A DNA stretch of 64,000 nt from Mobula hypostoma (GCF_963921235.1 NW_026948187.1:1860001-1924000); one strand, 5' to 3'; counted from the first letter of the stretch, positions 1-64,000 are shown. Program-made: numbers and translations. Notes: generated from the letters alone by a model not told the origin.

Positions 1-908
1 GCCCACAGTGTTAAATGAATTATACAGTACTAGCATGGAGAGAAGACTGCTTGATTGTGAATAAATGGGGGCTTTTCTAGCTGGCTGCCAGAGATTAGTG
101 ATGTCCCACATGGGTCAGTGTTGGGAACACTTCTTTTCACATTATATATCAATGCTTTTGAATAGGGAATTGATGGCTTTATGGCCAAATTTGCAAATAT
201 AGGGGGACGAGGAATACTATACAGGAAGCATGGAGGCTGCAGATGGGGGTACTCTGGAGAGCTGAGGAGAATGGTTATGCACTTTTTTAAGAAGGAAGAA
301 AAGCATAGAGTATTTTCTAAAAGGCAAAAATTTCAAAAATATGCGGTGCAAATGGACTTGGAAATTGTCATGTAGGGTTCCCTAAAGTTGCAGATTGGGT
401 CGGTCGTGAGGAAGGAAATACATTGTCAGCAATCAGGTCAAGAGAACTAAAACGTATAGGCAAGGATGCAATGAGGATTATTTATAAGGCACTGGTGTGG
501 ACTCACTTGGAGTTTCATCAACAGTATTATTACCCGTCTCAGAAACACATTGAAGAATGACCAGAAGATGACATGAGAATGACACTGTGAATAAAATTGT
601 TATCATACGAGGATGGCTCTGTGCCAGTACTCATGGGAGCTTCGTAAAATGAGGAGTGAAAACCTATTATAGAGGAATCTGGAGAGGGTATTTTCAATAG
701 TGGTTGTCCAGGTCTAGAGGGCACAGCCTCGGAACAGAGGCAAGTCAATTTAGAACGGATATGGAGAGGAATTTATTTCGACAAGGGGTTGTTAATCTGA
801 TGAATTTATTGTCACAGGCACTTGTTGTGGCCAGGCTAGTGGGTGTATTTAAAGCAGATTGTGATGGGTTCTTCATTAGTCAGGGAGTAAAAGGTTACAG
901 GGACAAAG
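1..908 (+). mobile_element. Degenerate CR1 LINE RT fragment; its 3' UTR resumes at 3322-3424 after a nested younger CR1
   Basis: Decayed GSVLG-LLF-LYIN and MAKFA RT motifs. ...ggttacagggacAAAG continues as AAAGcaggatttggg...tcttatggtcttat after the insertion. Confidence 0.8.
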
Positions 909-3321
909 ATGGTTTAGAGTTTGTAAAATGTGTTTAGGAAAGTTTTCTAAATCAATATATAGAGGGACCAACTAGAGGGGATGCAATATTGGATCTCCTG
1001 TTAGGTAACAAATTAAGGCAAATGACGGAAGTCTGTGTAGGGGAGCACTTTGGTTCCAGTGATCATAACACCATTAGTTTCAAATTGATCATGGACAAGG
1101 ATACATCTGGTCCTAGGGTTGAGGTTCTGAACTGGAAGAAGGCCAAATTTGAAGAAATGAGAAAGGATCTAAAAAGCGTGGATTGGGACAGGTTGTTCTC
1201 TGGCAAAGATGTGATTGGTAGGTGGGAAGCCTTCAAAGGGGGAATTTTGAGAGTGCAGAGTTTGTATGTTCCTGTCAGGATTAAAGGCAAATTGAATAGG
1301 AATAAGTAACCTTGGTTCTGAAGGGATATTGCAACTCTGATAAAGAAGAAGAGGGAGTTGTATGAAATGTATAGGAAACAGGGGGTAAATCAGGTGCTTG
1401 AGGAGTATAAGAAGTGCAAGAAAATACTTAAGAAAGAAATCAGGAGGGCTAAAAGAAGACATGAGGTTGCCTTGGCAGTCAAAGTGAAGGATAATCCAAA
1501 GAGCTTTTACAAATATATTAAGAGAAAAAGGATTGTAAGGGATAAAATTGGTCCTCTTGAAGATCAGAGTGGTCGGCTTTGTGCGGAACCAAAGGAAATG
1601 GGGGAGATCTTATATAGATTTTTTGCGTCTGTATTTACTAAGGAAGCTGGCATAAAATCTATGGAATTGAGGGAATCAAGTAGTGAGACCATGGAAACTT
1701 ATACAGATTAAAAAGGAGGAGGTGCTTGCTGTCTTGAGGAAAATTAAATTGGATAAATCCCCGGGACCTGACAAAGTGTTCCCTCGGACCTTGAAGGAGA
1801 CTAGTGTTGAAATTGCGGGGGCCCTGGCAGAAATACTTAAAATGTTGCTGTCTACGGGTGAAGTGCCGGAGGATTGGAGAGTGGCTCACCTTGTTCCGTT
1901 GTTTAAAAATGGATCGAAAAGTAATCTGGGAAGTTATAGGCCGGTGAGTTTAACGTCAGTAGTAGGTAAGTTATTGGAGGGAGTACTAAGAGACAGAATC
2001 TATAAGCATTTGGATAGACAGGGGCTTATTAGGGAGAGTCAACATGGCTTTGTGCGTGGTAGGTCATGTTTGACCAATCTTTTGGAGTTTTTCGAGGAGG
2101 TTACCAGGAAAGTGGATGAAGGGAAGGCAGTGGATATTGTCTACATGGACTTCAGTAAGGCCTTTGACAAGGTCCTGCATGGGAGGTTAGTTAGGAAAAT
2201 TCAGTCGTTAGGTATACATGGAGAGGTGGTAAATTGGATTAGACATTGGCTCGATGGAAGAAGCCAGAGAGTGGTGGTAGAGAATTGCTTCTCTGAGTGG
2301 ACGCCTGTGATTACTGGTGTGCCACAGGGATCAGTGCTGGGTCCATTGTTATTTGTCAATGATCTGGATGATAATGTGGTAAATTGGATCAGCAAGTTTG
2401 ATGATGATACAAAGATTGGAGGTGTAGTAGACAGTGAGGAAGGTTTTCAGAGCCTGCAGAAGGACTTGGACCAGCTGGAAAAATGGGCTGAAAAATAACA
2501 GATGGAGTTTATTACTGACAAGTGTGAGGTATTGCACGTTGGAAGGACAAACGAACGTAGAATATAGAGGGTTAATGGTAAGGCACTGAGGAGTGCAGTG
2601 GAACAGAGGGATCTGGGAATACAGATACAAAATTTCCTAAAAGTGGCGTCACAGGTAGATAGGGTCGTAAAGAGAGCTTTTGGTACATTGGCCTTTATTA
2701 ATCGAAGTATTGAGTATAAGAGCTGGAATGTTATGATGAGGTTATATAAGGCATTGGTGAGGCCGAATCTGGAGCATTGTGTTCAGTTTTGGTCACCAAA
2801 TTACAGGAAGGATATAAATAAGGTTGAAAGAGTGCAGAGAAGGTTTACAAGGATGTTGCCGGGAATTGAGAAACTCAGTTACAGAGAAAGGTTGAATAGG
2901 TTAGGACTTTATTCCATGGAGCGTAGAAGAATGAGGGGAGATTTGATAGAGGTATATAAAATTATAATGGGTATAGATAGAGTGAATGCAAGCAGACTTT
3001 TTCCATTGAGGCAAGGGGAGAAAAAAAAAACAGAGGACATGGGTTAAGAGTGAGGAGGGAAAAGTTTAAAGGGAACATTAGGGGGGGCTTCTTCACACAG
3101 AGAGTGGTAGGAGTATGGAATGAGCTGCCAGACGAGGTGGTAAATGCGGGTTCTTTTGTAACATTTAAGAATAAATTGGACAGATAAACGGATGGGAGGT
3201 GTATGGAGGGATATGGTCCGTGTGCAGGTCAGTGGGACCAGGCAGAAAATGGTTCGGCACAGCCAAGAAGGGCCAAAAGGCCTGTTTCTGTGCTGTAGTT
3301 TCTATGGTTTCTATGGTTTCT
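909..3321 (+). mobile_element. CR1 LINE, young family 'A', 5'-truncated (end of endonuclease + RT, disrupted)
   Basis: ORFs 989-1309, 1358-1711, 1683-2498 and 2598-3047 carry KSPGPD, YRPVSLTS, QHGF, YMDFSKAFDKV and GVPQGSVLGP. 3' tail is (GTTTCTATG)n. Candidate 4-bp TSD AAAG at 905-908 and 3322-3325. Confidence 0.95.
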
Positions 3322-3676
3322 AAAGCAGGATTTGGGTGGGAAAATGGATCAGCCAGGATCAAGTGATGGAGAAGCCCCGACAGGGTGATTGCCCAAATTC
3401 TGCGCTGATCTCTTATGGTCTTATCCAGCCCTCAGTATACAGGTCTTATAAGTCCTGTATGCGCTCCTCCATTTCCCTTGACCATACTTGCCCAGTGCTC
3501 ATCCCTTGCACCGTGCTGTTTTGCCTGTGCCGCTACACTGAGAGTAGATTTACAGCCAGATTCAATGAACTATCCAAGGTGGATGGGAACTTCATGACCT
3601 TCATGAGAACTGACATTCCTTGGCCAGTCTTTTTAAAGAGTTTCGGCTCAAAACGCAGAGTTCAATTCATTTCAAT

Positions 3677-3746
3677 GGATGCTGCCTGACCAGCTGCATT
3701 TCTCCAGCATTTTGAGTGTAACTGTTGTTCTGAATTTCCAGCATCA
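3677..3746 (+). mobile_element. Penelope-like terminal repeat fragment
   Basis: gatgctgcctgac...ccagcatttt...tttccagcatc matches the terminal repeat at 9398-9583, 39838-39950 and 54458-54552. Confidence 0.55.
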
Positions 3747-4689
3747 GAATATTGTTTGTGTTTATTCATGCATTAAAGCATTTTAACAGACCGTATATCT
3801 GTAAGCGTGGTTTATCTGCAATTAGCTCTTTCGTGGGTCATTCGCCATTGGAAGTATTTTGTAACTTGGCCACAGAAAACAGACTACCAGAAGCTCTCCA
3901 CATCGCCACTGTGCAACTATGAAAACCCACAGGAAAGGGACCTTCAAAAATACAGACTGTATTCATATAGCTTGATCCCAGAACTCTTGAAAATACTCCA
4001 ATCATCTGGTGCCAGATTTACGAAATGAGATTTGGAATTGTCTTCCACATCAGGGCTTGTATGGTGATGAAACAGACGGGCTATTCCTTGGACTGTTACC
4101 TGAAGAACAACAGCTATACTCTTGTCTGTGTTTCACTCACATTCATCTGATTCAGGATCTCTTGCTACTTTCACTCAGGTGAAGCTTTGCATGGTGAGCG
4201 GAGTCATTCGACCATTATAGGTGTCAGTTCCTGAGCTTGAACCAATGGATTGATTCATTACTCAAAGATACTTTATCAATGGGATCAAAGAGGACACTTC
4301 TGTGAGCATTGTTTGCACCTGTATACATTTCTTCATTTGAACTATTGTGTACCAATGGGACAGAAGTTTAATTATAAAGATCCTAGTGATCATACCTGTA
4401 GCCATTCTGATTCTGACCGACGACTGTTGATGGTCACTTGCCGCCTTCTTGTCTAATCTTCGGTCCTGGTACAGCAAACCCTCACTTGCTGGTGATGCTA
4501 TGAATTACACAACAAGAAGAGAGTGATAGTACACTTATTTTGCAAATATGACAACATCTCTTGCATTATTGCAGTAGTTGGCTTAGGGTGCAAGCAGTCC
4601 CCAATAATATCAACCTCCACACCACGTTCCTATGTCTGTCCAGTGCCTTCTGGTACATCCTACTGATAGTCATGGGGCGATGGAGCCGA

Positions 4690-5500
4690 TACAGACACTT
4701 CAACCTAAGGAGACCATGTCGAACACAGTGAGGACCGTAATGGTCCCAATTTCCTGTGATGGGTCAATATCCCTCCAAGTCCCTTCACTCCATCTGCCCA
4801 TCTGCACTGCATTTAAATGATACTATTGTGTCTGCCTCATCCACATCCCCTGGTAGCTCACTCCACATAATCACATGCCTTTGCATGAAAACATTGCTTT
4901 TCATGCCCATTTTAAACTTTTCCCCATATCCTTAATCTGTTACCCTAGTTGTGGTCTCACCTGAAATCGGGAAAAGATTTAATGTTGACCTTATCTCTGT
5001 CTCTCATATATTTGAGCATGTATCTAAAGTTCCTATTCATTCCCTGGTCTTCCAGGAATTAAAGAATCAGCCTGGTTGTCCTCTTCCTGTAATTCAGGCC
5101 TTTAGTCTTGGCAACTTCATCGTAAATCTTCTCTACACTCCCCAGTTTAACCACAACTTTTCTATAAATGTATTCCAAGCGCAGCCTCACAAAACTCAAC
5201 TGTACAAGATGTCCTTGCCTCTCTTCTCAATCCTGACCACTGAAGGCCAGTAAGCCAAACATCTTTCTCAATAACCCTGTACCGCTAGGGCCCTCTGTTC
5301 CTTTACACTACCTTATGCCCTACCACACACATCATCGGTACTACGTTGCTTCCTTTTCCAAAACTTCCAATAAGTATCTTTAATTCAATTTATTTACCTG
5401 TTCTCTGCCTTTTTCCCAAACTGAGCAACATTCCCTGCAATCTATGATAATGTTCACTATGAGTAGCACTCCTAATTTTGTTTCAACTGTAAACCTACTG
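4690..5500 (-). mobile_element. Old degenerate CR1 3' fragment
   Basis: Reverse complement resembles the CR1 RT C-terminus and 3' UTR; heavily mutated. Confidence 0.6.
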
Positions 5501-5509
5501 TTAAGGACA

Positions 5510-6195
5510 CATGATATCACAGGAATGTTACTGGCATATTTAGAGCATTGGTTGATTGGTAGAAGTAAGTGAATGGGAATAAAGGGATCCTTTTTCTAGT
5601 GGGCTGCCAGTGAGTAGTGGTGTTCTGCACGGAGTCAATATTGGCACCACTTCTTTTTATGCTGTATATCAATGATTTAGATGATGGAGTAGATGGCTTT
5701 GTTGCCAAGTTTGCAGATGGTACAAAGAGTAGTGGAGGGGCAGGTAGCGTTAAGGAAGCATGTAGGATGCAGAAGGGCTTAGACAGATTACCAGAATGGG
5801 AGAATAGGTAAGACAGCGGCAAATAAAATACAATGTTGGAAATGCAAGATCATGCGCTTTGGTAGTAGATATAAATGTGCAGACTGTTTTATAAACGAGG
5901 AGAAATTCCAAACATCTGAGATGCAAAGGAACTTCTTGTCATCGTGCACAACAACCTGAAGGCTAACTTAAAGGTACAGTCATCAGGGAGGAAACCAAAT
6001 GCAATGTTATCATTCATTTCAAGAGGTCTAGGATACAAGAGCAGGGATATGATGCTGAGACATTAAGAAGTACTGGTAAGACCTCACCTTGAGTATTGAT
6101 AACAGTTTTGGACTTCTCCTGTAAAATATGTGCTGACATTGGAGAGGGTTCAGAGGAGGTTCACAATTCCCAGCACAGATGCTGGGAATGAAAAG
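5510..6195 (+). mobile_element. CR1 family 'B' RT fragment
   Basis: YINDLDDGVDGFVAKFADGTK; colinear with 26215-26885. Confidence 0.85.
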
Positions 6196-7587
6196 GTGAG
6201 TTTAACGTGAGTAGTACGTAAGGTATTGGAGGGAGTACTAACAGACAGAATCTACAAGCATTTCGATAGACAGGGACTTATTAGGGAGAGTCAACGTCGC
6301 TTAGTGCGTGGAAGGTCATGTTTGACCAATCTATTGGAGTTTTTCGAGGAGGTTACCAGGAAACTGGATGAAGGGAAGGCAGTGGATGTTGTCTACATGG
6401 ATTTCAGTAAGGCCTTTGACAAGGTCCCGCATGGGAGGTAAGTTAGGAAAATTCAGTCGCTAGGTATACATGGAGAGGTGGTAAATTGGATTAGACATTG
6501 GCTCGTTGGAAGAAGCCAGAGAGTGGTAGTAGAGAATTGCTTCTCTGAGTGGAGGCCTGTGACTAGTGGTGTGCCACAGGGATCAGTGCTGGGTCCATTG
6601 TTATTTGTCATCTATATCAATGATCTGGATGATAATGTGGTAAATTGGATCAGCAAATTTGCTGATGATACAAAGATTGGAGGTGTAGTAGACAGTGAGG
6701 AAGGTTTTCAGAGCCTGCAGAAGGACTTGGACCAACTGGAAAAATGGGCTGAAAAATGGCAAATGGAATTTAATACAGACAAGTGTGAGGTATTGCACAT
6801 TGGAAGGACAAACCAAGGTAGAACATAAAGGGTTAATATAAGGCACTGAGGAATGCAGTGGAACAGAGGGATCTGGGAATACAGATACAAAATTTCCTAA
6901 AAGTGGCGTCACAGGTAGATAGGGTCCTAAAGAGAGCTTTTGGTACATTGGCCTTTATTAATCAAAGTATTGAGTTTAAGAGCTGGAATGTTATGATGAG
7001 GTTGTATAAGGCATTGGTGAGGCCGAATCTGGAGTATTGTGCTCAGTTTTGGTCACCAAATTACAGGAAGGATATATATATATAAGGTTGAAGGAGTGCA
7101 GAGAAGGTTTACAAGGAAGTTGCCAGGACTTGAGAAACTCAGTTACAGAGAAAGGTTGAATAGGTTAGGACTTTATTCCCTGGAGCGTAGAAGAATGAGG
7201 GGTGACTTGATAGAGGTATATAAAATTATGATGGGTATAGATAGAGTGAATGCAAGCAGGCTTTTTCCATTGAGGCAAGGGGAGAAAAAAAACAGAGGAC
7301 ATGGGTTAAGGGTGAGGGAGGAAAAGTTTAAAGGGAAGATTGGGGGGGCGCTTCTTCACACAGAGAGTGTTGGGAGTATGGAATGAGCTGCCAGATGAGT
7401 GGTAAATGCGGGTTCTTTTTTAACATTTAAGAATAAATTGGACAGATACATGGATGGGAGGTGTATGGAGGGATATGGTCCGTGTGCAGGTCAGTGGGAC
7501 TAGGCGGAAAATGGTTCGGCATAGCGAAGAAGGGCTAAAAGGCCTGTTTCTGTGCTGTAGTTTCTAAGGTTTCTATGGTTTCTATGG
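6196..7587 (+). mobile_element. CR1 family 'A', 5'-truncated
   Basis: Near-identical to 1942-3321; FADDTK motif; ends in the GTTTCTATG tail. Confidence 0.95.
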
Positions 7588-7589
7588 AA

Positions 7590-8210
7590 ACGCAGTACAT
7601 CAGTCTACATCTATGAAAGGAGAAATGGTGGAAGACCCAGTTTCAGAACTGGGACTGCCCAAGATGCTGCCGATCTGCTGAATGTTTCCAGTATTTTCTC
7701 CTTTCTTTAAATTTCTTACAACTGTACTCCCCCCCCCAACCACTTCAATTTATGCACAGATAGTAACTGACTGCAAAATGTCAACAACACACTCCACCCC
7801 CACCAGTTTGTAAGTTCATTCTGACCCTGGTGTAACTCATTCCACGCAGTCAATGCTCACAGCATCCTTTCCTCCCGCTTTTATTCTGTTACTTTTGCTC
7901 CCGAGGCCACTGTCTCCACGCTGAGAGGCGGTGACCACAGCGCGATAAAAAAGTACAACACTTGCTGCAGCTCTGACAGGCTGTTACTCTGGAAACAGAG
8001 GATGTGGCTCAGCAAAAGTTACCGAGAAAAGGAAATAACAAATTCACCGTATGCTACAAGTCTCATTATGACAAAGGTTAACACTGCAACCATTTTGTAA
8101 CGGTGAAACTAAGATTGTAATGGCTGCTTTTTACCCTGCCAAGTGCGGTGCTCAATTAAACCTCTGGTAGCTCCAGCTATCAAAAACCTATTCCTGGAAA
8201 ACCCTGAGGG
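7590..8210. repeat. Copy 1 of a locally tandem-duplicated non-coding module
   Basis: Aligns by eye over about 600 bp with 19750-20390, and more distantly with 12570-12900. Confidence 0.85.
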
Positions 8211-9168
8211 AAACGGTGCAAAACAACAGTTCACAATGAAGGCAAAGGTTAGAGGAAAGATTGCTGAAATATATCATTGAGACGATGGGATACAGTCTGA
8301 ACAAAGACTGTATAAGATGGGTAGGGAAAGACCAGATAGAACCAGGTGGGAAAAGGGATCAAGAGCAATCTCTGATGGTCCTCCAGCAATACACAGATTC
8401 TGAATTAATACTACATACTAGTAGATAACAGATTGTAAAATAACAAAGCTAGAACAAACATTAAGAATTTTGGTATATGCCCCTTTCCACTCAACAAGCT
8501 TTATAAACGCACCACAGAAAGTATCCATCCAGATATACTTCACGTCTTCTTCCGAGAAACCCAGATAAATGAACAAGACTTAATTCTCGCATTAATAGGG
8601 CAATATATCGGGAAACATTGTCAGCATTTCGGCAAGTCGCAGCCATGGAAAGAAGATGGAAATAAACTTCCCAGTCCCCCGAGAGTACGTGAGAGATCTG
8701 GATCTCACTGTCCTGTCTGAACGGGGAAAGATGAAACTACTCATACACGTGGAGCTGCGTTCCGAGGCTGCGATTACTCTGTTTAACCCTCGTGTCTGCA
8801 AGAATACAACAGGCCGAACGGTCGCTTCCAGTGTGTTGGAAATATGTAAAACAATTATCGACCCCAGGCATCGATCTAGGTGAAGTTTGGATCTGCTACC
8901 GGGCCGAGTGACGGAGGCAAAGTTCCCCAGGTAAAACTCAACGGAAAGGCTTAGTCCCGGAATCGCCACTTCATCCTGTTCCTAGGACCAAAGTAACAAG
9001 GACTGAGGGGCAGCTCATCTCAGGCGGTTCGGTGTGAAGGTCCCACAACCGGGACCGACACCGGCAGATTGTATCCTGCAAGCGGGACGAGGCCTCCAGC
9101 TCGGGGGAAATTAACGGAACTCACTGCCCAACATCAGGTCATCCCTCGGGATCGGCCTCAGTACTCAC

Positions 9169-9385
9169 CGAAGGGAAATTTTCGGTCTCGTTCTTCGCTC
9201 AGGACCGGCCTCAATATTGACCGATGATCTATTTGCCCCGCAGACAGCGATCGGTCCCCCGACTCTCCGCCGCCGATCCGATTCAACACACAATCGAAAG
9301 AAAACCACCGCCCACCCGGCGACTGCGAGTATTTGAAAAGTGATCGCGTCTCAGAGCGGGGGCGGGGCCTCGGAAGCAAAACTCG
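9169..9385 (-). promoter_or_regulatory. CpG-rich promoter-like region with candidate non-coding first exon
   Basis: GGGGGCGGGGC GC-box and CGGAAG ETS core at about 9357-9377; CpG-dense; consensus minus-strand donor CG|GTGAGTAC with GT at 9168-9167. Confidence 0.45.
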
Positions 9386-9397
9386 CAGATGCTACAG

Positions 9398-9583
9398 AAA
9401 CACAAGGAATTCCGCAGATGCTGGAAATTCAAGCAGCACACATCAAAGTTGCTGGTGAACGCAGCAGGCCAAGCAGCATCTCTTGGAAGATTTAATCTCT
9501 TACTAGCTTTTCGTTCAGTTAGTCCTGACGAAGGGTCTCGGCCCGAAACGTCGACTGTACCTCTTCCTAGAGATGCTGCCTGA
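9398..9583. mobile_element. Penelope-like element pseudo-LTR pair in inverted arrangement
   Basis: gcagcatctcttggaaga (about 9473-9490) and tcttcctagagatgctgc (about 9562-9579) are inverted copies. The same terminal sequence flanks GIY-YIG-encoding elements elsewhere in the window. Confidence 0.75.
9521..9556 (+). ncRNA. Minimal type I hammerhead ribozyme motif (Penelope-associated)
   Basis: AGTC-CTGACGA-A-GGGT(CTCG)GCCC-GAAA-CGTC-GACT: stem I AGTC/GACT, CUGANGA core, stem II hairpin, GAAA, GUC cleavage triplet. Confidence 0.75.
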
Positions 9584-10009
9584 TCCTCATTTCCTGGTGA
9601 ATCTCCATAACAAATACTCTCTAACCTCTTTGTTAATCCTCTATGGAATTAGTTTCCATCTTCTGCAGCTTTGTGATGCCCCAACCACTCACCTCCCACC
9701 CTGTCACTATTTCCACCTTCCCACCTCCCCCTCACATGGATCCACCTCTCACTCCCCAACTCTTGCTCCAGCCTCACCCCTCACTTCTTTTTTTTTGCTA
9801 TTTCCCGCCTACTCTCAGTCCAGAGGGGGGTCTCGGCCCGAAATGTTGAAGGGTGATTTCCCTCCACAGATGCTGACTGACCCACTGAGTTCCTCCGGCA
9901 GTTTGTACCTCGGTCAATATAACCCATGTTAGTATGGGGAGCGGGATTTTACACCATAATCAAGATATAATCTCAGCAAAACCCAAGTAATTGTTTTGAT
10001 AATTACCAC

Positions 10010-11215
10010 ACAAACATGAGAAAGCCTGCAAATGCTGAAATCCAAAGCAACCACTACAAAATGCTGGAGGATCTCAGCACGTCAGGCAGTCTCTATGGAG
10101 TACAGTAAACAGTCAACATTTTGGGCAAAGAGTCTTCTTCATTACCGAGGAGGGTGACGTAAAGTATCTGAATAAAAATGTTGCGGGGGGCGGGGGGCGG
10201 TGGGAGAGAGAAAGAGGCGAGCTTGGAGGTTATAGGTGAAGTCAGTCAAGTGTAGGACAGGTCAAGGGCTGGAGAAGAAAGAATCGGAGCATTGTCAATA
10301 GGAGAAAGGGAAGGAGGGGACCCAGGGGGAAGTTGGTGAGGAGAAATGAAAGTTCTGAGTGGGTGGGTGGGGGTTGTTTACTGGAAGGAGAAGTCAAAAT
10401 CCATACAAACAGGTTAGAGGGTACCCAGATGAAATATAAGGTATGGCTCCACCCTCCACCCTGAGGGCAGTCTCATCTTGGCACAAGAGGAGGCTATTGA
10501 TCGAGACGTTGGAGTGGGAATCAGAATTAAAATGTTTGATCACTGTGAGATCCCCCTTCTGGAAGATGATATAGATGTTCGACAAAACGGTGTCCCTGTT
10601 CATGGTGGGTCTCACCAATCTAAATGAGGCCACATCGGGAGCACGGGACACAATAGATAACCCCAGCAGATTCGCAAGTGTAGTGTTGCCTCATCTGGAA
10701 GCACTGTTCCGGGCTCTGAATGGAGGTGCGGGAGGAGGTGTACGGGTAGGTGTAGCACTTAGGCCGCTTGCAGGGATAAGTGGCTGGAGGGAGATTAGTG
10801 AGGAGGGATGAATAAACAAGGCAATTGTGGAGAGAGTGATCCCTGTTGAAAGAAGAGGGTGGGATGTAGGATCACTCTGGAGATGGTGGAAGATACAGAG
10901 GCTGAAGAGGTAAGGACGAGAGGAACTCTGACTAGAACGGCGGTGGGAAAATGGGGTGAGCACGGATGTTTTAATGCTGGGGAGGACGGCATCAATAGTG
11001 AAGGGAGGACAGCCACATCCTGGGAATAGATGCAGCGGAAGCTAAGAAACTGAAAAAAGGGAACAGCATTTTAAAGGAGATAGGTTGGGAAGAGCTGTGG
11101 TCGAGATTAGCATGGGAATCGGTAAGCTTATAAAATAAGTCCGTGGACTATCTATCTCCAGAGATGGAGGCAGAGAGAGATCAGGAAAGGGCACGGAGGT
11201 GTTAGAGATGGACCA
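10010..11215 (-). mobile_element. Degenerate Penelope-like element (end of RT + GIY-YIG endonuclease)
   Basis: Minus strand reads CFQMRQHYTCESAGVIYCVPCSRCG followed by an IGET-like motif; terminal repeat at 10010-10150. Confidence 0.75.
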
Positions 11216-11429
11216 ACTTATACTAAACAGCGTTTTCAATAAATTCAATGTACCTTTGAATTCTCTCCCTACCCACTGCACCTCAATCCCTCACCATTTA
11301 AACACACTCTGCATTTCTGTTTCTCTGCAGTAATGGGTGATCTCACGTTTCCCACATTGGGCTCCAGCTGATCTGTTGTTCGCCCTACTCCTTTTGCCTC
11401 TATTACCCCGAAACTTCTCGACAGGCGAT

Positions 11430-11860
11430 ACAGACCATAGAACAGTACAGAACAGGAACAGGCCCTTCGACCCACAATGCTGTGTCGAACCAATTAAGTT
11501 AGTAATCAACTGTCCAACTAAACTAATTATTTCTGCCTGCACAATGTCCACAATCCTTCAATTTCCCCACATTCACGAGCCAATCTAAACATCTCTTACA
11601 AGTTCCCAATATACCTGCCTCTACCACCCACCCACCGACAGAGAGCACATTCCAGTCACACCACTTCCCGTGGAAAAAAAAAACTTGCCTATCACACCTC
11701 CGATGAAACAACTCTATCGCATTTTAAATGCTTTCCATCCGGCATTAGATATTTCTATGCTGGGGGAAAGATGCTGTCAATCTACACTATCTGTGCCTCT
11801 TTACAAACCTCTATCAAGCCTCACCACAGCCTGCATCACTCTAGAGAAACAACCCTGGTT
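11430..11860 (-). mobile_element. CR1 3' end fragment
   Basis: catagaacagtacagaacaggaacaggcccttc is a reverse-complemented CR1 3' terminus, followed by decayed RT C-terminus. Confidence 0.7.
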
Positions 11861-11959
11861 TTACATTGGAATGATCGGGTTCCTGGGAAATTGATTTGTG
11901 TAGAAAGCTCAATTTAAATCCATTCTCCCATAGCACAGAGCTTGTTCAACCTCTCATTA

Positions 11960-12900
11960 TAGCTCATGTCCTACAACATATTTCCACCTACCTGACCGGA
12001 AACTCTGCTTCATTGCAGAAGGAGGAACATCCAGCCTCATCTACAGAAGCACAAACCTGGGCCAAAGACAAAGCCGAAAGCCAGTTCCGCATTCCAAGAC
12101 CCCATCACAGGATTATAGCCAAAGCACCAACACTCCAGGACTCTTTCCAGTCGGCAATATGCTGCAGTGTCTTGGCTATTCCCAGTTCTAAAATTAACAC
12201 CCCCTTCCATCCCACAATGGAATTGGAGCCTGATGATGCCTTAACTGGGCAGAGAACCTGTGCCCTGGTCACCAGCAACTGGGAATATATTTTAACGTCC
12301 AAAGCAGCTAAACATTTTTCCATTATCTTATTGCCGAGCGGGAGCTGGAGCAGCACAATTCGCCGCCACATTTCCTGTAGTGTAGCAATAACAAAATGCT
12401 TTTAATATAAAATTGAAAATGAATCACTGGTAACTCAGTTCAGGTTTCTTTTTGATGCAAAAAGATTGATTGACTGACTGCAAGATGTTTACGACATCCT
12501 AGAAAATTTGTATAAATACAATCCCTACCTTAGTTATCTCTTCATTCCAACACAGACATCATATATTCCGTACAGTGAATACTCAAGGCATCCTGGCATC
12601 CACACCGGCTCCTGAGGCCACTGAGGGGCAATGACCAGAGGGCGATATAAATGTTCAACACTCCTTGCAGCTCTGGTGGGCTGTTACCCTGGTGATGGAG
12701 GAAGTGGCTCAGCTGAACTAACTGAACATAGGAAATAAGAAACTTAACCTCACGTGCTCTGAGTTCCATTGTGAGAAAGATGAACAGTGAACCCTCAGCT
12801 ATTTTGTAACAGGGAAGCTAAATTTCCATAGGTTCTTTTAACCCTTCCTTGAGGTGCATCCAGTAAATATGTTGGCAATTCCATTTCCACAGAATTTTCA
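11960..12900. repeat. Copy 2 of the tandem unit; 12090-12520 resembles an ancient Deu-domain SINE
   Basis: Homologous to 18150-18460, 19610-20390 and 21380-21720. The SINE resemblance (acactccag...tgctgcagtgtc...cattatcttattgc...tataaatacaa) is from memory of the consensus and is tentative. Confidence 0.6.
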
Positions 12901-13479
12901 GCAGAAGCTGGAACAAAATCAAAACACATTGTTGGATGCGGCCTGTCTTCTCCAAATGGCAACTCTGGGATATTTACAAAAGACATCACACAATGCACTG
13001 TGGTCATAACCATGAAGGTTCCTTCTTCGTTCAATTAAGTGGTTAAACATTGCATCATATTCTTGTGTCTGCAAATAACAGACAGCTACGGTCAACCCCA
13101 GGCACTGATACAGGTGCAATTCAGATCCTGCTGCTGGACAGAGTGATGGAAGGGAAGATCCCCAGATAAAATTCAATGGATTGAGATTGTGATCCCCTAT
13201 TTCCCTACTGTTGAAAACATCTTGTCCCCATTCAATCTATCCAGAGCTCAGGATTTCATTGAGGTTCCTGTTCCCAGAGTCACCGCCCCTCCATTGAGAA
13301 CAGGCCCAGAGACACCAAATGGTCCCCATACATAAAACGTTTCATTCCAGAATCACTCTTGTGAACTTTGTAAACAGCAACTGTAATTAGCACATTTCCA
13401 TGTGTAACAGACAATTTGGTGGCCGGATAATTTATTGAGAAAACCTGTGGTTTACTTACTGCCCCAATAACTGTCTCAA

Positions 13480-14130
13480 AATATCTGCCGATGATCAGCG
13501 TGCTCATCTGTGTATGGAGCCAAAAGGGATGGGAGAGATCTTCAATGATTTCTTTGTGCTTAAATTTACTTGGGAGACAGATATAGAAACGAGGGAAGTT
13601 AATCAAGTCATGGATTTCATACTGATTATACAACAGGTGCTTGCTGTCTTCAGGTGAATTAGGATAGATAAATCCCCAGGTCTAGTGTGGAGACTGCAGG
13701 GGCCCTGGCAGACACGGTTGTTGCTGGTATTTAAGGAACTGAGTTGAACAGGTTGGAAATTAATTCCCTGGAGCACAGGAAAATGAGGAGAGATGCTAGC
13801 AGGGGCTCCCAGCCTTTTTTATGCTACGCCAGTTGGGAACAGCTGCTGGAGGTATACAAACTATGATGGTAGAATTAGGGTGAATGCATGTAGGCTATTG
13901 CCCCTCAGGTTGGGTGAAGGCATGGGTTTAGGGTGAAAAGTTACATACTTAATGGGAATTTGTGTGGGAAGTATTTCACTCCGAAGGTGGCACGAATGTT
14001 GGATGCAGATTTCAATTGCAGTACTTAGGAGAAGTTTGTACGGGTAAGTGGATGAGGAAGTTATTAAGGGCTATGGTCTGGATGCATGTGGTCGGGTCCA
14101 GGCAGAGACTGGCACAGACTTTTTAGTGCT
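13480..14130 (+). mobile_element. Degenerate, internally deleted CR1
   Basis: DKSPG remnant followed by RT C-terminal remnants. Confidence 0.6.
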
Positions 14131-14195
14131 TTAAGAGAATGAATTCAGATTGAGCGCCCTACACAAGTACCTTTCCCAGCAGATGTAAAACATAT

Positions 14196-14738
14196 AGTCC
14201 TGTGCTCAGTTCTCGTCGCCTCACTACAAGAAGGACGTGCAAACCATAGAAACGGTGCAGAGGAGATTTACAAGGATGTTGCCTGGATTGGGGAGCATGC
14301 CTTATGAGAATAGGTTGAGTGAACTCAGCCTTTTCTCCTTGGAGCGACGGAGGATGAGAGGTGACCTGATAGATGTGTATAAGATGATGAGAGGCATTGA
14401 TCGTGTGGATAGTCAGAGGCTTTTCCCCAGGGCTGAAATGGCTAGCACGAGAGGACATAGTTTTAATGTGATTGGAAGTAGATACAGAGCAGATGTCAGG
14501 GATAAGTTTTTGTTTTAATGCAGAGAGTGCTGAGTGTGTGGAAAGGGCTGCCGGCGGCGGTGGTGGAGGCGGAAACGATAGAGTATTTTAAGAGACTCCT
14601 AGATGGCTACATTCAGCTCAGAGAAATAGAGGGCCATGGGTAAAGTCTAGGTAGTTCCAAGGTAGGGACATGTTCGGCACAGCTTTGTGGGCCAAAGGGC
14701 CTTTATTGTGCTGTAAGTTTACCATGTTTCTATGTTTC
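14196..14738 (+). mobile_element. CR1 3' fragment
   Basis: VQRRFTRMLPGL...FSLERRRMRGDLIDVYK; tail atgtttctatgtttc. Confidence 0.9.
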
Positions 14739-15284
14739 CATTCCAACGTAATGTTATATATAAAAAAAAACTGCGAATACAAGAAACACTCAACAGTTAA
14801 AGAATATCTGTGGAAAGGAAACAAAGTTAACGCTTCAGCTCCAACACCCTGTGTCAAAATGGCTTCAGACAACTTCCGATCTGATCCAGAATCGTGTTTC
14901 CTTAATTTCCAGCTGCTCACGGACAGGCGACAGTGAGTGGGAATTTCCAAATCTGGTGAGAATACTGAAACCGAGGTGGATAACCAACGATGGAAACACT
15001 GAACAGCTCGTTCCAGATACTCACTAGCTCTGTGTATTGAGATTACCTCTCAGGTGTCTCTGAGCTCTCTGCTCTTTTCTATCTGTGCCCGTTCACTTTG
15101 GACTCCCCAACCATGGGGAACAATCCTTGGCATATTCGGCTGGGCATCAAGGACATTACAAAATAAGTTAGGAAAAATAGCTTTGACTGTACCAGTGATC
15201 ACCCCCACGTGCTCCAAACATTGCTTCGAGGCGCGCAACACAAACCAGCCACGAATGCTACCCCATCCTATGTTTGAATAGATT

Positions 15285-15645
15285 TCAACAGGTACATTTA
15301 ATGTCAGAGAAATGTATACAATATACATCCTGCATAATTTTCTCTTCATAAACATCCATGAAAACAGAGGAGTGCCCTAAAGCATGAATGATAGTTAAAT
15401 GTTAGAACCCCAAATCCCCGCAACATCCCCCTCCCATACATAAGCAGCAGCAAAGCAACACCGCCCCCCACCCCCCAACCAGCAAAAAGCATCGGCAATC
15501 CCCACCGAATACTCAAGCATGTGGCAAAGCATCAATAAAGACACAGACTTGCAATACCCCAAAGCCTACTCGTTCACCCGGTATTCGACAGACCACAGGC
15601 TCTCTCTCTCTGCATAATAAGGGAAAAAAAGAAGTGCCCCATTTC
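15285..15645 (-). mobile_element. Non-autonomous retroposon / LINE 3' UTR fragment
   Basis: Reverse-complement homolog of 38085-38435. Confidence 0.6.
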
Positions 15646-15679
15646 ACAGGTGTGCAGCCACTCTTTGTAACAAGAGCAA

Positions 15680-17193
15680 ATGAATGGACTCTGCAGAGAT
15701 TAAACTCCGGTGAGGCTGCCGGGACAGAAAGCATACCAAGCCGAGCGCTCCGGCAGTGTGCACCCCAGCTCACTGGTGTCTTCACGGCCATCGTCAATAC
15801 TTCACTCATCCTGGCTTCAAATCAGCCAGCATCATCCCTGTACTAAAGATCTCTACACCTTCAGAACCAAACCACTACCGCCCGGTGAAACTGCCACCAA
15901 TCATCACGAAGAGAGTTAAACGGCTGATAATGGCACATATCAAAAACTCCAATCCTACCACACTGATCACTCACCAATATGCTTACCGACAGAACAACTA
16001 TTTGACAAATTCCAGCTATTCTGTCTAAACACACACCTGTGCGACTGGGTGTTGGGCTTCGTAACCAAGAGGCACCAGACAGTCAGGATGTACAACCGCT
16101 TCTCACTCCCCATCATCCTCAACACAGACTGTGTGCTGAGCCCAGTACTGTACACTCTGCTCACACAGTCAGGATGTAGAACCGCTTCTCACTCCCCATC
16201 ATCCTCAACACAGACTGTGTACTGAGCCCAGAACTGTACACTCTGCTCACACAGGACTGCACGGCCAAATACCCAATCACAATGTCAAGTTCGCCAATGA
16301 CACGACAGTAGTGTGGTCCATCACTAATATCAATGAGATGACATACAGAGAGAAGGGCTGAGGGGCTGGAGCCAGGCAAATAACCTCTTCCTCAGTGTCA
16401 ACGAGATAAAGCAGGTGGTTATCGACTTCAGGAGAACTTGCACCACTCACACACATCTTTACATCAGCAGCATAGCCGTGGAAACTAGAAGCAGTTTCAA
16501 ACTAATGGCCATGCACATCTCACACAACCTCTCATGGTCCGAGAAGACATCCCATACAATCAGGAAAGCTCCTGAACATCTCAACTTTCCGAGGAGGCTG
16601 TAAAGTGATGGACTCTGTATGGTACATGTAGAAGCACGTTCTTCAACAGATGTACAGTAGAGAACATCCTAACAAGCTGCATCACTGTTCCGTGGCAAAC
16701 AGGAAGGCTCTACAATGGGTAGTCAAACTGCCCAACACATCACTGGCACCAGCCAACCCACCATCAAGGTCGTAGATGCAGACTGGTGCCGGAAAAAGGC
16801 CAATAAGATCATAAAGCCTCTCACCCACCCTGCTCATAATTTGCATGTCCCACTCCCACTAGTGACGCGGCTACATAACATCCACACCAGGACCAGAAAA
16901 CTCAAAAATAGTTATTTTCCCCAAGCATTAAGCCTGATCAACACCTCAATTCCCTGACCCACCCTCCACAATCCCTCTCAGTCACAGTATGTCCAGACAA
17001 TCCTCTGCCTAGCGTCATTTTATGGACATACAATCAATGTTTTAAGGCGCTATCATGTGTTATGCGCTTTTTAAATTATTATTGTGGTCTTTATCTTATT
17101 GTGTTTTGTTTCCTGCATTTGCTCCAGGGTAACAATTATTTAGTTCTCCTTTACACATGTATGGGAACGACGTTAAACAATGCTGAATCTTGA
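15680..17193 (+). mobile_element. Rex1/Babar non-LTR retrotransposon remnant with an internal 86-bp tandem duplication
   Basis: IPSRALRQCAPQLTGVF, YRPVKLPPIITK, QYAYRQN, VIDFRR and LKNSYFPQA motifs; duplicated block starts at about 16081 and 16167; tail tgaatcttgaa. Confidence 0.8.
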
Positions 17194-17199
17194 AACCTG

Positions 17200-18130
17200 A
17201 GGAAAATACCACAATCTACCACATTGTCTATACTCCCTCTTGATCTTATAAACTCCTACAATGTCACCCTCATTCTCCCGTGGCATAAAGATCCATCTCT
17301 CCCAACCTCTCCCTATAACTGGACTCTCCAGTCCAGGCAGCATCCTCATCAATCTCCCCTGATCCCAGTAAGCTTGATAATGTCTTTCCTACAATAGCGT
17401 GAACAGAATTGTACATAATTCTCTGTGTAGCCTCACCCACAATTTATATAACTACAATGTCCATAATCCAAACGCAATTTCCTAACTGATGAAGGCCAGC
17501 ATCATTAAAGCCTTCTTTCCCACCCTCTATACTTGCCCGTCAACTTCCAGTGAACTGTACCCTTGTACTTCCAGGTCACTCTGTTCCACAACACTCCGTG
17601 CCCTCCCATTCACTATCCCAGTCCCACTCTGGTTGGACTGTCCAAAATGCACCATCCCTCACTTGTTCAAGTTGAAAACCATTTGCCTTTCCTCAGCCTA
17701 TCTCCATAACTATCTCCATTTCCAAGATCTCTTGGAAATTCATTGTAACCTGCTGCATTATCAACCAGACTCCTGAATTTCGTATGAAACCTGCTAACCG
17801 TGTCATGTACATTAATGTACAAATCAATGCCATGAGTAATGAATTACAGAGGTCTCAATAGTGACTCGTACATTCCAGTTGGCACAAGCCTGCATTCGCT
17901 AAATCCATCTTCAATCATCACCCTCTGCTTCTTGTTCTCGACCCCGGTGTGAATCCATCTCGTAAACTCCCCGTGAATCCCACGTGACCTAACCTTCCAG
18001 ATCAGCTGTCATGCAGGATCGTGTTAAAGTCTTTACCAAAGTCATTTCAGACAACAACACTGCCCAACTTCGTCTATCCCTAATTACCTCTTTAGAAAAC
18101 TCCAAAATATTTGGCATTCATGACATCCCT
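17200..18130 (-). mobile_element. Old degenerate CR1 fragment
   Basis: Reverse complement resembles CR1 RT; many substitutions. Confidence 0.6.
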
Positions 18131-18467
18131 CTGGGTAGTGTAGTCTGTGATTTCCCCATAACCAATGTCTAACCACCCGAGACTTCAACTTCAACTGCAG
18201 TCTGAGAAAATTCCAATCCCAGTTGTAGAATGACCGTCCTGGACTGAAGCCCTTATAGTGCCAGTTCTATATTCTGAGAGACTCCATCTGAATATTATAA
18301 TCCACATACAGTCGCTTCATTGCCGGCGATTTGCCGTGATGTTCCTGCCATTTTCGACTCACAAACTGACGTAGAACTGGAACCTAAGGACCCTCTGTCT
18401 GTGCCAATGTCCAAGCTGGTTAACCATGCTGTTAACCAGATTGCGAGAGGATGCAGAAACACTTAGA

Positions 18468-19590
18468 TCATAAGACCATAAGACATAGGTGTAGAATTAG
18501 GCCATTTGGCCCATCGAGACTGCCCCGCCATTCAATCATGGCTGATCATTTTTTTTTCCTCCTCAACCCCTGTTCCTGGCCTTCTCCCCCCAATCTTTGA
18601 TGCCATATCCAATCAAGAACCTATCAATCTCTGACTTAAATACACCCAACGACTTGGTTTCCACAGTAGCTCGTGGCAACCAATTGCACAAATTTACCAC
18701 CTTTTGGCTTTTTAAAAAATTAAATGCAAGGTGAGGCCTCACCGGTGCCTTATAAAGCCTCAGCATCACATCCTTGCTCTTGTATTCTAGACCTCTTGAA
18801 ATTAATGCTAATCTGGCACTTGCCTTCCTCGCCACAGATTCAACCTGCAAGTTAAATTCCAGGGTGTTCTCAACAAGGACTCCCAAGTCCCTCTGCATCT
18901 CAGATTCCTGCATTTTCTCCCAGTTTAGAAAATATTCTGCACATTTATTTCTACTACTAAAGTGCATGACCATGCATTTTCCGACATTGTATTTCATTTG
19001 CCACTTACCCGTCCATGCTCCTAATCTGTCGAAGTCCTTCTGCATCCTACCTGTTTCCTCAACACTACCTGCGTTTCCACTGATCTTCGTATCATTTGCA
19101 AACTTGGCAACAAAGCCACCTATTGCACATCAAAATAATTTGTATACAGAATAAAAAAAGTGGTCCCAACACCGACTCCTGCGGAACACCAATAGTCACT
19201 TGCAGCCAACTAGAAAATGATCCTTTTATTCCCAGTCGCTGCCTCCGACAAACCAACCAATGCTCGAAACATGTTAGTAATATTCCTGTAATACCATGGG
19301 CTCTTATCTTGGCAAGTATCCTTATGTGTGGTACCTTGCCAAAGGCCTTCAGAAAGTCTAAATATACAACATCCACTGCATCCCCTTTGTTTATCCTACT
19401 TGTAATCTCCTCAATGAATTCCAACAGGTTCGTCAGGCAGGATTTTCCTTGAAAGAAACCACATGGACTTTGTGCTATCTTGTTCTGTGTCCCCAAGTAC
19501 TCCATCACCTCATCCTTAACAATTGAATCTAACATCTTCACAACCACTGAGTTCAGGCTAACTGGTCTATAATATCCTTTCTGCTGTCTT
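18468..19590 (-). mobile_element. CR1 family 'B' RT fragment
   Basis: ORFs 18563-19045 and 19092-19682 (YRPVSL, VYLDFLKAF, GVPQESVLGP); tail cataagaccataagacatag. Confidence 0.9.
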
Positions 19591-19609
19591 CTTATGCTGT
19601 TTGGGACTT

Positions 19610-21110
19610 CAGCTTGTCTCCAGCAGCTAATCGGAGCACATTTGATCACTATCTTATCGCTGTGTGGGATCTTGCCCTGCACAGTTGGCTTTCGTGTTTC
19701 CCACAGTGTAGCAGAAACAAAATGTAAAATTATAAAGTGGAAAATGCTGGGAACTCAGTACATCAGGCTATATCTGTGAAAGGACAAATGGTGGAAGACC
19801 CAGTTTCAGAAGTGGGACCGCCCAAGATGCTGCCGATCGGTTGAGCGTTTCCTGTATCTTCTTCTTCTCGCATTTAATTTCCTGCAACTGTAGTTTTTTT
19901 TTCCTCTTCATTTTAATGCACCGATCGTAACTGATAGCAAAATATCAACAAAACCCCAAACTGTGTAAATGTTACCTCATTCCACCAGTTTGTTAGTTCT
20001 GAGTTCATTCTGACCCTGGTGTATACATTCCGGACAGTCAATGCTCACAGCATCCTTTCCTCACACAATCATTCTGTTGCATTTGCTCCCGACGCCACTG
20101 TCTCTGCGCTGAGGTGCAGTGACCACAGAGCGATTTAAAAAAAAAATGTGGAGCACATCTTGCAGCCCTGGTGGGCTGTTACCTTGGAAACGGAGGAAGT
20201 GGCTAACCAAAAATAACCGAAAAGGTAAATAACAAACTCAACATCTTATGCTGCGAGTTTCGTTGTGACAAATATTAACACTGCAGCCATTTTGAAATGA
20301 CAAATCTAAAATTATAAAACCTGTTTTTAACCATGCCTCGTGCTGTATTGAATTAAACCTCTCGTAGTTCTGGCTAACAAAAAATGATTCATACTTCACG
20401 ATCAATAATATGTTGCCATAAATATACCCAATGACAGCCTCAACCACCATCTGTTGCAAAAAACTCCTCATATCGACCACTCTTTGGCTGAAGAAGTTTC
20501 TCTCATCTCAGTTTTAAAGGGAAGCTTGTTTATTCTGCGGCTGTCCTCTCATTCCCCAGACTCCCCGTCTGATGGAAACATCCTCCCCATGTCCACTGTA
20601 TCCAGGCGGTTCCGCATTCTGTGGGTTTAAATAAGATCCCGTCCACCTCTATACTTCTGAACTCCGTGGAGTACAGGCCCAGAGACATCAAATGCTTGTC
20701 GAACATAAACCCTGTCATTCCTGGGATTTTTCTTGCGAACCTTGTGAGCAACAATTGTACTGAACACATTTTCAGGAATAACTGGGAAATTGGTAGCAGG
20801 ATGATTTACAGGGGAAAAGCGATGTTTTTGTTTACAGTTCCACTAAGTATCACAAAGCAAAAGCCTGTGCACAGGTCCATTTTCAGAAGAACACAGTTAG
20901 CGATTTGGGTTCACAACCGTTTGTCAGAATGGCTTCAGATAGTTCCCATTTTTAGTGCAGATTTCCAGCATCTTGAGATTCTGCCTGATTTCCACCAACT
21001 GAGACAGGTGACAGTGAGGGGGAATTTGCAAACACAGTTTGAGCACCAAACTCACGGGTCTATTTCTACTGTTGTAAACACGGAACAGCCCATTTACTCA
21101 CAGCCTCTCC
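19610..21110. repeat. Copy 3 of the tandem unit (contains a small minus-strand CR1 fragment at about 20400-20740)
   Basis: 19750-20390 matches 7590-8190; 20930-21110 matches 14860-15030; 19610-19760 matches 12295-12440. Confidence 0.8.
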
Positions 21111-21751
21111 CTGTGAGGATGGAATGGTAACTCATCCTCTCCTCAGATTAGCAGTCATTGCTTCCAAAGGAACTCCAGAAACAAACATCTGAGCGCAGGG
21201 CAGAAATACTCGCTCAACACCTCATAAACCTGAGCAGCTTGATCCCCGACTCTATTGTACTTAGATCTAAAACTGTGAAATGCCAGGACCCAAACTCACA
21301 GGGTCACACAGCTATATCTGCCACCCAGCGACCCCGAAATCCTCGCACATCGGCCCACATCTCACAGTGAGTGGTGTAATCAGCGATTGCCCCACAACCA
21401 ATGTCCAGCTGCCCGTGACTTCCGATTCATTGTGGAAGGAGGAACATCCAGCCCCGTCTGTAGAACTACTGACCTAGGCCAAATCCCAAATGCTGAGAGC
21501 TCCATATGCCCGGTGTTTCCCAGGAATACAACCCAAGCACTGATTTACCAAGGACAACTTGTTGCCGGTAATACACTGCAAGTGTCTCGCACATTCAGAG
21601 TTCAAAAAACTAACATTCCTGTGTCAACCTGTGTCAGAACGCGAATCTGATGATCCTCTGACTGGGCCAGAGATCGGTCTAGAAAACCTGAGCGTGGGTC
21701 ACTAGATACTGGGTTACGTTTCACCGAGTACTCATTCCACAGAGATGAAAC

Positions 21752-21971
21752 ACAGAGCGTCATAGGAAGTCATTGCTGCCTGTGGCCATCAAACTTTACA
21801 ACTCCTCCCTTGGAGGGTCAGACACCCTGAGCCAATAGGCTGGTCCTGGACTTATTTTCTGGCATAATTTACATATTACTATTTAACTATTTATGGTTTT
21901 ATTACTATTGAATTATTTATGGTGCAACTGCAACGAAAACCAATTTCCCCCGGGATCAATAAAGTATGACT
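21752..21971 (+). mobile_element. Rex1/Babar 3' end
   Basis: Near-identical to about 50905-51133; ends aataaagtatgact. Confidence 0.85.
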
Positions 21972-21984
21972 TAAAAACTTCTTC

Positions 21985-24900
21985 GAGTGCAAGAAGGACG
22001 AGACTGCGCAGATGCGTGATGTACAGGACAGCGCGGAGAGTTTAAAAAGGAGACCACCCTTTCCAGCGGGCAGCAGAGTGAGTGGGAGCAGACTGTAGGG
22101 CTTTGGGTTCAACGGGCTTCGGCGGTAAATGGGAAGAGGCGAGAGCGAAGCACCAACTCTTTTTTTTTCTCTCCCCCGCCCCATCCTTTTCGCGAATCGG
22201 CCCGGACAGACAAGAACAGCAGGGCTCTCACAGCTAACTGGGTACGAGGTAACGGTTTGCAGTTCGTCTGTTTGGCGAGGTAAGTGGGTGAGTAGACTTA
22301 TTTTTCGTGTTTCCTTCCTGTAGAATTAGATAGCATGCCTGCAGGGTTAGTGCTTTGTTCAGGGTGTCAGATGTGGGAATCCTTGGAGACCTCCAGCCTC
22401 CCTGATGGCCACATCTGCGCCAGGTGCATCGAGATGCAGCTCCTCAGAGACCGTGTTCGGGATCTGCAGCTGAAGCTTGATGACCTACTGCTTATCAGGC
22501 AAAGTGAAGAGGTGCTAGACAGGAGCTACAGGGAGGTAGTCATCCCTAGGCTACAGGAGTCAGAAAACTGGGTCAATGTCAAAAGAGGGAAGGGGAATGC
22601 CGGGATAGTGGAGAGCATACCTGTGGCTGTCCACCTCAGCAACAAATATATGGTTCTGGATGCTGTTGAGGAAGATGACCTGACAGGGGACGCCCACGGT
22701 GACCCGGTCTCTGGCACTGAGCCTGGTGCTGTTGTGCAGGAGAGAAGGAGGGAGAAGAGGAATGCAGTAGTCATGGGGGATTCCATAGTCAGGGGAACGG
22801 ACGGGAGATTCTGTGAGCCTCATGGAGATACCCGCATGGTGTGTTGCCTCCCAGGTGCCAGGGTACGGGATGTCTCGGATCGGGTCCTGAATATTCTGAA
22901 GTGGGAGGGTGAGCAGCCACTTGTCTTGGTACATGTTGGTACCAATGACATAGATAGGATAAAGGAGGAGGTGCTGAAGAGAGAGTTTTCCAGGAGTTAG
23001 GAAGGAAGCTGAGAAGCAGGACTTCCAGGGTAATAATCTCGGGATTGCTACCTGTGCCACGTGCTAGCGAGGGCAAGAATAGTCGGATCAGGCAGATGAA
23101 TCCGTGTCTGAGAGACTGGTGCAGGGGGCAGGGCTTCAGATTTTTGGATATTTCGGATCTGTTCTGGGGGAAGTATGACCTGTTCAAAAAGGACAGGTTA
23201 CACCTGAACCCGAAGGGGACCAATATCCTGGCGGGTAAATTTAATAGAGCTGTTAGGTAGGGTTTAAACTAATTTGGCATGGGGATGGGAACCAGAATGA
23301 GAGAGCGGAGGAAGGAGAAACACAGGAGATTAGTGTGCAAACTTAATACACACGGTATTGGGGGTAAGGTATTGATGTGGATGGAGAATTGGTTAGCAGA
23401 CAGGAAGCAAAGAGTGGGAATAAACGGGACCTTTTCAGAATGGCAGGCGGTGACTAGTGGAGTACCGCAAGGCTCAGTGCTGGGACCCCAGTTGTTTACA
23501 ATATATATTAATGACTTGGATGAGGGAATTAAATGCAGCTTCTCCAAGTTTGCGGATGACACAAAGCTGGGTGGCAGTGTCAGCTGTGAGGAGGATGCTA
23601 AGAGGATGCAGGGTGACTTGGATAGGTTGGGTGAGTGGGCAAATTCATGGCAGATGCAATTTAATGTGGATAAATGTGAAGTTATCCACTTTGGTGGCAA
23701 AAATAGGAAAACAGATTATTATCTGAATGGTGGCCGATTAGGAAAAGGGGAGGTGCAACGAGACCTGGGTGTCATTATACACCAGTCATTGAAAGTGGTC
23801 ATGCAGGTACAGCAGGCGGTGAAAAAGGCGAATGGTATGCTGGCATTTATAGCGAGAGGATTCGAGTACAGGAGCAGGGAGGTACTACTGGAGTTGTACA
23901 AGGCCTTGGTGAGACCACACCTGGAGTATTGTGTGCAGTTTTGGTCTCCTAATCTGAGGAAAGACATCCTTGCCATAGAGGGAGTACAAAGAAGGTTCAC
24001 CAGATTGATTCCTGGGATGGCAGGACTTTCCTATGAAGAAAGACTGGATGAACTGGGCTTGTACTCGTTGGAATTTAGAAGATTGAGGGGGGATCTGATT
24101 GAAACGTATAAAATCCTAAAGGGATTGGACAGGCTAGATGCAGGAAGATTGTTCCCGATGTTGGGCATGTCCAGAAAAAGGTGTCACAGTTTGAGGATAA
24201 AGGGGAAGCCTTTTAGGACCGAGATTAGGAAAAACTTCTTCACACAGAGAGTGGTGAATCTGTGGAATTCTCTGCCACAGGAAACAGTTGAGGCCCGTTC
24301 ATTGGCTATATTTAAGAGGGAGTTAGATATGGCCCTTGTGGCTACGGGGATCAGGGGGTATGGAGGGAAGGCTGGGGCGGGGTTCTGAGTTGGATGATCA
24401 GCCATGATCATAATAAATGGCGGTGCAGGCTCGAAGGGCCGAATGGCCTACTCCTGCACCTATTTTCTATGTTTCTATGAAACACAGAAATAAATCTAAG
24501 ATAGTGCGCAGTAAAGACGTCAGGAAAGGCAGACAGGTGATGGGGCAAAATTGTAGCCATTGGGATGAGTTGCAGTGCAATAAAGTTGCAGTGAAATCAA
24601 AGCGAAAAGTACCAAAAACTGGTCTTAAGGTGCTATACTTAAATGCACGCAGCATAAGGAATAAAGTGGATGATCTTGTTGTACAGCTACAGATTGGCAT
24701 GTATGGTATTGTGGCCATCACTGAGACCTGGCTAAAGGATGCATGTCTCTGGGAGCTGAACGTCCAAGGATACACGGTGTATCGGAAGGATAGGAAGGTT
24801 GGTAGAGGGGGAGGAATGGCTTTATTGGTAAGAAATGATATTAAATCATTAGAAAGAGGTGATATAGGATCGGAAGGTGCAGAATATTTATGGGTTGAGC

Positions 24901-27345
24901 TAAGAAATCGCAGGGGTAAAAGGACTCTGATGGCAGTTATTTATAGGCCTCCAAGCAGCTGCAGTGATGTAGAATGCAAATTACAACAGGAAATAGAAAA
25001 GGCTTGTCAGAAGGGCAGTGTTATGATAATTGTGGGGGATTTTAACATGCGAGTGGATTGGAAAAATCAGGTCGGCACTGGATCTCAAGAGAGAGAATTT
25101 GTAGAATGTCTGCGAGATGGCTTTTTAGAACAGCTTGTTGTTGAGCTCACTACGGGATCAGCTGTACTGGATTGGGTATTATGTAATGAACCGGAGGTGA
25201 TTAGAGAGATTGAGGTGAAGGAACCCTTAGGAGGCAGTGATTATAACATGATTGAGTTCACTGTGAAATTTGAAAAAGAGAAGCCGAAATCTGATGTGTT
25301 GGTATTTCAGTGGAGTAAAGGAAATTACAGTGCCATGAGAGAGGAACTGGCCAAAGTTTACTGGAAAGGGGCACTGGCGGGAAAGACGGCAGAGCAGCAG
25401 TGGCTGGAGTTCATGCGAGAAGTGAGGAAGGTGCAAGCAGGTATATTCCAAAAAAGAAGAAATTTTCGAATGGAAAAGTGATGCAACTGTGGTTGACAAG
25501 AGAAGGCAAAGCCAAAGTTAGAGCAAAGGATACAAGGAAGCAAAAATTAGTGGGAAGAGAGAGGATTGAGAAGTTTTTAAAACCTTACAAAAGAAATTAA
25601 GAATGTCATTAAGCGGGAAAAGATTAACTATGCATGGAAGCTCGCAAATAATATCAAAGAGAATACTAAAAGCTTTTTCAAGTATATAAACAGGAAAAGA
25701 CAGGTGAGAGTAGATATAGGACCGATAGAAATGATGCTGGAGAAATTGTAATGGGAAATAAGGAGATGGCAGAGGAACTGAACGAGTATTTTGCATCAGT
25801 CTTCACTGAGGAAGACATCAGCAGTATACCGGACACTCAAGGGTGGCAGGGAAGAGGAGTGTGCCCAGTCACAATTACGACAGAGAAAGTACTCAGGAAG
25901 CTGAATAGTCTAAAGGTAGATAAATCTCCTGGACCAGATGGAATGCACCCGTGTGTTCTGAAGGAAGTAGCTGTGGAGATTGTGGAGACATTAGCGCTGA
26001 TCTTTCAAAAGTCGATAGATTTTGGCATGGTTCCGGAAGACTGGAAGATTGCAAATGTCACTCCGCTATTTAAGAAGGGGGCAAAAAGCAAAAAGGAAAT
26101 TATAGACCTTTTAGCTTGACATCTGTGGTTGGGAAGTTGTTGGTGTCGATTGCCAAGGATGAGGTTACAAGAATGAGTGCCACACATGAGGCTCCTTAAC
26201 AAGATAAGAGCCCATGGAATTACGGGAAAGTTACATCCGTGGATAGAGCGTTGGCTGATTGGCAGGAAACAGAGAGTGGGAATAAAGGGATCCTATTCTG
26301 GTTGGCTGCCGGTTACCTGGGGTGTTCTGCAGGGATCAGTGTTGGGGCCGCTTCTTTTTACATTGTACATCAACGATTTGGACTATGGAATAGATGGCTT
26401 TGTGGCGAAGTTTGCTGACGATACAAAGATAGGTGGAGGGGCCGGTAGTACTGAGGAAACGGAGAGGCTGCAGAGAGACTTGGATAGATTGGAAGAATGG
26501 GCAAAGAAGTGGCAAATGAAGTACAATGTTGGAAAGTGTATGGTTATGCACTTTGGCAGAAGAAATAAACGGCCAGACTATTATTTAAATGGGGAAAGAA
26601 TCCAAAGTTCTGAGATGCAACGGGACTTGGGAGTCCTCGTACAGGATATCTATAAGGTTAACCTCCAGGTTGAGTCGGTAGTGAAGAAGGCGAATGCAAT
26701 GTTGGCATTCATTTCTAGAGGAATAGAGTATAGTAGCAGGGATGTGATGTTGAGGCTCTATAAGGCGCTGGTGAGACCTCACCTGGAGTACAGTGGGCAG
26801 TTTTGGTCTCCTTATTTAAGAAAGGATGTGCTGACGTTGGAGAGGGTACAGAGAAGATTCACTAGAATGATTCCGGGAATGAGAGTGTTAACATATGAGG
26901 AACGTTTGTCCGCTCTTGGACTGTATTCCTTGGAGTTTAGAAGAATGAGGGGAGACCTCATAGAAACATTTCGAATGTTGGAAGGCATGGACAGAGTGGA
27001 TGTGGCAAAGTTGTTTACCATGATGGGGGAGTATCGTACGAGAGGGCATGACTTCAGGATTGAAGGGCGCCCATTCAGAACAGAAGTACGAAGAATTTTT
27101 TTTTGTCAGAAGGTGGTGAATCTATGGAATTTGTTGCCACAGGCAGCAGTGGAGGCCAAGTCACTGGGTGTATTTAAGGCAGAAATTGATAGGTATCTGA
27201 GTAGCCAGGGCATCAAAGGTTATGCTGAGAAGACGGCGGAGTGGGACTAAATGGAAGAATGGTTCAGCTCATGATAAAATGGCGGAGCAGACTCGATGGG
27301 CCGAATGGCCGACTTGTGCTCCTTTGTCTTATGGTCTTATGGTCT
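21985..27345 (+). mobile_element. Near full-length CR1 family 'B' (5' UTR, ORF1 with zinc finger/leucine zipper/esterase, ORF2 with endonuclease and RT), disrupted
   Basis: ORF1 22335-23260: CSGC..CARC, VMGDSIVRG, HVGTND, DRLHLN. ORF2: YLNARSI, ITETW, VGDFN, FADDTK. Frameshifts and an RT deletion at about 26177. Tail tcttatggtcttatggtct. Confidence 0.95.
23326..24478 (+). mobile_element. Nested 5'-truncated CR1 (third family) with an uninterrupted RT frame
   Basis: 9-bp TSD GAAACACAG at 23317-23325 and 24479-24487; open frame to 24388; tail ttctatgtttctat. Confidence 0.9.
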
Positions 27346-28059
27346 AAGAGAATTTTCGCAGTGTGATTGCTATTTCCAGTTATTACCCAGGCGGCTATGC
27401 TCTATTTGCCCCGTTTCGTTTTCCTGGAACGCTTTCAGTTACGTGTCCTTTACCATATGGCTTGGAGCATTCTTGTGGATGAGTTGTTGACGGGATGCGT
27501 ATCTCGCCCAATTGTCCACTGAGAGAATTCTCAGAAATGGAAGGAATAGAGAGGCTACTGAGCTGACGGATGGTACTGCGGAAATTTCACCTCAGGTGGC
27601 TGAAGGATGGACGTCCGCGGTGGACGGAGGGCCCGGCGTGCATGAATGAAAGAGCGCTGACCTCTGGGATCAGGGACTGATTTGAACGGGTCCTTGGAGT
27701 CATCTGGATACAAGTGCATAGTATTATAAACCCAGCTATGTCGATTTAGTTGTGCCGTTAGTTATGCAAACACGTGTCTTCAATTTATCCCCCAAACCTC
27801 GTTTACCGTCTGTTCCGCCTGAAATGTCTTTGACTCCCTTCTTCACCGTTTGCACATCGCTGCCCTTATCACTTCATTTGTTGAATATCGAGATCATTTC
27901 TCTTTATATCGGTACGGGAATGTCATGGGAGAAAATTTCGGTTAACAGAATGTATGTATATGCAGCTCGGAAGGCAGCTCATCGAAGCGAATAAGGAGTC
28001 AGTGTGGTCTCGTACCGGCCACGTCATGTGTCACAAATATGTCTGTGATTTTAAAGGAA

Positions 28060-29010
28060 TAATCTCGACGATTTAACGAAGCAGGAAGGTAGATAGAGTT
28101 TGGATGGACTTTCATTATGTTTCTAACAAGGCACCCATGACAAATACAGGGACGCCAAGATGAATTGTTAAACTAGTCACAGAATTAGCTTGGTAAAAGG
28201 ATGCAGATGGTAATGTGCCAGCGTGTCTCTCCTGCCGGACGCCGGCAATAAGTGGCGAGCTGTAGATTTTCTGCTGGGTCCTTTACTGTTTGTAAAAGTG
28301 TTTGTGCAGCAAAATGTGACTTAATGCACATTGTGAAATAAAAGTCTGGGAGGACATGTAGAGCTTTGGAGAGTCGTTTTTAGTTGTAACCTTTCAAGGG
28401 TAGGCTATACCTTTCTGAATGCAGTGAGACAGTACAGCGAAAGTGGATTTTGTTACTCTTGCATTGTTCACCGCGGCTTTGAGAGGAAGAATTCCGACTC
28501 GAGCTTACAGCTATACGGAGCACTGTTATAACAGACTGAGAGCAATGGGTGCAATCCTGGTTGTCACGCCATGGGAAGGATGTTGTAAGAACTGAGAGAT
28601 GGTGAATGAAATTCACCAGATTGTTTACTGGACTGTGGAGAAGGGGATAAACTATAAGGAGAAGTTTGATTGTTTGAAATAGAAAATAAAGTGAAGGGTC
28701 CTTGTAAAAGTGTGTACAATTATGAGGAGGTAAATATTGTACAGATAGCCAACAACTTTGTCTTTTCCAACGTCAGCAGTGGCTAAAACTACAGGCGCAT
28801 GCATACACAGATCTGAAGACACTCTTTTATCGCCCATTACTGCGTGGTTATGTCTACAGCAGACGTGCTGGATGCAGGTGATAATAAAATAATGGAAACG
28901 TGTCTAGACAACCCTTGGTTAACAAAGGTAGCGAGGGACACGGGCTGTACTATGGCTCTGGGGATTGACATAGGTCGCCATAGTCGGGCTGGGGCAGAAT
29001 CTATGCAATA
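28060..29010 (+). mobile_element. Highly degenerate CR1
   Basis: Faint RT-colinear remnants (MDF, CVQSW-like). Confidence 0.45.
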
Positions 29011-29399
29011 TTTTTCCCCACTGCAATCTACAAGAATGTAGCTCTGTCACAGGGCTGACCGCACCGAATCTCCAGTGCCAGTGTAAAAGTCATTGCGATG
29101 GTTCCACCTTTACCCGGGTTACCCTGCGGCCGAATGAGCCCTGAGTGTCAACGCTGCTGTCAAACGCAACGAGTGAATGAAATCAACTGAGCGATCGGAT
29201 ACCGGGATTGTTGATGACGTCACGGCTGTCAAGAACGCTTCTGCACGGAAATAGAGTTATATTTTATTCCAAGTCAATTTAATAGAGAGACTCGTTACAC
29301 TTAAACACATAAAACCCAGATGTACATCACGACCCAATGACGGATGCCCGATGCGGAACATTAGTAGATAATTCGACCGTTAGGAGCATGTGCTTTCCT

Positions 29400-30310
29400 T
29401 TACTTGTGTTTTTTAAACAATGTTAAAAACAAAGTCCAAGGAGATTTTAACACCAGCCGCACTTCTTCTCTAAACTTAGTCTGGGTCGCTGTATAAATGC
29501 AGGTGTTCGTGCAGGAACTCAGATACATGAGCATGTAGCCGGCTTCAGTGGCGACATAGGCAGAGTTGGTGTAATCACCGTCGTAATGCGCGGTTCCTGT
29601 GAGTCGGGTGGTCAGAAAGCTCACGGCGGCCGTCAGCCACAACAAAATGAAACTGCCGGACACACTAAAGAGTAAAATTATGGATTTCCGGCGGCCTTCC
29701 ATCTCCGGATCCTTCTGTGTTTGACTGCTGTGACCGCGCAGTCCGCGGCGCACTTTACTGGCTAATAAAATGCGCCTCACTGTCAGACAGTTAAACAGGG
29801 TTATCAGAACAAAAGGTAATACAACCGTTAAAATACTCTGCAGAAAGGAGAATGCAACTCCCACAAGAGACGTCATGAACCACGAACTCGGCTGACAGCC
29901 CCACTGAATACCTTTAACTATACCCATAGGTTTATACTCAAATAGAAGCGGAACGCTCTGTAAATGCCCCAGGAGCGCCACGGTTATAATGCCGGCAACA
30001 GCTGTCCTCACTGTGCAATATTTCGTTTTCAGTTTCTGGTAACAGATCGCTACAAACCGATCGACTGTGAACAGGACAGTGTACCATACGGAGGTTAGCA
30101 GGCTGGTCAACATGAAATACAGGACGACCTTACAGGCGGATGTGTAGGACAGGAAGGATTTTGGAAACTGGTACATGATGATATGGTACCCGATTACACA
30201 GAACATCATCACCAGGAGATCTGCCATTGCCATGCCAACCATGTAGAGCGATATACATTTGGAAAGGCCGCAATTCCCTCGGAGGAGCACCACGATTGCA
30301 AATAGGTTCG
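29400..30310 (-). CDS. GPR139/GPR142-like orphan class A GPCR, paralog 1, coding exon 2
   Basis: ANL (TM1 N), MAMADLL (TM2), SVWYTVLFTVDRFVAIC (TM3), LPF (TM5), FILLW (TM6), SSCTNTCIY..Q.KFR (TM7/helix 8). Acceptor ctctttccctAG at 30312-30311, phase 1. AATAAA at 29268-29263. Confidence 0.9.
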
Positions 30311-30489
30311 CTAGGGAAAGAGTCACAAATTGTGAGTTACAAACAGGGCGAGGAGAAGCGTTCTCGGAATCCAATGTGAAAATACCATTCCGACAGTGAT
30401 CGGCAAAATTACCGGGGAAATATGTTCCAAGAGAGAATAAAAAATCTTTATTCAGTGAACTAAAAATGATCGGAGCCGAACTATGCCTT

Positions 30490-30635
30490 TGCTCCTGGTT
30501 AAGTTGCTGGTGACGCGCTCTCAATTTCACCTTGGCGATGTAACCGATAGGGGGCAGCACTGCTCCTGGTTAAGTTGCTGGTGACGTGCTCTCGATGTCA
30601 CCTTGGCGATGTAACCGGGAGGGGGCAGCACTGCT
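30490..30635. repeat. 71-bp tandem duplication in the intron of receptor 1
   Basis: tgctcctggttaagttgctggtgac...caccttggcgatgtaaccg..agggggcagcac occurs twice, period 71. Confidence 0.9.
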
Positions 30636-31231
30636 GCTCATTCGCCATCGCAACCCAGAAAAATAAGGGAGATCACCATCTTCTCCCATACCTCCCTTGC
30701 GCACTACATTCCCTACCCGTGCGACCATCATTTCAATGGTTCTTACCCTTGAAGCTCCATTCAGACACCAGCCGTAGGGAATGAGAGCCGTGACAGAGCT
30801 GAACACAGTAGCTGTAGGATGATCGGCTGATGTGCAGCCGACGGATTCCACTCAAAGTAACTCTCATTATTATTGAGCCGGTACTGGCCCGGAGTAAGTG
30901 GGGTCGTGCCCGCTGTCGGTCACCAGTCCCAGGGTGAAACGGAATCGGACTTCACTGACTCGTCCAGTGCCGCTTGTACACAATCTAGCTTAAACTCGAA
31001 TAGTTTCAGAAACGTCTACCAATAAATAAGCTCTTCCACTTGGATATATCCGCCATTTTTAATCACATTCATTATCATCTTAAAGGTGCGATAGGGAGAA
31101 ATTAATTCAAATCCCCAGCTGGACACCCCCTTCTTGTGGTAGATATATTTACTATAATCCCCAACTGGTACGGGTATGACATATAATCAAATGATTGATC
31201 GGAAATCCACAAAGGGGTATAGGGAAGGAGT

Positions 31232-31536
31232 NNNNNNNNNNNNNNNNNNNNNNNNNNNNNNNNNNNNNNNNNNNNNNNNNNNNNNNNNNNNNNNNNNNNN
31301 NNNNNNNNNNNNNNNNNNNNNNNNNNNNNNNNNNNNNNNNNNNNNNNNNNNNNNNNNNNNNNNNNNNNNNNNNNNNNNNNNNNNNNNNNNNNNNNNNNNN
31401 NNNNNNNNNNNNNNNNNNNNNNNNNNNNNNNNNNNNNNNNNNNNNNNNNNNNNNNNNNNNNNNNNNNNNNNNNNNNNNNNNNNNNNNNNNNNNNNNNNNN
31501 NNNNNNNNNNNNNNNNNNNNNNNNNNNNNNNNNNNN
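31232..31536. other. Assembly gap (N run) inside the intron of receptor 1
   Basis: Run of N. Confidence 1.
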
Positions 31537-31897
31537 GTACAATCCACAATGTTCCCACAATTCGTACTGTTCTACTGCTCCTTCACCAAAAGTTAGGTCA
31601 CAAAATATATTTCAATCGGCAACAATCCGCGGTATCAAATTTACTCTGACAGTGGTCACAGCGGAGAGGATTGATTTCTCTGAATTTCAGCAGCATCGTT
31701 TGCGCTAAACTGTGGAGGGAGTGTAGCGGCAGTGAACTTGATCCTGCATCAGCGCATAGAGCGGAGACGAACCGTTCAGCAGCAGTAGTCTGCCGTGTCT
31801 CCGGGCTGGGCTGGTTTCGCCCATAAACAACACCCAGTGAAATGACTGTTAATAGAGACCGTCCCTAACATTTCAGACAGAGGATGTGTCGACTTAC

Positions 31898-31967
31898 CCG
31901 GAACACCGAAAGCTGCGAGAAAAGGGTAAAATACCATCCTTACTTGCCGGATTGTCGGTAGAGCCAT
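31898..31967 (-). CDS. GPR139-like paralog 1, coding exon 1 (MALPTIRQVRMVFYPFLAAFGVP)
   Basis: 70 nt (23 codons + 1), donor CCGG|GTAAGT; splices in frame to give GVP-ANL; total 326 aa; same length and phase as exon 1 of paralog 2. Confidence 0.85.
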
Positions 31968-32041
31968 TTTCGGGTATTGAACAAAATGTACCGCACTCCT
32001 TGCACGATGCGCCACTCGCCTGAGTTCTGATCTCGCTGCCC

Positions 32042-32135
32042 TTTTATATATTAATCTATTCCCCGGTTAAAAAAAATAACAACAGCAACAAAGGTTGCAC
32101 AACAACTCGAGTTAGTTACAGTCAGTTAACAAACA
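32042..32135 (-). promoter_or_regulatory. Proximal promoter of paralog 1 (TATA box + shared motif)
   Basis: Minus strand: TGTTTGTT 32135-32128, CTGTAACTAA 32121-32112, TATATAAAA 32050-32042, about 75 nt upstream of the ATG. Confidence 0.6.
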
Positions 32136-32699
32136 AGGTGACGTTTCTATTTCTGTATTCTCTCGGCACCACGGGGAATACTTAAAGCTCAGTCCATAAC
32201 ACCGTCTAGTAAAATAGACAATCAGAAACTTTTTAAAGCTGTTCCGCACATTCCGGATTGAAATGTCAGTCATGACCTATCACCTACTTCTATTGTTGCC
32301 TTCACATTCATTTTATTTGATAGTAATTGTAAGATATCTCGCTCCATATCTCACAAAGCAAGTGTTAGCTTTGAGTTAGCTCACGATTTATCCTGAAACC
32401 AATCCCACATTATATGAACATTAAAGCGAGCTTGCACAGTCTGTGTTATTTGCCCGATGTAGTTGTAGACCACACGGATTTCATCACCTTATTCCAACTT
32501 TGTCCACACTTCTTCAGTCACACTGAACTCACCAACCCATTGTGCAGGCGTGATTGACAACGACAGCACGAAATGTATTGAAGTCACTCCTGATTTTTGA
32601 CATTGAAGCGTCAGATTGATCTTGGCGTAGGCTAAAACTGGGCACAACCGAGTGCCTACGATGCCATATTGCTGTACGCATTCTGCGCTCATGTGTTGC

Positions 32700-32990
32700 T
32701 GAAACGTTCAGGCTGTGACCTGTGACCAGGTACCTCCTTACTGATGACAGTAATGCAAAGTGTTCTGCACCTTGAGGGTCCTTAATGATGGATGCCGTCT
32801 TGTTCAGCCATTGCTTTCTGAATATGGTGAGCAGCCTGATGCTATTGCTGGAGATGACTGAATTTAAAACACTTTGTGGCTTTTTTCCGATCTGCTGTAT
32901 TAGTGCCTCCACACCTGACGGGATGCAACAGCCCGCATAGTGTCCAAGGTACACCTGTATGAATGTTCTGGAGGCTTTTGAGACAACATA
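32700..32990 (-). mobile_element. Rex1-like 3' fragment
   Basis: Translation ...WLNKTASIIKDP... parallels the Rex1 C-terminus at 16715-16957. Confidence 0.5.
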
Positions 32991-33959
32991 ACTCTCGTAA
33001 TTGCATTAATTCTTCTTTCCCAATCCATCATCTACAGAGTTGTGGACACACTGGAAATGGAAGCTTCTCGGTCTCTCCACTGCTGACCCATCGATGGAGA
33101 TGTACCTGTTTACAGTTCAAAATTCAAAGTGCATTCATTATCAATGTATACGTTTTCAACATTTAGATTTGTCTCCTTACAAATAACCACACAACAAAGA
33201 AAACCGACAGAACCGACTAAGAAAGAAAACAGTCAAACACCGGATGTGCAGGGTAAAAAAACAAAAGGACCAATGCTGCAAACGATAAACATTCAGAACT
33301 GAAGGTCAGGAAAGTGAGTCCCCAGCCAATCCACCCCCCCCCCTCCACTCCCCCACACCGCAGACAGGAAGCCAGACGTTGCAAGAACCGATTCAAGAAC
33401 ATGTCCTTGCCCCAGTACAAAGCAGTGTCCATCGTCTAGACTGGTCCGTCGATGAAAACGTCCAAACGTCGCATCGTTCCTCGCTTTCGGACCCGGGCTC
33501 TGCTGCTCCGATACTCTCTCGGGTCTGGCCTCACCGCCTCGATTCTGCTCGTTCCCAACTTTCCAATTCGGCCCCACTTCAAAATCGATCTAATCTCGGA
33601 TCTGTCCTCGGTCTCGGGCACGGGACCGGGCTCTGCCTCCCCTCCGCTCGCCTCTGCTCTGACACATCGAATCGCCTTAGTCCGCTCCGGCGATGGCTGT
33701 ACATTGGCTCGTTCTCGGATCTCCGACCCGGACCCCGACGGATTGATTCAGCTTTCAAGGCAGCAGCGTCCAGCGCCTTCGAGCTTTCACTTCACACCGC
33801 AAAAATGCCAGTTCATACAGGCGGTTCAAAAGCTCAACTCCGAATGGGAAGTTAGAGGCTTCTGTTTGCAGCGATCGCTTACAAGAATAAAGTTATTAAT
33901 AACGTATTTAGTAGATCCTGTGGTGTATGTCCCCATGAAACTGTTGTGTCCCCTGCGTG

Positions 33960-34450
33960 ACATCTGAGCAGCTCATTCAGCCATACCGTTTGAAGATGGG
34001 TGATAAAGGGACGTATGCTGCGATCGAACTCCATTATCTTCTGCAAATAGTTGGAATTCCTTACTTGTAAACTCGGGACAGTTATCACAGACGACAGTAT
34101 CAGGGATTCCATGCGTACAAAATGTGTGAAGTGTTTATCGTCGCCCTGTTGGTCGAGGTCTTCACCGTTTTGGCTTCAATCCATTTATAATGCGCATCAA
34201 CGACTACCAATGATTCGTGTCCGCCCAATGGACTGGCGAGTCAAGGTTAAACGGCTCCAAGTTTAGGTCGGCCAGTGCCATGGGACGGGAGCGTTTACAG
34301 TTCGAGACTGCTGGCAGGGGTCGCGTGCACCAAATATGTGCTCGATGTCCGCATCAAGTCTCGCTACCAAACGGAATCCCGCCATTTGGTCGTGTTGGAT
34401 CAACTTTTCTTCGTCCCCAATCTTCTCCCTTCTTTTTATTTTTCCAGACA
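33960..34450 (-). mobile_element. Gypsy LTR-retrotransposon integrase remnant
   Basis: Manual minus-strand translation across frameshifts: CDPCQQ (zinc finger), LVVVDAHYKWIE, HGIPDTVVCDNCPEFTSKEF, YHPSSNGMAE (DDE core). Confidence 0.8.
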
Positions 34451-37174
34451 GGTTTGCCTGATAGATCCATCACTAAGCCACTGTACCATCGCTAGTCAAG
34501 GGCTACATCGCGGCAATGCATCTGCATCTCGTAAGCAGAACATTGTGTAGTTTTCATACTACAGTGCCCAAAATCCATCCTGAAGACTTTGTTTCATTCA
34601 TGGATTCACAATGTAGGGCAGCCATTTGAAACAAAGGTACTTCAATGAAATGAGAAGTTAATACACTTTCTGTACATGCATATTGAGGGTATTAACGAAT
34701 ACAGATGTCAAATGACGTTAATATAAATCAGAGAGACACCTGAGAGCATGATAGTGTTACCAAAAAGATGAGGGTGATACATGTCAGATTTACATTCATT
34801 TCATTCAATGAAGAGAAACTAAAGGAAGGCAATGATGCGGAATGTAAGATGCAACAGGCACCTTACTTTAGCCCCATTGTCCCATGAAATTTTCATAGAA
34901 ATATATTGTTAATGATTCACTGGCACTGACCCGAAGGAAAGACATTTCCACTTTGACACGTATTTGAATAAAATAAGCTTTCTGCAAATGACCTTTTCTA
35001 ACAGCAAGGCAGTAATCGTAGAGGAATCAATAATTACTTATATTAAGAGCGTGCTGATCGTTTTTCAGCATAGCTTCCAGCGTTCAAAATCAGAGGTAAT
35101 CAAGCTGGTGAATTTCTAAAAACCATAATAGTTCAAAAGATATTTTGTCTTTGATATTTTAAAACAAGACATAATCAGCGAATTACAGTGGTATTCTCTA
35201 TTAGATCATAAATCTGAGCTGGATATTGAATGAGGATACAGTCAAGTTACTGGAAACAAAACCGTTTTTTCTTTCTTAATATTATTGAAGGAGACAAATT
35301 AAGTGTGTAGTCTTTAAGGTATTTATTTTTAGGAAGCCACTTATTAAAATAATAACAACTGTTTTCTTTTATGTTGCATGCGGCATCTCTTCCTGAGGTT
35401 TGGTAAAATGAGCTCCGATGTATGTGGGAATTAAAGTTCCGTGCCAGTTGCAGCGTGACAAACGTACAGTCCCTACATTGCCAACTGAAAACAACAACTA
35501 GTTTATCCATGTTTGGAACAGGTGGCAGGTTTCAGAGAGAAAATCCTTCCTGATGCACAGACATCTGATACACTGTTTCTTATTGATGTTTAGGTGGATG
35601 AATTGCTTCTGAATATTCCATGCAGTTATCAAAACTCCTTAGTATTCATTCCTTCCTCTCTCTCTTTGAGTTGCTTGCCCTCTTTCTCCAGGCCCTCACC
35701 TCATTCTTAATCAAAAGAGAAGAATGGCCCCAAATCCCTGTCATATCTGGGATAAACTGGTTTCTGCATAAATAAAAGACAAAACACAGGTACACCAATA
35801 CCTGTGCACTAGCCCAAGTCTAAGAATTTAAGAAACAAACAAACCCCTGCGACATCCTATTCACAGCAAGCAGAAATCAATCAACAGCTTTGAGACTCCT
35901 CAGGACCGACTTTCCTTTTCAAAACTGTACAGATATTTCAAAATATCCTTATGTGCAATGGTAATCATAGAATCTGTCATTCCTTTAGACAGCTCTACCG
36001 ATACAAAAGTTCAATTCTTTCATCATTGTGATACGTGTCTATACAGTGTTGTGATGCATTCCTATTTATCCCAAACAACTTGCAGTGGTAACACGACACC
36101 TTTTAGCACAGCAGGCTATCTTGAAATACTCATACATTTTTTTGAAAAACTCAGGTTAGTTGAGACTACGCTGAGAGATTTGATTTATTTCTGATTGGTG
36201 AACTGGAAATCCACAAAGTTTCGGTTGTTTCTAATATTTACACTTGGGCAGTGTACAGGGAATGATGTGCCAAACCACTAAGCTTTTGGTTTGACTTCAA
36301 GGTTTCTGCAGGCACAAGTTTCTCCCAGATATGGGGGACGGGGGCGTGGACAAACAGGTATTCTCTTTGTATGCAGATTGGGCAGACAGCATAGAGAGAA
36401 GGACAAGCTGTTTGATGAGACAGGAAGCTGCGGGGGACACTGAGGGAATTCTCTTGGAAGAAGGGCTCTCATACACAAAATCTTCAGGAGCAATTCTCTG
36501 AAACTCAGTAAGAGAACAATCTACCAGGCGTTAGTGGTTCAGTAAAGACGCTCTCGCTCAAGACTGTCACCTTCTGCAGCCGTAATTAGAAGCTCAAACC
36601 TGAAGAGACAATGCACTGGTTGTCACTTCCCTAAGTGAGAGTCTCCAATGCCAGAGAAACAAGAATGGAATTCGTGAATAGCTTTGTGCAAGCTTCTTCA
36701 CTGCGCAGGGTGATCAGACCACAACCTGCAGATACCACATTAAAGCTCTAGATATCTACCTGGCAACCACAAACCCCTTGCTTAATGGTATCAGTCTATG
36801 GCATATAAGAGGCTAGGGACCCCGATCTTGGTGTAACTTGAGAAAAAGGAATAAACACCCTCTTGGTGGCAAGACAGTGCGTGACCAATCAGTGAATTGA
36901 CACAAATCAATGCTGGTGCCTGGAGCTGTCGAAGATGCTTGTGTTCTGTAATGGTCTGCTGCAGTCTGCAGCTGAACCACCACAATTATCCAAAAAGCAG
37001 TTAAGGGAGTTTAAGGGTTAATGCCTACAACATGGTCTGCAACACAGGGATTCCTGCACACACAAATGCCACGTGGTTACCAGACAAAATTGTAAAAGAG
37101 CTAAGAACTGTTCAGCTGCAACAAAGATTCTACAACTTACACCACCCAGGAGGAGCTCTGCAGTACACAGCAGA

Positions 37175-37440
37175 AGAAAAAGGGGGAAAGTTTAAGGGGA
37201 TCATGAAGGGAAACTTTTTCACACAGAGGGCTGTGAGAGTGGGGAACGAACTGCCAGCACAGGAGGTACATGCAAGCTCAATTTGAGTATTTAAGGGAAG
37301 TTTGGATAGGTACATGGATGGTAGGAGTATGGAGGGCTATGGTCCTGGTACATTCGATGGGAGTAGGCAGTTTAAATTTTTCGGCCCCTCTAGATGGGCT
37401 GAAGGGTCTGTTTCTGTGCTGTATTTTGATGGTTCTATGG
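37175..37440 (+). mobile_element. CR1 3' end fragment
   Basis: GNFFTQRAV..NELP followed by a CR1-type 3' UTR. Confidence 0.8.
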
Positions 37441-37532
37441 CTCTAATTCCGCTGTGTGCCGCACAGGCTTCCTTTTGCAGGGGCTCTGCTTTTGTTAACC
37501 AGCTCCGTGTCAAGCAGCTAGACGCTCAGAAA

Positions 37533-37534
<2 letters not shown>

Positions 37535-37572
<38 letters not shown>

Positions 37573-37588
37573 CGGGGGGGGGGGGGGT
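37535..37588. repeat. (GT)n microsatellite followed by poly-G
   Basis: Seen directly. Confidence 0.95.
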
Positions 37589-38084
37589 GGCGTGGTTTCA
37601 GAAGCAAAAGGGAACAAGATGAAAGAGAAAAAGTAGCGGCATGCCTGCCCAGGTTGAATGTTCGCCCAATTACAGTACCAATTCATCCAACTGCAGCAGG
37701 AAAACACATCCTAATTCACTGTTCTGCAAAAATGTATTTAGCTGCAACATGAAATACAAGACAACACAAAATAAATATTCCAAACCGGTTTTATCAATCC
37801 AATCTTGGCAAGTGGAATAAGAACATTTTTGCACCCTTAGTGTCTTTACCTAAGAAGATGGCGACAGAATGGCTCCATTGGTCAGCTGGGGGAGACAAAG
37901 GCCAACAACACAAGTTAGTCTCCAAAAAATTTCACTTACTTATCCAAAGATTGTTAAGAAGGTAGAAATCAAACTTGCCATGAGAGGAGGAGTCTTCAGT
38001 AAACAATACAGAAACACTGACGTGGAGACTGAGTAGAGTTTGTGAAGAAGGAAATACATTTGTCTGCTGATCGAGACACTCCCT

Positions 38085-38435
38085 TTCCCTTATTAAGGAA
38101 AGAGAGAACCTGTGGTATGTCGAAGACTGGGTGAAACTCGAAGTGTTTGGGGTAATTTCAAGTCTGTGTCTTTGCTATTGCTTTGCTCACACTTGTCTGC
38201 TTGGTGGCGGTGCCGATGCTTGTTTTTTGTCGGTGGCGGGAGGGGGGATTATTTCTTGCAACCGCTTTTGCACAGCAGGGGGGAGCTGGGGGTGGGGACT
38301 TGGGCGTTCTTATGTTTACCTGTCATTCATTCTTTGGGGCACTTTGTTTGGGTGGATGTTTGCGAACACAAAACATTTCAGGATGTATATTGTACACATT
38401 TCTCTGACATTAAATTGGACCTTTGAACCTTTGAT
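38085..38435 (+). mobile_element. Non-autonomous retroposon / LINE 3' UTR fragment
   Basis: Homolog of 15285-15645; ends attaaa...acctttgaacctttga. Confidence 0.6.
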
Positions 38436-39837
38436 GGAATTATTGAAGCAAGTTGGGAGCAGAATCATGCAGAGTAAAATCAGCGGTAAGGCTGGCTGGG
38501 CTGAATATAGCCTGGTCGAGGAACTTTAGTGAAGGAGACTGCAAATGGCTTTGGTGTGCAAGTATGTCTCTGGAAGGCTGTCTTTACACTGTATCCTCCC
38601 ATCAGGATTAGCATCATTTCTGATGAGAAGGGCTTCTGCTTATCCTATGAGGCTTGGATATCCTTTCTTATAATGACAAGATAACTGGCAGAATGACAAT
38701 GGTGGGATAATGAATGCAGTCTTTACTGCACAACGTCACCGCTGCTCCCTCCGCATGACAGCCGAGCTACCCCAGCACTGTGAACGAGGTGAGATTTCTG
38801 TATTGTTACAGCATCCTGTCAGCTCTTTTCAACATTAGTATTCCCAGCATGCTGGCCACATCCTGAGTTTAGACAGTGAAAATCTGAGCTTCCACATCGA
38901 CACACATACACGTGGTTGGAGTCCGCCTGTGCTGCGTCAGGATCTGAGATATCAGCTGCAAGGCACTGGGTCTTCAACCCAAAATGAAGTTCTCAGCGCT
39001 TCTGCGAATCAATGGATGGGCTCCAATACGTTTGCAAGTTTGACGTGGATTCCTCCATGCTCTTTGACATTGCTCACAAGTTTTCTGGAATCAAGAATTT
39101 CACCTTTTTTATCCTTCTTATCTACGAAAGTCCTTACTTAATCCCTCTTTTATAGAACCTGTCTGTATTCTACTGAATTATTCGTACATACCCTGCCCAA
39201 GGTGCATGCCCAGGGTCACTCCACACGCTAGATACACCGCTGAGCCCATCTCTAAATAATGCACTTGGTTTGGTTACAGACTGAGTGAATTTGTGCCATC
39301 AGTTAACTTCCGTTCCATTACCACTTTACTAGGGTGTTATTCTTGTCCAGCTGAAATGGATCCACGGATGTTGCAAAGTGTTGAGGGACACGGGCGAATG
39401 TAAAATATGCATTTTTCTGTCACATGAATTTTGTAAAGCAGGAGAAATTGTGGATTAAGGGAAAAGTAGAATTTGGGAAGGGTTAGCCATTCAGCCGTGG
39501 GTTGACCATTGACCCAATAGGTTTGTGCCACTAACACGAAGCAGCACCTCTCTGTTTGAGGACATGTGATAGAATATCTCAGCCATTCTAACCATTGCTC
39601 CCTGTCTAATGTCCCGGATGGAATGAGATGGAATGAATAATTCTGCTTTATAGAAGACTATTTGAATATTGTGTCTGTTATTGTTGAACTGTGTGCAACC
39701 TATGAACAATAGATACAGGACCTACTATATGTCCAACTGTGTTACTGAGTGTATGAATGCTAGTTATGAACCTGGTTGGCAGGCAGTGATCAATGAGACA
39801 ATGGTTAATGCGACAGTGGTGCACAGAGGATGTCTGA

Positions 39838-40938
39838 TGCAAATACGAGGAAATCTGCAGATGCTGGAAATTCAAGCAACAGGCAAGGTAGCATCTACAG
39901 AAAGCAGCACAGTCGAAAGTTTCGGGCCGACAACCTTCGTCGGGAAAAGCTGAAAGAAAAGATAGTGAAAGATTTGAAGGAGGGAGAGGGAGGGGAAGAT
40001 CCGAAATGATAGGAGAAGACAGGAGGGGAAGGGGATAAAGCTAAGAGCTGGGAAAAGGGATACCGGACTAGAGAAGGGAGAGGAGACAGGAGGCCTAGGG
40101 AGAAAGAAAGCGGGAGGGGAGCCCCGGAGGAAGATGGAGAGCAGGCAAGCAGCTATTTAGAGNNNNNNNNNNNNNNNNNNNNNNNNNNNNNNNNNNNNNN
40201 NNNNNNNNNNNNNNNNNNNNNNNNNNNNNNNNNNNNNNNNNNNNNNNNNNNNNNNNNNNNNNNNNNNNNNNNNNNNNNNNNNNNNNNNNNNNNNNNNNNN
40301 NNNNNNNNNNNNNNNNNNNNNNNNNNNNNNNNNNNNNNNNNNNNNNNNNNNAGGGGAGGTGGGGCATTAATGGAAGTTGGAGAAGTCAATGTTCATGCCA
40401 TCAGGTTGGAGGCTACCCAGACGAAATTTAAGGTGTTGTTCCTCCAACCTGAGTGTAGCCTCATCTTGACAGTAGAGGAGGTTGTGACAGTCATATCAGA
40501 ATGAGAATGGGACGTGGAATTAAAATATATGGCCACTGGGAGATCCTACTTTCTCTGGAGGACAGAACGTAGGTGTCCAGCAAAAGGACCTCCCAGTCTG
40601 CGTCGGGTCTCACCAATATACAGAAGGCTGCATCGGGAGCACCCCACCACCAAGCACACCTTACCCTCCCCAGCGCCCCCCCCCCCACTCTCTCTGCTTT
40701 CCGCAGGGATCGATCCTTACGCGACACCCTTTTCCATTTGTTCCCGCCCACCCACATCCCTTCCCACCGATCTCCCTCCCGGCGCTTATCTTTGTAAGCG
40801 GAACAAGTGCTTCACCTGCCCTTTCACTTCCTCCCTCACCACCATTCAGGGCCCCAGACAGTCCTTCCACGTGAGGCGACACTTCATCTGAGAGTCAACT
40901 GATGAGATTTACTGCGTCCGGTGTTCCCAGGGCGGCCG
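39838..40938 (-). mobile_element. Penelope-like element with inverted 5' segment; spans the gap at 40163-40351
   Basis: Minus part to about 40642 encodes CSRCSLLYIGETRRRL. Plus part 40645-40938 encodes SAFRRDRSLRDTL, CKRNKCFTCP and IYCVRC. Terminal repeat at 39838-39950. Confidence 0.8.
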
Positions 40939-41030
40939 ATTCGTGTGCTTGGCCAGTCCACGTGTCTCGTCCCGTCCTTGTGCCCCGCCCAGCCCAGGAG
41001 TACCTCACCCAGCCCGGTTAGAAGCCATAG

Positions 41031-44000
41031 AAACCAGAGAAACTACAGCACAGAAACAGGCCTTTTGGCCCTTCTTGGCTGTGCCGAACCATTTTCTGCC
41101 TAGTCCCACTGATCTGCACATGGACCATATCCCTCCATACACCTCCCATCCATGTAGCTGTCCAATTTATTCTTAAATGTTAAAAAAGAACCCGCATTTA
41201 CCACCTCGTCTGGCAGCTCATTCCATACTCCCACCACTCTCTGTGTGAAGAAGTCCCCCCTAATGTTCCCTTTAAACTTTTCCCCCCTCACCCTTAACCC
41301 ATGTCCTCTATTTTTTTTCTCCCCTTGCCTCACTGGAAAAAGCCTGCTTGCATTCACGCTATCTATACCCATCATAATTTTACATACCTCTATCAAATCT
41401 CCCCTCATTCTTCTACGCTCCATGGAATAAAGTCCTAATGTATTCAACCTTTCTCTGTAACTGAGTTTCTCAAGTCCCGGCAACATCCTTGTAAACCTTC
41501 TCTGCACTCTTTCAACCTTATTAATATCCTTCCTGTAATTTGGTGACCAAAACTGAACACAATACTCCAGATTCGGCCTCACCAATGCCTTATACAACCT
41601 CATCATAACATTCGAGCTCTTATACTCAATACTTTGATTAATAAAGGCCAATGTACCAAAAGCTGTCTTTACGACCCTATCTACCTGTGACGCTACTTTT
41701 AGGGACTTTGTATCTGTATTCCCAGATCCCTCTGTTCCACTGTACTCCTCGGTGCCTTACCATTAACCCTGTATGTTCTACCTTGGTTTCTCCTTCCAAC
41801 GTGCAATACCTCACACTTGTCTGTATTAAACTTCATCTGCCATTTTTCAGCCCATTTTACAGCTGGTCCAAGTCCCTCTGCAGGCTCTGAAAACCTTCCT
41901 CACTGTCTACTACATCTCCAATCTTTGTATCATCAGCAAATTTGCTGATCCAATTTACCACATTATCATCCAGATCATTGATATAGATGACAAATAGCAA
42001 TGGACTCAGCACTGATCCCTGTGGCACACCACTAGTCACAGGCCTCCATTCGGAGAAGCAATTCTCTACTACCACTCTTTGACTTCTTCCATTGAGCCAA
42101 TGTCTAATCCAATTTACCACCTCTCCATGTATACCTAGCGAGTGAATTTTCCTAACTAACCTCCCATGCGGGACCTTGTCAAAGGCCTTACTGAAATCCA
42201 TGTAGATAATATCCACTGCTTTCCCTTCATCCACTTTCCTGGTAACCTCCTCGTAAAACTCCGATAGATTGGTCAAACATGACCTACCACGCACAAAGCC
42301 ATGTTGACTCTTCCTAATAAGTCCCTGTCTATCCAAATGCCTGTAGATTCTGTCTCTTAGTACTCCCTCCAATAACTTACCTACTACCGACGTTAAACTT
42401 ACTGGCCCATAATTTCCCGGATTAATTTTCGATTCTTTCTTAAACAACGGGACAACATGAGCTACTCTCCAATCCTCCGGCACCTCACCTGTAGACAACG
42501 ACATCTTAAATATTTCTGCCAGAGCCCCTGAAATTTCAACACTAGTCTCCTTCAAGGTCCGAGGAACACCCTGTCAGGTTCCGGGGATTTATCCACTTTA
42601 ATTTTCCTCAAGACAGCAAGGACCTCCTCCTTTCCGATCTGTACAGTTTCCATGATCTCACTACTTGTTTCCCTTAATTCTATAGACTTCATACCACTTT
42701 CCTTAGTAAATACAGACGCAAAAAAAGTATTTAAGATCTCCCCCATTTCCTTTGGTTCCGCACATAGCCGACCACTCTGATCTTCAAGAGGACCAATTTT
42801 ATACCTTACAATCCTTTTGCTCTTAATATACCTGTACAAGCTCTTTGGATTATCCTTCACTTTGACTGCCAAGGTAGCCTCATGTCTTCTTTTAGCCCTC
42901 CTGATTTCTTTCTTATGAATTTTCTTGCATTTCTTATACTCCTCAAACACCTTATTTACTCCCTGCTTCCTATACATGTCATACAACTCCCTCTTCTTCT
43001 TTATGAGAGTTGCAATATCCCTTGAGAACCAAGGTTCCTTATTCCTATTCACAATGCCTTTAATCCTGACAGGAACATACAAATTCTGCACTCTCAAAAT
43101 TTCTCCTTTGAAGGCTTCCCACTTATCGATCACATCCTTGCCAGAGAACAACCTGTCCCAATCCACGCTTTTTAGATCCTTTCTCATTTCCTCAAATTTG
43201 GCCTTCTTCCAGTTAAGAACCTCAACCCTAGGACCAGATCTATCCTTGTCCATGATCAAGTTGAAACGTTTCCTAACAGGAGATCCAATATTGCATTCCA
43301 TCCAGTTGGTCCCTCTATATATTGATTTAGAAAACTTTCCTGAACACATTTTACAAACTCTAAACGATCTAGACCCCTAACAGTATAGGAGTCCCAATCA
43401 ATTTATGGAAAACTAAAATCCCCTACCACCACAACTTTATGTTTCCTGCAGTTGCCTGCTATCTCTCTGCTGATTTGCTCTTCCAATTCTCGTTGACTAC
43501 TGGGTGGTCTGTAATACAATCCCACTAATGTGGCGATATCTTTCCTGTTTCTCAGCTCCACCCATAAGCACTCAGTAGACAAGCCCTCTAATCTGTCCTG
43601 CCTGAGCACTGCTGTAAGATTTTCCCTAACAAGCAATGCTACTCCCCCACCTTTCACTCATCTGCCTCGATCACATCTGAAACATCGGAACCCTGGAATA
43701 TTAAGCTGCCAGCTCTGCCCTTCCTGTAGCCAAGTTTCACTAATTGCTATAACGTCATAATTCCACGTGTCAATCCACGCCCTCAACTCATCCGCCTTCC
43801 CCGTAATACTCCTAGCATTGAAATATATACACCTCAGAAAATGTTTACCACCACTCACAACCTTTCTATTAGTAGATTTGCTTGAACTGTTAACATCATT
43901 TACTTTCACCCCAGCCACACTGTCAGCTCTGGCACTCTGGTTCCCATCCCCCTGCAAATCTAGTTTAAAGCCTCCCCAATAGCACTAACAAACCTCCCTG

Positions 44001-45158
44001 AAATGATATTGGTCCCCCTGTAGTTCAAGTGTAACCCGTCTCTCTTGCACAGGTCCCACCTGCCCCAGACGAGGTCCTAATGATCCTGAAATCTGAAACC
44101 CTGCCCCCTGCACCAGTTTATCAGCCAGTTGTTCATCCTCCACAGCATCCTATTCCTACCCTCACTGGCAAGGAGCACAGGTAGCAATCCTGAGATTACC
44201 ACACTCGAGTTCCTGCTTTTCAACTTCCTACGAGGCTCTCTGTACTCACACTCTAGGACCTCCTCACTCTTCCTTGCTATGTCATTGGTGCCGATGTGCA
44301 CCACGACATCTGGCTAGTCACCCTCCCACTTCAGAATGTCATGCAATCGGTCAGAGACATCCTTGACCCTGGCACCAGGGAGGCAACAAACCATCCTGGA
44401 TTCGATGTCACGACCGCAGAACCTCCTATCTGTACCTCTAACTATCGAGTCCCCTATCACTACCGCTCTCCTCTTTTTCCACCCTTCCTTCTGCACTGCA
44501 GAGCCAGACTCAGTGCCAGAGATCCGGCTACTGCAGCTTGTCCCAGGTACGTCATCCCCCCCAACAATGCGGTATACGTTGTTGAGGGGAATGGCCACAG
44601 GGGAACCCTGCTCTGCCTGCCCTTTCTTCTTCCCTCGCCTGACAGTGACCAAATTTCCTGACCTCTGCTCCTTTGACGTAACTACCTCCCTGTTGCTGCT
44701 ATCTATAATCTCCTCATTCTTCCGAATGATCCGCAGGTCATCCAGCTCCTGCTCCAGTTCCCTATCGCGGTTTGTTAGGAGATGCAGCTGGATGAACTTC
44801 TGGCAGGTGTCGTTGTCAGGGACACCGGAGGGTTCCCTGACTTCCCACATCCTACAAGAGGAGCATTCCAACATCCTGCCTGGCATTCTCTCTACGCCAG
44901 ACAATCTGAACAAAAAAACTAATCGGAACCTACCCTGGCCTCTGCCCGTTCTCGCCGAAGCCTGTTGAGCCAAAGCCATCCCACTCTGACTCAGTCCACT
45001 CCGACGATGGCCACTGTATAGGTGGTCTGCATTTAAACCTTGGCGCGCTACGTCACGCGCCTGCGCAGTGCAGACCCTTCTCCCTGAGCAGTGTTTAAAA
45101 AAAACGGCTTTTTCTACCCGATTTCTTCCACTCCCTTCTTCAGCTGCTTGCTTCGACT
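41031..45158 (-). mobile_element. Near full-length CR1 family 'A', disrupted
   Basis: ORF1 from ATG 44886 (CSSC, VIGDSIVRG, HIGTND); ORF2 YFNARSI, ISETW, FADDTK. Flanks GAAGCCATAG (41021-41030) and GAAACCATAG (45159-45168) are a candidate TSD. Confidence 0.95.
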
Positions 45159-45168
45159 GAAACCATAG

Positions 45169-45525
45169 TTCTGGAGTTCCCTCGTCCTGTCCTGGAGTCT
45201 CACGTCCAGTCCTGTAGCCACGTCTTGTCCTCGCCTAGACTGGGGTCCGAGCCCAAGTCAAGACCCAGGTTTCGGGCCCTTGTCCAGCCTCTGGCTCGGA
45301 GCCCTAGCTGAGGCTCCAAGTTCCTAGTTCCACGTCCGGGTCCCTTGTCTCTAGTCCAAGTCCTAGCCCAGACCCAGAATACTATTCTCGTCCAGGGCCT
45401 GTGTCAATGTCAAGGGTCATTTATTCCTGTCTTCCCTTGCTTTCTTGACACAACTAGCCCTGTTCCTAGTACTTCAGTGTCTGTGTCTTGCATTTAGGTC
45501 CGCCAACAACGGCTCCCTTTTGACT
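45169..45525 (+). mobile_element. Gypsy-type LTR fragment (left part probably 40940-41020) split by the CR1
   Basis: 3' part cctgttcctagtacttcagtgtctgtgtcttgcatttaggtccg matches the reverse complement of about 61246-61290. Confidence 0.65.
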
Positions 45526-45696
45526 AGTGATTAAGTTTCGAAGCAACCAATTACAACTACCAACTAAAATGTAATGAAGTGTGTATCCATTAGAAACACA
45601 AAGTTAATAAAAGGACAAGATACAATTTTTGATACTGAGTAATATGATAAAAATGAACGTTACCGCTTGAATGTGTCTATGTTGACTTTTATAATT

Positions 45697-46524
45697 CAGT
45701 GAAATGGGATTAATTGGTCCATTGGTTAATTGGGTCAGCCGCTTTTTTAGGACAATACTTAATGAAAATGAAAACGGAAAACATGGAATTCTTTTGTTTA
45801 TTTGGGAAGCTATGCCTCTTAATTGGGGCAGGAATCTATTGCCAAACAGTTTCTAACTAGCGTTAGTCACATGAAAGTTATGTGGCCGTTATACACTATG
45901 TCGTAATTAAAACAACCGTTTTAAATTGCATCACTTGTGTGTTTGTGTTCAAAAAGCAGTGATATTTTTGTCATTGATCGTAGGCAAATGATAAACAGTA
46001 AGACAGTTTAGGACTGTTTTCCTCACTGCGGTGTCAAACATTCAGACTTGCGGATGCCAGAAACGGCTGGGGTGAAATGAAACAATTTCAATACTTCAAC
46101 AACTTAGGCACTATGATGAATTTGAAAGTATCAGCAGTCATGTTGAATGTTAGAATTAAAATGAGGATTTGGAGGTTCCAATCATCGAAAGCACTGTTTG
46201 AAAGCTGTCCACTATCTGCACTTGGTGTCTGTGATGAAGTTGTTTACTTACAGTCAATCAAAGGAACAGGTCAGGGTACACTTAATGAATTTCAGCATAA
46301 TAATTAGGAACTAATACAGTTTTATATACTGTGGTGATTTTGGTTGTGTTCTAATTTATTCTGTATTTCATTCAAATACATAATTTGTTACTTATTTAAA
46401 TGGTAATTTGTCTTTTTTTATACTTTGTTAACTATTTCCATGAAACTTCGGCTAATTGGGGTAACCATGTAATCGGGCCAAAATGTACAATTCCCAGTGT
46501 GCCCCAATTAACTGGAACACATTG
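45697..46524. mobile_element. Non-autonomous DNA transposon (Tigger/pogo-like MITE)
   Basis: Degenerate TIRs (cagtg..ttaattgg / ccaattaac..cattg then TA) and repeated subterminal TAATTGGG motifs. Confidence 0.5.
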
Positions 46525-46776
46525 TATTTGTAATTTAGGTAGAGTCATTTACGATTTCACTCTGAAACAGCATAATAATCAGAACACTCTTCATTTAAGC
46601 AGATGTTAAGAATTCATTAGACATAACTCGTGTGCTTTCACCATATTATCTATAATGTCTACTTGAACCATAAATTGGCATTTTGAACATTTACTTACAT
46701 ACATTTATAGATAAACATTATTGAAGTCATCTTTAACATGTATACAGTGTTCATGGAGATGAACTTGTTGCTGATT

Positions 46777-48189
46777 TTATCTTGATGCACCAATGTTTTT
46801 ATATTGACACAAGAGAAGATGTTTGAAGGTTTTCTTGAAGGTAGCATTGCATAGTGAATAGCAGGCTGGGTTGATAGTACTGTTGATGTAACAGAGCCAG
46901 TATCCAATAGTCCATACTTTGTTAGGGACGCAGACTAAACAGAAAGTGTTAATGAGTACCATGACATTGTATGGGGTCCAGGTGATGATAAATGCCAGCA
47001 GAATAGCCAGGATGGTCCTGGCCACCTTCTTCTCCCGGGTAACAGATCCCTTCTTTTTCTTAGCAGGAGTCTTTGTCATCTTAATAATCTTGTGGGCTGC
47101 GGTGAGCTCTCTGTCTTTACTATTTTTGGTGCTGTTATCTGACACTATTTCAACTGTGGTAGCGCAGAGGTCACTCTTTTGGCATTTAGTGACAACCTTT
47201 ATGCTGGAGAGATTGGAGCTGCCGATGCTAAAATGCCTTCGTGCGGTGGAGACCTTTGTGCTCTCATCAATCGTTCCTTCCTCCTCCTGGATGGAAGGGA
47301 CCACACTGAGGGAAGTCGAGTCATTGGAGATCTCCTTTTTCTCTCCTTGGCCACAATTATCCATCATTACTTCCCCAGCTGCCTTGCCGTTTTGTACTTT
47401 GAAATTCTGCAACCCATCAGGTGCACTGGAAAAGTTGTTGTTACTCGGTTTCATTATTTTGCCCCGCAGTAGACTGGGAGAAATGGTGTCTTTGTTTGAC
47501 TCGGGCTCTTTCTTATCCTTCTTGATCCGACTCTGGCTAGCACGGGATATTTGCACATACAAAATAGTCATGGTAATAACCGGTAGATAGAAAGATGCTA
47601 TTGCAGTGCCAAAAGTGACAAATGGATTTGAGAAGAACTGTACATGGCACTCACCCTCTTTAACTGTCCGCCCACCTACAATGAACTGCCAGAAGAGAAT
47701 AGCAGGAGCCCACAGGATAAATGACAGCACCCAAGCAGCTGCAATCATCATCCCTGCCATCTTGCTGGTTCTCTTCGCAGGGTAGCTGAGAGGCTTTATC
47801 ACACAGAAGAATCGGTCAAAGCTGATGATAAGAAGGTTCATGACAGATGCATTACTTGCAACATAATCTAGAGCCAGCCATAAATCACACATCACTGGGC
47901 CCATGGGCCAGTAGCCAATGACGATGTAAGTAGTGTAAAGGTTCATTGAGAACACACCAATAATCAAGTCAGCACAGGCTAAGCTGGAAATGAAATAATT
48001 GTTAATTGTTTGTAACTGTCTGTTTACTTTAATAGAAAGCATAACCAGAATGTTTCCGATAATGGTCACCAGACTCAAAGATAATGCTGAAATCACAATG
48101 AAGATTACTCCAACTGTTTTGTAAGCGCTTCCTCTTTCAATGTCTGTTAGGTTGCTGAGAGATGCATTTGCCTGTGTTGAATTAGCCAT
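46777..48189 (-). CDS. CHRM2: Muscarinic acetylcholine receptor M2(-like), single coding exon, 470 aa
   Basis: [45 protein letters not shown], long ICL3, [21 protein letters not shown] and an M2-type C-terminus [20 protein letters not shown]. Three N-terminal N-glycosylation sequons. Pyrimidine tract and CAG acceptor lie 20 nt upstream of ATG 48189. Confidence 0.93.
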
Positions 48190-48959
48190 CCTTTCCCTTT
48201 GAGTTAGCACTGAAACGGACTAAACGCAGAAAATAAGAGAAAAGAGGAGAAAATATTAGCAAACAAGCATTAAAGGATTTCTTATTGAAGTCTCACCATC
48301 AAGAACACACAAGACCATAGGTTGTAAAAAAAAACAAAACTTCAAGATTGTTGCTGAGAGATTAATTTGAACAGGAAGCACAGAGATCACTTGTTGTACG
48401 TACAACTAATTATGAATTAATAGTTAATTACGAGTGCCTAACTGAATGAAGGTGTTGATGCCCGACATTGGAAACATGTTTTCATTACATTGGTCCACCT
48501 TTATGCACTGAAAATGATGGGAAACCTCTGATTTCTTGGTTCCCTTCAATGCACGTGCTTTGAAAGCAAAAGCTGTATGAACACGAGACATCCCAATTGC
48601 CTACAGAAATGACGCAAGAAAAACAGATACACATAATTATCCCTCTCCCAAAGGAGGAACAACCATAAAATCCAATAAACTTGCAGTCAAAAGCAGAAAT
48701 GAAGCAAAGTCCAGGAGGGAGAGAAGAATCTGGGACTGAGTTACGTCGGATCAACAGCATGTGTTTCAAAACAGAATGCTAAGAACCATATTAGTGATGG
48801 CCGAACACTATTGATTTACCCTAGTTATGAAACCCATGAGAACTCTAAACAATTATGGTCTAATATTCTTGAAACTAATAGCCTAAAAGGGGAAGTTATG
48901 ACCTGCAGAAAAAAAGATTGGTGACACCGGAAGCCAAGTGACAGCAATATCCCTGTGGG

Positions 48960-51900
48960 CAGGTTTGCTGGAGCTGTGGAGGAGGGTTTAAACTAATTAG
49001 GCAGGGAGGATGGGAACTGGAATGATTGGTCTGAAGACGAGGCAGTTGGTATACAAGTAGATGCAGTGTGTAGTGAGACTGTGAGGAATGACAGGCAGGT
49101 GATAGAGCAAAGTTGCAGAGACTAGGATGAGTTGAAATCTAACATAGTGGCAGAATCGAAGAGGGTAAGGAATACATGTCCGAAGGTGTCATATTTTAAT
49201 GCACACTGTACAGTATATGGAATAAGGTAGAGGTCAGAGATTGCAATTATGACATTGTGGGCATCGTGGCTGAAAGAAAATCATAGTTGGGAGATTTACA
49301 TCAAAAGATACATTGTATCGAAAGGACAGAGAGGTAGGCGGGGGTGGCGGGGTGGAGAGGATTTGTTAGTAAAAAGTGAAATCAAATCCTTAGAAATCGG
49401 AAACATTGGATTGGAAGATGGAGTATCCTTGCGGGTAGAGTTAAGAAACTGCAGGGGTAAAAAGCCCCTGATGGGAATTCTATCCAGACATTCGAACAGT
49501 GGCCTAGAGATGGGGTACAAATTACAACAGGAGACAGAAGCGGCATATAAAAATTGAAATGTTACAATAGTCATGGGGGATTTCAATATGCAGGTAGATT
49601 GAGAAATTTAGGTTGGTGCCGAACCCCAACAGATGGAATTTGTAGAAAGCGTACAAGTCGGGTTACTACAACCGCTTGCGGTTGAGGACACCAGGCGAAA
49701 GGCAATTCTGGATTGAGTGTTGTGTTATGAACCCGATTTCATTAGCGACTTTAAGGTAAAGAAACCCTTTTAGGAGGCAGTTATCATAATATGTTAAATC
49801 CACCCTGCAGTTTGGGAGGGAGAAGATGAAGTCAGATATATTAGGATTTCAGTGGATAAAAAGGGGTTACTGTAACTGAATCATGAGAGAGGAGCTGGCC
49901 AAATTTAATTGGTAAGGGACAGTACCAGGGATGAAAGCAGAACAGCAATGGTTGGTGCTTCGTGGAGGAATTCAGAAGGCGCAGGATGGATACATATCCA
50001 AGTATTCTAAAGGGAGGATAAGGTAACAGTGGCTGACAAGGGAAGTCAAAGACAGCATAGAGGGAAAAGAGAGAACAAATAATACAACGAAAATTGTGGG
50101 AAAATTGGGAAACTTTTGAAAACTAACAAAAGGGAACTGAAAATTCATAAAGAGGGAAACGATGAAATATAAACATAAGTTGGCCAATAATATGATGATA
50201 CCAAAACTATTTTTTTTCAGAAATATTAAAAGTAAAGGATATCGGACCACTGAAAGATTATGCTGGAGACATAGTAATGGGGGAAAATAAATGGCATACA
50301 AACTTAATACCTATTTTGTGTCTGTCTTCACTGTGGAACACACCAGGAATATGCCAAAAATCCAGAAGTACTGGGGGCAGAAGTGAGTGTTGTTGCTATT
50401 ACCAAGGAGAAGGTGCTTTGGAGGCTGAAAAATTGAATGTTAGATAAGTCAGCTGGACCAGATGGACTACACTCTCGGGCTCTGAAAGAGGTAGGAGCGG
50501 AGGTTGTGAAGGCATTGACAATAAACTGGACTGGTCAACGAACACTGAGGCTGTCTACAAGAAGGGTCAGAGCCGTCTCTATTTCCTGAGGAGACTGAGG
50601 TCCTTTAACATCTGCCGGACGATGCTGAGGATGTTCTACGAGTCTGTGGTGGCCAGTGCTATCATGTTTGCTGTTGTGTGCTGGGGCAGCAGGCTGAGGG
50701 TAGCAGACACCAATAGAATCAACAAACTCACTCGTAAGGCCAGTGATGTTGTGGGGATGGAACTGGACTCTCTCACGGTGGTGTCTGAAAAGAGGATGCT
50801 GTCTAAGATTCATGCCATCTTGGACAATGTCTCCCATCCACTACATAATGTACTGGTTGGGCACACGATTACATTCAGCCAGAGACTCATTCCACCGAGA
50901 TGCAGCACTGAGCGTCATAGGAAGTCATTCCTGCCTGTGGCCATCAAAACTTACAACTCCTCCCTTGGAGGGTCAGACACCCTGAGCCAATAGGCTGGTC
51001 CTGGACTTATTTCATAATTAACTGGCATAATTTACATATTACTATTTAACTATCTATGTTTTTTTTACTATTTATTATTTATGGTGCAACTGTAACGAAA
51101 ACCAATTTTCTCTGGGATCAATAAAGTATGACTATGACTATGACTATGAAGGCATTAGTCATGATCCTTCAAGAATCATTAGGTTCTAGAATGGCTCTGG
51201 AAGATTGGAAAAATGTAAATATCATTCTACAGTTTCAGGGAAGGAGGCAAAAGAAAGAGAATTATAAGCTAATTATTTCTGACTTCAGTTGTTGGGAAGG
51301 TGTTGGAGACATTATTAAGGATATGGTTATGATGTAGTTGTAGGCACATGATGAAGCAGGCAAAGTCAGAGTGGTTTCACTCAGGGGAAATCATGCCGAA
51401 AAAATCTGCTGGAATTCTTTGAGGAAATAACAAGCACGATGGACAACAGAAAATCAGTGGATGTCGATTAGTTGGATTTTCAGAAGGACTTTGACAAGGT
51501 GCCGCACGTGAGTATACTTAACAAATTAAGAGCCCATGGCATTACAGGAAAGATACTAGCATAGATTGAACGTTGGAAAACTGGCAGAAGAGAAGGAGTG
51601 AGAATAAGGGGCCTTTTCTGGTTTGCCACAGTCAATTAGTAGTGTTCCACAGGGGCCTTTGTCGGAGCCGATTCTTTTCGCGTTATATGTCAATGATTTG
51701 GATGACTGAATTGATGACTTTATGGCAAGTTTCAGGATTACACAACAAGGGTTGGAGGGGCAGGTAGAGTTGAGGAAGCAAGGTATCTGCAGGATGCTGA
51801 GACAGACTGGGAGAATGGGCAGATGGAATATAGTGTAGGGAAGTGTATATATAGTCAGGCACTTTGGTAGAAGGATTAAAGGCATAGACTATTTTCTAAA

Positions 51901-52310
51901 TGGAGAGAAAATTTAACAATCAGATGTGCAAAGGGACTTCGAATTCCTTGCTCAGGATTATCTAAAGGTTAACTTGAAGGCTGAGTCTGTGGTCACTTTC
52001 ATTTCAAGAGAGCTAGAATATAAGAGCACATATGCAATCCAGGGGCATTATAACCATTGGTCAGACCACACTTTGAGCACTGTGAGCAAATTTGTGTCCC
52101 TTATCTAAGCAAAGATGTACTGGCATTGGAGAGGGTCTAGAGAGGTTCATGGGAATAAAAGTGTTAATCTATGAGGAGCATTTGATGGCTCTGGGCCTGT
52201 ACTCACTTGAGTTTAGAAGATTGAAGGAGGATCTCATTGAAGCCTATCGAATGTTAAACAGCCTAGAGAGAGAGGATTTGGAGAGGATGTTTCTTATAGT
52301 GGGAGAGACT
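48960..52310 (+). mobile_element. Degenerate CR1 related to family 'B', interrupted by Rex1
   Basis: Colinear with 23220-27000 (VMGDFN, DKSAGPDG, FDKVPH remnants); many stops. Confidence 0.85.
50517..51146 (+). mobile_element. Rex1/Babar 5'-truncated insertion
   Basis: MLRMFYESVVASAIMFAVVCWG...HPLH...KSFLP; tail (TATGAC)n; 10-bp TSD TGAAGGCATT at 50507-50516 and 51147-51156. Confidence 0.9.
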
Positions 52311-52368
52311 ATTTTTAATTAGTTTCCTGTCTGCCCAATTATTTGCAGCTTGAAACAATTCTTCTCAC

Positions 52369-53262
52369 TGTTACGTACCCAGTAACTGGGTTGCCAAACC
52401 AGCAGAAATGGATCACTCAGTTGGAGTCTGGATTACTGGAACTAAGAAAGTTTTATTAAAGAAATAAGCAACACAGTACCCTAAACAAAAGGATAATAAA
52501 TACAACAGTTCAGCAATGATAAACATACATGTACACCGAACTAGGATAATAGGATCAATCAAGCTCTATCGTCGTCTGGGGGTAAATGACCAGTTTCAAA
52601 GTGACAGAGTTCAGTTTAGTTCAGTTCGCAGTAACCACCGTCACTGTGGGAGAGAGAGAGAGAGAGAGAGACAGGATGAATATTCAAATCGGATTCCAAA
52701 CAGACCTTCGATATTCCTCACAGTCAGCTTTAGGGCGAGCCCCTTGTAATGTCTTCTGAGGTCACCGACTGTGACCCCTCCGTTTCAGATACGATCGTTC
52801 TTCCGCAGTGAACCCAGCACCCATGGAAGCGTGGACACACACACCAGGTTCCCGCCGATCCGTACCTTTCTACCCTGTGTGTCTCTGGCTGGTCCCGCGA
52901 CCAGACCTCAACAACTCCCACCGACTTGTGGGAGGCGCACCGCTTCCAGGGTCTCGTTACATCGTGGTGTTGTGTGTGTCTTGCCTTAGCGAACCTGTCC
53001 CTTTTTATCCCCCTGCTGAGGTATCGCCTGTCCATCACACATCAAACAGTTCAGGGTTCAAACAGTAGCCGATCTGGACAGTTCTCAGACCTGTGTCTCC
53101 TTCCGTTAAGCTCTCTCGTCTCTTCATTAACATTTCCAAATGCTGCTCCATTGTCTTCCTTATTTCTCTTTCTCCTGAAGTCAGGTGCCAGATCAACTGT
53201 TGATCCCACTGGTGCCGGCACAGGACAGTTAACATCTTAGTCTATGTGTACTTTTTGTAACC
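52369..53262 (-). mobile_element. Solo LTR
   Basis: Inverted termini TGTTAC...GTAAC, minus-strand AATAAA near 52455, no coding capacity, abrupt boundaries. Confidence 0.6.
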
Positions 53263-53865
53263 CTCTTTCGTCACATCAGTTTCGTTTGACCTCTGACAGG
53301 TTTCAGATATTTATACATTTATATTCCATCAGCAAAATTACAAAATGCTGGTTGAACTCAGCAGAGATTTGCCAGAACATTGTGTTGTTGTTTTGGATTT
53401 CCAGCGTCTGTAGATGTTTTCGTGTTTATGTACATCAGCAACGTGTCCATTTGTCCGTTGCTAACACGATGTTGATCTGTCTATTGTACCTCTGTTCGTA
53501 TTTGTGTTTCTGTGTGTGTATTTGTGTGTGTATGTGTGGGTCTATGTGTGGGTCTATGTGTGTGCGCATGCTTGTGTTTGGCCAGGAACGTGTTGAAGCA
53601 CTGAAGGGCAGTTCAAAATGGGAAACCGCAGAGGCAGAGGTTCGGTCGGGTGGTGTGGGTGCACTTCGTTCACAGATGTACAATTAGCCAACTAAACCAG
53701 GAAATCTGTAAATGTGGCTGCTCCGTGATGAAGTCAGTCTTTGTCATTAGAGCTCCCGTATTGTTTTAACTAGATGAATCACTGCTGAGGCAATGCCCAA
53801 GACTTTTGGCGTATTGTCTTCAATCGGCCGGATACTTACATCAGAAACAATGGTTTTGATTAAAG

Positions 53866-53944
53866 TGTTTGTTCAAGTAGCTGTAACTAAGAAGGTTAGT
53901 CAGGGATGCAAGAATATCTCAGGAGACCGCTACTTTGTATAAAT
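53866..53944 (+). promoter_or_regulatory. Proximal promoter of paralog 2 (shared motif + TATA box)
   Basis: TGTTTGTT 53866-53873, CTGTAACTAA 53881-53890, TATAAAT 53938-53944, about 85 nt upstream of the ATG. Confidence 0.6.
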
Positions 53945-54028
53945 CAGCGCCGTTTTGACGAAATCAGCTCAAAGTGTCTGCCCGAGCTGTGGGTTCGGGA
54001 GTAACAGAATTCATACATTCTCACTGAA

Positions 54029-54098
54029 ATGGATTATCCTCTCATCTGTCAGATAGAATTCGTCTACTATCCTTTTATTTCAGCCTTTGGAATTCCCG
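54029..54098 (+). CDS. GPR139-like paralog 2, coding exon 1 (MDYPLICQIEFVYYPFISAFGIP)
   Basis: 70 nt, donor CCCG|GTAGGC, phase 1, in frame with exon 2. Not shown in the ORF track. Confidence 0.88.
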
Positions 54099-54457
54099 GT
54101 AGGCCGCAGTGTCAGCTGCCGTTGGTGGGAATTGAAGGTTAATTATAATATTGTGATCACTCCTGTCGCTGGTGTCCACTGTCACCTGTCCAGTCCCGGT
54201 GTTCTGCATTTCAGGGATAGAATGGAAACACCGGGAATGTGTATTCTGGGATCCGGATCGAAAAAAACTACTGCGGGAATTTAGCGAATCGGCCAACATT
54301 TGTGGAATTGAACGGGTTAGGCAGCGTTCTTCCAGCTGTTTGTGTTCAACAATGTGATGTTCAGGTTTCTGTGCTTTTGGTCTTGTAGCTGCTGCCCTGT
54401 ATTTGCGAATATTGGGTTTACACAGCCCGCTGAGATTAAACGAATTGATTGTCTGCA

Positions 54458-54552
54458 ACACACATCAAATTTGCTGGTGAACGCAGCAGGCCAGGCAGCA
54501 TCTCTAGGAAGAGGTACAGTCGACGTTTCAGGCCGAGACCCTTCGTCAGGAC
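54458..54552 (-). mobile_element. 95-bp Penelope terminal-repeat insertion in the intron of paralog 2
   Basis: 13-bp TSD TTGATTGTCTGCA at 54445-54457 and 54553-54565; near-identical to parts of 9436-9583. Confidence 0.9.
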
Positions 54553-54553
54553 T
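54518..54553 (-). ncRNA. Minimal hammerhead ribozyme motif (antisense to the GPCR pre-mRNA)
   Basis: Minus strand AGTC-CTGACGA-A-GGGTCTCGGCCT-GAAA-CGTC-GACT. Confidence 0.7.
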
Positions 54554-54684
54554 TGATTGTCTGCAGTTGTATTTAAACGGATGTTTGAGTTAGGTGTAAC
54601 AATAAAACTATCTTTTGGTAGTAAAAATTTGGCAAATGTAAGGAGTTATTTTTCTCAACTTGCTGTTCCCTCTCTCTCATCCAG

Positions 54685-55583
54685 CGAACTTGGTGGCGAT
54701 TGTGATTCTGTCCCGGGGAATGTGCGGTCTCTCCAAATGTGTCACTCGTTACCTGGTGGGAATGGCAGTGGCCGATCTCCTGGTCGTTATCTCGGATCCG
54801 CTGCTGAGGTGGACTGCATCGTTTTATTTTCCCCGATCATTCCTTTTCATCACTCCTGTGTGCAGTCTCAGTGGATGGCTGGTTTTCGCGAACACAGCGA
54901 CCTCTGTCTGGCTGACTGTCGCTTTCACCGTCGATCGATTTGTAGCTATTTGCTGTGAGAAGCTGAAAACAAAATATTGCACCGAGAGAACGGCGGCTGT
55001 GGTTATCGGGACAGTGAGTGTGCTCACCTGTTTGGGCAGTGTCCCGTGGGGATTTACATACGAGCCTATGGTACCAATTGATAATGTTCCCTGGTATTGC
55101 GGTCTTACATCGAGTTTCGAAAACTCTCCCGCATGGGCCGCATTTGCAATGTTTCACCGCATTTTAACCCCTTGTGCCCCATTTTTTCTGATTTTGCTGT
55201 TCAATATACTGACTCTCAGGCGAATTCTAGCAACCAGTCGATCCCGTAAGGAGCTCCGGAGACAAAAGAGTGGAGAGAATGATAAGGATCGGGAGATGGA
55301 GAACCGTCGCAAATCCATCATTTTGCTCTTCAGTATATCCGGTAGTTTCATATTGTTGTGGGGAACACAGGTGGTATTTAATATCTATCAACGGATTTCA
55401 ATGAGTTTTGTTTATTCTGTTACGGATCCCCGTTACCTCGCAGATGAGGTTTCAGCGATGCTGCAGGTTTTCAGTTCCTGCACCAATACTTGTATTTACG
55501 GACTGACTCAGAGCAAATTCCGAGAGGAACTAAAGAATGCGGTGAAATACCCATTGGATCTGATTTTTTCTGAACAGAGCTAG
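54685..55583 (+). CDS. GPR139/GPR142-like orphan class A GPCR, paralog 2, coding exon 2 (total 322 aa)
   Basis: Acceptor tctctctcatccAG; ANLVAIVIL, MAVADLL, SVWLTVAFTVDRFVAIC, APF, FILLW, SSCTNTCIY..QSKFREE; AATAAA at 55663-55668. Confidence 0.9.
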
Positions 55584-56399
55584 AAAACAAACAACGTGAT
55601 GAACAGAGATATAACGCAAACATGAGGAAATCTTCAGATCCTCGAATTACAAAAACAACACAAATAAACTCAGAGTCCTGATGAATGCTGTCGGCCCCTG
55701 TTTACTCTTTTCCACAGAATTTAGCTTTGCACAAATCCTCCCTCTCTTATCAAATTGAAAGTTCAGGTGAGCCTGTTACCCCCGCTTCTCGGTTTTGACA
55801 ACACAGCCTGATCCCCGAGTATAACTTCGTCTGTATCATACACTCCTGCTCCCGTCGTGATCCGTCTTTAACTACACGCTGTTGTTTCCTTCCTTCCCTA
55901 ACGGTAGGTTCTCATTCCCTCTGGCACCTTCAGTTGTCTTACAGCTAGAGAAGTTTAACTGAGCTTTAGAACACCTAGCGCCGTGCCTTAAGAATGCAGA
56001 TATTTACTACAGCTGCTGCCAGAGCGGGAGGGTGCATAGCTTCACAACATCTAGCACGATACCGTAAAGACACATACCTTTATACCTGATGTCAGCACTT
56101 GACCCGTGATTGAGCGCCAGGAGGGAGCGTAACAAAGAACCGAAGTGAGAGAGAGCAGGCGAGTGAGAGCAGGAGAGAGACAGATAGAGCGAATTATATC
56201 AGGAAGTGGGTATGGCGATATTCTCAGACGTGTGGATAACAAGGAGGAGGAGACCTTAGGTCAAAGCGCAGTAAGGTGGTTAAATCCTTCGGAGGATTTA
56301 GTCACTGAGGCGACTGACACACACATGCAGGCAAACACGCTGTAAAAAATGTCTTCATGGTCAGCACACACGTAGTGAGCTGAGGAGATAGGGCCAGTC

Positions 56400-57010
56400 T
56401 CTAAAACAATCTCTATCTTCCCCTCTTCCCACAGTCAATCTTCCGGCACCCCAACACCGGTCTCTCGCACCCTCCCACGGGTCTCTCCCGCAAACACCCT
56501 CCCCTCTGGATCGCTCTCCCCTCAGACTCTTTCCCTCCTACTCTCTCTTTCTCTTAGTTTTACTCCATTTTCTCTCCCCCGGTCTCCCTGTCTGCTCAGC
56601 ATCTCCCTCCTAGTCTCTCTCGCTCTCCCAAATCTGTTTCGCTGTCCCAAGTCTTACTCGCTCTCCCCATGTCTCTCGTTCTCCCCAGTGTCTCTTTCCC
56701 CATTAGCAATCACCGCAATCTCGCTCTCCTCGTGTCTCTCTCCCCGGTCTCTTCTCTTCCAGTTTCATTTTGGTTCTTCCTCACGTCTCTCTCCCCGATT
56801 CTCATTCTCCCAGCCGATCTCTCCAGCATCGCGCTCTCCCAGTCTCTCTCAGCCCATTATCCCACACTTCTTCAATTCCTCCTCCTCGATCTCTCACCGT
56901 CTGCCATTCCTCCTCCCTTAGTCTCTCTCCCTCTTATTCTCCTCGCCTTTCTCTCCAGTCTCTCTCTCCCCCCAGCCTCTTGCCGTCTGTTTTTTATCCT
57001 CCCCAAAGTC
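56400..57010. repeat. Long pyrimidine-rich (CT) low-complexity tract
   Basis: About 600 bp dominated by C and T on the plus strand. Confidence 0.9.
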
Positions 57011-58584
57011 TTCACGAGTACTGGTGAGCATTAAAAAATATACCGGGGATTCTTCATTGTTACCTTTTCATAAATACTCTTGCTCTGATGGTGAGGACAG
57101 GAAATTCATTTCCAGTTGCAGCCACTAAACCAGGTTGACTGGTGACGTCACAGAGGCCTCCCTGGCGGTCATTTCTCTCCGGCGACTTTGTTTTTTCAGG
57201 CAGCATGGCCAAGGCTGTGTCTTCAAATGTTCCCACCCTTCCTGAATGAACTGCACTGAGCTGAGAGGTATTATTTTCCCCAGTTTCAAAACATTATTGG
57301 TCTTATATTCTTAACCAGACTCTTGGTATTTCTCGCACCTGTCAATCCTGAGTACAGCTTTGGGAGGTAACAAGCTATACAAAAATTCAAATAATGCAGC
57401 AGCTGTTTATGTCTTCAGTCATATCTTTAAGGCTAATCTCATTGTTCTGTTAATTTACATTCGCAATTTGAAAAATTCTGCTGCATTTCTCCATGCAGAT
57501 TGAGCTAATAGTTTATTGGCAGATCCTGCACTCGAGTTACTTTCTGTTCTAGCTGTTAGCAGGGATTGCATTGATTCCAAAATGTACCAATGTAATCAAT
57601 TTCTCCTCTCCCTCCCCCTAACACTGTTGACACTAAGAACTACTTCAGAACAAGAACATGTGTGTTCTCTTTTCGTGGCATCTTGCTACGACTTTAAGGT
57701 AATATCGCCACTCTTACTTTAACAATAGCATTTCAATATGTGTCTTGCATCTTCTTGTCCCTAGGAACGTCCAGAAAGAATATTTGCACAGTAATAATTG
57801 AATATAGTGCCTAATATTCATTCATTCATTCTCTGTATATATAAACCGTCTTGTCACATTCTACAGCAATGTCTCTAAAAAAATTATTTTCTGTTGAGCT
57901 CACAGGAAACACCTGTTGTTGCACATATCTTGAATACATCTTCTCTGAAACACATAAATGCGGTTTCTATATTTATTTTGTAATTACATTCTGACTAAAA
58001 TGTTAATGGGCCTAATTTTTGTTCCAGGCTCTTCATCACTGTGCGAATGTTTAGCTTGAGTCCTGAATAGTTATTGAGGAGAACTTACTGAGCTGGCCGA
58101 GGATCTACATAGCAAGTACGGACAGTTCAATCCTGAAATGGGTCGAATCTTGGTTACATAATTCATTGGCAGTCATATTGTTTCAAGAGTAAAATTATAT
58201 TGCCAGTGTCTAAAGGCCTGGAACATCGTTCTATTGGTGCAACTGGGCAATGTTAATTCAGGTAATCATATAATTATTGAATGAAAACCTAAAGTTACTC
58301 ATGAGAATTTTGAAACAAATATACTGTTGATGAAACCCACCTCACTACAGAAAAGGATCTTGGCGATTGTGCGGATAACTTAAAGCGGACTGAAAACCTT
58401 GTGCATATAGATATTAAGGATATTAAGAAAGAGCATATGCTGGAACAGTTGGAAAGCATCCAGTTGGATAAGTCACCGGGACCGGACGAGATGGAGGGTT
58501 GGAGGGTTGGAGGGCTGCAAATGTTGTTCCTTTATTCAAGAAAGGGAGTAGAGATAGCCCAGAAAATCATAGATTTTTATTACT

Positions 58585-59760
58585 TAAGTATTCACCACAT
58601 TTCAGTCAGTATTTAGTAGATGCACCTTTGGCAGCAATTCTCCATTCTCTGTGGATACAGTAGTCCTCGAACGGTTTTGCACATATGGACACTGCAATTT
58701 TCCCCATTCCTCTTTTGTAGAACCACTGAGGCTCTGTCATACTGCATGGGGTTCGTGAGCGAACATCCCTTTGCAAGTCCATCCAGAAATTTTCAATTGA
58801 ACTGACGTGTGGACTGAGATTTGGCCACTGTAGGACATTAATTCTGTTATTTTAAGCCATTCCTGTATAGCTTTGGCTTTATGCTTGGGGTCATTGTCTA
58901 GCTGGAAGACATATCTCCTCCCAAGTTGCATTTGTTTTGCAGACTTTGTCAGGTTTTCCTGCAAGATTTCCCTCTATTACTCTGCAATCATTTTACCCTC
59001 TACATTCACCAGCTCTCCAGCGCCGACTGCAGTGAAGCATCCCCATGGCACGATGCAGGCAACATATAACCTTTAGTCTGTGGGCAAAAAAAAACTCACT
59101 TTTATTTTTGTCAGACCATAGAACTAACTCAGATTTCATGTTAGTTTTTTTGTTCAAAAGTGGTTTTCTCTTTGCCAATGATGCGACTGGTGAAACACTC
59201 GGGCAACAGCTGTTGTATGCACAGTCGCTACCATCTCAGCCACTGGTGCTTGTAACTCCTCCAGTGTTGTCAAAGATCTCTTAGTGGTCCCCCTCACTAG
59301 TTCCTTACTTGCACGCTCACTCAGATATTCAGGATAGCCCCGGCTGTAGCCAGATTTACAACTGTGTCATATTCTGTCCATCTCTTGATGATTTACTTAA
59401 CTGTACTCAAAGGGATATACAGTGATTTGGAAATTACCCTAAATCCATCTCCTGACTGTTGCTTTTCAATAAGGTTCTCGCGGAGTTGCATGAAGTTCTC
59501 TTTTGTCTTCATGGTGTACCTTCCCGGCCCGCCCCTCCCCCCCCCCCCCCAGGATACTGACTCACCAGCGGCTGGACCTTCCAGATCCGGTTGTATTTTT
59601 ACTACATTCAACTAAAAAAAACCTTGACTGCACACGGTGATTTCCGTTTAACTGATTATGTGCCGATAGGCTGCACCAGTGATGATTTAGTGTGTTATAT
59701 TAAAGGGGGTAGGTGTATACTTATGTCACCAGTTATCTTGTATTTCACATTTGCAATGGA
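58585..59760 (-). mobile_element. Tc1-family DNA transposon remnant
   Basis: [27 protein letters not shown] and an N-terminal HTH-like segment GDGFRVISKSLYIPLSTVK; fragmented. Confidence 0.85.
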
Positions 59761-59889
59761 CTTAGATCACCTTGTAGAGATCTGTTTTTACTTTGACTCG
59801 AAAGTGACTTCGCTTTTTCTTTTGATCGGTATAAAAGCACAAATCAATCCTTGCACACTGTTCAGGTTTTATACTTTCCCGGTATGGTA

Positions 59890-60721
59890 AGGGTCAGTCT
59901 GTTGCAGGAGCCACACTGTGAGCGGCTGGGGAAGGGAGGGCTAGCTGAGACTGGTAAGGTGGACTGTGGGCTTCCCCGAGGAGAGGGGCGACTAGTTCTC
60001 TCTGACGTTCCTGAAATCGATAATCTAATTGAATGGCTAAAGAGATCAGAGAGTCCAGACAATCTGTGTCGTCCCTCGCGGCCAGCTCATCCTTTATCCT
60101 GTCCGAGAGATCCTGTCGAAACACCCCTCGTAGGGCCTCATCATTCCACCCGGAGTCTGCGGCTAAGGTCCGGAACTCAATGGAATTCCTGGCCACACTT
60201 TGCGAAGCTTGACGAAGAGTAAGCAACCGTTTCGCGGCGTCCGTACCGCGAATGGATTGTTCGAAGACTTTCCTAGTTTCAGCCACAAAGGAGTAGGAGG
60301 AATCCCATATCGCGGTTGCCCAAGCCAAGGCATCCCCTCGTAGCAGCCCCATGATGTACGCAATCTTTGATTTATTGGAAGTGTAGGTACGTGGCTGCAG
60401 CTCAAAGACTAGGGAGCATTGTAACAGGAAGGTCCGGCACCTACCTAGGTCCCCGGCATAGGGTTCAGGCTCGGGTACATACGGGTCTGGAGGGGATGGT
60501 GTTGCTGATTCCCGGGGCGAGGCCATCCCGAGCGGTGCGGTTTGGGCAGCTTGGGTTCTAGCAGGGTGCGGAGAAAAGGAAGTGGAAACATGATCCACTT
60601 CTTCACTGACCTTCTGCACAACCGTGGATAGTGTCCAAAGGTTTTCCTCCTGAAGTAGTTGGTCGTGGTAGCACTGGCTGGCCAGGGCCTGTTGTACGGG
60701 ATCCGTGTCCTCTGGGTTCAT
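59890..60721 (-). mobile_element. Gypsy (sushi-like chromovirus) gag, truncated
   Basis: PEPEPYAGD..CRTFLLQC, KIAYIMGLLRGDALAWAT, LRQ.SQSV..SIEFRTLAADSGWNDEAL..F..LSDRIKDEL. Confidence 0.9.
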
Positions 60722-60737
60722 CGTGGCCATTTCGCTC

Positions 60738-61127
60738 TGTTGCAAGGATGTGGCGGTGGTAACGAGCCCAAGTACCGAACACCGGCGCGGAGGCCGAGGC
60801 GGGAGGAGTTAAGGTCGTAGCGAACGTGGAATTGGTGTTCAAGAGAGTCTTTACCAGGAGTCTTGGTTTTAGTAGCGAATTCACGAACGATGCTAGACTT
60901 AGAACTCATAGTCCTAAGAAGCATGGAACGAGGTTACTCATACGAGTCGACCAAAGAACTGGCAGCTCCTTGCTGTGATCACAGGGACTTTATCCTGCAG
61001 TTTCTGATGGGAAACAGGTGTGTGTAGTTAGTGGAACCTGGGAATGATTGGAAATTAAATGAGGATATTAAGGCCCAATTCCTGTGGTAACTAGAAAGGT
61101 GGGGAATTGCCAGAAGGAACCATGACA
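60738..61127 (-). mobile_element. Gypsy LTR (LTR-A)
   Basis: Minus strand TGTCATG...GCAACA; preceded by a polypurine tract and followed directly by the gag leader. Confidence 0.8.
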
Positions 61128-61222
61128 GTAACGCCCCCTACCCCACCCCAATTCAACGTGAGCCTCCAGACGATCCTCTAGGACTGTCTGGATGGTCCCG
61201 ATGAAAGTCCTGGATGAGGGAA
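61128..61222 (-). mobile_element. Gypsy pol C-terminus (end of chromodomain) + polypurine tract
   Basis: SLIQDFHRDHPDSPRGSSGGSR*, then GGGGTGGGGTAGGGGGCGTTAC|TG. Confidence 0.75.
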
Positions 61223-61562
61223 TGCCACAATGTTGTGCTGTGAACGGACCCAAATGCAAAACACAAAAACTGAAGTACAAGGAACAGGACTTGACTAGGG
61301 TAGCGACGCGACAGGATACAGGCAGGGAGCAGGGACAAGAACGCAGACTTGGGCTAGGGAAAGTTGAGCCAGGACTAGAAACCATGGGCTAGGACACAAG
61401 GCCTTGACACCGAGCCCGAGAACGGACAAGGACCAAGAACCTGGGTCTTGCCTCGGGCTCGGACCCCAGAACCAGGCAAGGAAATGATATGGCTTCAGGA
61501 CAGGACGTGGCTGGGGTCTAGAGACCTGAGCTTGGCTGCAGGAAAGAGTCTTGTTTCTTGAT

Positions 61563-63768
61563 CTTGGCTGCAGGCTGGAGACTTGGGTCTTCATCTTGGC
61601 TGCAGGCTGGAGACTTGGGCCTTCATCTTGGCTGCAGGCTGGAGACTTGGGCCTTCATCTTGGCTGCAGGCTGGAGACTTGGGCCTTCATCTTGGCTGCA
61701 GGCTGGAGACTTGGGCCTTCGTCTTGGCTGCAGGCTGGAGACTTGGGCCTTCGTCTTGGCTGCAGGCTGGAGACTTGGGCCTTCGTCTTGGCTGCAGGCT
61801 GGAGACTTGGGCCTTCGTCTTGGCTGCAGGCTGGAGACTTGGGCCTTCGTCTTGGCTGCAGGCTGGAGACTTGGGCCTTCGTCTTGGCTGCAGGCTGGAG
61901 ACTTGGGCCTTCGTCTTGGCTGCAGGCTGGAGACTTGGGCCTTCGTCTTGGCTGCAGGCTGGAGACTTGGGCCTTCGTCTTGGCTGCAGGCTGGAGACTT
62001 GGGCCTTCGTCTTGGCTGCAGGCTGGAGACTTGGGCCTTCGTCTTGGCTGCAGGCTGGAGACTTGGGCCTTCGTCTTGGCTGCAGGCTGGAGACTTGGGC
62101 CTTCGTCTTGGCTGCAGGCTGGAGACTTGGGCCTTCATCTTGGCTGCAGGCTGGAGACTTGGGCCTTCATCTTGGCTGCAGGCTGGAGACTTAGGCCTTC
62201 ATCTTGGCTGCAGGCTGGAGACTTGGGCCTTCATCTTGGCTGCAGGCTGGAGACTTGGGCCTTCATCTTGGCTGCAGGCTGGAGACTTGGGCCTTCATCT
62301 TGGCTGCAGGCTGGAGACTTGGGCCTTCATCTTGGCTGGAGACTTGGGCCTTCATCTTGGCTGCAGGCTGGAGACTTGGGCCTTCATCTTGGCTGCAGGC
62401 TGGAGACTTGGGCCTTCGTCTTGGCTGCAGGCTGGAGACTTGTGTCTTCGTCTTGGCTGCAGGCTGGAGACTTGGGCCTTCATCTTGGCTGCAGGCTGGA
62501 GACTTGGGCCTTCATCTTGGCTGCAGGCTGGAGACTTGGGCCTTCATCTTGGCTGCAGGCTGGAGACTTGGGTCTTCATCTTGGCTGCAGGCTGGAGACT
62601 TGAGTCTTCATCCTGGCTGCAGGCGGGAGACTTGGGTCTTCATCTTGGCTGCAGGCGGGAGACTTGGGTCTTCATCTTGGCTGCAGGCGGGAGACTTGGG
62701 TCTTCATCTTGGCTGCAGGCGGGAGACTTGGGTCTTCATCTTGGCTGCAGGCTGGAGACTTGGGTCTTCATCTTGGCTGCAGGCTGGAGACTTGGGTCTT
62801 CATCTTGGCTGCAGGCTGGAGACTTGGGTCTTCATCTTGGCTGCAGGCTGGAGACTTGGGCCTTCATCTTGGCTGCAGGCTGGAGACTTGGGTCTTCATC
62901 TTGGCTGCAGGCTGGAGACTTGGGCCTTCATTTTGGCTGCAGGCTGGAGACTTGGGCCTTCATCTTGGCTGCAGGCTGGAGACTTGGGCCTTCATCTTGG
63001 CTGCAGGCTGGAGACTTGGGCCTTCATCTTGGCTGCAGGCTGGAGACTTGGGCCTTCATCTTGGCTGCAGGCTGGAGACTTGGGCCTTCATCTTGGCTGC
63101 AGGCTGGAGACTTGGGCCTTCATCTTGGCTGCAGGCTGGAGACTTGGGCCTTCATCTTGGCTGCAGGCTGGAGACTTGGGCCTTCATCTTGGCTGCAGGC
63201 TGGAGACTTGGGCCTTCATCTTGGCTGCAGGCTGGAGACTTGGGCCTTCATCTTGGCTGCAGGCTGGAGACTTGGGCCTTCATCTTGGCTGCAGGCTGGA
63301 GACTTGGGTCTTCATCTTGGCTGCAGGCTGGAGACTTGGGTCTTCATCTTGGCTGCAGGCTGGAGACTTGGGTCTTCATCTTGGCTGCAGGCTGGAGACG
63401 GGTCTTCATCTTGGCTGCAGGCTGGAGGCTTGGGTCTTCATCTTGGCTGCAGGCTGGAGGCTTGGGTCTTCATCTTGGCTGCAGGCTGGAGACTTGGGTC
63501 TTCATCTTGGCTGCAGGCTGGAGACTTGGGTCTTCATCTTGGCTGCAGGCGGGAGACTTGGGTCTTCATCTTGGCTGCAGGCTGGAGGCTTGGGTCTTCA
63601 ACTTGGCTGCAGGCTGGAGACTTGGGTCTTCATCTTGGCTGCAGGCTGGAGACTTGGGTCTTCATCTTGGCTGCAGGCGGGATACTTGGGTCTTCATCTT
63701 GGCTGCAGGCTGGAGGCTTGGGTCTTCATCTTGGCTGCAGGCTGGAGACTTGGGTCTTCATCTTGGCT
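61563..63768. repeat. Minisatellite, 32-bp unit CTTGGCTGCAGGCTGGAGACTTGGG(C/T)CTTC(A/G)T, about 69 copies
   Basis: Seen directly; variant units cluster in blocks. Confidence 0.98.
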
Positions 63769-63946
63769 TGGGATCCTTGAGCTAGTGTTCTAGGAACTTG
63801 ACTGCGGGATCCTCGAGGCTTGGGTTCTAGGAGCTTGACTGCGGGATCCTCGAGGCTTGGGTTCTTGGAGCTTGGCTGCGGGATCTTCGAGGCTTGGGGT
63901 CTTGGAGCTTTGCTACGGGATCTTCGAGGCTTGGGTTCTTGGAGCT
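63769..63946. repeat. 37-bp tandem repeat, about 5 copies, related to the 32-bp unit
   Basis: TGCGGGATCCTCGAGGCTTGGGTTCTAGGAGCTTGAC starting at 63803 and 63840, with further degenerate copies. Confidence 0.85.
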
Positions 63947-64000
63947 GAGAGAGCGACTGGGAACTGAACATCAACATAGAGGTGGGACTTGTCCTTCGAA

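Follow-up and report, generated by a model that had tools for sequence, protein, structure and literature searches.

Genes A and B, two loci of the devil ray Mobula hypostoma, are, with a probability of about 0.6, functional members of an elasmobranch-specific and massively duplicated clade of class A GPCRs (G-protein-coupled receptors), the members of which would share one transducer, recognise diverse ligands and serve a chemosensory-type use. Both genes lie within the window analysed here, a single stretch of 64,000 nucleotides.

Two intact receptor genes on either side of CHRM2

Genes A and B were confirmed to be intact two-exon class A GPCR genes with canonical splice sites. Gene A lies on the minus strand. 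Its first exon (31967-31898), located by tblastn with exon 1 of gene B (48% identity, E 3.6e-4), comprises 70 nt from the ATG, codes for a short N-terminus and the outer half of transmembrane helix 1 (TM1), and is followed by the donor GTAAGT at 31897. A phase-1 intron (31897-30311) separates it from exon 2 (30310-29400; acceptor CCCTAG), which runs from N1.50 to a TAA stop codon and codes for the remainder of TM1 through to helix 8. The product, of 326 aa, matches Pfam 7tm_1 at 8.6e-23. An assembly gap (31232-31536) is enclosed within the intron and so is crossed by no reading frame. The N-terminus encoded by exon 1, beyond the gap, matches those of the closest paralogues, P0121 and P0122, and the gene spans 2568 bp, as against 2586 bp in the nearest M. 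birostris gene; these observations support, but do not prove, the continuity of gene A across the gap. Gene A has no annotated protein and is absent from the protein set, and nothing identical to it was found in the protein database, where the best match was 87%.

Gene B lies on the plus strand and comprises a 70-nt exon 1 of the family-conserved form (54029-54098; donor GTAGGC), a phase-1 intron (54099-54684) that carries a highly repeated element at approximately 54455-54553, and exon 2 (54685-55583), which extends from N1.50 to a TAG stop codon. The 322 aa product matches Pfam 7tm_1 at 1.3e-24, and its AlphaFold model (pLDDT 85.6, pTM 0.81) displays TM1-7 and helix 8. Exon 2 is 100% identical to the M. 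hypostoma protein P0001 (XP_062895475.1). Comparison of P0001 with the spliced product shows that the NCBI model takes an alternative first exon on the plus strand (53568-53652), coding for a hydrophilic 28-residue N-terminus that replaces the outer half of TM1. Exon 1 at 54029-54098 agrees with the family consensus N-terminus, and a [FY]YP motif occurs within the first 30 residues of 110 of 167 family proteins. The NCBI first exon is probably a mis-prediction.

The intron in both genes splits the codon immediately before N1.50 in TM1. Only ∼24 residues precede N1.50, which leaves an extracellular N-terminus of just a few residues (∼4-8) with no N-x-S/T sequon. The gene structure set out in an earlier note on this DNA, namely a 70-nt first exon, a phase-1 intron in TM1 and a short N-terminus without a sequon, was thus found in full in both genes.

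The two genes are arranged head to head, 22 kb apart, and flank CHRM2 rather than forming a tandem array. The CHRM2 orthologue is an intronless muscarinic M2 receptor gene (46777-48189, minus strand) that matches human M2 over its full length (1e-213, phmmer against the PDB) and Pfam 7tm_1 at 1.1e-62; it stands between A and B and is not a member of the family. A LINE-type retrotransposon fragment with reverse transcriptase sequence (41100-43349, minus strand; Pfam RVT_1 3.3e-28) lies between gene A and CHRM2 and adjoins a second assembly gap (40163-40351), which falls in intergenic repeat DNA and interrupts no reading frame. A tblastn search of the 64-kb window with gene B as query matched no locus besides A and B; the other long open reading frames, considered as receptor copies, were retrotransposon pieces, CHRM2 or minisatellite frames.

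Conserved motifs of the family

The motifs by which the two genes had been characterised, DRF, FILLW without a TM6 proline and NTCIY, are present in both and are typical of the 169 family proteins aligned. DRF occurs in 156/169 and NTCIY in 119/169, with NPCIY in only 15/169, while nearly all carry LWxT at positions 6.47-6.50 and so lack proline 6.50. The cytoplasmic motifs RGxCGLSKC, DRFVAICxxKLKTKYCTxRTA, RRKSIILLFSxSGSFILLW and TQxKFREE are likewise nearly invariant throughout the family alignment. In exon-2 numbering, residues D30, R84, C59, C138 and W225 are each either invariant or conserved at 90% or more. The near-universal retention of D2.50, R3.50, C3.25, the ECL2 cysteine and W6.48 argues that members are folded, signalling receptors.

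The class A proline kinks P6.50 (CWxP) and P7.50 (NPxxY) are both missing from the family norm. Since P7.50 is also absent from GPR139 and from the amphibian relatives described below, its loss is a trait of a wider clade; loss of P6.50 was seen in the elasmobranch family and in one coelacanth protein. Class A receptors that can be activated do not usually lack both prolines, and this counts against the reading preferred here.

An expanded family in sharks and rays

Searches returned 2357 related clusters at 90% identity (E<=1e-3), the top 120 of which were all elasmobranch, and 112 clusters at 50% identity (E<=1e-30). A sample of 240 contained at least 22 distinct proteins from M. hypostoma, 66 from Heterodontus and 57 from Heptranchias. 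Some clades were confined to a single species, with 26 genes (Heptranchias), 25 genes (Heterodontus) and 10 genes, and others to batoids, with 24 genes, including B, and 15 genes, including A. In catshark and bamboo shark, accession numbers of members follow one another in series, which suggests tandem arrays in these species.

The earlier note had proposed a chondrichthyan-expanded family, and had named one to three members per genome as the finding that would speak against it. The expansion is borne out by the cluster count and the species-only clades, and such low numbers are contradicted by the M. hypostoma proteins alone. The taxonomic label holds for sharks, rays and skates, which account for all of the ∼270 named members seen. 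No chimaera protein is among them, although these named proteins came from non-targeted searches and absence from chimaeras does not follow. A literature search on GPR139-like receptors in sharks and cartilaginous fish found no description of an expansion. The automatic names of the members are inconsistent, and include allatostatin-A, GPR15, GPR182, vasopressin V2, FMRFamide and ACKR3-like.

Phylogenetic position

In the phylogenetic tree the elasmobranch sequences form a clade (SH-aLRT 97) that is sister (96) to a clade of amphibian and sturgeon proteins, with the coelacanth and teleost proteins P0355, P0365, P0375 and P0379 in two clades just outside. Genes A and B fall into two subfamilies, each containing both sharks and rays. 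The split between these subfamilies therefore predates the separation of sharks and rays, and much of the difference between A and B is old rather than that of a recent pair.

The tree was built without canonical GPR139 and GPR142, neither of which was among the 150 best cluster representatives; the 'probable GPR139' proteins from anchovy, salamander and coelacanth were rejected as canonical GPR139. When the family profile was compared with all PDB chains, GPR139 was the best match (76.6 bits, 1.5e-20), followed by AT2R (56.6 bits, 2e-14). With a single sequence, phmmer matched human GPR139 at 2.5e-8, no better than LPAR6. Foldseek searches of Swiss-Prot models were non-discriminating, returning nothing but generic class A receptors of the peptide and chemokine kind (GPR15, galanin, somatostatin, MCH). 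The description of the two genes as GPR139-like is therefore apt in so far as GPR139 is the solved receptor nearest to the family profile, but at ∼25% identity to human GPR139 they are not orthologues of GPR139 or GPR142.

A constant cytoplasmic side and a variable pocket

Genes A and B are identical at 66% (112/169) of cytoplasmic positions, but at only 32% (48/148) of extracellular positions (Fisher p = 1.9e-9), and match at 8 of 32 canonical pocket positions (25%). The asymmetry between the two faces noticed previously is real; calling the extracellular halves barely alignable was too strong, as the A-B alignment has only three gaps. The pocket of A is hydrophobic and aromatic (L/M/L at 3.29-3.33, F6.55, Y7.39, Y7.43), whereas that of B is polar and charged (D2.57, R2.61, H5.42, R5.43, Q6.51, N6.55, D7.35).

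Across the family the ratio of extracellular to cytoplasmic entropy was 1.81 (p 2.5e-16), compared with 0.56 in 21 amphibian orthologues. The 32 pocket positions averaged 2.19 bits in the family, against 1.72 bits at other outer-TM sites (p 0.004); the same positions averaged 0.11 bits in amphibians, where 27/32 are invariant. The proposed pattern of a conserved cytoplasmic face with a hypervariable pocket holds, and the single-copy amphibian relative, which serves as a control, displays the opposite pattern.

An outer-side excess, with ratios of 1.7-2.9, was also evident inside young species-only clades, in four of five of which the pocket did not significantly exceed the rest of the outer-TM positions in variability, a result that speaks against the preferred reading. 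A and B themselves are too diverged for usable dS. The variability of the outer half would be compatible both with diversifying selection and with relaxed constraint, between which these alignments cannot discriminate.

Sequencing-run searches

No run recorded as RNA matched gene A or gene B, and runs presumed to be RNA from a shared species label contained none of gene A's words. Contigs from four runs that aligned to gene B contained no joint between exons 1 and 2; they consisted of the intron repeat and of short, paralogue-like pieces 90-97% alike on conserved segments. The intron element at 54455-54553 reached a contig depth of 1e5-1e6 in runs X1 and X2 and of a few thousand in runs X6 and X10, and some of the short contigs ran into non-matching flanks or across the intron-exon border. 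The contig data for gene B are neither evidence of expression nor proof of silence. In a published catshark library from brain and olfactory epithelium, no GPCR was found among the 50 most specific transcripts (PMC11979771). This catshark result, like the run searches that returned no RNA match, counts against the preferred reading.

Interpretation

The family would have arisen from a single GPR139/GPR142-related ancestral gene, which may survive as the conserved gene of amphibians and sturgeon. As the cytoplasmic surface, made up of ICL1, the DRF/ICL2 segment, inner TM6 and the TM7/helix 8 junction, is the same in all members, one common G protein or arrestin is the most likely partner. Conversely, divergence of the residues lining the orthosteric pocket is almost complete, so that ligands should differ from member to member. 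The combination of diverse ligands with one shared transducer is a well-supported inference. The most likely use of such receptors would be as a chemosensory-type repertoire that senses many small molecules or peptides, either external or variable. A sensory role, taken alone, is a guess that we hold somewhat less probable than its opposite. More tentative still is the fuller proposal that the family forms an undescribed major chemosensory GPCR class of sharks and rays, amplified from one GPR139-related gene and with A and B tuned differently.

An internal function is the strongest competitor, although an unlikely one: the receptors may respond to diversified endogenous peptides or immune chemoattractants in neurons or leukocytes, in the manner of chemokine, formyl-peptide or Mas-related receptors. 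The PDB chains that follow GPR139 in the profile search, like the best Foldseek matches, are peptide and chemokine receptors, which speaks for this reading. An N-terminus as short as that of the family (∼4-8 residues) is, however, atypical of chemokine and large-peptide receptors, and species-only clades of 25-26 genes imply a turnover above that usual for endogenous ligand-receptor pairs. Moreover, no matching expanded family of ligand genes is known, and none was seen in the window. In favour of internal signalling, GPR139/142 have been placed as the deuterostome sister group of protostome RFamide, Wamide and myosuppressin receptors (PMC7617803), and the catshark study reported no olfactory GPCR signal of such a kind (PMC11979771).

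It is improbable that A and B are evolutionary leftovers, reading frames kept by chance in repeat-rich DNA and drifting, in which case the outer half would vary simply because constraint was lost. The surroundings are indeed full of retrotransposon fragments, gene A is unannotated, the M. birostris counterpart of gene B has C in place of W6.48, and the run searches found no RNA for either gene. Nevertheless, both open reading frames are complete with good splice sites, and drift would not keep cytoplasmic motifs nearly invariant in 169 proteins from lineages whose divergence predates the shark-ray split, nor A and B at 66% cytoplasmic identity despite their age. Most improbable of all is that the database name, 'probable G-protein coupled receptor 139', is right and that A and B are simply the GPR139 and/or GPR142 of the ray. 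Among solved receptors GPR139 does match the family profile best and, like the family, it has two exons and no proline 7.50, but GPR139 proper shows 70% identity from human to zebrafish (PMC7318219), a level far from the ∼25% found here. This identity is already contradicted by that low figure and by the presence of hundreds of copies instead of one; in addition, the automatic names vary, and closer non-elasmobranch relatives exist that are themselves not GPR139.

In published surveys of shark and ray chemoreceptors V2Rs predominate, whereas ORs, TAARs and V1Rs are very few and T2Rs are represented by a single gene (PMC6368271, PMC10116579, PMC10691231). With its hundreds of class A members and its hypervariable pocket, the elasmobranch family would be an obvious candidate for the missing chemoreceptors of these animals; if not chemosensory, it would indicate a diversified signalling system as yet unexplored. 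For finding the ancestral ligand class, the amphibian relative, single-copy and with an invariant pocket, is a tractable starting point, and the result would also be relevant to the ligands of GPR139 and GPR142, which are still debated. Annotation is affected as well: the label 'probable GPR139' is misleading for family members, the first exon in the NCBI model of gene B appears to be the wrong one, and gene A has been omitted from the protein set.

Comparison with known receptors

GPR139 and GPR142 are two orphan receptors of class A in humans, and both sense aromatic amino acids. GPR139 and the family have in common the TM1 signature YY..L..G.PAN..T..IL, short loops on a class A fold, a TM7 without proline 7.50 (NFFLY in GPR139, NTCIY in the family) and a two-exon gene (for GPR139, PMC7318219). 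They differ in that the family, ∼25% identical, has DRF instead of DRY, has lost the proline 6.50 that GPR139 keeps (LWAP), and has C3.25 where GPR139 has Asp; the family also runs to hundreds of copies per clade, with a hypervariable pocket, compared with one copy of GPR139. Other non-mammalian relatives of GPR139/142 are the orphan clades GPR210A and GPR210B and a third unnamed set, proposed for coelacanth, gar and teleosts in a survey without elasmobranch genomes that reports small gene sets (PMC6504862); these are compared by description, their Ensembl identifiers being unmatched to the proteins used here.

Closer are the 'probable GPR139' proteins of the sister clade, from amphibians (frog, salamander, caecilian) and sturgeon (e.g. 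P0341, P0394), at 32-33% identity. The ICL2 segment KLK..YCT.RTA, the pre-TM6 segment DPE..R.KS..LL and the TM7/helix 8 segment SS..N.CIY..T..FREE are shared with the family, and the N-terminus is about equally short. These proteins differ in keeping DRY and proline 6.50 (HWLP). In amphibians, each species yielded a single protein in the searches, identity across orders is 66-74%, and the extracellular side is more conserved than the cytoplasmic one (ratio 0.56).

Ordinary class A receptors have given rise to chemoreceptor repertoires in vertebrates, among them the TAARs (from aminergic receptors) and the odorant, vomeronasal formyl-peptide and Mas-related receptors. Such repertoires are defined by expression in sensory cells, typically with a single receptor in each cell. 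A further difference is that A and B do not form a tandem array in this window. What the family shares with TAAR, odorant, vomeronasal formyl-peptide and Mas-related receptors is birth-and-death expansion into lineage-specific clades, a compact coding region, and a transducer face that is conserved while the pocket varies.

Structure and setting of the two receptor genes

According to an ORF listing and a tblastn search with the spliced gene B product, the related receptor genes in the window number exactly two. The first, gene A, lies on the minus strand, with exon 1 at 31967-31898 (70 nt counted from the ATG, with GTAAGT directly 3'), a phase-1 intron at 31897-30311 and exon 2 at 30310-29400 (CCCTAG directly 5', stop codon TAA); its spliced product of 326 aa matches Pfam 7tm_1 at 8.6e-23. 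Gene B, on the plus strand, comprises exon 1 at 54029-54098 (70 nt, with GTAGGC directly 3'), an intron at 54099-54684 and exon 2 at 54685-55583 (stop codon TAG), and encodes 322 aa (7tm_1 match at 1.3e-24). The 70-nt first exon and phase-1 intron described in the earlier note are borne out in both genes. The very short N-terminus without a glycosylation sequon is likewise borne out, since about 24 residues precede N1.50 and only a few of these can be extracellular.

An assembly gap at 31232-31536 falls entirely within the gene A intron and therefore interrupts no reading frame. Exons 1 and 2 have the same orientation across this gap, the 23 residues of exon 1 resemble the N-termini of the closest gene A paralogues (P0121 and P0122), and the gene spans 2568 bp, against 2586 bp in the nearest M. 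birostris gene. Together, these features support, short of proof, the putative joining of exon 1 to exon 2. No identical protein exists in a 15-billion-protein collection, the top matches being 87% (M. birostris) and 85% (M. hypostoma) identical. Gene A (29400-31967, minus strand) thus appears intact yet unannotated, and was possibly missed through the gap in its intron.

The NCBI protein model of gene B (P0001, XP_062895475.1, ‘probable G-protein coupled receptor 139’, Mobula hypostoma) is 100% identical to exon 2, which assigns the window to the lesser devil ray, and employs an alternative first exon further upstream on the plus strand (53568-53652), which puts a hydrophilic peptide where the outer half of TM1 should be. 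Because the N-terminus encoded at 54029-54098 agrees with the family consensus, that exon is taken as the true first exon; the NCBI model, whose product lacks the outer half of TM1, is probably wrong. The gene B intron also carries an element of ∼ 100 bp (54455-54553) with a summed contig depth of 1e5-1e6 in X1 and X2, and of a few thousand in X6 and X10 (public sequencing runs of related organisms), as would be expected of a highly abundant short interspersed repeat.

Close counterparts of gene B were observed outside the window. P0416 (XP_062895487.1, M. hypostoma), a second copy on the same 7.46-Mb scaffold, is 98.3% identical and reflects a duplication that is either very recent or an artefact of the assembly. 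P0415 (XP_072132575.1, Mobula birostris), the counterpart in the manta ray, is 91% identical and bears the database name ‘atypical chemokine receptor 3-like’. It has Cys in place of W6.48, a residue that hardly varies elsewhere, and a loss of function may be under way.

Genes A and B are arranged head to head with ∼ 22 kb between them, and belong to different subfamilies; they are dispersed and form no tandem pair. The muscarinic M2 receptor has an orthologue between them (CHRM2; 46777-48189, minus strand) that is intact and intronless and matches human M2 at 1e-213. The two family genes neighbour this conserved single-copy gene and form no part of an array. Much of the intergenic space, including that between the two genes, is retrotransposon debris, with LINE-type and gag-bearing fragments (RVT_1, endonuclease, Retrotrans_gag) at 1683-2498, 22335-27250, 41100-43349 and 59894-60745. 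A second assembly gap, at 40163-40351, is intergenic and adjoins a LINE fragment, so that gene A is linked to CHRM2 and gene B only if the scaffold was joined correctly there; the nearest M. birostris counterparts of A and B are both on one 112-Mb chromosome. At the far end, a minisatellite (61531-63768) in which a GC-rich 32-bp unit recurs ∼ 70 times with 97% matches, directly followed by a 37-bp array (63770-63946), accounts for overlapping long ‘ORFs’ in several frames.

A conserved cytoplasmic face and a variable pocket

The A and B products are 49-50% identical overall. Identity reaches 66% on the cytoplasmic side (112/169), whereas it is only 32% on the extracellular side (48/148; Fisher p 1.9e-9) and 25% at the canonical pocket positions (8/32), which upholds the contrast between conserved cytoplasmic and divergent extracellular halves drawn from sequence alone. 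The pocket of gene B is polar and charged and that of gene A hydrophobic and aromatic, which suggests that their ligands differ chemically.

All of the motifs listed in the earlier note are present in both genes and are typical of the family, as judged from 169 members. DRF occurs in 156 of these, and almost all have LWxT at 6.47-6.50, without proline 6.50; the TM7 motif is NTCIY in 119 and NPCIY in only 15. Conservation of at least 90% was found for RG.CGLSKC (ICL1), DRFVAIC..KLKTKYCT.RTA, RRKSIILLFS.SGSFILLW and TQ.KFREE.

Helix limits were set from a confidently predicted model of gene B (pLDDT 85.6, pTM 0.81) and the x.50 anchor residues. Across the family, the extracellular side has a column entropy of 1.87 bits, compared with 1.03 bits for the cytoplasmic side (ratio 1.81, p 2.5e-16). 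In the control, a set of 21 amphibian orthologues, it is the cytoplasmic side that varies more (0.74 bits, versus 0.41 on the extracellular side; ratio 0.56, p 6e-5). Excess variability at pocket residues, the absence of which had been named beforehand as refuting, is indeed found across the family: 32 generic pocket positions average 2.19 bits, compared with 1.72 at other outer-helix positions (p 0.004), and the most variable (3.32, 3.37, 7.39, 6.51 and 3.33) each exceed 3 bits. The same 32 positions average 0.11 bits in the amphibian gene, where 27 are invariant. Within young lineage-specific clades the outer/inner entropy ratio is 1.7-2.9 (all p<=5e-4), which indicates that diversification of the outer half is continuing; in 4/5 of these clades pocket residues tend to be more variable than the rest of the outer half, with significance reached in only one.

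Family size and distribution

Gene B matched 2357 clusters (90% identity, E<=1e-3), with sharks, rays and skates accounting for all of the best 120, and gene A gave a second set of 120 listed matches, mostly different from those of gene B. Among 1.84 billion 50%-identity representatives, 112 clusters matched at E<=1e-30. The proposed chondrichthyan expansion is therefore confirmed as to its scale but not its breadth, as all of the ∼ 270 named family proteins checked are elasmobranch and none is from a chimaera. Their automatic names include GPR139, GPR15-like, GPR182-like, allatostatin-A receptor-like, FMRFamide receptor-like, vasopressin V2-like and ACKR3-like, and are so varied that none can be a real orthology call.

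Birth and death were followed in a tree of 233 proteins with species labels. Single-species clades of 26 (Heptranchias), 25 (Heterodontus) and 10 (Pristiophorus) members were found, together with batoid-only clades of 24 (including gene B) and 15 (including gene A). Runs of consecutive accession numbers suggest tandem arrays in catshark and bamboo shark.

Relation to GPR139 and to receptors outside elasmobranchs

A single family sequence matched human GPR139 at only 2.5e-8, with LPAR6 at least as good. When a profile of 99 members was searched against solved receptors, GPR139 came first (1.5e-20, 76.6 bits), followed by AT2R (2e-14, 56.6 bits), and the profile alignment shows that GPR139 and the family have in common a TM1 signature and the absence of proline 7.50. 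True GPR139, a two-exon gene, retains 70% identity from human to zebrafish (PMC7318219), whereas the family is ∼ 25% identical to GPR139 and has hundreds of copies. The term ‘GPR139-like’ thus holds in the sense of nearest solved receptor by profile, and the family is a relative of GPR139, with GPR139 itself excluded.

The nearest outside relatives are a salamander, frog and caecilian gene, 32-33% identical to shark members and 66-74% among amphibian orders, and a sturgeon protein (P0410) 46% identical to that of salamander; coelacanth and teleost proteins are more distant. None of these is canonical GPR139. In a survey of Ensembl genomes, coelacanth, gar and teleosts had already been found to possess orphan sets related to GPR139/142; two of these sets were named GPR210A and GPR210B, and elasmobranchs were not included (PMC6504862). 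The amphibian orphan (P0341, P0391-P0409) and P0410, each with one protein per species among those retrieved, are mislabelled ‘probable GPR139’ and constitute the closest outgroup of the elasmobranch expansion. Its canonical pocket positions hardly vary across frogs, salamanders and caecilians, and the receptor would be a good target for deorphanisation.

In a tree of elasmobranch, amphibian, sturgeon, coelacanth and teleost proteins, all elasmobranch members group together (SH-aLRT 97), with the amphibian and sturgeon clade as their sister (SH-aLRT 96); it is the profile search by itself that would place the whole group relative to GPR139 and GPR142. Genes A and B fall in two deep subfamilies, each with sharks and rays. 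The A/B split is consequently older than the shark-ray divergence, and much of the difference between A and B is old.

Ligands, expression and significance

A constant cytoplasmic surface with a scrambled pocket is the pattern expected where a set of receptors has one transducer in common and many ligands to recognise. The set may be chemosensory, neuro-endocrine or immune. The wider GPR139/142 clade descended from peptide receptors (PMC7617803), and aromatic amino acids elicit responses from GPR139 and GPR142 (PMC7318219), so that amino acids or small peptides would be reasonable first guesses for the ligands of the family.

Among the public sequencing runs searched, no run recorded as RNA contains gene A or gene B, and the contigs that match gene B in the compared runs are a repeat and pieces that look like paralogues. 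In a catshark sensory study, the top transcripts reported as specific to the library of brain and olfactory epithelium included no GPCR (PMC11979771). The evidence is weak, since receptors made by scattered cells never reach high abundance.

Public annotation already contains the genes as named predictions, gene A itself being without an identical protein, and a literature search found no published description of the elasmobranch expansion. The kind of family is familiar, a class A GPCR expanded within one lineage. Set against a shark chemoreceptor repertoire that has been reported as small and V2R-dominated (PMC6368271, PMC10116579), the family can credibly be proposed as a receptor repertoire not described so far.
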